Of a stretch of 64,000 bases of DNA, positions 1-64,000 are shown one piece after another. The position numbers and the translations under genes are program-made. The DNA is taken from the NCBI GenBank assembly GCA_012295275.1, contig CM022672.1, positions 35,588,001-35,652,000 on the forward strand, in the 5' to 3' direction. The stretch comes from Chrysomallon squamiferum (taxonomy: Eukaryota; Animalia; Mollusca). Every line of letters starts with the position of its first letter. Positions within the stretch are counted from its first letter, which is position 1. The notes under the pieces were generated by a model that was given only the letters and a program-made list of their open reading frames with translations, ran no database searches and was not told where the DNA came from.

Positions 1-29
1 AAGGAAAATAATTCAGTTTATTCTTTAAG

Positions 30-143
30 TGTGGTTGTTCTGTACTAGTCTGTTTGTTGTTGTTTTCTATTAGTCTGTTTGTTGTTGTTTTGTACTAGTC
101 TGTTTGTTGTTGTTTTCTACTAGTCTGTTTGTTGTTATTTTAG
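30..143 (+). repeat. 25-bp tandem repeat (x4-5) ending at a ZGPAT acceptor
   Basis: tagtctgtttgttgttgttttctac units start at 46, 71, 96 and 121. Confidence 0.85.
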
Positions 144-1392
144 AATCTGCAGACTCCTCTCAAAGTTCAGACTCGTCTGACTCAGACAGTGAGTGTGATG
201 ACACAGTGAATTACATACTACAGCCTCCTAGCACAACACAGGAGCTGTTTGCAGATTGGGAAAAACACACCACGGTACATTACACATTCTGTAATTTGTA
301 AATAATTCTAATTTCACAACCTTTAGAAATAAATTGTTTCTTCATTGTGTGTGTTATTTGACTTAACAGTATAAAAAATATATATATAAATAAAAGTAAA
401 TATTCAGTGGCAAACCTAGTGTTGACTAAAGACAGATGTTTTGGTCACATTTAAAGATTTTTTTCTAGTTCATTAAGTTTATTATTTGCAGGGAATAGGT
501 TCAAAACTGATGATAAAAATGGGTTATGTTATGGGTCAAGGACTTGGGACCAAAGGTGAAGGTCGAGCAGAACCTGTGCCAATGTTAGTCTTGCCTCCAG
601 GTAAACTACTTTGTTGTTTTGTATTTTCAAATTTATTTGGTTATTATTATTATTTAAATAACCTTTTTCTTCTGATCTGTTATAGATCCACATATAGTTT
701 TATTATATATTATTGTATAGTATTTGCTAACTATGGGAAGGTTCTTGCAAAAGACTGCTTGTTGCTGATCAAAAGTAAATAAGCAACAGATGACTTGAAT
801 ATCTGTAAATGCAATAACTAAAATATGTTTTTATTTTAAATATTTCATTTTGTGTTTCTTAAAAATTTCTTTATTTAAACTTTTCTCTCCCAGTCTCTGA
901 GTGCTAAAACACGATACATTCTTGACTGTACTTGCTGTGTAATGAATTAGATTGTTAAATACGATACATTCTTGACTGTACTTGCTGTGTAATGAATTAG
1001 CTAAAACACGATACATTCTTGACTGTACTTGCTGTGTAATGAATTAGATTGTTAAATACGATACATTCTTGACTGTACTTGCTGTGTAATGAATTAGCTA
1101 AAACACGATACATTCTTGACTGTACTTGCTGTGTAATGAATTAGATTGTTACTGATACCTCAAATACTATTACTACAGGTAAATCATTAGACAAAATCAT
1201 GGAAATAAAGGCGAGGGCTGGCAACAAGGACATGTTTGATGTGATGAAGAAGATGGAGAAGAAGAAGAAAGTGGAAGAGAAGAAACAAGCAGAAACAAAA
1301 CGAACAACACAAAACATTTTTGACTTCATTAACAGCAAGCTGCACGGCAAGAAAGGTAATAATTTTATTTTATTTTAATATGTCAAAATTAT

Positions 1393-1463
<71 letters not shown>

Positions 1464-3650
1464 CTCTCCTGTATGAAAGTTATCAATCTTTTAGTTTCCT
1501 TTTTTTGATGATCGTTGAATTGAAAGCTGTAAAATCAAGTTTTGTTATGAATTTATGTAACTGTATAAGATGAATGCGACCTAAATTTTTTTTTTTTTTA
1601 TCTAACTTTGAAGATCACCAATTTTGTTGATATGTAAAGGAGTGTACAACACTTGTTTATTGTATTGTTTGTCACTGAAGTTAATAAAGTTAGATTTTTC
1701 TTTCCTTCATTTAAACTGACATTTGACTACTTGTGGAATGGTTTTAGACATTCAGAATCAAGGTTGACAGCTGTGTTTTGTTCACATGGTTACTGTCTCC
1801 TCTGAGAATCATCTAACAGTAATACACTAGAAATAGTCAGAATGGGTGGAAAAGAGCTAAAAGTTAATAATAGTTTTTTTAAATCTGAATGGCCGATGTA
1901 GGTAATAAACATGAATGTACTGTAAACAGATAACTGTCAAATGTACTGTCACTTTTTCTCTGTCACTTGAGTTGTCTCCCTTACTAGAAACATTATTTTT
2001 TAAAATTATTCCTGTATTGCAGCAAATTAGTTTCTTAATTAAAATAATTTAATGACTTTTTTTATTGAAACTTATAAAATAATAAATTGAAAACTAATTA
2101 ATAAGTTATTTATTTTGCCTTGCAAATGTCACAGTCTTTATTATTTATTTATTTATTTATTTTTACTGGAGATTATTCTATTTTTCTTCTTTAAATGATG
2201 ATTTTATTTTTCAGATTATAACTAAAATGAAATGATTATTTACATAATGTCATTTCTTTTTATATAAATATATAAATTAGCTCTCTGGTTTTTAGTCATA
2301 AGATTTTATTGAACAGGGATATCTTTCTTTTGTTTTTAATAATAATAAAAAAACAAAAAACAAAAAAAAGACAAAAAACTGTAGTCACTTTTTGTTAGTC
2401 TATTATATCAGTGTTTTAAAGCCCTGACATATTGGTTAATTAAAAGTTGATCATAAAGGTTTATCTACTGCTAGAAATGTATTGGTGTTGTCACATAACA
2501 TACCTGTCTTCATTTTGCATTGTAATTATGTGGTTAGTAGATGCCACAAAACCTTCATCATGAATTGTTTTGGACTGAAAATTGGCTAACTGATAAAATG
2601 ACCTTGTTAGAATTTAATTAGTGTTTATCTGTCTGCAAGATGGTTTTTAAATACTATTTGAACTTCTCTGAATCTTTGAGTTTAGTCAGTAATAACATAC
2701 GTAGTGTTCTGACAAAAGAGATGAATAATATGCTGTTGTCTTTATATGAAAAACCACAGATACCGAAAAATATTTTTATTACATACAGGAGTGGTAAAAT
2801 ATATTTTATCGATAACTAGCTAAAGCACCGTATGTTCTACTGCTTGGTGTTAGTTTTCTTTTAATAACAGCACTGTGTACACACTGAATTTCTTTGTCAT
2901 TTATATTTTAAATTATCAGTAATTGTCCATAACTTTCCATTTCTTACCTTGGTAGTGTGTGTATGATTATAATACAAATACATCTGACATTATAACTTCA
3001 TAAAATTACTCAAATAATAATTGCATGCTTCTGTGAACCATTTTTGTTACAATATTTATTTTTTATATTACTCTGTAAATATTTACTTTAACAGTCTGTT
3101 TTGATTAATTATTTTAATTATTTTAATTTAAAAAATGCCATGTTTGAAAACAATAATTGAATGAAAACTAGTGTGTTTAAATAAGATAAATAATGGATGA
3201 ATTGATGAAAATAAAGTTAGAGAGTAATCATGGTATAGTAATTAAAATAAAAAGAGGAATAAAATTAGATAAATTTTAAAATTTTGATCTACAATGGACT
3301 AACATTCAAAAATAAACTGGGATTTGTTATAAAAAGACACATGTAAGTAGTAAAGCAAATATCTGATTATTTTTGTACATAATTTTTGATAAATGAAAAG
3401 CAGTTTAAATATCTTGTAATCACAGCAGTTTTTTAAATAGGCATGTAAATCAGTTTTATCTCTGAATTCTCACACACACCCACACATACATATGTAAACA
3501 TTCACTCAAATACACAGACACAGACGTAAACATTCACTCAAATACACACAGACATAAACATTCACTCAAATACACACAGACGTAAACATTTACTCAAATA
3601 CACACACACACACACACACATACACACCTAGACATTTACTCAAACACACA

Positions 3651-3687
<37 letters not shown>

Positions 3688-6600
3688 ACACAGGTACATA
3701 CATAAAATTATATGCCATTAGTTTGAGATTAAGTATCAGCACAACAAATCTAAAGCAGTCTAGACTTAAAGTTATTGCATAAATGTAAATTTTCATAACC
3801 AGCAGGTACAATAATAATTATGTTCATGTAGATACATCATGGAATATAATCTGACATATTGTAGTGGGTTCAAATAAACTGTTATAGGCAGGAGTAAAAG
3901 GAAATTGCTACTTCGCCTGGAGGTTACTCGAAATATTTTCTATATTTTATCAAAAAACACAGAATTTCCTTATTACATAAATTAAAATTATCTGATTTCA
4001 CAGAGACTGCAGGCTTATTTTAATAATGTGGCCTGTAATAATTGTTGTTTGTTATCTTATCATTTTGACATAAACATTTTGTTTTATTATTATTTGTAGA
4101 CTAATTCACTTTGATTGTTATGCCAGAATGGTATATGTAATGTTATTAAATTTATAAATAGTCCTTTTTTTTTTTTCAGCTTACTTACTTGTAACCCATA
4201 AGCAAAATAGACTTTCTTAAAATGATTTTTTGGTAACTATGTTGGCCCTTGTTATTAAATATATTCTTACTAGATATGATTACAGTTATATAAATGCATA
4301 TTCAAATATTATAATATATAATGCTAATATAAAATAAAGTGATAATGGTAGCAGTACAGGGAAAGCAGTAGATATAAAAAGATAATTATGTGGAGCTGAT
4401 TCTCCAGCGCTGTGCTTTCTCTCTCATGTTTTTCCTGTACTCATTCAGCCTGTCTTTTGTCAGTGACGAGCTGTGTTTGTCTCCCAGCTGTGAGTCTCCG
4501 TGTGTTTCCTCCTCTGTGTCTTGTGCTGCAGACCTGTTCTTTTCTTCCTCTAGCAGAGTTCGAATGTTCACACTCAGATTGTTTGTTGAGTCTTTGTGTT
4601 CTTCAGCAGACAGGCTGTTTGAAGGTTTCCGCTCTGCTGTGGTGGGTGCGACAAAGCCCTCGGTTTGTTTTAACACGTCTTTCCGCTTCTTCCAGTTGTT
4701 CATCAGAAACTTGAGTCGAGTCTCGCGGTCCTCGTGTGCCACACTTGATCTGATAAACGAGTCGGTGGGAACACAGACTTCCTCCGTCGTCACTGTCCAT
4801 TCACCCAGCGAGCAGCTGTCAGCTGATTTGTCTCCTCGGTTTACTCTGTGTAATTCACAGTTTGAACTTTCACTTTTGAAATTGCTTTTATCTGGGTCAG
4901 TTCTGCTTGATGATCTGATATCAGTTTGTTGTTGTTGTTCAACTGAGACCTCCTCCACTGTTACCACCCATTCACAATCAGATGTGTTGTCTTCTTCTGT
5001 TCTAACTGGATCAGTTGAAGGCCTCCAAGTCTGTTCAGTAAATGATACTGCGTCGTGGGCTGTGTGATGTGGTGACGGCTGTTGTACAACTACCTCTTCT
5101 GTTACAACAGTCCATTCCTCTTCTGTGTTTTTGTCGTCTGCCTCACTTTCTTTATTAGTCTGGTTCAAAGTGTCACATGTGTGACTGTGATTTCTGTCGT
5201 CTGTGTGTAATTTATATTCTTTTTCCTCTGTGTTTGTTACATCTATCTCTGCCAGTGCTGTTTCTTCGCTAGGTAGATCGTGTGGTGTTATCTGCATGTA
5301 GTCACTCACTTCTTTCAAAGTGGCAGCATCAGGGGGCGCCACTGACATGGCAGATCGCCCACCAAACGAATGATATTTCCTTTTCTTTTTCTTCTCCTGA
5401 ATCTCCCTTTGATGCATGTAAACCTTTCCAGAATCAAAACTGTTGTACTCCTGTAGCAAGTGGCGACGTCTCTGTACGAGATTCTCTCTCAGATAGCTCA
5501 GTGACTTCGTCTGCTTTGACTCGTCTGCCCTCCAGTTCTTATCTACCACGGAGGTCAGACGCCTTTCTTTGTTCTTCTTTCTCCTGAACTGAAGCCATTT
5601 TGGCACGCTTGTTTCATCACTTTTTTGCTGGTGGTCCTGTGCTTCGGTTGCTTCACCAGATTGTTTCGGTTCAAAAACTACATCCTGAATGTGCAGTGAA
5701 GACAGATGTCCAAAGTGCTCTCCTAGCACATCAGTTACATCTTCAAAATCAGCAGAGTACTTTTTGTAGTTTATCGAGACTTTGTTGAGAGTTGCAAGGT
5801 CTTTAAGCAAGAACTCCTGCATGTTCAGAATGTCTTCTTCTGTAGCAAACTCCTGCACCTGTTTGATGAACTCGATCGCCTGGATTGTGTTTTTCAGGTT
5901 CTGTTTCAGACCACACTTGGCACTTTCAATGTCCTCTTCAAACTGGTCAGTGTACTCCTGGTTGGTCAGCTGACTTATCAGCTGTTTCTCGTGACGCTGT
6001 ATGATATGTTGTAGCAGTGCAGAGCGCTGTTGTATCTGATTCTTCAACTCCACGGTGTGTGTTTTCCAGTTAGTGACGATGTCAGTGACCATCTCCAGAG
6101 AGTAAGTCATCCTCAGAGCCTCTCCCTGCAGGTGCTGCAGTTCTGACCTCAGCTTTTCAGACACTTTACACGTTTCTAGTTTAGCATCGTCAGCACTGTC
6201 CACCTCACTAGATCTGTCCACTGAATTACTTTGAGTCACTCTGTTAGCATGAACATCATGTTGAAAACTGTCTGTAGATTTCTTCCTGATGCTACTTTTG
6301 ATGGTTTCGATGTAATCTTTACTGATTCTGTTCAGGAATGAGTTCGTGGTTAGGTTGATGATGCCACCTGGGGGGAGGGACGTCTCGACGTTGCACACTG
6401 GACACATGACGTAGTTGTTGTCTGTGCGGTGTAGTTGTTGAAGACACATGCAGCAGTAGCTGTGAAGGCAGGACAGAATTTTTGGATTCTGATAAACTTT
6501 TTGACAGAGTCGACAAATTGGTGAATTCACCAGCAAAACTGACTGGTTGTCTGTCATCCTGAAAAAACAGAAATATAACAAAATACTTTAAATAAAAAAC

Positions 6601-7465
6601 AGAAATATATTTATAACAAAATACTTTAAATAAAAAACAGTAATATATTTATAACAAAATACTTTAAATAAAAAACAAATATATTTATAACAAAATACTT
6701 TAAATAAAAAACAGTAATATCAATACATTTACTAGAGAATATTTTCATTAAAAATAATAACATTATCATAATTTACAAAAGAACATTTTCAAGAAGAAAA
6801 ACAAGAAATATCCATAAATTTACAACAGAACATTCATTTTTACGAAAATATTAATGTTATACATTTCAAGGTTGTCAATACCTAATAATTTTTACATTTG
6901 CTTTTTATCTGTAAAAAACATTTTGTTATGAGGTTTTTTTGTAATAATAATATGAAGAGATGTAACTTGTTAACTATACAACACAGAGGCTTATTCCAAT
7001 CAGTTATTAGTAACAGATTTATTTTCTCGTGCATAATGTATGTAGCCAGCCTTACAGCAGTATGTTATGCATACTGATTGGACTGGGACATATATAAACC
7101 AGTGTAGCCATTGAAGTGTACATCCTTCCTAACTTGTGTGTAAGAATACAAAGTCAGGCTGGATCCTGTGAATACCCAGATGCTTCAACACTGATTTTAC
7201 TGCATCTTACAATTATAAAAAAAACACTTGGGCTCTATTCAGCTCAGTAATTTAATGTTGCCCATAACCTCTTAAAGTCAGACATATTTCTATTCAGGCT
7301 GTTTTTGTATAATGTGTAGGGAATGATGCTCTGTTATGCACCATTTAAACCTCAGCAAACAGAAAATAAAAAATAAAAGTTTTGACATAATTGGAATTCT
7401 AAATTCAGATGTGGAGATGTTTTTTTTTTATCTGGGTTATTTGTTCTTGATCGTTTAAAATGCTC

Positions 7466-7502
<37 letters not shown>

Positions 7503-10500
7503 CATGTAGATCTTTTCTTACTTTAAATAAGACTTACCTTAATAGCTCTATGTCTTACCTATGAACTTATTCTATTAATTTATATGATTTTACTACGTGA
7601 TCCTTTTACAAATAATCCAATTACAGTGGAGAAATCTGGTGTATGATATGTCTCAGGCTATATAACTCCTAGATCCCTGATTATACTTGTAGATCAGTGG
7701 TAAAACTCATAGATCACTGGTTGTACTCAGATCACTTGTTATGCTCATAGATCACTTGTTATGCTCATAGATCACTTGTTGTGCTCATAGATCACTTGTT
7801 ATACTCATAGATCATTGTTGTACTCATAGATCACTTGTTATACTCATAGATCATTGTTATACTCATAGATTACTTGTTGTACTCATACATCACTTGTTAT
7901 ACTCATAGATCACTGGTTGTACTTATAGATCACTTGTACTCATACATCACTTTTTGTACTCATAGATCACTTGTTGTACTCATAGATCACTGGTTGTACT
8001 CATAGATCACTTGTTGTACTCATAGATCACTGGTTGTACTCATAGATCACTTGTTATACTCATAGATTACTTGTTATGCTCATACATCACTTGTTATACT
8101 CATAGATCACTTGTTGTACTCATACATCACTTGTTATACTCATAGATTACTTGTTATACTCATAGATTACTTGTTATACTCATAGATCACTGGTTGTACT
8201 CATAGATCACTTGTTATACTCATAGATCACTTGTTGTACTCATAGGTCACTTGTTATACTCATAGATCACTTGTTATACTCATAGATTACTTGTTGTACT
8301 CATAGATTACTTGTACTCATAGATCACTTGTTATACTCATAGATTACTTGTTATACTCATACATCACTTGTACTCATAGATCACTGGTTGTACTCGTAGA
8401 TCATTGGTTGTACTCACATATCACTATTATACTCACAAATCACTGGTTGTACTTAAAAATCACTAGTTATACTCACAGATCACTGGTTGTACTCACAAAT
8501 CACTAGTTATACTCACAGATCACTGGTTGTACTCACAAATCACTAGTTATACTCACAGATCACTGGTTGACTCACAAATCACTATACTCACAGATCACTG
8601 GTTGTACTCACAAATCACTAGTTATACTCACAGATCACTGGTTGTACTCACAAATCACTGGTTGTACTCACAGATCACTGGTTATACTCACAGATCACTG
8701 GTTGACATCCCTGTTCCATCTCACTGACATTTAATTACCAGTATCTAATTCACTGTATTTAATAATGTAATTACTGTACACAGTATTAACAAGTAGCTAG
8801 GTGTTTAATAATGTAATTACTCTACACAGTATTAACAAGTAGCTAGGTGTTTAATAATGTAATTACTCTACACAGTACTAACAAGTAGCTGGGTGTTTAA
8901 TAATGTAATTACTCTACACAGTATTAACAAGTAGCTAGGTGTTTAATAATGTAATTACTGTACACAGTATTAACAAGTAGCTAGGTGTTGTAATTACTGT
9001 ACACAGTATTAACAAGTAGCTAGGTGTTGTAATTACTGTACACAGTACTAACAAGTAGCTAGGTGTTTAATAATGTAATTACTCTACACAGTATTAACAA
9101 GTAGCTAGGTGTTTAATAATGTAATTACTCTACACAGTACTAACAAGTAGCTAGGTGTTTAATAATGTAATTACTCTACACAGTATTAACAAGTAGCTAG
9201 GTGTTTAATAATGTAATTACTGTACACAGTATTAACAAGTAGCTAGGTGTTTAATAATGTAATTACTCTACACAGTATTAACAAGTAGCTAGGTGTTTAA
9301 TAATGTAATTACTGTACACAGTATTAACAAGTAGCTAGGTGTTTAATAATGTAATTACTCTACACAGTATTAACAAGTAGCTAGGTGTTTAATAATGTAA
9401 TTACTGTACACAGTATTAACAAGTAGCTAGGTGTTTAATAATGTAATTACTCTACACAGTACTAACAAGTAGCTAGGTGTTTAATAATGTAATTACTGTA
9501 CACAGTATTAACAAGTAGCTAGGTGTTTAATAATGTAATTACTGTACACAGTATTAACAAGTAGCTAGGTGTTTAATAATGTAATTACTCTACACAGTAT
9601 TAACAAGTAGCTAGGTGTTTAATAATGTAATTACTGTACACAGTATTAACAAGTAGCTAGGTGTTTAATAATGTAATTACTCTACACAGTATTAACAAGT
9701 AGCTAGGTGTTTAATAATGTAATTACTCTACACAGTATTAACAAGTAGCTAGGTGTTTAATAATGTAATTACTCTACACAGTATTAACAAGTAGCTAATA
9801 ATGTAATTACTCTACACAGTATTAACAAGTAGCTGGGTGTTTAATAATGTAATTACTGTACACAGTATTAACAAGTAGCTAGGTGTTTAATAATGTAATT
9901 ACTGTACACAGTATTAACAAGTAGCTAGGTGTTTAATAATGTAATTACTGTACACAGTATTAACAAGTAGCTAGGTGTTGTAATTACTGTACACAGTATT
10001 AACAAGTAGCTAGGTGTTTAATAATGTAATTACTCTACACAGTATTAACAAGTAGCTAGGTGTTTAATAATGTAATTACTCTACACAGTATTAACAAGTA
10101 GCTAGGTGTTTAATAATGTAATTACTCTACACAGTACTAACAAGTAGCTAGGTGTTGTAATTACTCTACACAGTACTAACAAGTAGCTAGGTGTTTAATA
10201 ATGTAATTACTCTACACAGTATTAACAAGTTGCTAGGTGTTTAATAATGTAATTACTCTACACAGTACTAACAAGTAGCTAGGTGTTTAATAATGTAATT
10301 ACTCTACACAGTACTAACAAGTAGCTAGGTGTTGTAATTACTCTACACAGTATTAACAAGTAGCTGGGTGTTTAATAATGTAATTACTCTACACAGTATT
10401 AACAAGCAGCTAGGTGTTTAATAATGTAATTACTCTACACAGTATTAACAAGTAGCTAGGTGTTTAATAATGTAATTACTGTACACAGTATTAACAAGTA

Positions 10501-12419
10501 GCTGGGTGTTTAATAATGTAATTACTCTACACAGTATTAACAAGTAGCTAGGTGTTTAATAATGTAATTACTGTACACAGTATTAACAAGTAGCTAGGTG
10601 TTTAATAATGTAATTACTGTACACAGTGTTAACAAGTAGCTAGGTGTTGTAATTACTCTACACAGTACTAACAAGTAGCTAGGTGTTTAATAATGTAATT
10701 ACTCTACACAGTATTAACAAGTAGCTATGTGTTTAATAATGTAATTACTCTACACAGTACTAACAAGTAGCTAGGTGTTTAATAATGTAATTACTCTACA
10801 CAGTATTAACAAGTAGCTAGGTGTTTAATAATGTAATTACTCTACACAGTACTAACAAGTAGCTAGGTGTTGTAATTACTCTACACAGTACTAACAAGTA
10901 GCTAGGTGTTTAATAATGTAATTACTCTACACAGTATTAACAAGTAGCTAGGTGTTGTAATTACTCTACACAGTATTAACAAGTAGCTAGGTGTTGTAAT
11001 TACTCTACACAGTATTAACAAGCAGCTAGGTGTTTAATAATGTAATTACTCTACACAGTATTAACAAGTAGCTAGGTGTTGTAATTACTGTACACAGTAT
11101 TAACAAGTAGCTAGGTGTTTAATAATGTAATTACTGTACACAGTATTAACAAGTAGCTGGGTGTTTAATAATGTAATTACTGTACACAGTATTAACAAGT
11201 AGCTGGGTGTTTAATAATGTAATTACTCTACACAGTATTAACAAGTAGCTAGGTGTTTAATAATGTAATTACTGTACACAGTATTAACAAGTAGCTAGGT
11301 GTTTAATAATGTAATTACTGTACACAGTATTAACAAGTAGCTAGGTGTTTAATAATGTAATTACTCTACACAGTATTAACAAGTAGCTAGGTGTTTAATA
11401 ATGTAATTACTGTACACAGTATTAACAAGTAGCTAGGTGTTTAATAATGTAATTACTGTACACAGTATTAACAAGTAGCTAGGTGTTTAATAATGTAATT
11501 ACTCTACACAGTATTAACAAGTAGCTAGGTGTTTAATAATGTAATTACTCTACACAGTATTAACAAGTAGCTAATAATGTAATTACTCTACACAGTATTA
11601 ACAAGTAGCTGGGTGTTTAATAATGTAATTACTGTACACAGTATTAACAAGTAGCTAGGTGTTTAATAATGTAATTACTGTACACAGTATTAACAAGTAG
11701 CTAGGTGTTTAATAATGTAATTACTGTACACAGTATTAACAAGTAGCTAGGTGTTTAATAATGTAATTACTCTACACAGTATTAACAAGTAGCTAGGTGT
11801 TTAATAATGTAATTACTCTACACAGTATTAACAAGTAGCTAGGTGTTTAATAATGTAATTACACAGTACTAACAAGTAGCTAGGTGTTTAATAATGTAAT
11901 TACTCTACACAGTATTAACAAGTAGCTAGGTGTTTAATAATGTAATTACTGTACACAGTATTAACAAGTAGCTAGGTGTTTAATAATGTAATTACTGTAC
12001 ACAGTATTAACAAGTAGCTAGGTGTTTAATAATGTAATTACTGTACACAGTATTAACAAGTAGCTAGGTGTTTAATAATGTAATTACTCTACACAGTATT
12101 AACAAGTAGCTAGGTGTTTAATAATGTAATTACTCTACACAGTACTAACAAGTAGCTAGGTGTTGTAATTACTGTACACAGTATTAACAAGTAGCTAGGT
12201 GTTTGTGAGTAGGTGTTGTTTTCTAACAGTTTGAATTATTCATGTCACTCTTTGTCTGCAGGACGCTTTGACATTAATGTATTACTGCTAATCTAGGTCA
12301 GCTTGCTTTTCACCCACAATTTTATTGCAATGATTTATTAAAATATAATCAGTGACGCTACAGTATGTAGACTGGCAAGTGCTTTTTAGAAAGTGAAAAA
12401 ATCTATATGGGTATACAAC

Positions 12420-12457
<38 letters not shown>

Positions 12458-12789
12458 TCTGTGTGTCTGTGTGTTTTTCTTTTTCTGAATGGATCACACT
12501 TGGAATATTTATTTATGTAATTGATTTAGTTTAGTTTATTTTAGTTTATTTCATTATTTCATTTTTTATTTATATATTTGTTTATTTATTTATTTATAAT
12601 TATATTTTTAGAGTTTTATTTTTACTGTGTTTTTTATTAATATTACCAGTCTGTTTGTACGTATATTTATTATTATTTTATTTTTCATTTTATGTACTTA
12701 TTTAAAATAATATTAAAATAGGACTTGTATGGTGTTTATTACTTATGGTTAATTTCTGTTTACTGTAATTAAACTTTAAATACATGTAT

Positions 12790-12838
<49 letters not shown>

Positions 12839-15066
12839 ACATTAATGATATAGAAAAATATTCTACAAAAAAAAAATAATACAAAATAATAATAACTGTA
12901 TCCTAATGGAACAAACTTGTTTAATTTACAGGTTTGAAAATAAAAATAGAGCTTGCTTTTGCAATATCACATATATATATTTTGTTTTTAAAAATCACTT
13001 AGGCATGAAATGTCAGAATTTCTCATTAAATGCTAGTGAAAATAGTTTGCATTCTTAATTGCCTCTTTAAGTCTATCTGCACTTTTATTTAAATTTATCT
13101 ATCAGAACACTGTGACTATTAAATAACAGTTGTAATCACATTAGCATAAATACATTGACACATGAACAAACACATACTCACACTCACGTAAAGCCATCAG
13201 AAATTACATATATATTTATTCAGATTTATTTGTTTGTTTCTTTATGTGTTATAATATCATATTTAATATTATTAATTTTTATATATATATATATATGTTA
13301 ATATATATATAAAATAAATGTTATCATTACTTTTTAATCCTATAAAGAAAAAAAAAAATTCAAATGATCAAATGAAACATTTAGATTTACCAGTTTGAAA
13401 ACCATGTTTTCTATTTATTAATTTACTGAAGTTTTTTAATATTGCAATGAAAAATTATGCATTTATGATTAATTACAGTTATTAAGCAGATATTATTACT
13501 ACATTGCAGTACATTTAGCTATTTATTTATTTAAATAAACATGTTTCAAATTTTAATATTTTTACAGCAGAAGAGTTGCTTGGGAACTGAGAGTACTTCA
13601 TTTTAATAAAATATTCACATAGTGACAGGGTACTTTATTTCAAGTAGCCATTTTGGTTAATCCCTACATTTTTAACAAAGAGCAAAAGTACATTTACGTG
13701 TAAAAGCTCTGTGATAAGTAAAAGTAAACATTCCATTCACACGCCTTTATTTGGTTTTCTTACTTTAAAATAGTATTAATAATAAACATGTTTTAAATAA
13801 TAGTTTAATAACTGTACTTACAATAGATTATACTGAAATACATGTTACACACACACACACACAAAAAAACTTGTATACACACAGATACATATGCAAACAC
13901 ACACATATACATACAGACACATCTAAATAAACACACACACTCGTACACCCACTTACACACATATACATAGATACACACACACAAACACACACATAAACGC
14001 ACTTATATACATAGATACACACACACACACAAACACACACATAAAGACAACTATATACATAGATACACACACACACACAAACACACACATAAACACACTT
14101 ATATACATAGATACACACACACAAACACACTTATATACATAGATACACACACACAAACACACATATGCATAGATACACACACACAAACACACACACAAAC
14201 ACACTTATATACATAGATACACACACACAAACACACACATAAAGACACTTATATCCAAAACCAAAACCCGCAAAACACCTGACAAATAAGCTGATATGTT
14301 ACATAGTTTTGGGAGAGAGATATAATTTCACGTTTTTACCTTTATTATTGCAACAGGTGTCAGAATGTTAAAACATTTACTCATCAAAAAAATCCACACA
14401 GAAACAAAAACAAAACAGACATTTACAATTAACACCACAATCTTAAAAATACTTAACTAAACTTACCTTAGTGAGAAATAAATCCTAAACAACCAAGTGA
14501 GTTTTCTAGTGATGATATTTTTTAAAATACTTAAACTAAAACTTACCTCAGTGAGAAATAAATCCTAAAATAGGAAAATGGATTTCACTGTGAAGATATT
14601 TGAGGTGTTGGCTCACAGGATGTTACTGAGCAGGCTGTGTTTAACAGAGTCCTTGTTAGCTGTGTTTAAACAGAGTCCTTGTTAGCTGTTGTGTATAGCA
14701 GGTCAGTGTGCATTCGGGTGAAACATGGCCTCTTCTGGTTTAAAAACCCATCTTCAACCTGTGTCTGTGTTGTTATTTATTTATTTCTGTGTGAGACTGC
14801 AAGCAGACTTTCTTGTCATGTTTTCAGTTAGCTTTGGGTTTTAAAAAAGTATCGTGTTTTGTTTGATCTGGTAATCTGACTCCATGGTTAGAGAGTCTCT
14901 GGTGTATCTGTAATGATTTACTGTGAATTTATCAATGAGAGAACAATGTGGCATGTTTCTGTTGTGTGTTGTGAGTCGTTTGTTTTTCTCTCTGTGTGTG
15001 TGTGAATGCAGGTATGCTTATTGGTGAATGCATGAGTGTGTGATTTTGTGAATGGTGAATGAATGA

Positions 15067-15112
<46 letters not shown>

Positions 15113-15807
15113 TCATGTTTATGAAGTGACATTTAAAACTGTTACATATAATGAATTTCTGTATAAGTAATGTATATTTATCTTTACTTGGTGGACTAAA
15201 TAAACAACCAGTAGCAATTGTTTTCTGGTGATTTCAGAACACTTGATGTTTCAAATAAATCTGATTTCAAGAAAACATGAACCATTCAAATAAAGAAAAA
15301 TGTTGAGATTATGAATTTGGTTAATTAAAATATTTCTTCTACAAAGAGTTACATTTTTAAACCGAAATGGTATGAACTACCCAGGTTCCAGTACACACAA
15401 ATGTTGTATTGTACTGGACAGATTTAAGACAGTGTTCACACTGTGTTTGGAATGTGTGCTATGCAGGTAACCTACCACAGCAGTGTCAAGAGAGGTTAAA
15501 CAAATGAACCTTTTTTTTGTTATCAGATCCTAGTTTGTGAGTGTCTGTGTGTGTGTAAAATATTAAATATTATAATCACTCTGTTGTTTGTTCTGAAATT
15601 ACAGCAAGTCATATTAATCAGTTGAAGTTAAATATTTTTTTAACTAGATTTGATAAATTACAACAATAATTATATAATATTTTTTTTTTTTTTTTTATTT
15701 CCCGTACTATTAAAATGTTATACTTCCAGGAAGTTTAATTAGCCAGTTTTAAATTGACATGAAATGTTTAGTTACTTTTGATTATATTTTTATTGTTTTA
15801 GTTCTAC

Positions 15808-15843
<36 letters not shown>

Positions 15844-17327
15844 ATGTTTAAAACAACTATATATAGATATATAGTTTTTTGCATGCACACACACACATTG
15901 TTTAATAAAGTTATTATAAACAATACCTATTTTTTATCAGTCCAAGATTAAAAGGAATTTCTTCCTCAGTGAATAATATAGAAATAATTACAGTAGATTA
16001 CAAAGAAAAGAAACAAATTAATGTTTATTTATTTATTTTTACTTTATATTTCAGGTAACATAGAAGATCTGATACGTTGCCATGGTGACAGACAGACAAA
16101 AAGGAAAAATACAAATGTTCTGCCCACTGATTTAGATAAGAAAAGTGATCGACATATTAATATACAAGTAACTACAGAGTTTTTAAAATCATTTTGTTTT
16201 AAATCTTAATTATGTTGGATAAACTTTGATACAGATTTAAAAAAAATGTGTGTTTGTGTGTGTATGTAACAATATATATATATATATTTATTTATTTAAT
16301 TATATATATAAGGTCTTTCAAAAGTAAATATATATATATATTGAAAGAGTTGTTAATTGTTTTATTTATTTATAAACATAAGAGTAAACAATTTTAGTTT
16401 TAATTATATACATAAGAGTTAATTTAAATTTTAGTTTTATTTCTAACTGCAGGCTTTGAAGACAGAAGAAGAAATAAATGGAGTAAAGAAAAAGTTAAAA
16501 CAGCTACATGAGTCACTGTCTCGCAATGAACACAAGTAAGATAACTCAGCGTTTTGAAAACTGTTTTATTACAGTGTATAAAATGACATAGACAATGGGG
16601 GTAATTTCTAGATGTAAATGAAACCTTTATTTGTTGCTGTTTTCAGACTGTAACAGCAAGTCAGCTATTGTATCAAAATGTCAGTGTGGCCTTTGAATCA
16701 GATAAAATAATTGGATAAACAGTTTTGTTTTGTTATGTTTAAAAATAATGTAAGTGGTGTTTAGTGAGTGTTAAAGAATTATTTATCATTACTTGGGTGA
16801 CGAAATCAGAATATGTATCTCCTCCACCTTTTTATGATTGTTTCAGAATGTTTGACATTGCAAATATATCCATTCCAGAGAAATTACCAGCTAGAAAAAA
16901 ACAAAAAAAACAATAATAATCATAATAATAATAGAAATTAAAATAAATTAAAATTATTAGTAAAATAATATATATTAACCACTTTTAGTTTTTGTATGAT
17001 TACTACTTCATTGTTAGAGACTTGTTTATGAGCAGGTGCATCTTAAAGACTGCCTTCTTGCTAAGAGAAAAAGAATAGCCCATTGATTGGAAGTAAAATG
17101 TTTTCATTGCTATCTGTAGTTGTTATGTTAAAAATGTGTTCAGTTTACTGTTAAATAAAACATTTTCTTTTTTTTTTCTTTTTTTCAGAGACAAGAAAAT
17201 GGCAAAACATATCCGTGAAAAGATTTCATCACTCACAGAATATTTACAGACATTACAGTCTTCAAACAGAGCGTTAGAAGATCACAAAGTGAAAAGAAAA
17301 AATCACCAGAAATTAACCATATTTTAA
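144..17327 (+). CDS. ZGPAT: Zinc finger CCCH-type with G-patch domain protein, 3' part; exons 144-274, 492-600, 1179-1355, 16055-16167, 16453-16535, 17189-17327
   Basis: All introns are GT-AG with compatible phases. The spliced translation gives FADWEKHTT|GIGSKLMIKMGYVMGQGLGTKGEGRAEPV (G-patch), GKSLD, NIFDFINSKL, a coiled coil and a C-terminus HQKLTIF*, matching the ZGPAT layout. The 5' exons lie outside the window. Confidence 0.92.
902..1150. repeat. Tandem repeat with alternating 50/47-bp units (x5)
   Basis: acgatacattcttgactgtacttgctgtgtaatgaattag at 911, 961, 1008, 1058 and 1105. Confidence 0.9.
4386..6557 (-). CDS. RING finger (C3HC4) plus coiled-coil protein, TRIM-like, 723 aa, single coding exon, nested antisense in a ZGPAT intron
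   Basis: Long ORF with CRLC...PKILSCLHSYCCMCL...CPVC, followed by a helical/coiled-coil region and an acidic disordered tail. An acceptor (ttttttcag, AG at 6560-6559) lies 1 nt before the ATG at 6557, so the ORF-track start at 6581 is intronic. Confidence 0.88.
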   Translation of the reverse strand: MTDNQSVLLVNSPICRLCQKVYQNPKILSCLHSYCCMCLQQLHRTDNNYVMCPVCNVETSLPPGGIINLTTNSFLNRISKDYIETIKSSIRKKSTDSFQHDVHANRVTQSNSVDRSSEVDSADDAKLETCKVSEKLRSELQHLQGEALRMTYSLEMVTDIVTNWKTHTVELKNQIQQRSALLQHIIQRHEKQLISQLTNQEYTDQFEEDIESAKCGLKQNLKNTIQAIEFIKQVQEFATEEDILNMQEFLLKDLATLNKVSINYKKYSADFEDVTDVLGEHFGHLSSLHIQDVVFEPKQSGEATEAQDHQQKSDETSVPKWLQFRRKKNKERRLTSVVDKNWRADESKQTKSLSYLRENLVQRRRHLLQEYNSFDSGKVYMHQREIQEKKKKRKYHSFGGRSAMSVAPPDAATLKEVSDYMQITPHDLPSEETALAEIDVTNTEEKEYKLHTDDRNHSHTCDTLNQTNKESEADDKNTEEEWTVVTEEVVVQQPSPHHTAHDAVSFTEQTWRPSTDPVRTEEDNTSDCEWVVTVEEVSVEQQQQTDIRSSSRTDPDKSNFKSESSNCELHRVNRGDKSADSCSLGEWTVTTEEVCVPTDSFIRSSVAHEDRETRLKFLMNNWKKRKDVLKQTEGFVAPTTAERKPSNSLSAEEHKDSTNNLSVNIRTLLEEEKNRSAAQDTEEETHGDSQLGDKHSSSLTKDRLNEYRKNMREKAQRWRISST
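6561..6720. repeat. ~38-bp AT-rich repeat (x4) abutting the RING gene acceptor
   Basis: acaaaatactttaaataaaaaacagaaatatatttata is repeated. Confidence 0.85.
7665..8703. repeat. 20-bp minisatellite (~50 copies)
   Basis: actcatagatcacttgttat variants, drifting to actcacagatcactggttgt at the right end. Confidence 0.95.
8758..12205. repeat. 46-bp satellite (~75 copies), highly homogeneous
   Basis: gtgtttaataatgtaattact(c/g)tacacagtattaacaagtagctag, with a recurrent 38-bp deletion variant. Confidence 0.97.
13845..14250. repeat. CA-rich compound minisatellite
   Basis: cttatatacatagatacacacacacaaacacacacataa units. Confidence 0.85.
14547..14760 (-). other. Possible 5' UTR exon of the nested RING gene
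   Basis: Minus-strand donor GAG|GTAAGT at 14547|14546, next to a more GC-rich unique segment. The donor is duplicated 80 bp away. The upstream boundary is a guess. Confidence 0.35.
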
Positions 17328-18667
17328 ATACATTAATAAAGTTTGTCAACATTCACTGTATGTCTGACTTACAAACAAGGATAATAAAAATAAAAATAAA
17401 ATACCTTGTATTTTATTATCTCCTCTTTCTAGCCTTTCAGCGGTATATTATTAATTTATTCAGCATACATTGTTTTTATTATAAACACTTTAAATTTTAT
17501 TTTATTTAATTGTTTTTACATTTTATTTTCATTTATACAAGTTCACAATATATTACATGCATGCACACACATACATTCATACATGTATTTTAAGAAAATA
17601 AATTTAAAAACAATCAGAAGCAAACTATAATACAAATGTAATTATATTTAACCTCCCGATTCCTGACAAACAGAAAAAACTTTTATTACGAAGAGGAAAT
17701 TGCCTGCAGCTGTTGTGAATATTTTCTTTTTAAACCATTTATATATTTGTTTGAAATGACAAAACATTTATTTACTTTGAAATTATAAAACCATTTATAT
17801 ATTTGTTTGAAATGACAAAACATCATTTATTTACTGTCATTATTTATTTTGTTCATTTGTTATAACTGAATTCAGGCAGATTATATAACTGAACATCTAA
17901 TGTATTTGAATAAACCATAGAATAAATTATATAAATTATTTGTTCAATACTTTTCTTTATTATTTTATTATTATTATTATTTTGTTTTTAAATGTACATT
18001 TAAAATGTATGTGCAAACACTTAGAGGAAATATTAATATCTTAGAACATGATCTTCACTGTCATCTGTAGCTAAAGCTTAATACTGTTAAGCTATTTTAG
18101 AATAATTTTTTAATACTTGTAAGATATTTTAAACTAATATTTTAAATTAATTTCTTAACAAAATGTATCTAAATTATAGCAGCAGGAGACATTTTAATTC
18201 TAGTGTGAATAATCTAGAATTCTTCAGTGTTAAGAAAGAGAAATAGGTCCAAAAAAAAAGAGGTCAAAATAAATAAAGCAGAATAACCTGTTGCCAGATG
18301 TAAAAACGTCTTTAAATGAAGTGAATATTTAATTTTAACATTAAACTTTTGCCTGATGAGAATTGAAATTTTGAACATTTTTAGGCTAAAGGGAGGTTTC
18401 TTTCTTTTTATTTCTTTATTTTTTTATTTTTTTACGTTTCCTATAAACAATAATTGACTCTTATACACTGGTCATAGAGAATATTTGTAAACTGCTGATA
18501 ATTTTACATGAATAAATGAATGATTACATAACATTATTTGTTATAAAACCCATTTTAATTGTATTCTGTTATGGAGGTTATATCAATAATAGCCACAGTT
18601 TGAAATCACACACAAATCATTATTTACAAATCTGGCCACGTAACTCGAACTTCATTGTTTACCTTGT

Positions 18668-18698
<31 letters not shown>

Positions 18699-19177
18699 TA
18701 CTGATCTTGTTAATTTGTTTATGTGAAATAGCAGGCTTTTTTATTTTTATTTAAAACAAAAATCTAAAACAAACCTTGAGTTCTTAAGTTTTTCAAAATA
18801 CAGCAGATAGTGTGTTTTTTTTCTTGTGTGTAATTTTCAATACTCATTGAAAGTTTTGTTTATACCACTGACTGATATCTTATACAAAAATAATAATTTT
18901 CATCTGTTTATTTTATTCATTTACTTGTATATACTTCTGTACTACCATATTCAGTCACATTTTGTCACTGTTTTGAAGGCTCTGTTACCACATAAAAACT
19001 TGACAGTTACATTTCTTGTTTGTTCTTTCTTGTCAGTAAGAAAACAATAATAATCACAAGAAATTCATTTGTTACTTCAGTAATGTGTAAAACATGGAGG
19101 AAAGTCTGGCATCTTCACACAGACATTCGGATCTACAGACAAACACAGTTTAATTGAAAGACGTACATCCATTTACA

Positions 19178-19234
19178 CTGTGTGTGTGTGTGTATATATG
19201 TATATGTATATGTATATATATGTGTATATATATA

Positions 19235-19303
<69 letters not shown>

Positions 19304-19365
19304 ATATATGTATATGTATATATATGTATATATATATACGTGTGTGTGTGTGTGTATATATATAT
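19178..19365. repeat. (TG)n/(TA)n compound microsatellite
   Basis: Seen directly; it accounts for the overlapping low-complexity ORFs. Confidence 0.9.
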
Positions 19366-19579
19366 AACTTCATACATATATATTCAGACACACAGACATA
19401 TGCATGCAAAAAACAACACAACAAATATGACAAGACAAAGACAAACTAGAAAAAAACTTTAATAATATTAACAGTGTTAAAACATTTTCAGTAATGTATA
19501 TTAATGATGACCAAACCTAAAAATAAGGTAAAATGTTTCATGCTAATTAAATAGATCACTGAATGTTTTTATAATTAAT

Positions 19580-22500
19580 TTATTTAATTCCTATTCCAAG
19601 CGTGAAGGTTTTCCATGCTCCAGATTTACACTCTGCTGACTTCAGGTCAGGCATGGGGGGGGGAAGAGGCTGGATGCTGGGGCGTGTGTTTTTCAGAGGC
19701 TTTCTGCTGAACAAAATATCCTTCACTTTGGAGTTCACCTGCAACAGAAAATATTTTATTTCTTATTTGTGAGAAACCTAAAGCCATTTAGCATTTTAGA
19801 CACATAAGTTGACCAGTAATCTATTTCAAAAACAAAAATAGTCCATCATAAAAAGAAAACAGTATGAAAAATAAACCTGAACAAACATGCATATATATAG
19901 ATATATAGATATATAGATAGATAGATAGATTGAAAAATAAACCTGAACAAACATGCATATATATAGATATATAGATAGATAGATAGATAGATAGATATTA
20001 CTGAAAATACTGAATTTTTTTATTGTAGAGTTTTAGTGTTTTGCTTTCAGACAACATGTTAAATTTAGTCTTATGTAATAACTATATCCTTGGTTTTTCA
20101 GTATTACTGGGTAGGTTCATCAAACACACACACACACATACATACAGACATATACATACATATACAGTAATACATATACATTTTATTGTCAGACAAACAC
20201 AACCATAAACACTATACCTTACAGATACATAAACAAATAATAAAAGTGTGACACATTAAAACACTGGCCTGTACAAAATTACAAGTAAAAAAACTAATAT
20301 TTGGAAATATCACAAATATCTTCATACAAACCTTTTTCTTTTCCTGGATGTATTTTTCATTGAAATCTTTGTCAGTGATACATAATTTAATTGCACGTTT
20401 CTTCTTCGTTTCATTAATGGTGGATGTTGAAACTGTATCTGTTTCACATTGAGCAAACCTGCAAAACAACAAAACTTTGTTTGTCAACATCCTGTCTCCT
20501 GCTGATCAATGCAACACACTCACTATAAACAATACACACATATGTACACATAAACACACATATACATAAACACACACACAGATACACACATGCACACACA
20601 CATGCACACACACAAATACACACACACAAAATAGAGACTTACACACTTATACACACACATACACAGAAATATACACACAAACACACACAGACACATACAG
20701 ACACATACAGACACACAAACACGCACATGCATACATACATACACAAACAAATACACACATACAAATACACACACATACAAAAATACATAGACACACACAT
20801 ACACACACACACATACACAAACACATGCACACACACACACACATACACAGACACAAATATATACACACACACATACACACACATACTCACACATACACAC
20901 ACACATACACAAATACACAAATACATACACACTCACACACACATATACACACACACATACACACACACAAACACACATACACAAACACCCACATAAAGGT
21001 TGTCTACCTGATTGATGACAGAGGCTGTAGTTTGATGGGAGACGCTGTTGCGATGAGGTTCTGCAGAGTTCTGTGAGCACCAGCAGCTACGGGGCTGTTG
21101 ATAACATCACCAACAGACTTGCCTGGGAAGAGTCGCGAGAGGATGGAGACAACGTCTTCGTTCATTGGTTCAAGCAGCAAACCCAGAACCAGGTCCTGTC
21201 TGGCTCCGTTAGAATTCTGAAAACCACGTTTAACACTGAAAACCACGTTTAACACTGAAATGTTTAACACTGAAAACCACGTTTAACACTGAAAACCACG
21301 TTTAACACTGAAACGTTTAACACTGAAAACCACGTTTAACACTGAAAACCACGTTTAACACTGAAAACCACGTTTAACACTGAAAACCACGTTTAACACT
21401 GAAAACCACGTTCAACACTGAAAACCACGTTTAACACTGAAAACCATGTTTAACACTGAAAATCATGTTTAACCATGAAAACCACGTTTAACACTGAAAA
21501 TCATGTTTAACACTGAAAACCATGTTTAACATTGAAAACCACGTTTAACACTGAAAACCATGTTTAACATTGAAAACCACATTTAACACTGAAAACCATG
21601 TTTAACACAGCACTGATATGTTTTAATAACAAAGATTCACCCATGTTTAACACAGCACTGATATGTGTTTTTCTAACAAACATTCACCCATGTTTAACAC
21701 AGCACTGATATGTGTTTTTCTAACAAAGATTCACCCATGTTTAACACAGCACTGATATGTGTTTTTCTAACAAAGATTCACCCATGTTTAACACAGCACT
21801 GATGTTTTTTCTAACTAACATTCACCCATGTTTAACACAGCACTGATATGTGTTTTAATAACAAAGATTCACCCATGTTTAACACAGCACTGTTATGTCA
21901 AAGATTCACCCATTTTTACTAACAAACATTCACCCATGTTTAACACAGCACTGATATGTTTTACTAACAAAGATTCACCCATGTTTAACACAGAACTGAT
22001 ATGTTTTACTAACAAAGATTCACCCATGTTTAACACAGAACTGATATGTGTTTTACTAACAAAGATTCACCCATGTTTAACACAGCACTGATATGTTTTT
22101 ATAACAAAGATTCACCCATGTTTAACACAGCACTGATATGTGTTTTACTAACAAACATTCACCCATGTTTAACACAGCACTGATGTTTTTATCTAACAAA
22201 GATTCACCCATGTTTAACACAGCACTGATATGTGTTTTAATAACAAAGATTCACCCATGTTTCACACAGCACTGATATGTTTTACTAACAAACATTCACC
22301 CATGTTTAACACAGCACTGATATGTGTTTTAATAACAAACATTCACCCATGTTTAACACAGCACTGATGTTTTAATAACAAAGATTCACCCATGTTTAAC
22401 ACAGCACTGATATGTGTTTTAATAACAAACATTCACCCATGTTTAACACAGCACTGATATGTGTTTTTCTAACAAAGATTCACCCATGTTTAACACAGCA

Positions 22501-25500
22501 CTGTTATGTGTTTTACTAACAAACATTCACCCATGTTTAACACAGCACTGATATGTGTTTTTACTAACAAAGATTCACCCATGTTTAACACAGCACTGAT
22601 ATGTGTTTTAATAACAAACATTCACCCATGTTTAACACAGCACTGATATGTGTTTTACTAACAAACATTCACCCATGTTTAACACAGCACTGATATGTGT
22701 TTTACTAACAAAGATTCACCCATGTTTAACACAGCACTGATACATGTTTTACTAACAAACATTCACCCATGTTTAACACAGCACTGATATGTGTTTTAAT
22801 AACAAACATTCACCCATGTTTAACACAGAACTGATATGTGTTTTAATAACAAACATTCACCCATGTTTAACACAGCACTGTTATGTTTTACTAACAAACA
22901 TTCACCCATGTTTAACACAGCACTGATATGTGTTTTAATAACAAACATTCACCCATGTTTAACACAGCACTGTTATGTTTTTTTCACCCATGTTTAACAC
23001 AGCACTGATACGTTTTACTAACAAAGATTCACCCATGTTTAACACAGCACTGATATGTGTTTTAATAACAAACATTCACCCATGTTTAACACAGAACTGA
23101 TATGTGTTTTAATAACAGATTCACCCATGTTTAACACAGCACTGTTATGTGTTTTACTAACAAACATTCACCCATGTTTAACACAGCACTGATACATGTT
23201 TTACTAACAAAGATTCACCCATGTTTAACACAGCACTGATATGTGTTTTAATAACAAACATTCACCCATGTTTAACACAGCACTGATATGTGTTTAACAC
23301 AGCACTGATTTTTTACTAACAAAGATTCACCCATGTTTAACACAGCACTGATTTTTTAATAACAAACATTCACCCATGTTTAACACAGCACTGATATATG
23401 TTTTAATAACAAAGATTCACCCATGTTTAACACAGAACTGATATGTTTTACTAACAAAGATTCACCCATGTTTAACACAAAGAACCCATGTTTAACACAG
23501 CACTGATATGTGTTTTAATAACAAACATTCACCCATGTTTAACACAGCACTGATATGTTTTAATAACAAAGATTCACCCATGTTTAACACAGAACTGATA
23601 TGTTTTTAATAACAAAGATTCACCCATGTTTAACACAGCACTGATATGTTTTAATAGAACTGATATGTTATTTTTAATAACAAACATTCACCCATGTTTT
23701 ACACAGCACTGATATGTTTTACTAACAAAGATTGACCCATGTTTAACACAGCTCTGATAGACAGAAAATATAAATCTTCATTACCAGCTGGTGAAAAATC
23801 AATATAATTGATAATTAAAAAAATGAAACAAATAAGTAATTCAAAATTCTAATACTGAATAAGAGTCAAAAAAAAATTAAGAAAAATTATAGTAATAAAA
23901 ATAAAATAATGATATGCTTAAGCCTATCACCAAGTTTTTTCTTGCTCCATTTGAATTCTGAAATTTTTTTTAATACAGCATTGACATTTAAATAAAAAAG
24001 AAATGAAAACTCATGTTTGACTATTTTCTTCAAATAGAATACAAAAAATTTCAAATCCAGCTGGTGAAATATTAATATCATTATTGTCAAGACATATTTA
24101 GCTAATTACTTTCAATAAAATTTAAACCTTAATAATGAAGTATTAATCTGGCATCTTCAACTAATAACCAAAAAACACAAGAACCCCTATATCATGGATA
24201 AACTAATCCTGACTAATAAAGTTTGCTGATTTCTTTAATGAATGTTTGTAGAGATTGTAAATTAACTGAATAATTATAGACAAATAAACTACAGGATCTA
24301 ACCTCCATCATGTATCTGGTTCTTGCTCTGGAGATGTAGAACTGACCAACGCGTGGGTTGTACTGAATTGCCAGAGTGAACTTTGCCTCAGCTACCTGCA
24401 GTTTGTGAACATCACAGTTTTATAATCACAAACACACAACAAATAAAAATTAAAAAATAAAACTTATATCTACTGATTTTTTACATTTTGCCATACATTT
24501 GTCTTTCTTTTTCTCAAACCCTAATACAACAATGTTTTAAAATATAACTAAAATTAATAGTTTTTAGTTAAATCTATTTCCCCCCAAAAATTATGCATAA
24601 TCTTTCAACTAATGCAAAACTTATATAAAAACTGGTTTAAATGTCTTTCTTTCTTGAATTAAGAACAACTAAACAAGTGACATATTAAAACCTCAGATTA
24701 CTTTTATGTCTATTAAATGAGGTTATTATTTAATATATTTGTCGTATCACTATACTTTATTTTATTATTTTGTTAAGGTTTAATCAATCATAGTATATTC
24801 ATTTAGTGAATTACAAATTCACTTTTGATTAGAAGAATTAGTTAACAGCAGCATAAATATTTATAAAAACAGAACTAATAAACTAATACACAGTTTAAGA
24901 CAAAATAACAAACTGAATTTTAGAATTTGTGTAAGCCTAAAGAATATCTTAAAATTAACATGAAATGAATCCGTGGGTTGAAGAGTAATGAAATCTCAAC
25001 TGTAATAATTCATAAAACTGAAAAAGTTTTGAATATTTTTATTTATAACAAGGAATTGGTAAAACATGGCAGAAAGAGAAACTCACGGCATAGTTTTTGT
25101 TCTGATACTGGTTAATTCCAAACTCATGTTGAATTATGGCGATTCTTGCCTTCACAGTCAAGTCCATTGGGTCAATTTCCAGAGCTTGGTGATAATCTTG
25201 TAATGCAAAATTCAGCTCAGTTTGCTTGAAGAAACAGTCTGTAAAGAAAGAAATAATCTTGTAACACAAAATTCAGTTCAGTTTGCTTGAAGAAACAGTC
25301 TGTAAATAAAGAAATAATCTTGTAATGCAAAATTCAGTTCAGTTTGATTGAAGAAACAGTCAGTAAAGAAAGAAATAATCTTGTAACACAAAATTCAGCT
25401 TAGTTTGCTTGAAGAAACAGTCTGAAAAGAAATAATCTTGTAATGCAAAATTCAGCTCAGTTTGCTTGAAGAAACAGTCTGTAAATAAAGAAATAATCTT

Positions 25501-27667
25501 GTAACACAAAATTCAGTTCAGTTTGCTTTAAGAAACAGTCTGTAAATAAAGAAATAATCTTGTAACACAAAATTCAGCTCAGTTTCCTTGAAGAAACAGT
25601 CTGTAAAGAAAGAAATAATCTTGTAACACAAAATTCAGCTTAGTTTGTTTGAAGAAACAGTCTGAAAATAAAGAAATAATCTTGTAATGCAAAATTCAGC
25701 TCAGTTTGCTTGAAGAAACAGTCTGTAAATAAAGAAATAATCTTGTAACACAAAATTCAGTTCAGTTTCCTTGAAGAAACAGTCTGTAAATAAAGAAATA
25801 ATCTTGTAACACAAAATTCAGCTCAAAGAAACAGTCTGTAAAGAAAGAAATAATCTTGTAACACAAAATTCAGCTTAGTTTGTTTGAAGAAACAGTCTGA
25901 AAAGAAATAATCTTGTAATGCAAAATTCAGCTCAGTTTGAGGAAATATTTTGAGGAAACAGACTGCAAATAATGTTGTAAATCACAGTTCAGCTTGTTTT
26001 TTGTGAAGAAACAATCTGTAAAGAAAGAAATGTGTGTGTGTGTGTGTGTGTGAGAATTATACCTCCTCTGTTCACATAAAGACCCTTTTCATTTTTCTCT
26101 CCCTTTATAGCCTTGTTGAGGAGAATGATAGCTTCATCGTAGTAACCCTTCTCAAAGCACTCGACAGCGAAGTCGTTGTATGTGAGTAGTAGTTGACGTT
26201 GAGAGTCAGCGTAGACTGGATCTTCTTCATTGTGTTCACACTTATCCAGAGCAAGCAGGAAGTCATCGATGGCAGCGTTAAAATCATGTAACTTGCGGTG
26301 AAGAGCTCCTCTGAAATATTTAAGTAAATTCTTAGTTGTTACTGAACTAACTAAATCGTCAGGGAAAAAGAATGTTATTACTTTATGGCATACTTCATTA
26401 TTAGTAATGATTGGTTTACTAAAAACTCTAACATGGAAATACACAATAACATATTTCAAGCTCTGTGTGAAAGGTATAAAATCTGGAAAACAGTTTTTCA
26501 AAATGGTGATTATTTTTTTTTAATATACTCATGAAAACTAGTGAATTTAAATAAGATTATTTTAAACATGGAAATCAGTTTTGGTAGGTTTTTATTTTTC
26601 TGTTGTATGATATTTACTGAGTTATTTAATATAAAAATACCTGTGTACATGGTAATCAGCTAGTTATTTAATATAAAATACCTGTGTACATGGTAATATG
26701 CTTTGGCAGGGTTGGTTTCTATAGAGAGAGATTTACTGAGTTATTTAATATAAAATACCTGTGTACATGGTAATCTGCTTTGGCAGGGTTGGTTTCTATA
26801 GAGAGAGATTTACTGAGTTATTTAATATAAAATACCTGTGTACATGGTAATCAGCTAGTTATTTAATATAAAATACCTGTGTACATGGTAATCAGCTTTG
26901 GCAGGGTTGGTTTCTATAGCGAGTGAGATTTTCTGCAGAGCCTCTCTGTGTTTGCCCACCACATTGAGATTGATCGCCTGAGTCTTGTAGTCTGAGGCTC
27001 TGTTCTCTAAATTAATCATCATTGTCTTCGCTTCAGGGTGATCACTGTTGATAGTCAGAGCATCTTTGACATCATAGTAGCTTAGTGTTGTCTGAAAATA
27101 GCATCACGTATGGTTACAACACGTTTGTATGAATATTAATATTTGTTATTAACAATTATCAGAGACGAATGATTAACAAAGAAAAGCAAAGAAAACACAC
27201 AAGCACACAGACTGACACATACACACACATACACATGCAAACAGACAAATATAGACTCACACATCTCACACATACAGACGCATGTGCAAATAGACAAAAA
27301 ACACATACACATGAAAACAGACAGAGAAACGAGAAAATATAAATAATTTATAAATGCTGTGATTTCTGAATTTCTGCCTGTGAATCTCTGCATATAAGAT
27401 TCTTACTGATATGAATATCTCATGACTCTTTTCTGTTTTACTCCATCCTGACATTAATGACAGAGAGACATAAATATACATACCCATATACATACAAAAT
27501 ATATTTAAAATGCATCTTCAACAAAGAATTAAACTCAGATATATATATATCTATATATATATGTCTCTGTGTCTATATGTGTGTGTGTGTCTGTGTGTGT
27601 GAGAGAGAGAGAGAGGTGTGTGAGTAAAATTTCTCTCTCTCACTCTACATATATATATATATATTTA

Positions 27668-27703
<36 letters not shown>

Positions 27704-27854
27704 TGTATGTATGTATGTATGTATATATCTATGTATATGTGTATGTGTGTGTGTGTAATGGTTATGTAGATGTAGAGTTAGAGATATACTAACAAATACT
27801 GAAATATATACACATAAGAGATTGATGTAAGAAAACTCACATTTCTGAACATTT

Positions 27855-27901
<47 letters not shown>

Positions 27902-27950
27902 GACACACACACACAAACAGATGTAAGAAAACTCACATTTCTGAACATTT

Positions 27951-28025
<75 letters not shown>

Positions 28026-28071
28026 CAGACACACACACACAAACAGATGTAAGAAAACTCACATTTCAACA

Positions 28072-28115
<44 letters not shown>

Positions 28116-28120
28116 GACAG

Positions 28121-28153
<33 letters not shown>

Positions 28154-28441
28154 ACACAGACAAACACACACAGACACACACAGACAGACACACACACAAA
28201 CACACACACACACACACACACACAGACACAGTCACACACAAACAGACACATGCACACACAGTCACACACACAGTCACACACACAGACACACACACAAACA
28301 CACACACAAACAGACACACACACACACAGACACACACACAGGCACACACACACACACACACACAGACAAACACACACACACACCCAGACACACAGAAACA
28401 CACACACAGAAACACATACACAGACACACACACACACACAG

Positions 28442-28474
<33 letters not shown>

Positions 28475-28869
28475 GATACAAACAAACAGATGTAAGAAAA
28501 CTCACATTTCTGAACATTTCGTGTAGTCTGGCTCTCATCACGTACAGATCAGGGTTTCCATTGTCGACTTCCAGCCTCTTGTTGATCAGTGCAAGACACT
28601 CACCATGTCTTTGTAGAGCTGCCAGACAGGCTATACTGAACACAGAAACTGTTTGTTTGTTTTATCTTATTTAAAATTGTCTTGTCTTGTCTTGTCTTGT
28701 CTTATCTAAAATGTACTTATCTTGTCTTATCTCATCTTATTTAAAATTATCTTATTTTATTTTATCTTATCTTATATTATCTAAAATGCAACAACAGTAT
28801 TACTTTTTCTCCTCTTTTCTTCTTTATTTCTTTTATTTCTTTCTTTATTTCTTTTTCTTTTATTTCTTT

Positions 28870-28905
<36 letters not shown>

Positions 28906-31061
28906 TATTTATTTCTTAATTTATTTATAGCATATTTATTTTATTTTATTTTCAGTTTATGTATTTGTTTTTTTATTTATTTATATAAAAACTGAGTGAT
29001 GTGTGATTTGTACATTTGCATTTTGTGTGTGTATGTGTGTGTAAGAGTGATGTCTACACACATGTGTATATAAGATAACATTAACCTTCTAATATGGTAG
29101 CCAATGTTCTTTGTGTGTGCATGTGTGTGTGCATGTGTGTGTAAGTGTGATGTCTACACATGTGTATATAAGACAACATTAACCTTCTAATGTGGTAGCC
29201 GATGTTCTTTGGCTGCATCTCAGCTGCTCTAGAAAATGACTCCAATGCTTCAGGATACAAAAATCTGTCAAACAAAGTTTGACCTTCAAAATAGTAGAGA
29301 AAAGCAAGCTGGGTGTAGCTGCTGTCGTTGTGTGGGTCCAGCAGACAGGTCTTCTTCAGGTTCAAGATGGCTGACTGAAAATCACAGAGTTGTATGAAGT
29401 TCTGAGCTCTCTGGAAGTACAGTTCTGGGTTGTCTGGAGTCAGACATGTTGCCTTGTTTAGAGAAACCAGTGCAGCTTGGAAATCTCCTTCCTCTTTCAG
29501 CTTTACAGCTTTGACTAGACTGAAAGTAATAATATATCAAATAATAACACAAAAAAAAAAAAAAATAAATACAAATTTATCTAATTTCCAGGCTAATAAT
29601 AAAGCATAAGACTGCTGAATAGCCAAGGCCAGTCAATCCTGACAAAACCACCATTAAGAATTAAAAATTAAAAATAAAAAAATAAAACTAGGAAAAAGTT
29701 ACAAGAACATAATATTAGAAATAAATAATTTTAGTCTGTATCAGACTCATGGCTACTGAACTGATATAACTCAGAGAAAGAAAAGCAATTTAATTAAGTT
29801 ACCTGTTCATTAAAATCCAAAAGAAATAAATATATTAAATAATAATGGAAATTAAAAAGAATAATATGAAATATTAATTTAGAATCTGCACTCATCAAAT
29901 ATGTACAAATGACATTTTCATGTATTCAAATTATTTAATCTATGCCTTTATTCACAGTTTCAGCTAAACTGAAAGTAATAATATATCAATATAATAATAC
30001 AAATTAAAAATAAATAAAACATACATTCTGAGGTTTGGAGAATATTTAGACAAGTTTATTTCTTTATTTAGATAAGTTCATTCATTTATTTAGATATTTT
30101 TATTTATTTAGAAATCCTTGTTTGTATTTCAATATCTTTATTTGTTTATTTGAATATGTTTACGGCTCATTTATTTATTTAGATGTGTTTATTATTTATT
30201 TAGATAAGTTCATTTTTGTTTTAACATTTACTGATTTATTTAGGTAAGTTTATCTAGGTAAATTTATTTGTTTATTTAGATGTTCATTTGTTTATTGAGA
30301 TAGCTTTAGTTATTTAGATAAGTTTATTTAAATATGTTCATTTACTAAATTAAATTGTTTATTTTACTTATTAGTTATTTAGATAGGTAAATATGTTTAT
30401 TTATTAAATTATTTGTTTATTTTACTTATTATTTATTTAGATAATTTTTATATTAATTAGACTGTTTATTTCTTTAATTACATTTCATTTCTTTCTTTAT
30501 TTATTTTATTATTTTTTTTATTTATTTACTTATTTATTAACTTACTTACTTTATTTATTTATTTAGTTACTTACTTAGTTCTTTCTAACTTACTTACTTA
30601 CTATATTTATTTATTTATTTGTTTATTTATGTATTTGTTTATTTATTTATTTATTGGTTTGTTTATGTATTTATTTATTTATTGGTTTGTTTATGTATTT
30701 GTTTATTTATTTATTTATTGGTTTGTTTATGTATTTGTTTATTTATTAGTTTATTTGTTTATCTATGTATTTGTTTGTTTATATCACTTTCTTCAGTTTT
30801 TGTTTATGATCTTTGTTTGGATTTATTAGTTTATTTATTTTATTTATTTATTTGTTTATTTACTGATTTGTTTGTTTGTTTGTTTGTTTGTAACTCACTG
30901 TTCTTCAGCAGATTTGTCTATGATCTCCTGCATGCCTGGACTTACTTACTTACTTACTATATTTATTTATTTATTTGTTTATTTGTTTGTTTGTTTGTTT
31001 GTTTGTAACTCACTGTTCTTTGGCAGATTTGTCTATGATCTCCTGCATGCCTGGATTTACA

Positions 31062-31097
<36 letters not shown>

Positions 31098-31484
31098 ATA
31101 TTTATTTATTTATTTGTTTATTTACTGATTTGTTTGTTTGTTTGTTTGTTTGTTTGTTTGTAACTCACTGTTCTTCGGCAGATCTGTCTATGATCTCCTG
31201 CATGCCTGGACTAGTGGGGTGGACTGGGTTTTGCCAGTTCTCTGTGGTGAAAATACTTTTCTGTCTCGCCTTGGCAGCATTGATAGTTTCTTCATCAACA
31301 GCAGTCGAAAACACACCAGTGTCTTCTTCCTGCTGTTGTTGCTGTTGTTGTTGCTGTTGTTCAAGCTGAAAATAAATAAACACTACAAGCTGAAACCCTT
31401 TTATTATCGTCATATTAAACACACACACACACAAAACTAGGGTCTGTGTGTGACTGTTGTCAGTTGTCAGACTTTAGAAACTGT

Positions 31485-31527
<43 letters not shown>

Positions 31528-32748
31528 TACGTACATATACATTTGAAAAAATATATAAAACATTATATTTATAGTGTCTAGTGCATAAGCAGAAACATTA
31601 ATCTGTTTTTTCACACACATACTCACACATACAAACCTATCACCTGTGTGTGTGTGTGTGTGTGTTAGAGTATTTTTATGTATATGTCTATGTAAGTACA
31701 TGTAGATCATGTTCATTGGTACACCAACTATTATGATTTTAGTCTTTGTTACTTTCTTTAAGACTAGTAATAGTATGAACAACAGAATTTGTTGTTTTGT
31801 TTCTATTCACCATTGAACTTATGAATGAAAACTACTTATTGAATATATAAATTATTATCTCCACTTAAAATCAAAATAATTAATGTAAGCTAAATCAAAA
31901 TCTACTAAAATATTGAAACAAACAAAAAAGTGGAAAAATAATTATAAAAACAAAAACAAAAAATACAGAAAAAGAAAAGAGACAGCATAGTTATTAAGAA
32001 TACTAAATTTTTTAAATTTCAAGTCAGTAGCATGTTTTGTGTATCTGTTCATGATTCAGTTAAGATTTCTATCACAGAGAATGGAGACTGCAAAATGGAT
32101 AGAACTATCTAAAGAATTATACTCAGTTTGAAAGACAACAATAATGAAAAGCATTATTTGGGACATTAAACCAGATTTGTCTTCACAAGTCAGTTGATCT
32201 ATCTCTCACACTGTTAGCTGATTACTTAATTAATAAATAAAAGTTTCTAATTCAATAAATCTCATATATAGAAACGTAGCAAGAGAAAGAAGCAGTTTTA
32301 AGAACTGTTATCATACAAAAACTAAACTAAACTATAGATTAACAGTGAAAAAATATGCATAACAAAACTGAACAACATAAATAAAAGATAAAATAACAAT
32401 ATTTTAAATATAAAGCAAAAGAATGAATTATTTAACATCTTGAAACCTTCGTTACAGTCTTGAAGCTAATGAACCAAAACTAAACTACATAAAAAAACTG
32501 AAATTATTCAATCGTGCTGTTAATGATATAACCAATATAAATGTTTTAAGGGGACACATGTTTTAATGTTAATTGTTTATGTTAAGAATTGAAACTTGAT
32601 GGAAACAATCCCCTTTTTCTTACCATAAAACACTAGTACCAGTTTAATTCTTTATGACAAAAGGTTTGTTAGTTTTGGCTTTCTTTTCAATATTATAGGA
32701 CCCAATTTCATGAACCTCTTCAAACCAAACCAATGTGTATGTAAGTGT

Positions 32749-32802
<54 letters not shown>

Positions 32803-34505
32803 TTGTAACTGCTGGGGTTCATTATAGACATCTATTTCTACAAAATATCAGAAGAAAATTAGTATTTGTTTACATACTTCAACAGAAATATTTTTGAAAA
32901 ATAATACATTTTTCATTCGTATTTTGAAACCCCAGAAAGTTGCATAAAAATTATATGAAAAGATTAGTTAATTTTTCCAAGAGTTTCTTTCAGTCATTTT
33001 GTAGTGTTTGTTTTTAAATACATACATACATACATATATATTCCAAATTTGGAAACTCTAGCAAAAATAATCATCAAACAGCATCTTTCCAAAAATGTCA
33101 GGATAGTACAAACAAAGATAGTTGATAAAAAAAAAAAAAAAAAATTGTTTATTACAATTTTTTTCTTTTTTTCACCTACTGTGTCCCCTTAATATTTACA
33201 AAATGTAACGATGCATGATACCAAATAATAAAACTGTTGATAAAGCTAATCAATATACATGTATTAATGAGTATTAAAATGAAAATAAATAATTGATATT
33301 TAATTACAAATGTAACATGTTCAGTCAAAATAAACATAAAGAGTATATTTAAAAAAACGTACATTATTGCCCTTCTGAATTTAAGTACATTTTTAAAAAC
33401 TAATAAGTAAAAATATGAAGTCTGTTTAGAACATTTATTTATCAATATTCTTTTTCTATTTATAAATAAAAATATTTATAATTCTTAATACACATTTTTT
33501 GCATAGATGCCTTGTCTAGATCTAAAATAAAGTTTACTGAAAACTGAAATAAAATAAATTTATAGAGAATAAAATGTTAAAACTGTCAATTAAAACAACT
33601 AAAAATGAAATATATATATATATTTATAAAATAAAATATCTAACTAGTAAAGCTGTGTTTAACATGTTTTACCTTTTTACCCCAAATTAACCTAAAAAAC
33701 TGAAATACAAACACGTTCACAAATGTATTATCATTAACTGGATATATTTAAATTTACAAAAGGAAATAAACAGATATTGTTTGTTTTTTTATTATTAAAA
33801 GATTTATATATCTGATTTAATAATAAACTGAATATACTGAAACTGAACTACCTAAACTGATAATTAACAAGAATGAATAAAAAGCATTATTTGTCAAAAA
33901 TAAAAAAGGAATAAATCAATGTGACTATAAGTTTGCCTGTCAGTGTTTTACATATGCTTCGAATAACCAGGATTATCAGGTGAAAGTATATATTAACCTA
34001 GTTTAGATGCTGCTTTTATTTGTAATGAGAAAAAAAAAAAAAAAAAAACAAACCCGAGGGCTGTTGGTGTAGATTAGCAATAAGCGATCATAACAGACCA
34101 TTGAGACCCTGGCAGATAAGTTTAATTTTTGATTTTTAATCTCTCACATAATCATTAGTATCTGTTTCAGGTATCTGCTGTGACACTGAGGGTATTTTTC
34201 ACCTGTATAATTTTTAATTAATTTAAATTTCCTACATGATAATGATTTACCTGAGGATCGTTTTCAGGTGAGATTTCTACTGTGATGGCTGGTGTCGGTT
34301 GACCGAACTCTTCATCGCCTGTCTGCTGCTCAGTTGCTGATTCACTGTCTTTGGCACTCTTTATAAACTTGGTAGAATTCTGATCAAAGTTGTGAGCAAG
34401 TTCAGGATAGAACTGATGGATGTTCACGTGCTGAGGTTTGATTTCTGGTATGTTTAATGGGGAGTCGCTATCAAACAGCTGCTCTTTGCTTGATGAGTCA
34501 GCCAT
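19580..34505 (-). CDS. TTC16: Tetratricopeptide repeat protein 16, ~706 aa; coding exons 34505-34251, 31365-31169, 29519-29184, 28635-28506, 27091-26877, 26310-26063, 25238-25087, 24395-24303, 21216-21008, 20458-20332, 19738-19580
   Basis: Eleven exons join in phase (2121 nt) with GT-AG introns. TPR peptides recognisable as TTC16: [67 protein letters not shown]. Confidence 0.92.
20530..20995. repeat. Degenerate (CA)n tract filling a TTC16 intron
   Basis: Seen directly. Confidence 0.9.
21217..21610 (-). repeat. 19-bp tandem repeat (~20 copies) containing a TTC16 acceptor
   Basis: The minus-strand unit tgttaaacgtggttttcag ends at the true acceptor (21217). Confidence 0.93.
21595..23755. repeat. 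~47-bp satellite (~45 copies)
   Basis: ccatgtttaacacagcactgatatgtgttttaataacaaacattcac variants. Confidence 0.95.
25192..26030 (-). repeat. 61-bp tandem repeat (~13 copies) spanning a TTC16 intron-exon junction
   Basis: Minus-strand unit ttctttctttacag|actgtttcttcaagcaaactgagctgaattttgcattacaagattat, i.e. the acceptor plus ~47 nt of exon. Confidence 0.95.
26618..26930 (-). repeat. Duplications of a TTC16 exon end plus donor (4 extra copies)
   Basis: aatacctgtgtacatggtaat at ~26636, 26677, 26754, 26831 and the functional copy at 26872. Confidence 0.92.
27823..28520 (-). repeat. Three extra copies of a TTC16 donor, interleaved with (CT)n/(CA)n microsatellites
   Basis: gatgtaagaaaactcacatttc at ~27824, 27920, 28046 and the functional copy at 28489. 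Confidence 0.9.
30820..31212 (-). repeat. Two extra copies of a TTC16 exon end (~40 nt) plus donor, with (TTTG)n/(TTAC)n
   Basis: gtaactcactgttctt..gcagat.tgtctatgatctcctgcatgcctgga at 30890, 31005 and the functional copy at 31160. Confidence 0.92.
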
Positions 34506-34577
34506 TTTTTTTTTTTTATCTCTGAAATTTAAAACCCTAAGTTTATATTTTAATAAATTTGAAACAAAAGCTTTTAA

Positions 34578-34638
<61 letters not shown>

Positions 34639-34665
34639 TTAATCATAATAATAATAATAATAATA
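34578..34665. repeat. (AAT)n microsatellite
   Basis: Seen directly. Confidence 0.9.
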
Positions 34666-35029
34666 AAAATAGGTGGTGTGAGTCCCTTCAGCAACACAGT
34701 CGGACAGTAATATTTTTATAAACAAGACAAAACAATATGATTAGTACATAATTAGCAAAGTATTAAGAAATAGTTTACATCTTTCGCCTTCAGAATAAAC
34801 TAACATGAAACATTTGCGCAAAACTTTATTTAACTTTATTTTAATAATTAATTATACAGAAAAAGAACGATATGTTGTTTTGTTTTGTTTCTCTGCATTT
34901 AATACATTTTTGTTTTTTATAAAAAAAAATTAAACAGATAAAGAAAATTATTTGCTTATAACAGTACAAAAGAATTCAATCAATTTTGAAAATGAAAATT
35001 CTATCTTAAGACAAATAATGTTTGAAACA

Positions 35030-35323
35030 ATACCGACGAGTCAAACAAATTGCCTGCGATAAACTACTTTGTTTATATTATTTCCAAGGAGAATAACTCA
35101 CAGTTATAAAAATTAATTGTATTGGTTGTTATAGAAGTTCCGGTTTAGACTTAACCAATTATATTAGTCGATGTTCACATCTTTGGGACGTAGTATGTTA
35201 TGGCTGGTGTAAATATGCGGTATTTTTAATAACATTAAGTTACAGAACAGTGAGTCTCAGTCTTAAAGAAAGGATATGTATATGTTTTAACTGGCATGTG
35301 TTGTAAAGGATATAATGTAAACA
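35030..35323. promoter_or_regulatory. Probable bidirectional promoter between TTC16 and the divergent + strand gene
   Basis: Divergent genes with candidate start codons ~820 bp apart. ATTGG (35121) and CCAAT (35155) flank TTCCGG (35138, ETS core). A minus-strand donor gtgagt at 35101-35096 suggests a TTC16 5' UTR exon. Confidence 0.6.
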
Positions 35324-36676
35324 ATGGAAGACAATGACAAATCAAAGGTAAGTGATAGTTTAGTTTTGTATAATTACACGAATAAAACATTCACATTGTG
35401 ACTGTCATACAATGAATGAATGATACATTTATGCGAGTTAGTAACGCGACTCCTGACTACAGTATATTTATTTAATAAAAACCTTTCCTTTTATTCTGTT
35501 ATAAATAAATATAATGATATATTATTTTATTTTTCTAAATGTGCTTATTATGAAGATGTATTCAAAATGATGGTATTTTTATTAGAAGTTGACTGAAGTT
35601 GTCATGAACAAAATTATCAAAATGGCATTAGATGTGGCTAAGACTAATAATAGTATGTAGCCCAAAACAATTATTCAGAATGGAAAGCAAAATATAATTT
35701 TGATGAACCAGTTTGAGATAATAGCAGGAATAGGATAAATGGAGAATTTTATCCTAAGACCAGTAGGGGAAACTTACATTTTTGAGGCCCCCAAGCTTGA
35801 ACAGTTATGGGAGTCCTTAGCAAGCAGCAGGAAGGTCTGGGTAACTAGTCTTACCTTCTTGAATGACAGTGTTCCATGACAGGTTTTAAAAATTTAGACA
35901 CATCTCAGATTTTTTATTAAAATTTAGAATAAATATGTACTAAATTCACTTCTTAGGCATTGAAGCTTAAGGTTCATTAATTTTTTTAATAGATCCACTT
36001 CAGCCTAAGACAGTATGACTAATAACAGCTGAGTTTAACAGTAATACTTCACATTTAGCAGCCTAACTGCAGCCTAGACTGTGAAATTTAGACTAGATAT
36101 TCCAACCAACTAAAATAATCCTTGATAAACTATTGATATTGTATTTTAAGACAGCTGAATGCAAACAATTTTCATTTTTCAAATAAAACATCAAACTGTT
36201 TTCATCACAAAAAGTTATTTATATAGCTGTGGTCAACTAACCTAAATCCTTTTCATTGTTATTATTATGTAATAATTACTATTATTATTACTACTACTAC
36301 TACTATGTTGTTGTTGGTGGTGGTGATGTTTTTACCTGGAAAGGAAAACAAGGTGAATTATATCCATGTAATTTCTGGAAAGGAATTGAAAGCTTCATTT
36401 CTTTCTTTTCTGCATGATATCTTTTTAATTTCATTTTAATTTCTGCATAAAGGCAAGAAATAAAATCCTGTGGTCTGATAAAAATTGTTTATATTTAAAG
36501 TCCTCTTAGTTAGTCAAGCATAAGTGAGCTATTTTTTTTTTAATATAATCTTTCTACTTTTCAATGGCACTGAATGATGATGTGATGTGGTTAGTTTCAT
36601 TTTATAGGCTGAAATAGTAGCCAATCTAGTAGCAAAAACCCCCAAATATCTTTGAAATTAGTAATGATCATATATA

Positions 36677-36734
<58 letters not shown>

Positions 36735-39700
36735 TTTATATCTGAACTGTAGACAGATATCAAAAACTGAAAATTCTTCATATATGAGGTTCTTTGCAAA
36801 CCTGTACAACCACATTTTTTCACTTGTTGGACTGAATTTGTAAATGTATTGTGTTGTTATTATAAGTAAGTATGCATGTCTTGCCCAAAACCTTTGATAA
36901 CAAATTAGAATTCTCTTTCTCTTTGTCTCTTATTACTGCTGTATCAGGATCCAGACTTAACATGATTTTTTTCAGATGTAATCATCTACATTTAACAAAA
37001 GTAAACTTGATATCTACATAATTTTTTTTTTTTTATCAAAAATGTGCTTTCTAATCCATGTAATCGAAAGGAAACAGATACTGCAAATGTTATTACTGTG
37101 TATATATATATATATATAAAATATACACACACACCTAAATACATAGTAATAGAGGGTTATTATTCATTCTTCATATTTTTCTTTTAAATTTAATGTAATT
37201 GCCAGCCTTTACTGATTAATAAAAAAATTAAATGATGAATTTATATTTGTCAGAACAGTTTTGAATTTATATTTGTCAGAACAGTTTTAAATCTCTCTCA
37301 CACACACACATTCAAATACATACAAATATTGCAACATTCAGCATTATCTAGGTTATTTTGAAATATGTGTGCCAAACTGTCAATGGATAATTAATGTTGG
37401 TTGTACTGAGGAAGATGGCAACATTAAAAATTAACAACACAAGAGAGAGCAATGTTCAGATGAAACATCTCAAATCAGCAGTTAATTACACGCATCAGAG
37501 AAAGCTGTTGTAGCAACAGTGAAATATTCCTGTCTGAAACACACTGGACCGATACCTCCATTTTCTCTGTAAGAAGATATTTTTATTTTCTCTGTAAGAA
37601 GATATTTCTATTTCTCTGTAAGAAGATATTTGTATTTCTCTGTAAGAAGATATTTCTATTTTCTCTGTAAGAAGATATTTCTATTTTCTCTGTAAGAAGA
37701 TATTTGTATTTTCTCTGTAAGAAGATATTTGTATTTTCTCTGTAAGAAGATATTTCTATTTTCTCTGTAAGAAGATATTTTCTATTTTCTCTGTAAGAAG
37801 ATATTTGTATTTCTCTGTAAGAAGATATTTCTATTTTCTCTGTAAGAAGATATTTGTATTTCTCTGTAAGAAGATATTTCTATTTTCTCTGTAAGAAGAT
37901 ATTTGTATTTCTCTGTAAGAAGATATTTGTATTTGTAAGAAGATATTTCTATTTTCTCTGTAAGAAGATATTTGTATTTCTCTGTAAGAAGATATTTCTA
38001 TTTTCTCTGTAAGAAGATATTTGTATTTTCTCTGTAAGAAGATATTTGTATTTCTCTGTAAGAAGATATTTCTATTTTCTCTGTAAGAAGATATTTCTAT
38101 TTTCTATATAAGAAGATATTTGTATTTTCTATATAAGAAGAAAGTTATCTATTCTTTTATACAAGAATGTACTATTTCTGTTTTCTTTTTAAGAAGAAAT
38201 GTATTTGTTTTTATTGAAGAAGAAAATGTATCTTTTTTTTTTTACAAGAAGAAATATTTTTATTTTTTTTATATAAGACTAATATTTCTATTTTCTATGT
38301 AAGAATAAATTTATTTTTCAGCATTCAAAGATGTTATTTCTATTTTCTGAATAATAATAAATTTATTATTTATTATACATTTTCTACATCAGAAGGAGTA
38401 TTCTGTTTTAAAATAATAATGTACAGTGCCACTAATGAATTTGCTAAATATTATTTCATTTGTTATACGAAAGTAAGTTTACAGATAAACTGATATAAAT
38501 CTGCTTTGCTAAGACACTGTTAATAACTATTTGTAATCTTCATACAGTTTGTTTTTATAATATGATTTTCATATCCTCTGTGTTCTAAAAATCTGATGTT
38601 CAGTAATTATTAATATTTTTGAAAAGAAATCTGAAATTTAAAATTAATATTAGATTGAATTAGCTGATAATTAACATTAATATATTGTCTGTTTTTTGTA
38701 GTTTCTTTTATTGTATATCTTAATAAACAGGTCCAAATGTATCTTTGTGGCCTGGATTTTGTTTTTTAAGTGAAGTTCATGAGGGATCTACACTTGTTTT
38801 CTACTGTCTAGTGTCGTTTCATTTCAGAGCAAAGCATAAATAATTAATTCTCTAAAATAATGAGTTTAAATTTCATATGGAAGGTTAATGTGCATTTAGT
38901 TCTGTGTGTGTGTTTATGTGCATATGTGTATGTGTGTGTGTGTGTGTTTCTGTCTCTTTCTTAATCTGGCTGTGTTTTTATATATATTATTATATAGATA
39001 AAGAAAAACAGACACTGAGAAGGGAGAAAATGGTCAAACAAAATGTTCCTCACATTATGTTGATGTTGTTTTTGTTTCTAGGACTGGCTGAAGTCTGCCA
39101 ATGCCTCACTGTCCCAGCTGAAGCAAGTCAGTCCATCTGTGTACAGCATCAGACTTGCAGACAGCGTCAACCTGAGTGCCAACAACATCTTTCACAACGG
39201 CACTCACAAACCAGACACAAGTACTGTACTTAACCAAACAACGTAAGTTCTTTATTGCATTTAGGTCTGCTGTGCATACATGTGAAAACTGCTGTTTTTT
39301 TGTCGGTGTGCATCTGTGTGTATGTGTATCTTTGTGTATGTCTGTATGTCTGTATGTGTATCTTTGTGTATGTCTGTATGTGCATCTGTGTATGTGTATC
39401 TTTGTGTATGTCTGTATGTGTATCTTTGTGTATGTCTGTATGTGCATCTGTGTGTATGTGTATCTTTGTGTATGTCTGTATGTGTATCTTTGTATTTGTA
39501 TGTGCATCTGTGTGTATGTGTATCTTTGTGTATGTCTGTATGTGTATCTTTGTGTATGTCTGTATGTGCATCTGTGTGTATGTGTATCTTTGTGTATCTG
39601 TGTGTATGTCTGTGCATCTGTGTATATGTGTATCTGTGTGTATGTCTGTATGTGCATCTGTGTATGTCTGTATGTGTATCTGTGTATATGTGTATCTTTG

Positions 39701-42700
39701 TGTATGTCTGTATGTGCATCTGTGTATGTCTATGTGCATCTGTGTGTATGTGTATCTTTGTGTATGTATGTGTATCTGTGTATGTCTGTATGTGCATCTG
39801 TGTATATGTGTATCTTTGTGTGTGTATGTCTGTATGTGCATCTGTGTATATGTGTATCTTTGTGTGTGTATGTCTGTATGTGTATCTTTGTGTATATCTG
39901 TATGTTTCTTGTTTGTATGTTTCAGGAACAGCAATGTTTCAGTTTCTTGTTTGCATGTTTCAGTCTCTTGTTTGAATGTTTCAGGAACAGCAATGTTTCA
40001 GTTTCTGATTTGATGAAACACAGTAACAGATTAGCTCGCCCTGCCAGTGCCAAGTGTTGTAGAAGTGCAAGTTTAACCCCCGGCAAAAGGACACGCCCAC
40101 ACAGTGCCAAAAATGCATCAACTGCTGAAAAGAAAAAGCCCCCAATTGGAGGCAGGTTTCCATAGTTACCTTGTTTTTAACACAAGTTATAAAGTATTTA
40201 AATTCTTATCTCATAAAACAAATCTTTCTTATATTTTATAATGTGTATATTTTCATAAATTTGAAACGCTAATATTTATATTATGATTGTTTTATTTAGT
40301 TGCTTTTTTTTGTTGAATTTTTTTATTTTTTTTTTTTTTCATTGCTTGATTTTATTAATTATCACATCTATATTATACCTTTTTAAAACATATATTTTTT
40401 GTTTGACAATTTTTACCTTACTTGGTTTTATTCCAGTTTTATAAATATCAAAGGAAGTGTCGTGTTCTTTTTGTATATGGGAAGGCGTAAATCAAATACT
40501 TTGCTGCTGATTGCAGAACAGTTCACTCAGCAGCAGATTTCCTTTTTCATAATCAGTCCTTTTCTGATTTAAATATAATCACAGATTATACATAATTCAT
40601 TCCTAATTATTATTTACTTATTTATTTAATTATTTACTATTTTCCAATCTTTTTTTTAATGGTCATGAATTAAATATTGAGGAATATATGAAAAAACTAC
40701 AATGTGTGTATTTAATTTTATTTTTTTCAGTGAAGGGTCTGAAGTATGACCAGGCTGGTAAATGTGCACAAGGTGAGGCCCCAGAGGGGTGGGTTGGTCC
40801 CCCCAGGGACTCAAAATGGATGACGTTATCAATATTATTCCAAACCTTCAGTCTGAAGCAGGTATGTATGTCTGTAACTGTTATTTCTGTTTGTGTGTGT
40901 GTGTAAGTCAATATGCAGTTGTATACTTGTGAGTGTGTGTTTGCATGTTGTGTATATCTATGTAGCTGTGTATTTCTGTTTGTCTTTGTGTGTACTTGCA
41001 TATGGTGTGTGTAGTGTTTGATAGTTTGTTTACAAAGAAAAACAATAACTAATTTATATATGTGTGTAAAGCATATAAGATAACACTTCCCTAATAAATA
41101 ATAAGTAAGCAAAGAATTTGCTACTATGATATGCATAATGTTTGCACACACACACACACACACTACAGATATATCACATTTAACAATGGGCTGGTCTTTA
41201 AAGATAGATTGATGTGAACTTACTGTAACAAATCTTTGTGAATATTTTATCATGTTTGTAATCAAAATTATTACAATAATAACAGATTTTCTAGATGTGT
41301 CCAGGTTTGATGGGTGCAATGGAAATGTTCCACCCCCACCCCAAGCCACGCCCGAACCAGAATCAACTCTGGATGGGTTCAGCGAAGTGGAGTATGTATA
41401 ACCATAAAACTTTAAAAACTCAAATAATTTAATTTTTTATTTAATATAAATCATCTTGTCAAGATAAAGTATTTTTCCATTGAAAAAAGTTTTATGATTA
41501 AAAATTTACTGATATACACCAATTAGTGAAAAAATAAAAAAGAATAAAGAAAATACTAAATAAAAGAATACTGCTGTTTCAGATTTGAAATTCAATTCGA
41601 TTAGAATGTTTCTGAATGTCTGATTTGATTCAGTTGGAAAATTACGTGTTCCTGTGGCATATACACTTATAACACACTGCTACACACTGCTACACACTGG
41701 TATTTGAGATGTACTGCTACACACTGGTATTTGAGATGTACTGCTACACACTGGTATTTGAGATGTGTCATGTTTTCTGTTTTCAGATCTGTTTCCTCAG
41801 ACGCTAATGTCGTACTTCTACGTAAACCAACGCAGGACTCAATTCACCTGTCACTTCCCACTGCGGGGGAGGAGCAGGAGGAGGAAGAGGAGGAGTGGAA
41901 TACAGAAAGGTAACCTTACAGTGGAAATATACACATGTATACACACAAACATACAGACACAGACAGTGGAAATATACACATGTATACACACAGACACACA
42001 AATATACAGACACAGACAGTGGAAATATACACATGTATACACACAGACACACAAATATACAGAGACAGACAGTGGAAATATACACATGTATACACACAGA
42101 CACACAAACATACAGACACAGACAGTGGAAATATACACATGTATACACACAGACACACAAATATACAGACACAGACAGTGGAAATATACACATGTATATA
42201 CACAGACACACAAACATACAGACACAGACAGTGGAAATATACACATGTATACACACAGACACACACATATACAGACACAGACAGTGGAAATATACACATG
42301 TATACACACAGACATATAAACATACAGACACAGACAGTGGAAATATATACATGTATACACAAACACACAAACATACAGACACAGACAGTGGAAATATGCA
42401 CATGTATACACACAGACACAGACAGTGGAAATATATACATGTATACACACAGACATATAAACATACAGACACAAACAGTGAAAATATATACATGTATACA
42501 CACAGACATACAAACATACAGACACAGACAGTGGAAATATATACATGTATACACACAGGCACAAACAGAAAAAATATATACATGTATACACACAGACATA
42601 TAAACATACAGACACAAACAGTGAAAATATATACATGTATACACACAGACACACAAACATACAGACACAGACAGTGGAAATATGCACATGTATACATACA

Positions 42701-45700
42701 GACAGAGAAACATATAAACATACAGACACAGAGAGTGGAAATATACACATGTATACACACAGACACAGAAACATATAAACATACAGACACAGACAGTGGA
42801 AATATACACATGTATACACACAGACACACAGACATATAAACATACAGACATAGAGATACGTAAACACAAATACACACACACAAATACACCAAGATACACA
42901 CACACATATATATATACAGGATAACACATAGACATACACAAACATACACACACACACACACACACACACAGATGTACTCACACATGATAACACAACACAC
43001 ACACCTACACACAAACACATACACACAGATGTACACACATGCATGATAACAGAACACACACCTACACACAAACACATACACACAGATGTACACACATGCA
43101 TGATAACACATGACATATACACAGACGTGCACACACACAGATGTGTATATTTTAATTTCTATATTTTTAAGATAAATATTTCATGAATAAATAAATTTGG
43201 TGTAAACAGATTTTTGAGATGTGTGCAGGTTTGAAATAAATATTAACTGAAAGCAAAGATAGTTCAGAAAGTGTGTATGTTTAAAATAGTTTATTAACTG
43301 TTGTTTAAAAATATGTTTAGCCTTTCATAATGGTGTAGATTAATATATATTACAGAAGGCATTGAAAATGAATGGGATAAAGTAATAAGATATTGTAAAA
43401 ATGGTTTTTTTTTAACTTTGTTTAAAGTGTATTTTTTACTCTGTGTATAATTTTCTTCCATAATGAAAAAGCAGTTGTTTTATTGCTTTGTTTTGTGTTT
43501 TAAGATTTATTTCACAAATTTATTTTATAAGCTTTATTAATGGTAAACTAAAAACAGAAACAACCCATACATCATGTTTGTTTCATAGTTTTTACAAGAT
43601 GTATAGTATTAATATTAAAAATTTCAAAATTGGCATTTGTCGATGTTGGTTTTATTTAATTTGACAGAGTTCTACAAGAAGTGCAGACTCTGACAAACAA
43701 GAGACAAGAAGTGAGAGTGAAGTATCACCACAGAGCTTCCTTGCAGGCCACAGAGAAACAGGCTGCGATACAGGAAGACGAGCGTCCCAGGTCGAAAAGT
43801 CCCAGTTCATACAACATCAACGAAAGAACAATAACTCTGCTGCCAAGTTCGACAGACTCAAAAGTGAGTCACGCTCGAAGTAACCCGACTGAGAGTGACA
43901 AGGGTGTGATGATCCGCGAAGACAAGAACCTGACATTCCAGATCACCCCGAGAAACCGAGGACACAAAGTGAACTACAAGATAGCCAAGTGCTACTCGAA
44001 TCTCAGGTCGAGAAGTAGGAAGCTGGACTTCACTCACGTGAGAAGCAGAGTGAATTCTGGGATTGATGTGCGTACAGTGATTAATGACTGCAAAACCAAA
44101 AGGATAACTGAACCGTCTAATTTGAATAACAGTTTACAGCTAGAGTTAGGCATGCAGGTGAAACCACTTAAAACAAATACTGGCAACACTTCCCCGTCCT
44201 CTGTTCCCATAGTAACAGTGAAGTACGAAGATGTGGATAAGCCAGTGAAACGAGGGAAGAAACCTGAAATCGTCACCGTGGTGTCGCAGTACATGTCTGA
44301 AAGTGAGGACGAATCAGAACACAGCAACAGAAATGACCGTTCAGCTGTGAGCAGAAGTCGGTCGAACTTGTCCAAAAATTACTACGAGGTTGCCATGAGA
44401 ACGGAACAAGGTAAAATGACAGGAGACAATGAAGAGAGTTCTCCTCCAGTGCTGTACAAAACCATCAAAACAATTGAGTTTGATGAGGCAGGCTACTCGC
44501 CTAAAGAAAGCACAGTGAAAAGTATCATCCCAGGAACAGTATCAACGACCAAACCAAGACAGAAACTGGCTGTGTCTGTTGACTACCTGGGCAGACAGAG
44601 GAGTTCCTCAGTTTCATCCAACACTTCAGTGAGAAAAGTAAGTCACACGTCTGTGTTATGTCTGTGCTTCATACTGTGTGTTGTGTCTGTGTATATGTGT
44701 GTTGTGTCTGTGTATTCTGTGTCTGTTGACTACCTGGGCAGACAGAGGAGTTCCTCAGTGTCATCCAACACTTCAGTGAGAAAAGTAAGTCATATATGTG
44801 TGTTATGTCTGTGCTTCATGCTGTGTATTGTGTCTGTGTATATGTGTGTTGTGTCTGTGTATTCTGTGTCTGTTGACTACCTGGGCAGACAGAGGAGTTC
44901 CTCAGTGTCATCCAACACTTCAGTGAGAAAAGTAAGTCACATGTCTGTGTTATGTCTGTGCTTCATGCTGTGTGTTGTGTGTTGTGTCTGTGTATGTGTG
45001 TTGTGTCTGTGTATTCTGTGTCTGTTGACTACCTGGGCAGACAGAGGAGTTCCTCAGTGTCATCCAACACTTCAGTGAGAAAAGTAAGTCACATGTCTGT
45101 GTTATGTCTGTGCTTCATGCTGTGTGTATGTGTGTTGTGTCTGTGTATATGTGTGTTGTGTCTGTGTATTCTGTGTCTGTTGACTACCTGGGCAGACAGA
45201 GGAGTTCCTCAGTGTCATCCAACACTTCAGTGAGAAAAGTAAGTCACATGTCTGTGTTATGTCTGTGCTTCATGCTGTGTGTATGTGTGTTGTGTCTGTG
45301 TATATGTGTGTTGTGTCTGTGTATTCTGTGTCTGTTGACTACCTGGGCAGACAGAGGAGTTCTTCAGTGAGAAAAGTAAGTCAGACTGTGTCTGTTGACT
45401 ACCTGGGCAGACAGAGGAGTTCCTCAGTGTCATCCAACACTTCAGTGAGAAAAGTAAGTCACATGTCTGTGTTATGTCTGTGCTTCATGCTGTGTGTATG
45501 TGTGTTGTGTCTGTGTATATGTGTGTTGTGTCTGTGTATTCTGTGTCTGTTGACTACCTGGGCAGACAGAGGAGTTCTTCAGTGAGAAAAGTAAGTCACA
45601 CGTCTGTGTTATGTCTGTGCTTCATGCTGTGTGCATGTGTGTTGTGTCTGTGTATTCTGTGTCTGTTGACTACCTGGGCAGACAGAGGAGTTCCTCAGTG

Positions 45701-47790
45701 TCATCCAACACTTCAGTGAGAAAAGTAAGTCACATGTGTGTGTTATGTCTGTGCTTCATGCTGTGTATATGTGTGTTGTGTCTGTGTATTCTGTGTCTGT
45801 TGACTGTTCAAGCAGACAGAGGAGTTCCTCAGTGTCATCCAACACTTCAGTGAGAAAAGTAAGTCACATGTCTGTGTTATGTCTGTGCTTCATGCTGTGT
45901 GGTGTGTTGTGTCTGTGTATATGTGTGTTGTGTTTTGTAAATTCTGTGTCTGTTGACTACCTGGGCAGACAGAGGAGTTCTTCAGTGAGAAAATATTTAT
46001 TCTTTTGTCTGTTTGTTTTGTCTTTTTTTCATGCTGTGTGCATGTGTGTTGTGTCTGTGTATTCTGTGTCTGTTGACTACCTGGGCAGACAGAGGAGTTC
46101 CTCAGTGTCATCCAACACTTCAGTGAGAAAAGTAAGTCACATATGTGTGTTATGTCTGTGCTTCATGCTGTGTATATGTGTGTTGTGTCTGTGTATTCTG
46201 TGTCTGTTGACTACCTGGGCAGACAGAGGAGTTCCTCAGTGTCATCCAACACTTCAGTGAGAAAAGTAAGTCACACGTCTGTGTTATGTCTGTGCTTCAT
46301 GCTGTGTGTTGTGTCTGCATGTGTGTGTTAGCCTGTTCAAGCGTGTGTGTGTACATGAGGCATGTCACTATTTGTGTTTCGTGTGTACTTGCTGGTCACT
46401 GTGCTGTGCATGCTTCTGTGTTTTATAAACATACAGTTATAATTTACAACATAATGAAAATATTTATTCTTTTGGGGTATTTGTTTTTTAATTTTTTTCA
46501 AAAGTATTATGGCTGACAAATATTAATTTGTAGTTACTATAGTTACATCAGTCAGATGACAAACTGATACTGCATTAGGTAAATGAGTGCCACAGTAACT
46601 ACTCTTTTACAGTCAGCAGCAAAGGATCTTTTATTTATATTGTCAAACTCTCTTGACTAGGAAAGGACAAGACATAGTCTTTAATAAACCAGTCTCCAGG
46701 CACTTGTTTGACTGGAAAACAGGCAAATAAATACACGACAAAACTGGATATTTCACAGCAAAACCTTTGTATCAGACAAACTATCATATAAATAACCAGT
46801 AGTACATGACAGAATAAATTCAGTCTCTTTAATCTTGTTTATACCAATCTATAAAGATTACTATTAGTTATGTAATCTGTTTATTGAAATGACAGAAATT
46901 AGAACTTTAGCCTGTTAACAAAATTTTGTTATGGTTTTAGGATGACCACAGGTCAATTCAGATCCCTGGACCATCACAAGAGGAAAATGTTTCAAAATCA
47001 GAACAGAGTTTGAAAAAGGAAAACACTGAAGATAAAAAGCTGGACGACAAACTTCTAAACATGATGTCAAAATGGGCAAAGGTCAGTCTCAGTGTGAGCA
47101 GAATAATGTGTTGAGTGATATGTGATCATGTGTTGTATGTAATAATAATGTGGTAATGTGTGATATGTGATCATGTGTTGTATGTAATAATAATGTGGTA
47201 ATGTGTGATATGTGATCATGTATTGTATGTAATAATATGTGGTAATGTGTGATATGTGATGATGTGTTGTATGTAATAATGTGGTAATGTGTGATATGTG
47301 ATCATGTGTTGTATGTAATAATAATATGTGGAAATGTGTGATATGTGATGATGTGTTGTATGTAATAATAATCTGGTAATGTGTGATATGTGATGATATG
47401 TTGTATGTAATAACAATGTGGTAATGTGTGATATGTGATCATGTGTTGTATGTAATAATAATATGTGGTAATGTGTGATATGTGATCATGTGTTGTATGT
47501 AATAATATGGTAATGTGTGATATGTGATCATGTGTTGTATGTAATAATATGGTAATGTGTGATATGTGATCATGTGTTGTATGTAATAATAATATGTGTT
47601 AATGTGTGATATCTGATCATGTGTTGTATGTAATAATATGTTGTATTATGTGATATGTGGTCATACAGTATATGATTACATATCATACATAATCACATAT
47701 TATTATATAAAACATGCATGTACCATTTATAATTCATTCAGACATCCACAGTGTCAGAAAATTACAGAGTCAAGGAAAGAAAACACTCAT

Positions 47791-47828
<38 letters not shown>

Positions 47829-47962
47829 CAACAGTAAATGTAACAGTAAAATACAGTGAAGAAGAATATTTACAATTGTTTACAAGAATATTAATTTACA
47901 TTACTTTTAATTTTCTAATATAAACATAAATTATTTTTGATTTTTAGACTCCTATCAAAAAT

Positions 47963-47994
<32 letters not shown>

Positions 47995-48041
47995 TATACA
48001 CACAAACACACACATACACATATATACAAACACACACACAT

Positions 48042-48096
<55 letters not shown>

Positions 48097-48729
48097 CACA
48101 CACACACACCTATAAAATGTACATACAGTGAATAATGTAATGTGAATAAATGAAGCTTTACAAAGTTTTGTTTGTTTTCAGCCTCCTATGAAAAGTCGCA
48201 CAGTGCAACCTAACCAGAGGAGAAACAAGCAGACTAAAACTCAGCTGAGACGAGACGCAGATTCTCAAAGTTCAACCTCGGAAATGTCGGAGATTTCAGC
48301 AAAAAACTTGAGTTCATCAAAACAGGATGCACTGGTACAGTCCGAAACAGAGTCAATAACCCTTGTAAGAGTCTCATTTGTTTACACAACTCAAGTTTTA
48401 GTTAATGTACGAGGTTTGTTTAGAGAAATACTGTAATCAATAAAGTGAATTTGACATTTAGCTGGACAACAAAAATACTATATTGTATAAAATATTGTTT
48501 TATGACACATTTAAAAAAAAAGAAAATTTAAATTTAAAATTAATCATTCTATTGATATTTCACCACATCATTTTAGATATAATGATAATATATTATTATT
48601 ATTATTATTATTATTTATTTATTTATTTTATTTATTATTATTAGTTTTATTATTATTATTATTATTATTAATGTTATTATTATTTTTATTATTATTGTTA
48701 ATTAATTTATTTATTGTTATTATTAATTA

Positions 48730-48793
<64 letters not shown>

Positions 48794-51700
48794 GTTGTTA
48801 TTATTATGATTATTATGATTATTATTATTAATATTTTGCAATGTGTAAATGATGTTTAAAATTTTTGTTTTTTCGTTTTGTTACAGAGTCGACCTGACAG
48901 TGGCAGCACAGTTAAATCTCGACCAGCTTCTTGTTTTCAGTCTTCTCTTCAGAGAATGAAGTAAGACAAAGTTTATATCCAAGTTTATAGACATTTCAGA
49001 GAATGAAGTAAGACAAAGTTTATATCCAAGTTTATAGACATTTCAGAGAATGAAGTAAGACAAAGTTTATATCCAAGTTTATAGACATTTCAGAGAATGA
49101 AGTAAGACAAAGTTTATATCCAAGTTTATAGACATTTCAGAGAATGAAGTAAGACAAAGTTTATATCCAAGTTTATAGACATTTCAGTAAGTGAAGTAAG
49201 ACAAAGTTTATAGATATTTCAGAGAATGAAGTAAGACAAAGTTTATAGATATTTCAGTAAGTGAAGTAAGACAAAGTTTATAGATATTTCAGAGAATGAA
49301 GTAAGACAAAGTTTATAGATATTTCAGTAAGTGAAGTAAGACAAAGTTTATAGATATTTCAGAGAATGAAGTAAGACAAAGTTTATAGATATTTCAGAGA
49401 ATGAAGTAAGACAAAGTTTATATCCAAGTTTATAGACATTTCAGTAAGTGAAGTAAGACAAAGTTTATAGATATTTCAGTAAGTGAAGTAAGACAAAGTT
49501 TATAGATATTTCAGAGAATGAAGTAAGACAAAATTTATAGATATTCAGATAATGAAGTAAGACAAAGTTTATAGATATTTCAGTAAATGAAGTAAGACAA
49601 AGTTTATAGATATTTCAGAGAATGAAGTAAGACAAACATTGTATCCGTTTATAGCTATTTCAGTAAATGAAGTAAGACACACATTTTATCCAAGTTTATA
49701 GCTATTTCAGTAAATGAAGTAAGTCAAAGTTTATAGATATTTCAGAGAATGAAGTAAGACACACATTTTATCCAAGTTTATAGATATTTCAGAGAATGAA
49801 GTAAGACAAACATTCTATCCAAGTTTATAGATATTTCAGTAAATGAAGTAAGTCAAAGTTTATAGATATTTCAGAGAATGAAGTAAGACAAACATTGTAT
49901 CCAAGTTTATAGCTATTTCAGTAAATGAAGTAAGTCAAAGTTTATAGATATTTCAGAGAATGAAGTAAGACAAACATTGTATCCAAGTTTATAGCTATTT
50001 CAGTAAATGAAGTAAGTCAAAGTTTATAGATATTTCAGAGAATGAAGTAAGACAAAGTTTATAGATATTTCAGAGAATGAAGTAAGACAAACATTGTATC
50101 CAAGTTTATAGCTATTTCAGTAAATGAAGTAAGACAAACATTCTATCCAAGTTTATAGATATTTCAGAGAATGAAGTAAGACAAACATTGTATCCAAGTT
50201 TATAGCTATTTCAGTAAATGAAGTAAGACACACATTTTATCCAAGTTTATAGCTATTTCAGTATGATAATACTATTTGCATACATACTCATACACATATA
50301 GATTCACCAATATACACATATTTAGAGAGTGTCACATTAATGTTACATCCAGCTTCAATCCAGTTGGTTGAGACTTCAGTGTGACTGGCCATTAAATCAG
50401 TTACAGTACTTGATGCAGTGAGACTGCTGTCAGATCCTGTGACAGATTGTACTGTAGTCCCAGCCGTCAATCCTAGGACTTTTCTTTAATGCTTAAAATA
50501 TCACAATTTACTGTGATGCCATTCATTAACATGACCTAAGAAATCTTAACTTTTCTCTAGAGTAGTTTCAGGTGATTTTGCACTTTCTGAATGCAGGAAA
50601 TAGCAAAGAAACATCATCAAATACCGCACTTTTTGAAGTGTTGTCATGGAAAGAAAATATTTAAAAGAGAAGATTGCATTGTGAAATGATGATAAATTAC
50701 TGAAATAAAAATGATTAAAAATGAAACTTTTTGTTTTCATAATTCACCATTCTTACCAGTGTACATTGTCAGTAGATGAAGGCAGTTTATAATGACTGTT
50801 CACTCATCTTTGATTACAACTTGGAAACTGTACAGACTGCTGTTAACACCTTAATATTTCATCTCTTGATAACTGGAAATCTTGACACTGAAATAGCACT
50901 GACCATTAAGCCAGCCTCATAAAACAAGGGTAAAAACATCAAGTTAAAGTCTCAGCCTACAGTGAACTCAGATCTACTTTTGTATATGTTTTTTTTTTTT
51001 CTGAACACTTCAGAGTAAGTCACAAAAAATAGTGTTTTGTTAACTTTATTTTATTAACTGTTTTCTTCAGGTCGTTCGACACTCGGCGAATTCAGTCAGC
51101 TGCCCTAGCTGCAGAAAGAGAACACAGTAGGTAGACCTAGTTTATAGTACACCAGTGTGTATAGTATACCTAGTTTATAGTACACCAGTGTGTATAGTAT
51201 ACCTAGTTTATAGTACACCAGTGTGTATAGTATAACCTACTTTATAGTACACCAGTGTGTATAGTATAACCTACTTTATAGTACACCAGTGTGTATAGTA
51301 TACCTAGTTTATAGCACACCAGTGTGTATAGTATACCTAGTTTATAGCACACCAGTGTGTATAGTATACCTAGTTTATAGTACACCAGTGTGTATAGTAT
51401 ACCTAGTTTATAGTACACCAGTGTGTATAGTATACCTAGTTTATAGTACACCAGTGTGTATAGTACACCTAGTTTATAGTACACCAGTGTGTATAGTACA
51501 CCTAGTTTATAGTACACCAGTGTGTATAGTACACCTAGTTTATAGTACACCAGTGTGTATAGTACACCTAGTTTATAGTACACCAGTGTGTATAGTATAA
51601 CCTAGTTTATAGTACACCAGTGTGTATAGTATAACCTAGTTTATAGTACACCAGTGTGTATAGTATAACCTAGTTTATAGTACACCAGTGTGTATAGTAT

Positions 51701-54700
51701 ACCTAGTTTATAGTACACCAGTATGTATAGTATAACCTAGTTTATAGTACACCAGTGTGTATAGTATACCTAGTTTATAGTACACCAGTGTGTATAGTAT
51801 AACCTAGTTTATAGTACACCAGTGTGTATAGTATAACCTAGTTTATAGTACACCAGTGTGTATAGTACACCTAGTTTATAGTACACCAGTGTGTATAGTA
51901 TACCTAGTTTATAGTATACCTAGTTTATAGTACACCAGTGTGTATAGTACACCTAGTTTATAGTACACCAGTGTGTATAATACACCTAGTTTATAGTACA
52001 CCAGTGTGTATAGTATACCTAGTTTATAGTATACCTAGTTTATAGTACACCAGTGTGTATAATACACCTAGTTTATAGTACACCAGTGTGTATAGTATAA
52101 CCTAGTTTATAGTACACCAGTGTGTATAGTATACCTAGTTTATAGTATACCTAGTTTATAGTACACCTAGTTTATAGTACACCAGTGTGTATAGTACACC
52201 TAGTTTATAGTACACCAGTGTGTATAGTATACCTAGTTTATAGTACACCAGAGTTTATCAAACAAAACTGTTTTATAATTTTACTTATTTATTTAGTTAA
52301 AATGAATCAAAAGTCTAGAAATATATGATATAGCACACCTAGTTTATCAAACAAAACTGTTTTATAATTTTACTTATTTAGTTAAAATGATAAAAAAATG
52401 CACAAATATATGATATAGCACACCTAGTTTATCAAACAAAACTGTTTATAATTTTACTTATTTATTTAGTTAAAATGAATCAAAAATCTAGAAATAGATG
52501 ATATAGCACACCTAGTTTATCAAACAAAACTGTTTTATAATTTTACTTATTTATTTGGTTAAAATGAATCAAAAATCTAGAAATAGATCATATAGGTACA
52601 CCAGTGTTAATCAGGCAGACAGAATTATTGTATAAATGGACATATGACTTTGTTTTCGAATTTTATGTGGATCAGAGATCTAGTTTATGTATTTCTGTTA
52701 GAACATGGACCAGAGCACTACTTTCAGAGTATTTATAAAAAAAAACATTATTAACATTTAATTTAATTTATTTTCTTTTTTAAGTGAAATTATCATGAGC
52801 AGAAGACAGTAATCACTTTGAAAAATATTGAATTTTCATTAAGAGAAGCATTATATAATTTGAAACATATTTATTTTTTGTTAAAGAAAACATATAATTT
52901 GCAAAATGCTGATTTTTTGTTAATGGAATGGAGGTGTAAAATTTTAAATGTTTACTTTAAAGGGAAATATGCTGTGTACACGCGGTCGTTTGCTCGACGC
53001 CAGATCATGCAGAGTCCTCCTCCACCAACAGACGTCGTTTACCTCAACACCAAGAAACATCCAGTAAGTAGTTGTTTACCTCAACACCAAGAAACATCCA
53101 GTAAGTAGTTGTTTACCTCAACACCAAGAAACATCCAGTAAGTAGTTGTTTACCTCAACATGAAGAAACATCCAGTAAGTAGTTGTTTACCTTAACACTA
53201 AGAAACATCCAGTAAGTAGTTGTTTACCTCAACACCAAGAAACATCCAGTAAGTAGTTGTTTACCTCAACACCAAGAAACATCCAGTAAGTAGTTTTATA
53301 CCTTAACACCAAGAAACATCCAGTAAGTAGTTGTTTACCTTAACACAAAGAAACATCCAGTAAGTAGTTGTTTACCTCAACATGAACAAACATCCAGTAA
53401 GTAGTTGTTTACCGTAACATGAACAAACATCCAGTAAGTAGTTGTTTACCTCAACACCAAGAAACATCCAATAAGTAGTTGTTTACCTTAACACGAAGAA
53501 ACATCCAGTAAGTAGTTTTTTACCTTAACACCAAGAAACATCCAGTAAGTAGTTGTTTACCTTAACACAAAGAAACATCCAGTAAGTAGTTTTATACCTT
53601 AACACCAAGAAACATCCAGTAAGTAGTTTTATATCTCAACACAAAGAAACATCCAGTAAGTAGTTGTTTACCTTAACACAAAGAAACATCCAGTAAGTAG
53701 TTTTATACCTTAACACCAAGAAACATCCAGTAAGTAGTTTTATACCTCAACACAAAGAAACATCCAGTAAGTAGTTGTTTACCTCAACATGAAGAAACAT
53801 CCAGTAAGTAGTTGTTTACCTTAACACTAAGAAACATCCAGTAAGTAGTTTTATACCTTAACACCAAGAAACATCCAGTAAGTAGTTGTTTACCTCAACA
53901 CCAAGAAACATCCAGTAAGTAGTTGTTTACCTCAACACCAAGAAACATCCAGTAAGTAGTTGTTTACCTCAACACCAAAAAACATCCAGTAAGTAGTTTT
54001 ATACCTTAACACCAAGAAACATCCAGTAAGTAGTTGTTTACCTTAACACAAAGAAACATCCAGTAAGTAGTTTTATACCTTAACACCAAGAAACATTCAG
54101 TAAGTAGTTGTTTACCTTAATACCAAGAAACATCCAGTAAGTAGTTTTATATCTTAACACCAAGAAACATCCAGTAAGTAGTTGTTTACCGTAACACAAA
54201 GAAACATCCAGTAAGTAGTTTTATACCTTAACACCAAGAAACATCCAGTAAGTAGTTGTTTACCTTAACACGAAGAAACATCCAGTAAGTAGTTGTTTAC
54301 CTCAACATGAACAAACATCCAGTAAGTAGTTGTTTACCTTAACACGAAGAAACATCCAGTAAGTAGTTTTATACCTTAACACCAAGAAACATCCAGTAAG
54401 TAGTTGTTTACCTTAACACGAAGAAACATCCAGTAAGTAGTTTTATACCTTAACACCAAGAAACATTCAGTAAGTAGTTTTATACCTTAACACCAAGAAA
54501 CATCCAGTAAGTAGTTTTATACCTTAACACCAAGAAACATCCAGTAAGTAGTTTTATACCTTAACACCAAGAAACATCCAGTAAGTAGTTGTTTACCTCA
54601 ACATGAAGAAACATCCAGTAAGTAGTTTTATATCTCAACACAAAGAAACATCCAGTAAGTAGTTGTTTACCTTAATACCAAGAAACATCCAGTAAGTAGT

Positions 54701-57700
54701 TGTTTACCTCAACATGAAGAAACATCCAGTAAGTAGTTGTTTACCTCAACACCAAGAAACATCCAGTAAGTAGTTGTTTACCTCAACATGAACAAACATC
54801 CAGTAAGTAGTTGTTTACCTCAACATGAAGAAACATCCAGTAAGTAGTTGTTTACCTCAACACCAAGAAACATCCAGTAAGTAGTTGTTTACCTCAACAT
54901 GAACAAACATCCAGTAAGTAGTTGTTTACCTCAACATGAAGAAACATCCAGTAAGTAGTTGTTTACCTCAACACCAAGAAACATCCAGTAAGTAGTTGTT
55001 TACCTTAACACAAAGAAACATCCAGTAAGTAGTTGTTTACCTTAACACGAAGAAACATCCAGTAAGTAGTTGTTTACCTTAACACCAAGAAACATTCAGT
55101 AAGTAGTTTTATACCTTAACACCAAGAAACATTCAGTAAGTAGTTTTATACCTTAACACCAAGAAACATCCAGTAAGTAGTTTTATACCTTAACACCAAG
55201 AAACATCCAGTAAGTAGTTTTATACCTTAACACCAAGAAACATCCAGTAAGTAGTTGTTTACCTTAATACCAAGAAACATCCAGTAAGTAGTTGTTTACC
55301 TCAACATGAAGAAACATCCAGTAAGTAGTTGTTTACCTCAACACCAAGAAACATCCAGTAAGTAGTTGTTTACCTCAACATGAACAAACATCCAGTAAGT
55401 AGTTGTTTACCTCAACATGAAGAAACACCCAGTAAGTAGTTGTTTACCTTAACACCAAGAAACATCCAGTAAGTAGTTGTTTACCGTAACACGAAGAAAC
55501 ATCCAGTAAGTAGTTGTTTACCTCAACACCAAGAAACATCCAGTAAGTAGTTGTTTACCTTAACATGAAGAAACATCCAGTAAGTAGTTGTTTACCTCAA
55601 CATGAAGAAACATCCAGTAAGTAGTTGTTTACCTCAACACCAAGAAACATCCAGTAAGTAGTTTTATATCTCAACACAAAGAAACATCCAGTAAGTAGTT
55701 GTTTACCTTAACACAAAGAAACATCCAGTAAGTAGTTTTATACCTTAACACCAAGAAACATCCAGTAAGTAGTTTTATACCTTAACACCAAGAAACATCC
55801 AGTAAGTAGTTGTTTACCTCAACACCAAGAAACATCCAGTAAGTAGTTTTATACCTTAACACAAAGAAACATCCAGTAAGTAGTTGTTTACCTCAACACG
55901 AAGAAACATCCAGTAAGTAGTTTTATACCTTAACACCAAGAAACATCCAGTAAGTAGTTGTTTACCGTAACACGAAGAAACACCCAGTAAGTAGTTTTAT
56001 ACCTTAACACCAAGAAACATTCAGTAAGTAGTTTTATACCTTAACACCAAGAAACACCCAGTAAGTAGTTTTATACCTTAATACCAAGAAACATCCAGTA
56101 AGTAGTTTTATACCTTAACACCAAGAAACATCCAGTAAGTAGTTGTTTACCTCAACATGAAGAAACATCCAGTAAGTAGTTTTATACCTTAACACCAAGA
56201 AACATCCAGTAAGTAGTTGTTTACCTCAACACCAAGAAACATCCAGTAAGTAGTTGTTTACCTCAACACGAAGAAACATCCAGTAAGTAGTTGTTTACCT
56301 CAACATGAAGAAACATCCAGTAAGTAGTTGTTTACCTTAACACAAAGAAACATCCAGTAAGTAGTTTTATACCTTAACACCAAGAAACATCCAGTAAGTA
56401 GTTTTATACCTTAACACCAAGAAACATCCAGTAAGTAGTTGTTTACCTCAACACCAAGAAACATCCAGTAAGTAGTTGTTTACCTCAACACCAAGAAACA
56501 TCCAGTAAGTAGTTGTTTACCTCAACATGAAGAAACATCCAGTAAGTAGTTGTTTACCTTAACACAAAGAAACATCCAGTAAGTAGTTTTTTACCTTAAC
56601 ACCAAGAAACATCCAGTAAGTAGTTTTATACCTTAACACCAAGAAACATCCAGTAAGTAGTTGTTTACCTCAACACCAAGAAATATCCAGTAAGTAGTTG
56701 TTTACCTCAACATGAAGAAATATCCAGTAAGTAGTTTTATACCTTAACACCAAGAAACATCCAGTAAGTAGTTTTTCTTGTTTGAATATTTTATTTGAAG
56801 TGCAATATGTTGTTATATGAATTAAAATTTGAAAAATATGTTGTTTCTATTTTATTCTCAATATTCAAAATTAAAAATTATAATTATATTCATTAAAATT
56901 AACAAATACAATTTTGCTCTTTTATTTTCATTCTTCAAGATACAGATATTAATTACAGTCATCATATTTAATTTGTTTTAATTAAAATGTTTCCAGGATG
57001 TGGATACTGAGGAAAGTCTTGCCTGTCAGGAAATGCAGAACAAACTTGCCTCCCTTGGTCTGAACATCAGAAAAGAAACACTAGAAAGGTTTTCTGCTTT
57101 ACTTTGTAGACTGTCACTGAGTGTCAAACTGAATTTTATTTCTTTCAGCTGTTAATTTGTAAATTGTCATCTTGTACTGAATAAAACCTAACTTTATTTA
57201 CTTTGGCAGTTACCATTTATATTTTAATTCTTCAATCTGTCAATTTCAAAATTATCATTATATTGTTACCCATTGAACAAAATTAATCTTGGCTAATTAA
57301 TTTCTATATTACTTGTGTATGTCCATCTACTGAATTAACATGAAGATTTAACTTTTTCTTGAAAATATTGTTATTTCAAAAAAACTTTTTTTTTTTTTTT
57401 TCTTTTTTGTCAAGATAGTCTTTGTTAGAAGTGGATTGTATATATATTTTTTTTATACACAAATTATTTAATATTTTTTGGAAAGCAGCATAAAACAAAA
57501 ACTATAGAGCATTTTATCAATAAATCTGTTTATGTCTACTTAGAACATTAAATACAAACTAAGCTTTATAATATTTGATTTGTACGTTTTAGACATTTTA
57601 CGAAAAAAGTTTGAGACAAATAGATTGTTATTTTTATTTTTTTTATGGTATTTTTTTTTTATCCTTTACATTAATAAGTTTCTACATCTGCTGTTCAGCC

Positions 57701-59905
57701 ATATATTGATTCTGGTTGAAACCAAATTTATCATGTCTATTAATACATTGTTTATGCCTATATGGAAATAAAATACAAAAAACTTTTTTCGCTTTCATTT
57801 TTAAATCAGATGTAATATAACTAATAATAAATAATTAAGTCATTGTTTGGGATTAATCAAAATTTGATTCCATTTAGCTACAAAACATTTTATACAGATT
57901 TTCATAAAGCAGCATACAAATATTATGGCTTGCGATCTCAGTTGAAAATGTAGTTACAAATTAATGTTTATTGTCTCTAAAAGTTAGAATTACAAATTAT
58001 GATAACAGTTTACATTCATATTACTCAGCATGTTAAAGCATGATGACATTTTTAATATATATATTTTTTTTTTATATTCAATGAAATCATTTTAAAATTT
58101 AATAAAATATTAAAGTTACAAGAATACAATCTAAATATGGAGAATAACAATACAATGTGTGACAATATGAAATAGAGTTATATTTCTTGTAAATCATGGA
58201 TTAATATATAATAGAATATCTAACTTTTAATAATTTAGATTTGTGATGTTCTCACTGTTATTAAATGTTAATGCTTGTTTACAGAGCTCTTTTTCCGCCG
58301 TCTGGTAAAACTCTTCATTACGAAATATCTCGAGACGTCATTCGTTCTCCTGCGTCAGGGTAAATGTTACACTTATTAGTACATGTTTATTTAATTTTTA
58401 CATTTATTAGTACATGTTTATTTAATTTTTACATTTATTAGTACGTTTATTTAATTTTTACACTTATTAGTACATGTTTATTTAATTTTACACTTATTAG
58501 TACATGTTTATTTAATTTTACACTTATTAGTACATGTTTATTTAATTTTACACTTATTAGTACATGTTTAATTTTTACACTTATTAGTACATGTTTATTT
58601 AATTTTTACACTTATTAGTACATGTTTATTTAATTTTTACACTTATTAGTACATGTTTATTTAATTTTACACTTAGTACATGATGTTTATTTAATTTTAC
58701 ATTTATTAGTACATGATGTTTATTTAATTTTACATTATTAGTACATGATGCTTAATTAATTTTACATTGATTAATACATTATGTTTATTTAATTTTACAT
58801 TTATTAGTACATGATGTTTATTTAATTTTACATTTATTACAAATAATAAATTATGTTTATTAAAATGTTACATTTTTACAAATAATACATTCTTTAATTA
58901 GAAAAAGAAAGAAAAATAACAAAATAAATGCCATTAATTATTATATTTAGAAAAAAGATTATTTTGTTATCATAGTGATTTGAAAGAAATTAATAAAATA
59001 AATAATATTCAAAGTGAACAGTTGTTTTATCTTATTTTATTTTTAGACTTCTAAGTCATCCAAAGTTCTGGCTTCCTACAGAATACATGAAAGTGAAAAT
59101 AGCAGAAAAACAGCTAGGTAAATGATAATCATTGTCATTATCTATTATTGTTATCATTTTTGTTATTGTTACCATTAATATTTTTATTTTTATTATTTTT
59201 TTTTGTTTTGTTATTATTATTGTTATTGTTATTGCTAGTGTTATTATTATTATCATCATTTTGTAATTATTGTTGTTGTTAATACCCTTATTATTATTAT
59301 GGTTATTATTACTATCATTGTCCTATTTTTATTTTTATTCAATATCATTATCATCACTATTATTATTATAATCATCAGTTATAAATTGCTAAATTACAGA
59401 TATTTAGGACTTTATTTCATACACTAATTGTCAGTATTTTATACAATAATTTATATTATAGTTGTTATTTTATATATCAACTGCTAATATTGTATATAAC
59501 AGTCAATATTTTTTGCAAATGACAATATTTTATATGATAGTTGATATTTTATACAATAGCTGACATTTTATAGGCTAGACAGTATTTTATACAATAACTG
59601 TTTAATAGTTGATATTAATATTACAGTTAATATTTTTATGTAAGTGTTCATTGCTGATATTTATAATATTTTTATGTAAGTGTTCATTGCTGATATTTGT
59701 AATATTTTTATGTAAGTGTTCATTACTGATGTTTGTAATGTATAAAAATGTGATTGCAGCGAGAGCAGAACACACGATGTGGTTGCAGAAGAGGGAGGAG
59801 GAAAGAGAAGTGAAATCAGCGCTGGGACTCACAACATCCGCGCAACAAAAACAAAGAAAAACAAAAAGAAAGGAAAGAAGAAAACAAAACGACCTGCGAG
59901 TGTGA
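35324..59905 (+). CDS. Uncharacterised, largely disordered Ser/Lys/Arg-rich protein (~840-870 aa); exons 35324-35347(?), 39082-39242, 39985-40151, 40731-40772 (or -40861), 41295-41391, 41787-41909, 43668-44637, 46941-47081, 48182-48364, 48887-48960, 51071-51126, 52963-53063, 56997-57088, 58285-58359, 59047-59117, 59760-59905
   Basis: Exons from 41295 onward splice in phase with canonical sites and no stops, including a 970-nt exon and the C-terminal block [27 protein letters not shown]...[10 protein letters not shown]. The 5' end is less certain: it needs a GC donor, and the start codon is ambiguous. Confidence 0.75.
37560..38120 (+). repeat. 24-25-bp tandem repeat (~23 copies) containing a donor-like site
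   Basis: ttttctct|gtaagaagatattt(c/g)ta. Confidence 0.93.
39305..39905. repeat. TG-rich compound minisatellite filling an intron
   Basis: tgtgtatgtctgtatgtg(t/c)atct units; source of several spurious ORFs. Confidence 0.9.
41917..42850. repeat. 45-53-bp CA-rich tandem repeat starting just after donor 41910
   Basis: acagtggaaatatacacatgtatacacacagacacacaaacatacagacacag. Confidence 0.93.
44570..46315 (+). repeat. ~135-155-bp tandem repeat (~13 copies) made of the last ~68 nt of an exon, the donor and intron sequence
   Basis: tgtgtctgttgactacctgggcagacagaggagttcctcagtgtcatccaacacttcagtgagaaaa|gtaagtcac; donors at 44638, 44785, 44932 and onward. Confidence 0.96.
47115..47660. repeat. ~45-bp tandem repeat (~12 copies) just downstream of donor 47082
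   Basis: tgatatgtgatcatgtgttgtatgtaataataatgtggtaatgtg. Confidence 0.92.
48590..48830. repeat. (ATT)n degenerate microsatellite
   Basis: Seen directly. Confidence 0.88.
48948..50262 (+). repeat. ~35-47-bp tandem repeat (~30 copies) containing an exon end plus donor
   Basis: ttcagagaatgaa|gtaagacaaagtttatatccaagtttatagacat. Confidence 0.95.
51137..52252. repeat. 33-bp minisatellite (~33 copies) starting 10 nt after donor 51127
   Basis: cctagtttatagtacaccagtgtgtatagtata. Confidence 0.96.
52253..52595. repeat. ~88-bp tandem repeat (x4)
   Basis: agtttatcaaacaaaactgttttataattttacttattt... at ~52253, 52341, 52425 and 52514. Confidence 0.9.
53037..56775 (+). repeat. 37-bp satellite (~100 copies) made of the last 27 nt of an exon plus donor GTAAGT
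   Basis: gtttacctcaacaccaagaaacatcca|gtaagtagtt; the first copy is the coding exon end VYLNTKKHP. Confidence 0.97.
58368..58838. repeat. ~31-bp AT-rich tandem repeat starting just after donor 58360
   Basis: ttacacttattagtacatgtttatttaattt. Confidence 0.92.
59628..59738. repeat. 36-bp repeat (x3) just upstream of the last acceptor
   Basis: aatatttttatgtaagtgttcattgctgatatttat. Confidence 0.85.
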
Positions 59906-61867
59906 GCTGATGATACAAGAAAATTACTGTCCACAGATTTGTGTGCTTTGTGAACTTTTTTTTATGCATTTATTACTAATGAAGATATGTGCAACATGCA
60001 TGCATGCATTTTTATGTGTAACTATATACAAACATGTGCAACAAACATTAATTAAAACAGATGCATTCTTTCCTTTCATACAAATACAGGCAAAAGTAAA
60101 TTTCTTGTTGTTTATTTGCTTTTATTGAAATATATATATATATATATATATACAGAATCCGGCAATATTGTAAGTATTTTATAAACAATACTTACACTAT
60201 ATGTATGTATATATATATATATATACATTGTGTTTTTGTATTGTTTATAAATTAATGATAAAATTTAATTTTTTTACAAAGTTATGCAGATATAAAATGA
60301 TTAATAATATAAATGCTTTCAATGTTGCTCAAACATACAAACATGGACGTACACACACACACAAATGCTTTTACCTGTAACCTATATCGCTGTCTCTACT
60401 GCTGATTCTGTCTCAAAGACTGTGATATGTTCAACTCCTGACTTTTTTTTATCAAACTGTGATAACTGAGTAAAAAACAACAAAGTTGTGATAGACCTTG
60501 ACATCCTTTAGAGGCTTTGTTTCATTTTCTTATTTTTATAATTTGTTCTTTATTTTAATAGTCTATGCTTATTTTTAAGCAATTATTGAATTAAAAAAAA
60601 TAAAAATAAAACATTTGTGATAGATAAAATAAAAGTTGATATCTTTTTCAGAGGATTTATTTTAGTTTCTTATTTTTATAACTTATTCTTCATTTTAATA
60701 GCTTATGCTTCTTTTTAAGCAATTGTTTGTAAAAATGCTTTTTGTAGTATTATTACGTGGTTGTGTCTGAACCTCATGTATGGTGCTAGAAACTTTTGTT
60801 AGTTTGATTTTTACTTATTTTTCATCTTGTAGACCAATAAAAGGAATAACAAAGAATGTTTGTTTTATTCATCCTATTTACAAAAATCACCGTGGATTAT
60901 GAAAACGGATTATATTTTTATGATAATCTGCTGAGGCAAAGGGTTGATTTCAGTTCTGAAATCTGTTGAATTTATTTATTTGAAGGTGCAAACAGTCTCA
61001 GAGGAAAAGTTGATTAATAAAAGAAAAATTAAGTTTTATTACAGTTTTACATCACCTTCAGTGTGAACTTTAGTGACTGGTAGGAATTGCTGCTTGGAAA
61101 TTTTGACAAAAACAAAATATACATAAATAAAAGTGGTTAAAACCAGGATTGATACTGGTATATAGAGAAATCAATTAATGCAAATAAAAATTATTAATCA
61201 TATTAATAAAATTATAAAAGTATATATATTATTAAAATGTAATAAAAATGTGAAGATATTAAAAATATGTTGATGCTTTATAAACATATCCCACACATTT
61301 TACTCACTCATACACATATTAAACACACTCAGCTGCATTTAGTCTGTCATGTTCATATATAAACATAATAAATATATGTGTTCTGTGTATGGTGTGTAGT
61401 ATCTCTGTGTTTTCTTTTTACCCACACATACACATACTATGGGTATGTGTAGGTGTCTGTCTGTATCTATGTGAAAGTAATCTTTCTATAATGTTAAGTT
61501 TCTGTTTAATCGTTTAAATCTTGAATGATGAAGTCTAGATCCATCTCTGTCCATAATGATATTACAACAAATGGAGAACAGAGCTTGTTTTAAACACTTT
61601 TCTTTTGTCCTGAAATATTTTTATATCACAAAAGTGATATCTAGTAATAATGAAAGATTCATTTTATAGTTTATTTCATTTTGATATCAGAATGGTTACA
61701 GTTAATAACCTATATGAATAAATCGTAAATAATGGTAGAGATATTCCTGTTTATTGCCAGATTCTGTTTGGAGAAATTACAGTAATCAACAGTTCTTAAT
61801 GAGGTTTCTTATTGACACGAAATCTGTCAAACAGTAATGTCCAGTCAGTATTCAAAGCAGAACTGGT

Positions 61868-62047
61868 TTAACTGTGATATGTTTAGTGTTTAATTGTGAT
61901 TTGTTTAGTGTTTAATTGTGATATATAGGGTTTAATTGATTTTAGTGTTAATTGTGATTTGTTTATGTTTAATTGTGATTTGTTTAGTGTTTTGTTTATA
62001 GGGTTTAATTGTGATATGTTTAGTGTTTAATTGTGATTTGTTTAGTG
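61868..62047. repeat. ~22-bp tandem repeat
   Basis: tttaattgtgatttgtttagtg. Confidence 0.8.
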
Positions 62048-62251
62048 CTTAGCTGTCAGAACAAAGTTATAAAGTTATCTTTGATAATTTATTAGTATAT
62101 GGTTTTGAATGAATGAATATTGAACAGACATTTATATCTGTTAATAATTATTTGATATGTATGTGTATAGAGGGGGTGTGTGTGTGTGAGAGTGGAATGG
62201 ATGGGTGTGTCTATGGGGGATGGATGAATATGAGTGGATGCTGTGTTCTGT

Positions 62252-62283
<32 letters not shown>

Positions 62284-62373
62284 AGAGAGTGGGATGGATT
62301 GGTGTGTCTGTGGGTGATGGATGAATATGAGTGGATGCTGTGTTCAGTTGTGTGTGCTTTGCATGGTTGATAA

Positions 62374-62411
<38 letters not shown>

Positions 62412-63218
62412 ACAAATGCATTACAGCTCTTTACCATCCACATGGCATCAATGTTTCATTAAAAAAAATGTGAATAATTTATAATTATAACCTTTGTGTC
62501 ATGACCTTCGTGTTGTGAAGAAATCATCTTTTATCTACACTTCAACAAATCTTCAGCAAGACAGACTGAATAGAAACAGACCAGTATGTGAGTATTGGAT
62601 TTCTTCTCAGATGTCAGGTAGTCCAGCATCATTTTGGCTATGTGGGAGACAGATGTTTTAGTTTTGGACTTGTCACAGTGATGTAAAGAAGTACGTTTTT
62701 AAAATATCAGCTTTGATGTCAAGAAAATCACATCTAGTTTCAACAATATCTGATCATTTCAACATTACTGCCGTTCATAATACTTCAGACTGAGATATAT
62801 TCTTTCTCTAACACATTTTACAAGAGGTAAAAATTCAAATCTCAGAAACCAGTTGCTGTATGTTACATTAAAGTATAACAATTCAACTTGTATAAATTTT
62901 ATTCAAATTTATTTCACACAACACTGCAGGCTATGTACATTTCGTTTTCAGAGCAAAAACAAACAAAAATATACAAAAGTTCAAAAACATTTAAATACAT
63001 CTGCACATTTATATAAAGTTTTAACTTGTCTATGTACATCAGATACATTAACTTTCTAAAGAAAACAAATATACACTTAAAAATAGTTATTCATAATAAT
63101 ACGATATATGGCATCCTTCTAATTATGTCAATATTATTAAAGACAAAATATTTTTTAAATTTTTTTAAAATGTTAATTTTTCTTTATAAATTCTGAGCTG
63201 AAGATGTTTGTCGTGTTT

Positions 63219-64000
63219 TTAACTTCCGTTGCCGTTGATTTGGTTCTTGCTTCCTCGCGGGTACTCTTGACGTAAGTGATGACTGTTGATGACTGATTTC
63301 ACGCATGCGTCTATCACGTTTGGGAAGGGCATCCTGTCTGGCAGAGTTTCTGCCCCTGCTTTGAGCGGGTCGAAGCACAGCATGGTATCACATGCACTGT
63401 CATTTCGCTTCTTGCCGCCAATTAAGATGATGTTTCCTCGGAACTGAACCGCCCCGAAATGAACTCGCCCAAAATTTTCCACTTTACCGATGGTGCGACA
63501 TCCTCCGTCCTCGGAGAATTCAATGACGTCACCATCGGTGGTGATGACGAAAACTGCCGAATCACAAACGACTGTCCTGGTGAGGCGACAGGCGAACGGG
63601 AGGTCAGTGAAGTGTGACGACTGACCAACTCTCGTGTCGAAACACTGGATCGCTGGCGTGTTCCGGTTGTTACGCTGAGCACCACCGAAAGTGAAAATCT
63701 TCTCGCCAATCACAGAGGACGACACCATTTCCACCGGGATGGGCAGATCTCCAGCCGTGGACCACTTGCCGGTGTTGATGCTGTATTTCTCTATTGACGA
63801 GATCACTTTGTTTCCCACTGGCAGGTTTCTGTTGTAGCCGCCGAGGACGTAGATGGAGTCTCTGACGGCCACCATTCCGTGACGAGACCGGCCCTGAGCC
63901 ATCTGTTCACACTCTCGCCAGTCGTTGCTTTCGTTGTTGTACTTGAACAGTTTCGGCCATTTTCTGCTTCCTCCTGACAGATAGATATTGTTGGCATAGG
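63219..64000 (-). CDS. Kelch-repeat protein (KLHL-like), C-terminal beta-propeller, 5'-truncated by the window edge
   Basis: The frame is open from the window end: NNIYLSGG...W, GRSRHGMVAVRDSIYVLGG...IEKYSINTGKW, KIFTFGG, NIILIGG. These are kelch GG/Y/W signatures. Confidence 0.9.
   Translation of the reverse strand, partial: YANNIYLSGGSRKWPKLFKYNNESNDWRECEQMAQGRSRHGMVAVRDSIYVLGGYNRNLPVGNKVISSIEKYSINTGKWSTAGDLPIPVEMVSSSVIGEKIFTFGGAQRNNRNTPAIQCFDTRVGQSSHFTDLPFACRLTRTVVCDSAVFVITTDGDVIEFSEDGGCRTIGKVENFGRVHFGAVQFRGNIILIGGKKRNDSACDTMLCFDPLKAGAETLPDRMPFPNVIDACVKSVINSHHLRQEYPRGSKNQINGNGS

What the first reader, a model, noticed from the sequence alone, without database searches (positions are those of the whole stretch)
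14461..56775. Recurrent tandem amplification of splice junctions: many intronic repeats are copies of their own exon-intron boundary
Seen: in TTC16, the unknown gene and one putative UTR exon, on both strands, about 13 junctions carry extra copies of the splice site, usually with exon edge. TTC16 donors: 31168 (+2), 29183 (+1), 28505 (+3), 26876 (+4). TTC16 acceptors: 29520 (+1, at 29969), 25239 (~+12), 21217 (~+19). Unknown gene: donors 37569 (~+22), 44638 (~+12), 48961 (~+30), 53064 (~+100) and acceptor 39984 (+1). Putative UTR donor 14546 (+1). The units are unrelated to each other (19-150 bp), so this is not a dispersed satellite or transposon family; each arose locally. Inference: a lineage-specific mutational process targets exon edges (for example nucleosome-boundary breaks, R-loops or spliceosome-coupled repair followed by slippage or rolling-circle expansion), and the spliceosome tolerates many decoy sites. 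I do not recognise this as an established class.
Basis: partly seen in the sequence, partly recalled or inferred. Interest (0 to 1): 0.88.

Follow-up and report, generated by a model that had tools for sequence, protein, structure and literature searches.

The report
Snail "mirage" repeats at exon edges
In two genes of what is likely a snail, nine exon ends have been copied with their splice signal 1 to 100 times into the neighbouring intron, a known oddity called "mirages" in lancelets that is probably harmless here, although repeats in this stretch also crowd at exon edges two to four times more than chance predicts, for a reason still unproven.

Summary
The window is molluscan: a TTC16 exon is 79% identical to Gigantopelta aegis. 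Of 13 claimed sites, 9 carry exon-plus-intron copies at modelled junctions and 2 carry only AG plus intron. 37569 is probably not a junction, and 14546 is unverified. RNA contigs use the exon-proximal site at the five TTC16 repeat junctions they pin down, and DNA contigs of other samples hold short copies. Such repeats are named "mirages" in amphioxus and are known in human F7, CBS and others. This scan noted them before in at least 7 other genomes, abalone included. With arrays collapsed to one unit, junction-spanning arrays are 2.0-3.6-fold above chance (P 0.02-0.0005). Purely intronic arrays within 30 nt of an exon are 3-6-fold above chance. So the bias concerns exon edges, not splice signals. 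It rests on one window picked for the pattern, with a hand-cleaned catalogue. Verdict: a dense new example of a known kind; the edge bias is the one open question.

The parts
19583..34505 (-). TTC16-like gene, 11 coding exons (34251-34505, 31169-31365, 29184-29519, 28506-28635, 26877-27091, 26063-26310, 25087-25238, 24303-24395, 21008-21216, 20332-20458, last exon from 19738)
   Evidence: Open frame with GT-AG; 71% identity to P0001; RNA contig of X8 laid on four of the exons
35324..59910 (+). Uncharacterised gene, 16 exons, ortholog of G. aegis LOC121382718
   Evidence: 52% identity; one frameshift inside exon 40731-40861; exon 1 end covered by RNA contigs
30840..31215 (-). Mirage: donor 31168 with 42 nt of exon, 2 extra copies, unit 115-155 bp with microsatellite inside
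   Evidence: a DNA contig of X6 carries the copy-specific end (table 7)
29024..29215 (-). Mirage: donor 29183 with 28 nt of exon, 1 extra copy, 98 bp
27819..28525 (-). Mirage: donor 28505 with 14 nt of exon, 2-3 extra copies spaced by TC/CA microsatellites
   Evidence: RNA loose end shows the exon ending at 28506
26620..26927 (-). Mirage: donor 26876 with 21 or more nt of exon, 4 extra copies, units 41 and 77 bp
   Evidence: RNA joint 26310|26877 in X7 and X8, DNA pieces at raised depth in X5 and X9
25188..25945 (-). Mirage: acceptor 25239 with 47 nt of exon, 12 extra copies, 61 bp
21212..21608 (-). 19-bp array with acceptor AG 21217 plus intron, no real exon part; runs into a related 47-bp array up to 23762
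29513..30009 (-). Acceptor 29520: AG plus about 30 nt of intron copied once, 449 bp upstream
39905..40013 (+). Mirage: acceptor 39984 with 22 nt of exon, 1 extra copy, 59 bp
44565..46316 (+). Mirage: donor 44637 with 68 nt of exon, 11 extra copies, 134-155 bp; the first decoy is in frame and stop-free (49 aa)
48944..50266 (+). Mirage: donor 48960 with 13 nt of exon, 31 extra copies, 47/35 bp
53037..56773 (+). Mirage: donor 53063 with 27 nt of exon, 100 extra copies, 37 bp
37551..38357 (+). 25-bp intronic array containing GTAAG; claimed as donor 37569 but probably not at an exon
14457..14573 (-). Consensus donor at 14546 with one copy 80 bp away; putative UTR exon, not verified
41914..42858 (+). 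53-bp intronic array starting 4 nt after donor 41909, splice site not included
51129..52240 (+). 33-bp intronic array starting 2 nt after donor 51126
58360..58839 (+). 31-bp intronic array starting at donor 58359, GT not part of the repeated unit
47108..47664 (+). 45-bp intronic array starting 26 nt after donor 47081
6569..6720 (-). 37-bp intronic array ending 10 nt before the acceptor of the RING-finger gene at 6558
30..141 (+). 25-bp intronic array ending 2 nt before the exon at 144. Other exon-flanking arrays within 30 nt: 900-1155, 16364-16423, 28657-28790, 41672-41769, 59628-59741

Best explanation
These are mirage-type minisatellites: local tandem copies of an exon-intron boundary that lie in the intron and are skipped in the TTC16 transcript where checked, and they likely arise because ordinary DNA-level duplication in this repeat-rich genome is moderately biased toward exon edges. 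Steps: (1) a 20-150 bp stretch is duplicated in place (shown by the unrelated local units), probably by slippage or break repair (inferred). (2) If the stretch covers a donor, the first copy stays the working site and the rest become intron; for an acceptor, the last copy does (shown for five TTC16 junctions by RNA contigs, inferred for the others). (3) The pair then grows by normal minisatellite turnover to as many as 100 copies (inferred). (4) The seeding rate is likely 2-4 times higher near exon edges, whether or not the splice signal is copied, perhaps because of the composition or chromatin step there (enrichment shown in this window only; cause untested).
For: All copies of the 9 spanning junctions lie on the intron side. 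X7 and X8 join 26310 to 26877 and continue into the exon ending at 28506. On the 2261-nt X8 contig, the gap between laid pieces is exactly 466 nt = 130 + 336, so no decoy at 28505, 29183, 29520 or 31168 is included. For 6 of 7 donors the nearest decoy would shift the frame, which fits tolerance by skipping. Enrichment after collapsing arrays: spanning 9 of 36 against 2.5-3.7 expected (P 5e-4 to 7e-3); purely intronic within 30 nt 10 of 24 against 1.7-2.7 (P 3e-6 to 1e-4). Conditioned on each array's own intron: 9 of 28 against 4.5 (P 0.018) and 8 of 16 against 2.6 (P 7.5e-4). The same anatomy and silence are described for amphioxus mirages and human F7.
Against: One window, chosen because the pattern stood out, so the P values are optimistic. 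The 45-event catalogue was cleaned by hand with junctions in view. With low-complexity DNA removed and all events kept, spanning enrichment fell to P 0.05-0.06 in two of eight settings (there counted as 8). None of the 12 junctions of the two genes outside the finding has a spanning copy. An unchecked scan note reports chance-level rates in unselected genes of another invertebrate (e1-7908734). No polarity of growth from the exon (8 of 15 arrays) and no uniform microhomology were found, so the mechanism has no sequence signature here. Splicing of the unknown gene's mirages and of TTC16 acceptors 25239 and 21217 was not shown directly by RNA.
Confidence: 0.5

Rival explanations
1. Retention bias: duplications are born evenly, but deep-intron arrays are removed by deletions while arrays anchored against an exon are shielded, or arrays drift until selection stops them at an exon.
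For: It explains why arrays lacking the splice signal also abut exons. Collapsed introns are short (median about 535 bp), as expected with strong turnover.
Against: Shielding on one side should give only a modest excess (inference). Many edge arrays are young-looking, with 88-98% matches, and drift cannot put exon sequence into a unit.
Confidence: 0.2
2. Chance plus window choice: in a region that is about 40% tandem repeat with short introns, several arrays hit junctions anyway, and the scan picked an extreme window.
For: 2.5-4.5 of the 9 spanning arrays are expected by chance. 0 of 12 junctions outside the two named genes are spanned. Scan note e1-7908734 (unchecked) found chance rates elsewhere.
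Against: The unselected class (intronic, within 30 nt) is enriched 3-6-fold, and 4 of its 10 members lie at the genes outside the finding.
Confidence: 0.2
3. A splicing-coupled or RNA-templated process copies the splice junction itself.
For: 9-11 arrays include the splice dinucleotide, in two genes and on both strands.
Against: Units join exon to its own intron, never exon to exon, and extend 13-68 nt into the exon with no fixed register. At least as many arrays stop 2-29 nt short of the exon.
Confidence: 0.06
4. The copies are functional alternative splice sites or spare exons.
For: The first decoy at donor 44637 is 147 nt away, in frame and stop-free. Proximal decoys are used in human CBS and 6-16 (PMC1557585).
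Against: 6 of 7 nearest donor decoys shift the frame. The TTC16 contigs show the plain form, though contigs drop rare variants.
Confidence: 0.02
5. Assembly artefact.
For: The long arrays (1.3-3.7 kb) were not checked against reads. The window has at least one probable one-base error (exon 40731-40861).
Against: Copies differ from each other (82-98% matches). DNA contigs of X5 and X9 hold pieces of the 26876 array at about 3-6 times the flanking depth, one of them across a copy-to-copy joint. X6 holds the copy-specific end at 31212.
Confidence: 0.02

Closest known systems
Amphioxus 'mirages' (Adh3, globins BflGb6 and BflGb9, troponin C, PGBD5). PMC3087553: section 16 and passages read. PMC3902484: passages read. 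The original Canestro 2002 paper is not held and is known here only through these citations.
   Same: Minisatellite-like tandem copies of an exon-intron boundary at both 5' and 3' edges. Units of 10-160 bp there, 37-155 bp here. Several per gene, and normal splicing is kept.
   Different: A mollusc, not a cephalochordate. Up to 100 copies (3-7 in the globin and PGBD5 cases read). Length instability was not tested here. The passages read give no enrichment test and call the mechanism unclear.
Human VNTRs whose first unit spans an exon-intron boundary: F7 IVS7 (37 bp), CBS IVS13, 6-16, lamin B2, PDGF. PMC1557585: abstract and passages read.
   Same: The donor is reiterated down the intron and the most upstream site is used (oriented scanning in F7).
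   Different: The human cases cited are one array per gene, all at donors. Here there are 9 in two neighbouring genes, 2 of them at acceptors. In CBS and 6-16 two proximal decoys are also used, which was not seen here.
Intron gain by tandem genomic duplication (PMC4974935, PMC3443670: search listing and start of abstract only; the model itself recalled and summarised in PMC3087553 section 16)
   Same: Local duplication that involves splice signals.
   Different: There, an exonic duplication creates a new intron. Here, existing boundaries are copied into existing introns, and no new intron was found against G. aegis, whose intron positions could not be seen.

Membership tests
Mirage minisatellites | Head-to-tail repeat whose unit spans an exon-intron boundary | tested here: met
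   9 of 62 modelled junctions, exon part 13-68 nt
Mirage minisatellites | The boundary is a real, used splice junction | tested here: met
   RNA contigs for donors 26876, 28505, 29183 and 31168; protein homology and open frame for the other five
Mirage minisatellites | Minisatellite-size units, unrelated between loci | tested here: met
   37-155 bp units; no shared sequence beyond 11-12 nt
Mirage minisatellites | Extra copies do not disturb normal splicing | tested here: met
   Exact exon chain in the X8 contig over TTC16 exons 1-6.
Mirage minisatellites | Copy number varies between alleles or somatically | not testable with these tools
   Only short-read contigs are served; contig depth is no copy number
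Dispersed satellite or transposon family | The same unit at several unlinked places | tested here: not met
   None of the 13 units has a hit outside its own array within the window; the rest of the genome is not held
Intron gain by tandem duplication | A new intron between duplicated copies, absent in relatives | not testable with these tools
   No genomic DNA of close relatives; the protein alignment shows no inserted repeat

The most novel reading that the evidence does not exclude
Exon edges in this snail lineage, and perhaps in many marine invertebrates, are genome-wide hot spots where tandem duplications are born at 3-6 times the intronic rate. Mirages would then be only the visible subset of a wider exon-edge mutation bias, filtered by splicing so that exon-bearing copies survive mostly at donors (7 of 9) and intron-only arrays mostly at acceptors (9 of 13; Fisher P 0.08).
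Probability: 0.3. Interest if true: 0.6.

Novelty: new member of a known kind. Interest (0 to 1): 0.25.

Why it matters
As it stands this is a dense molluscan example of a named curiosity. It is a practical trap for gene annotation, since tblastn hits the exon copies (97 hits in the 37-bp array), and a natural test bed for how one donor is chosen among 100 near-identical ones. If the exon-edge excess holds genome-wide and among young duplications, it would show that gene structure steers where minisatellites are born. That would explain why mirages recur, which the amphioxus paper leaves open, and would supply raw material for exon extension and intron gain.

Tried and rejected
No whole genome is held, so no unselected genes could be tested. 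The scan holds no notes on this genome. Pfam scans failed on frame errors, so the names ZGPAT, RING/TRIM-like and kelch are recalled from motifs, not from a call. RNA contigs of X7 and X8 give no cover at 37413-37600; this fits there being no exon at 37569 but proves nothing, since repeats there may be masked. A 90-nt open frame before 37568 exists, with a poor acceptor, so a rare cassette exon is not excluded. Polarity test: the exon-proximal end was the more homogeneous in 8 of 15 arrays, and mismatch to the real exon did not rise with distance in the 100-, 31- and 11-copy arrays (rho 0.07, 0.04, 0.16); the one positive case (25238) rests on misaligned distal copies. Rejected. Microhomology: 5 nt at 48944, about 8 nt at 44565, 0-4 nt in four clean small duplications, unreadable in seven (by eye). 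Inconclusive. Metagenome scan for TTC16 relatives: 11 short loci at 55-95% identity, none judged a close relative, with few tandem repeats (0-4 TRF rows each) and no stacked exon hits like the window's. Too small to be a baseline. Literature searches for a genome-wide test of repeat enrichment at invertebrate exon edges found none (for repeats in a related snail, listing only). The library lacks most subscription papers. PMC7615360 (passages read) shows that meiotic break repair makes side-by-side duplications with microhomology in humans; it is an analogy only. Supplements were not opened; additional files 4-7 of PMC3087553 may hold unit alignments that bear on the comparison.
Full report
Setting. 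The window is 64 kb of AT-rich animal DNA. TRF covers 42% of it, and 39% with periods of 15 or more. No whole genome is held. One TTC16 exon finds 42 relatives, the best being Gigantopelta aegis at 79%, with other molluscs mostly at 54-66%. The organism is therefore likely a gastropod related to G. aegis; the species was not determined.

Gene models. TTC16 lies on the minus strand with 11 GT-AG exons and gives 706 aa, 71% identical to the G. aegis protein. The unknown gene lies on the plus strand with 16 exons and is 52% identical to G. aegis LOC121382718, with Haliotis relatives at 35-36%. A G-patch gene (ZGPAT-like, name recalled) gives 11 more junctions from an open frame and GT-AG alone (its last acceptor corrected by one base). 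A nested RING-finger gene gives one acceptor. That makes 62 modelled junctions of unequal support.

Observation. A junction-centred 20-mer search found exon-plus-intron copies at 9 of 62 junctions: donors 31168 (+2), 29183 (+1), 28505 (+2 or 3), 26876 (+4), 44637 (+11), 48960 (+31), 53063 (+100), and acceptors 25238 (+12) and 39984 (+1). All their copies lie in the intron. Acceptors 29519 and 21216 are copied with AG and intron only. Its donor at 37569 is probably not a junction, because the ortholog runs directly from exon 1 into the exon at 39082. Its UTR donor at 14546 has a copy, but the exon is unverified. The 13 units share nothing beyond 11-12 nt and have no hits elsewhere in the window.

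Reality and splicing. Nine of 11 listed runs hold the gene, in 3 studies; 4 of the 9 may be the source of the window. Only contigs are served, and I laid 5 runs on two stretches free of long arrays. RNA contigs of X7 and X8 join 26310 to 26877 and run on into the exon that ends at 28506. The 2261-nt X8 contig lays on four exons, and the gap between two of them is exactly the 466 nt of exons 3 and 4. So the first donors at 26876, 28505, 29183 and 31168 and the last acceptor at 29520 are used, and no copy is included. The remaining 851 nt fit exons 7-10 plus 270 nt of the last exon, but the 3' end is free, so this does not prove use of acceptors 25239 and 21217. DNA contigs of X5 and X9 hold the 26876 array at raised depth, one across a copy-to-copy joint. 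X6 holds the copy-specific end of the 31168 repeat. The long arrays were not checked against reads.

More than chance? A naive null fails, because 40% of positions lie in arrays. I collapsed each array to one unit and asked how often a unit of that length would touch a junction. A junction-blind clustering gave 40 events. I cleaned these by hand into 45, splitting chance merges and setting unit lengths, with junctions in view. Pairs with fewer than 8 supporting 20-mers were dropped. Dropping 5 arrays that adjoin another array and 4 outside genes leaves 36. Of these, 9 span a junction against 2.5 expected, or 3.7 if low-complexity DNA is removed (P 5e-4 and 7e-3). Of 24 arrays that do not touch a junction, 10 end within 30 nt of an exon against 1.7-2.7 expected (P 3e-6 and 1e-4). 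The strictest version conditions on each array's own intron and leaves out the 14.7-kb intron: 9 of 28 against 4.5 (P 0.018) and 8 of 16 against 2.6 (P 7.5e-4). The weakest settings gave P 0.05-0.06 for spanning arrays. So a third to a half of the mirages are expected by chance, and the excess is modest. None of the 12 junctions outside the two named genes is spanned, but 4 of them have an array within 30 nt.

How it likely works. A short local duplication occurs (shown), probably by slippage or break repair (inferred). If it covers a donor, the first copy keeps working and the rest become intron. This is shown for TTC16 and matches the scanning result for human F7. For 6 of 7 donors the nearest decoy would shift the frame, so skipping is required; the exception is 44637, whose first decoy adds 49 stop-free codons. 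The pair then expands like any minisatellite (inferred). Exon-bearing arrays sit mostly at donors (7 of 9) and intron-only ones mostly at acceptors (9 of 13), which hints at a splicing filter but is not significant (P 0.08). Because arrays need not contain the splice signal and never join exon to exon, a DNA-level bias at exon edges fits better than a splicing-coupled one. Tests for a mechanistic signature failed: no polarity and mixed microhomology. Retention against deletion, and plain chance with window choice, remain live rivals.

Known kinds. Tandem copies of exon-intron boundaries are named mirages in amphioxus Adh3 and globins, where splicing stays normal and the mechanism is called unclear (PMC3087553 section 16). 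They are also described in troponin C and PGBD5 (PMC3902484 passages). Human F7, CBS, 6-16, lamin B2 and PDGF carry the donor form (PMC1557585 passages). I found these papers before consulting the scan's notes. Those notes list 17 similar findings in at least 7 genomes, of which 8 were shown, including annelid, urchin and abalone; they disagree on enrichment (unchecked). Four searches found no genome-wide test of repeat enrichment at invertebrate exon edges, in a library that lacks most subscription papers.

Verdict. The feature is real for 11 of 13 sites, 9 of them true mirages. It is a new member of a known kind, probably neutral. Interest 0.25. The boldest reading left open is a genome-wide birth bias of tandem duplications at exon edges (probability 0.3, interest 0.6 if true).

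Noticed in passing
window 40731-40861: The unknown gene changes frame inside this exon near a run of C at about 40797; the ortholog matches one frame before and another after. Probably a one-base assembly error.
   Followed up: partly
window 4383-6558 (minus): A single coding exon of about 724 aa with an N-terminal RING-like motif (name recalled), nested antisense in the 14.7-kb intron of the ZGPAT-like gene. Its ATG is 1 nt after an acceptor, so a 5' UTR exon must lie upstream.
   Followed up: partly
window 34505-35324: TTC16 and the unknown gene are head to head, about 820 bp between start codons.
   Followed up: no
window 7531-7575 (minus): Two or three donor-like motifs about 22 nt apart, possibly an old decayed mirage at another UTR exon of the RING-finger gene.
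   Followed up: no
window 21212-23762 and 51129-52597: Compound arrays in which one unit turns into a longer one that shares part of it (19 to 47 bp; 33 to 89 bp).
   Followed up: no
window 31330-31361 (minus): A CAA/CAG repeat gives a run of ten glutamines in TTC16 exon 2, absent from the G. aegis protein.
   Followed up: no
window 32585-33000 and 35865-35913: Many unrelated contigs lay here in DNA and RNA runs, so these look like pieces of dispersed repeats.
   Followed up: no
window 8753-12208: A 46-bp, 77-copy array deep in an intron, over 2 kb from any modelled junction: large arrays also form away from exons.
   Followed up: partly
window 63200-64000 (minus): 3' end of a kelch-repeat-like gene (name recalled from motifs).
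   Followed up: no

Follow-up and report, generated by a model that had tools for sequence, protein, structure and literature searches.

Among the closest described systems is the 37-bp VNTR in intron 7 of human F7, which, according to the portion of Borensztajn et al. 2006 (PMC1557585) available to us, comprises 5–9 units of 4 nt of exon and 33 nt of intron each, the first of which spans the exon–intron boundary. Only the most upstream donor of the F7 array is used; its pseudo-sites become functional once the first donor is mutated, and compete only when they carry a perfect consensus (same portion of PMC1557585). As summarised there, minisatellites in 6-16 intron 2, CBS intron 13, LMNB2 and PDGF intron 4 reiterate a donor 10–26 times; F7, LMNB2 and PDGF splice at the first donor only, and human 6-16 and CBS use two pseudo-sites besides the authentic one. 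In lancelets, minisatellite-like tandem duplications of exon–intron boundaries, termed ‘mirages’, occur at several loci per genome (Adh3, globins BflGb6/9, TnC and PGBD5), and the accessible parts of PMC3087553 and PMC3902484 report undisturbed regular splicing together with allelic and somatic length instability.

Here we describe an array of this established type, a ‘mirage’ or junction-spanning minisatellite, in a gene of a mollusc, likely a snail, within a 64-kb stretch of DNA (hereafter, the window). Its units run head to tail, the outermost unit lies over a real boundary, the donor is reiterated, and the outermost site is the one found in the dominant mRNA. As in F7, the boundary-spanning first unit is followed by identical pseudo-donors, the upstream-most donor is used and the period is 37, although this shared period is a coincidence and no shared sequence is claimed; in contrast to F7, the array has 101 units of 27 + 10 nt that fill 94% of the intron. 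It shares with 6-16, CBS, LMNB2 and PDGF a donor reiterated by a junction-spanning minisatellite, at about four times the largest copy number among these genes (101 compared with 5–26 in the published cases compared, as far as the available text of PMC1557585 gives them). Unlike in 6-16 and CBS, only the first donor is seen in use, at contig resolution. The lancelet mirages are likewise junction-spanning tandem duplications in an invertebrate, at several loci and with splicing unaffected (here, in the dominant contigs), but the globin units there are 10–160 bp in 3–6 copies, and both boundaries are affected, whereas the excess here is at donors (lancelet details from the accessible parts of the two papers). 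The literature searched yielded no mollusc case of a mirage-type repeat, and the portion of PMC10078293 available to us contains nothing on reiterated donors. What stands out is the size of the array, together with similar repeats at 7 of the 27 donors in the window.

Anatomy of the array

Tandem-repeat analysis places the 37-nt minisatellite at 53037–56773 on the forward strand, with 101.0 copies, 92% matches and 0% indels, and contigs of its unit types are abundant in the DNA sequencing run X4. Each unit joins the last 27 nt of an exon to the first 10 nt of the following intron, and 101 donor-phase sites extend from 53064 to 56764 with a spacing of exactly 37 nt in 100 of 100 intervals. The intron (53064–56996) is 3,933 nt long and ends in an acceptor AG at 56995–56996. 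The array makes up its first 3,710 nt (94.3%), in agreement with the initial annotation, in which some 95% of the intron was described as about 100 copies of its own donor. The last 223 nt, which include the acceptor (56774–56996, +), are unique sequence and likely represent the remnant of an ancestral short intron.

The authentic 5′ splice site, CCA/GTAAGT (53064–53069, +), is followed by 100 pseudo-donors at 37-nt spacing (53101–56769, +), so that the splice signal is reiterated as GTAAGT in 99 of the 100 intronic copies. Over all units the hexamer is kept in 100 of 101, and the single ATAAGT, already noticed near 53471, lies in unit 12 at exactly that position. GTAAGT had also been credited with perfect pairing to U1, which holds for positions +1 to +6 only; the donor mismatches at −2 and −1, giving 7 of 9 matches to the MAG/GTRAGT consensus as used in PMC1557585. 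RNA of the unit lacks structure and is accessible for that reason: the segment 53000–53290 has a folding z-score of +3.35, with every one of 200 shuffles folding equally well or better. Masking of the pseudo-donors by RNA structure was rejected because this segment folds worse than all 200 shuffles. Recursive splicing was likewise rejected, as GT directly follows an AG in none of the 29 distinct unit types, and the sequence leading up to the donor is A-rich where a recursive site would have a pyrimidine tract.

Host gene

The array interrupts a gene at 39082–59906 (+), for which 15 coding exons were found and the first coding exon was not located. Its product is an uncharacterised protein with relatives in molluscs. 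No Pfam family was found in any of five exon peptides or in the Gigantopelta aegis orthologue, P0001, and a metagenome scan with P0001 gave 36 pattern matches, none of which was confirmed as a related locus. P0001 runs straight across the same exon junction, and 31 of the 33 residues encoded by exon 52963–53063 are identical to its residues 776–808. P0001 has the same nine residues as those encoded by the exon part of the unit, which shows that the exon end gave rise to the array. Repeat analysis shows two further donor-spanning arrays in the gene, one of about 12 units of ~147 nt (44570–46314, +; donor 44638) and one of about 29 units of 47/35 nt (48948–50261, +; donor 48961); the other 11 of its 14 donors lack such an array.

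Splicing at the first donor

Assembled RNA from two studies shows that the 101-nt coding exon (52963–53063, +), whose final 27 nt form the exonic portion of unit 1, is expressed, and that the array is removed with the intron. Contigs X8 (study P2; 2,117 nt, depth 14.9) and X1 (study P1; 903 nt, depth 13.9) cover exactly 52963–53064, where the last G is common to the next exon, and both leave the reference at 53064 for the exon beginning at 56997. Their spliced loose ends carry the letters of the upstream exon (51071–51126, +; donor at 51127) and of the downstream exon (56997–57088, +), each of which also matches P0001. No exit at donor 2 was found in the contigs of the four sequencing runs compared (X1, X4, X7 and X8), out of 11 listed. 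Spliced contigs come from two of the four, both at donor 1; the RNA run X7 does not cover the exon and X4 is DNA, and both X1 and X4 carry a flag marking them as a possible origin of the window's own DNA. RNA contig depths were not used as expression ratios. The dominant mRNA therefore uses the authentic, outermost donor, at a contig resolution that hides minor isoforms: rare ones are lost from steady-state contigs, which also cannot reveal NMD substrates.

Choice of the first donor, one of the three options raised in the initial annotation, is thus supported in both studies and has a documented parallel in the human F7 array. Applied to identical donors, the accompanying premise that competition normally leads to mis-splicing runs counter to the F7 precedent and to the lancelet mirages. 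Donor 1 would win as the first donor downstream of the acceptor at 52962, as the F7 results and exon definition suggest; it would yield the 101-nt exon, with no stronger match among the later copies. Taken alone, the locus is an extreme case of an oddity already described. In this mollusc the first donor remains dominant although 99 identical competitors follow within 3.7 kb, and the F7 result (4–8 competitors) is thereby carried to a higher copy number and a new taxon. The locus would suit use as a minigene substrate.

Origin and growth of the array

Our preferred reading is that a 37-nt minisatellite with its first unit across a real exon–intron boundary is spliced at its first copy, with the rest leaving with the intron; the array is likely neutral and likely arose from one small tandem duplication. 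It is likely a harmless, unusually long example of a known repeat type. Its growth and mixing would proceed by slippage or unequal exchange, a mode suggested by the absence of indels, by 16 variant alleles in mosaic order and by multi-unit blocks in excess of shuffled arrays (five repeated four-unit blocks, against a null mean of 0.34 and a maximum of 4 in 500 shuffles). Tandem repeats make up 42% of the window.

An excess of repeats at donors over chance expectation is, however, left unexplained by neutral birth at random positions. Of the 27 donors in the window, seven lie inside the first unit of a repeat, where 3–7% would be expected: 2.8% of 5,723 intronic positions do so (p = 7 × 10⁻⁶), or 6.6% of intronic positions without an upstream copy (p = 0.0015). 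With the present array left out, 6 of 26 donors remain (p = 7 × 10⁻⁵ and 0.006 against the same two backgrounds). No such enrichment is seen at acceptors (2 of 26), and the donor signal peaks between −12 and +20 and is gone by +45. This local enrichment would suit a possible, if on balance unlikely, reading in which splicing itself generates the arrays as a side effect, with pausing, R-loops or a composition step at 5′ splice sites seeding tandem duplications more often than elsewhere in this genome; such a process would add to the neutral-minisatellite explanation, not replace it. Set against this reading, the excess comes from one 64-kb window with three genes, chosen for holding such an array; the positions are non-independent, and most junctions were placed by sequence and orthology instead of RNA. 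We regard as doubtful the broader proposal that 5′ splice sites are the favoured birthplace of tandem arrays in this mollusc genome (with about a quarter of the window's donors affected), and that the arrays keep their donors intact over up to 100 copies because the splicing machinery seeds or stabilises them. If true, the genome would offer hundreds of donor arrays graded in copy number, a natural library with which to test first-come choice and U1 loading directly. The donor excess is a more valuable lead than the locus itself; should it hold genome-wide, it would bear on the origin of minisatellites and on intron gain by junction duplication.

Possible leakage to later donors

In the preferred reading, any rare leak to a later donor would introduce a premature stop and be cleared by NMD. 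Translation of donors 2, 3 and 4 agrees with the earlier claims: donor 2 shifts the frame, its use running into an early stop, and donors 3 and 4 take in an in-frame TAG (53106–53108, +), as would every transcript that continues beyond donor 2. A stronger form of this idea, in which some transcripts use donor 2 or later and are destroyed, so that allele length or splicing conditions tune output, appears to us improbable. The premature stops at donors 2, 3 and 4, the same TAG in later ones and the further introns downstream are all compatible with it, as are the two pseudo-sites used in 6-16 and CBS (in the available portion of PMC1557585) and array-only contigs at low depth in X1 (3.56) and X7 (4.48 and 3.1). 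However, only joins at donor 1 were seen, and X8 has no array contig despite an mRNA depth of 14.9. F7, LMNB2 and PDGF are further counterexamples in the same portion of PMC1557585. Known leaks reach the nearest copies, so copies 4–101 would be expected to add little.

Conservation of the donor and proposed U1 loading

We consider it very unlikely that the array is a selected U1-loading device that protects nascent RNA from premature polyadenylation or aids elongation. The retention of GTAAGT, the accessible unit RNA and a weak hint of donor retention in the column tests would favour it. Against it, the intron contains no AATAAA, and its four ATTAAA motifs (56821, 56870, 56892 and 56981) are all confined to the 223-nt unique tail. 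If the array were absent, U1 protection would reach from the authentic donor over this tail. The tail would then adjoin that donor, so its ATTAAA sites would need no array for cover, and a search of the intron for AATAAA and ATTAAA found no cryptic polyadenylation signal beyond the authentic donor's reach. The array-free donors of the same gene also argue against such a device, and no paper describing one was among the matches listed for literature on telescripting and repeats; the suggestion made in the initial annotation thus finds no support.

Nor do the column tests within the array significantly single out the donor hexamer. The near-invariance of GTAAGT, previously contrasted with variation elsewhere in the unit, stands, but it is not unique: 24 of the 37 columns show no variation, and 15 of these belong to the exon part. 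Within the array, 1 of 6 hexamer columns is variable against 12 of 31 elsewhere (p = 0.30), and hexamer conservation is not significant whether scored by columns or alleles (p = 0.25–0.31) or by counts (p = 0.06–0.08). The ten intronic columns carry only 1 of the 16 variant alleles (p ~ 0.05 by columns or alleles; 0.009 by counts, which are non-independent), a result that weighs against the neutral reading. Variation follows base type, with 10 of 14 G/C columns variable against 3 of 23 A/T columns (p = 0.0008), and donor-free arrays also carry long invariant blocks.

Pooled tests disagree. Across seven correctly phased arrays GT is kept in 146 of 147 copies, and in an ungapped test the donor hexamer is the least variable of eight slid blocks (3/42 against 5–14/42; p ~ 0.01, with the small arrays ascertained by a donor-centred probe). 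Pooled whole-array alignments show no excess donor conservation (p = 0.33–0.74), in a test weakened because end units are degenerate and the 26876 array mixes units of 41 and 77 nt. A pooled signal of 2/42 against 42/205 columns, obtained with the 37.6-kb array left out (p = 0.008), was not taken at face value because of donor-centred ascertainment of the small arrays and one array mis-phased by 2 nt; the slid-block and whole-array results also weigh against it. A functional role of the array is not supported.

That the array is an assembly artefact, much shorter or absent in the animal, is the least credible reading: although X4 does not cover the unique flank, so that copy number lacks calibration and summed X4 depth gives no copy number, 51 X4 contigs match the unit, their depths adding up to as much as 20,215, and carry the same variant letters, and the distinct unit types follow a non-random order.

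A minisatellite spanning a splice junction

The 37-nt minisatellite at 53037–56773 (+) is organized as 101 copies with a period of 37 and 0 indels (Tandem Repeats Finder), which places it where the initial annotation had seen a 37-bp array, in intron 53064–56996 of an uncharacterised host gene. Donor-phase sites follow one another at exactly 37 nt in all 100 intervals, and there are 29 unit types. Each unit joins 27 nt of exon end to 10 nt of intron start; the array fills 3,710 of the intron's 3,933 nt (94.3%), and the acceptor lies in a unique 223-nt tail. GTAAGT is present in 100 of the 101 units, in agreement with its claimed near-invariance. The claimed perfect pairing of the donor holds only in part, as 7 of its 9 positions agree with the consensus. 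Translation from the second donor gives the expected frame shift and an early stop, and the in-frame TAG at 53106–53108, proposed for every later donor, is included with donors 3 and 4, the ones translated.

The locus shows all four checkable defining features of junction-spanning minisatellites. In the passages of the human F7 study drawn on here (PMC1557585), intron 7 of F7 carries 5–9 units of 37 bp, the same unit length as our 101 copies, and the cases summarised there are 6-16 (25 pseudo-sites), CBS (15–20), LMNB2 (10–15) and PDGF (16–18). The copy number is approximately four times the largest of the human and lancelet cases compared. A mollusc/gastropod search of the literature outside subscription papers returned no report of a junction-spanning minisatellite in a mollusc. 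The array is a real feature and a new, unusually large case of a known kind of repeat, most likely neutral.

The first donor is used

Eleven public sequencing runs match an upstream exon of the host gene, and four were compared over 52600–53110. The RNA run X8 (study P2) and X1 (study P1; listed as ‘DNA?’ yet spliced, and flagged as a possible source of the window's DNA) each yielded one contig covering 52963–53064 exactly, with loose ends that belong to the two neighbouring exons, one ending at 51126 and the other beginning at 56997. Exon 52963–53063 is therefore transcribed and spliced at the first donor, and the array is removed, as expected for the expressed exon and first-donor choice envisaged initially; contigs drop rare forms and cannot reveal NMD substrates, so this applies to the dominant form. 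At donor 2, no contig of the four runs over this interval departs from the reference into exon sequence. Array contigs there number none in X8, one in X1 (depth 3.56) and two in X7 (depths 4.48 and 3.1), the X7 contigs not covering the exon. The DNA run X4 has 51 contigs on the unit, which is therefore real and multicopy; their summed depth of up to 20,215 is uncalibrated for copy number, because the unique flank has no cover.

Origin of the array and donor choice

A search with the exon peptide matched a single protein, P0001 (936 aa, uncharacterised), from the vent snail Gigantopelta aegis. P0001 is identical to the array-adjacent exon at 31 of 33 residues, lacks an insert at the junction and matches most other exons within 39082–59836, so that the window likely belongs to a gastropod close to G. 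aegis. No Pfam family was found for it; among 4,283 candidates, 7 others proved related to its C-terminal part, from abalone, Batillaria, scallops, mussel and Solemya. The nine residues encoded by the exon part of the unit are identical in this orthologue, which shows that the exon end gave rise to the array rather than the array to the exon end. Elsewhere in the host gene, the reading frame at 40152 closes only with the GC start (40152), not with GT at 40156, which, together with the comparison with P0001, suggests a candidate GC–AG intron.

The array likely arose by a 37-nt duplication across the exon–intron boundary, followed by expansion and mixing. Its variants occur in mosaic order, with 11 repeated three-unit blocks (maximum of 10 over 500 shuffles) and 5 repeated four-unit blocks (maximum of 4); from its first to its last unit, there is no trend in how far the copies diverge from the one in the exon. 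Repeats make up 42% of the window; the genome of one related vent snail is given as 10.17% tandem repeats (PMC7736800).

Donor 1 would likely win through position. According to the F7 work, minigenes use the first in a row of identical donors, and those behind it are competitive only with a perfect consensus, which the pseudo-donors here, at 7/9, do not have; human arrays use the first donor alone or plus two near pseudo-sites (PMC1557585). Lancelet ‘mirages’, tandem duplications of the exon–intron boundary, are described as leaving splicing undisturbed (PMC3087553, PMC3902484). Among other candidates, masking of later donors by RNA structure was ruled out, as the repeat RNA does not hide them, and recursive splicing was rejected, there being no AG|GT site in the array. 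The proposal that U1 guards against premature polyadenylation found no support, as the array contains no polyadenylation hexamer to guard.

Conservation of GTAAGT

The initial annotation tied a functional role to GTAAGT columns being more conserved than others. Of the array's 37 columns, 24 are invariant (15 on the exon side), and variability follows base type (G/C 10/14 versus A/T 3/23, p 0.0008); the hexamer has 1/6 variable columns versus 12/31 for the remainder (p 0.30). Permutation gives p 0.25–0.31 by columns or alleles and 0.06–0.08 by non-independent mismatch counts. The 10-column intronic block, which takes in four bases past the hexamer, is borderline (p 0.05–0.06 for columns or alleles and 0.009 for counts). 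The expectation fared better in an ungapped pool of the window's other donor arrays, computed without one mis-phased array (hexamer 2/42 versus 42/205 variable columns, p 0.008), and with slid blocks, where the hexamer was lowest (3/42 versus 5–14/42), than in whole-array alignments with a rotation null (p 0.33–0.74). Fully invariant six-column windows range from 0 to 54% in nine donor-free control arrays. We read these data as at most a weak hint, short of a demonstration, of selection on GTAAGT in donor arrays.

Repeats at other splice sites of the window

Across three genes of the window, 7 of 27 donors fall inside a repeat's first unit: 44638, 48961 and 53064 (+), and 31168, 29183, 28505 and 26876 (−). 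At the six besides 53064, the boundary is copied into the following intron in 2 to approximately 29 copies. The background rate is 2.8% of 5,723 intronic positions, rising to 6.6% when positions with an upstream copy are left out, giving p 7e-6 and 0.0015, respectively (7e-5 and 0.006 for 6/26, without the index case). Acceptors in these genes show no excess (2/26). In the G-patch gene, three boundaries were placed one base off, and one host-gene donor is probably 4 nt upstream of the position used; none is counted as a mirage. The donor excess, from one selected window whose RNA-checked junctions are 51126/52963 and 53063/56997, is a lead, not a result, and it seems improbable that splicing seeds or stabilises arrays at donors across the C. 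squamiferum genome.

Four further arrays (51131–52258, 58363–58839, 41941–42420 and 47115–47664) begin 3–35 nt past host-gene donors and exclude the exon, so that here again an array starts at an intron 5′ end. A 25-nt array at 37560–38197 has TCT|GTAAGA, which resembles a donor, in 22 of its 26 units, with decay at the far end, and may lie downstream of the host gene's first exon, itself not located. Acceptor-side arrays occur at 25192–25939 (−), where 12 upstream copies accompany a 61-nt unit that spans the acceptor at 25238, and at 21217–21608 (−), where a 19-nt unit ends in the acceptor's pyrimidines and CAG; both are in a TPR-repeat gene, perhaps TTC16-like. An apparently intron-free reading frame at ~4300–6560 (−), presumably TRIM-like, has a RING-like cysteine pattern at its N terminus and adjoins a G-patch-like gene (+). 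A GC-richer, coding-like stretch at ~63200–64000 (−), kelch-like by eye, is truncated at the window end.
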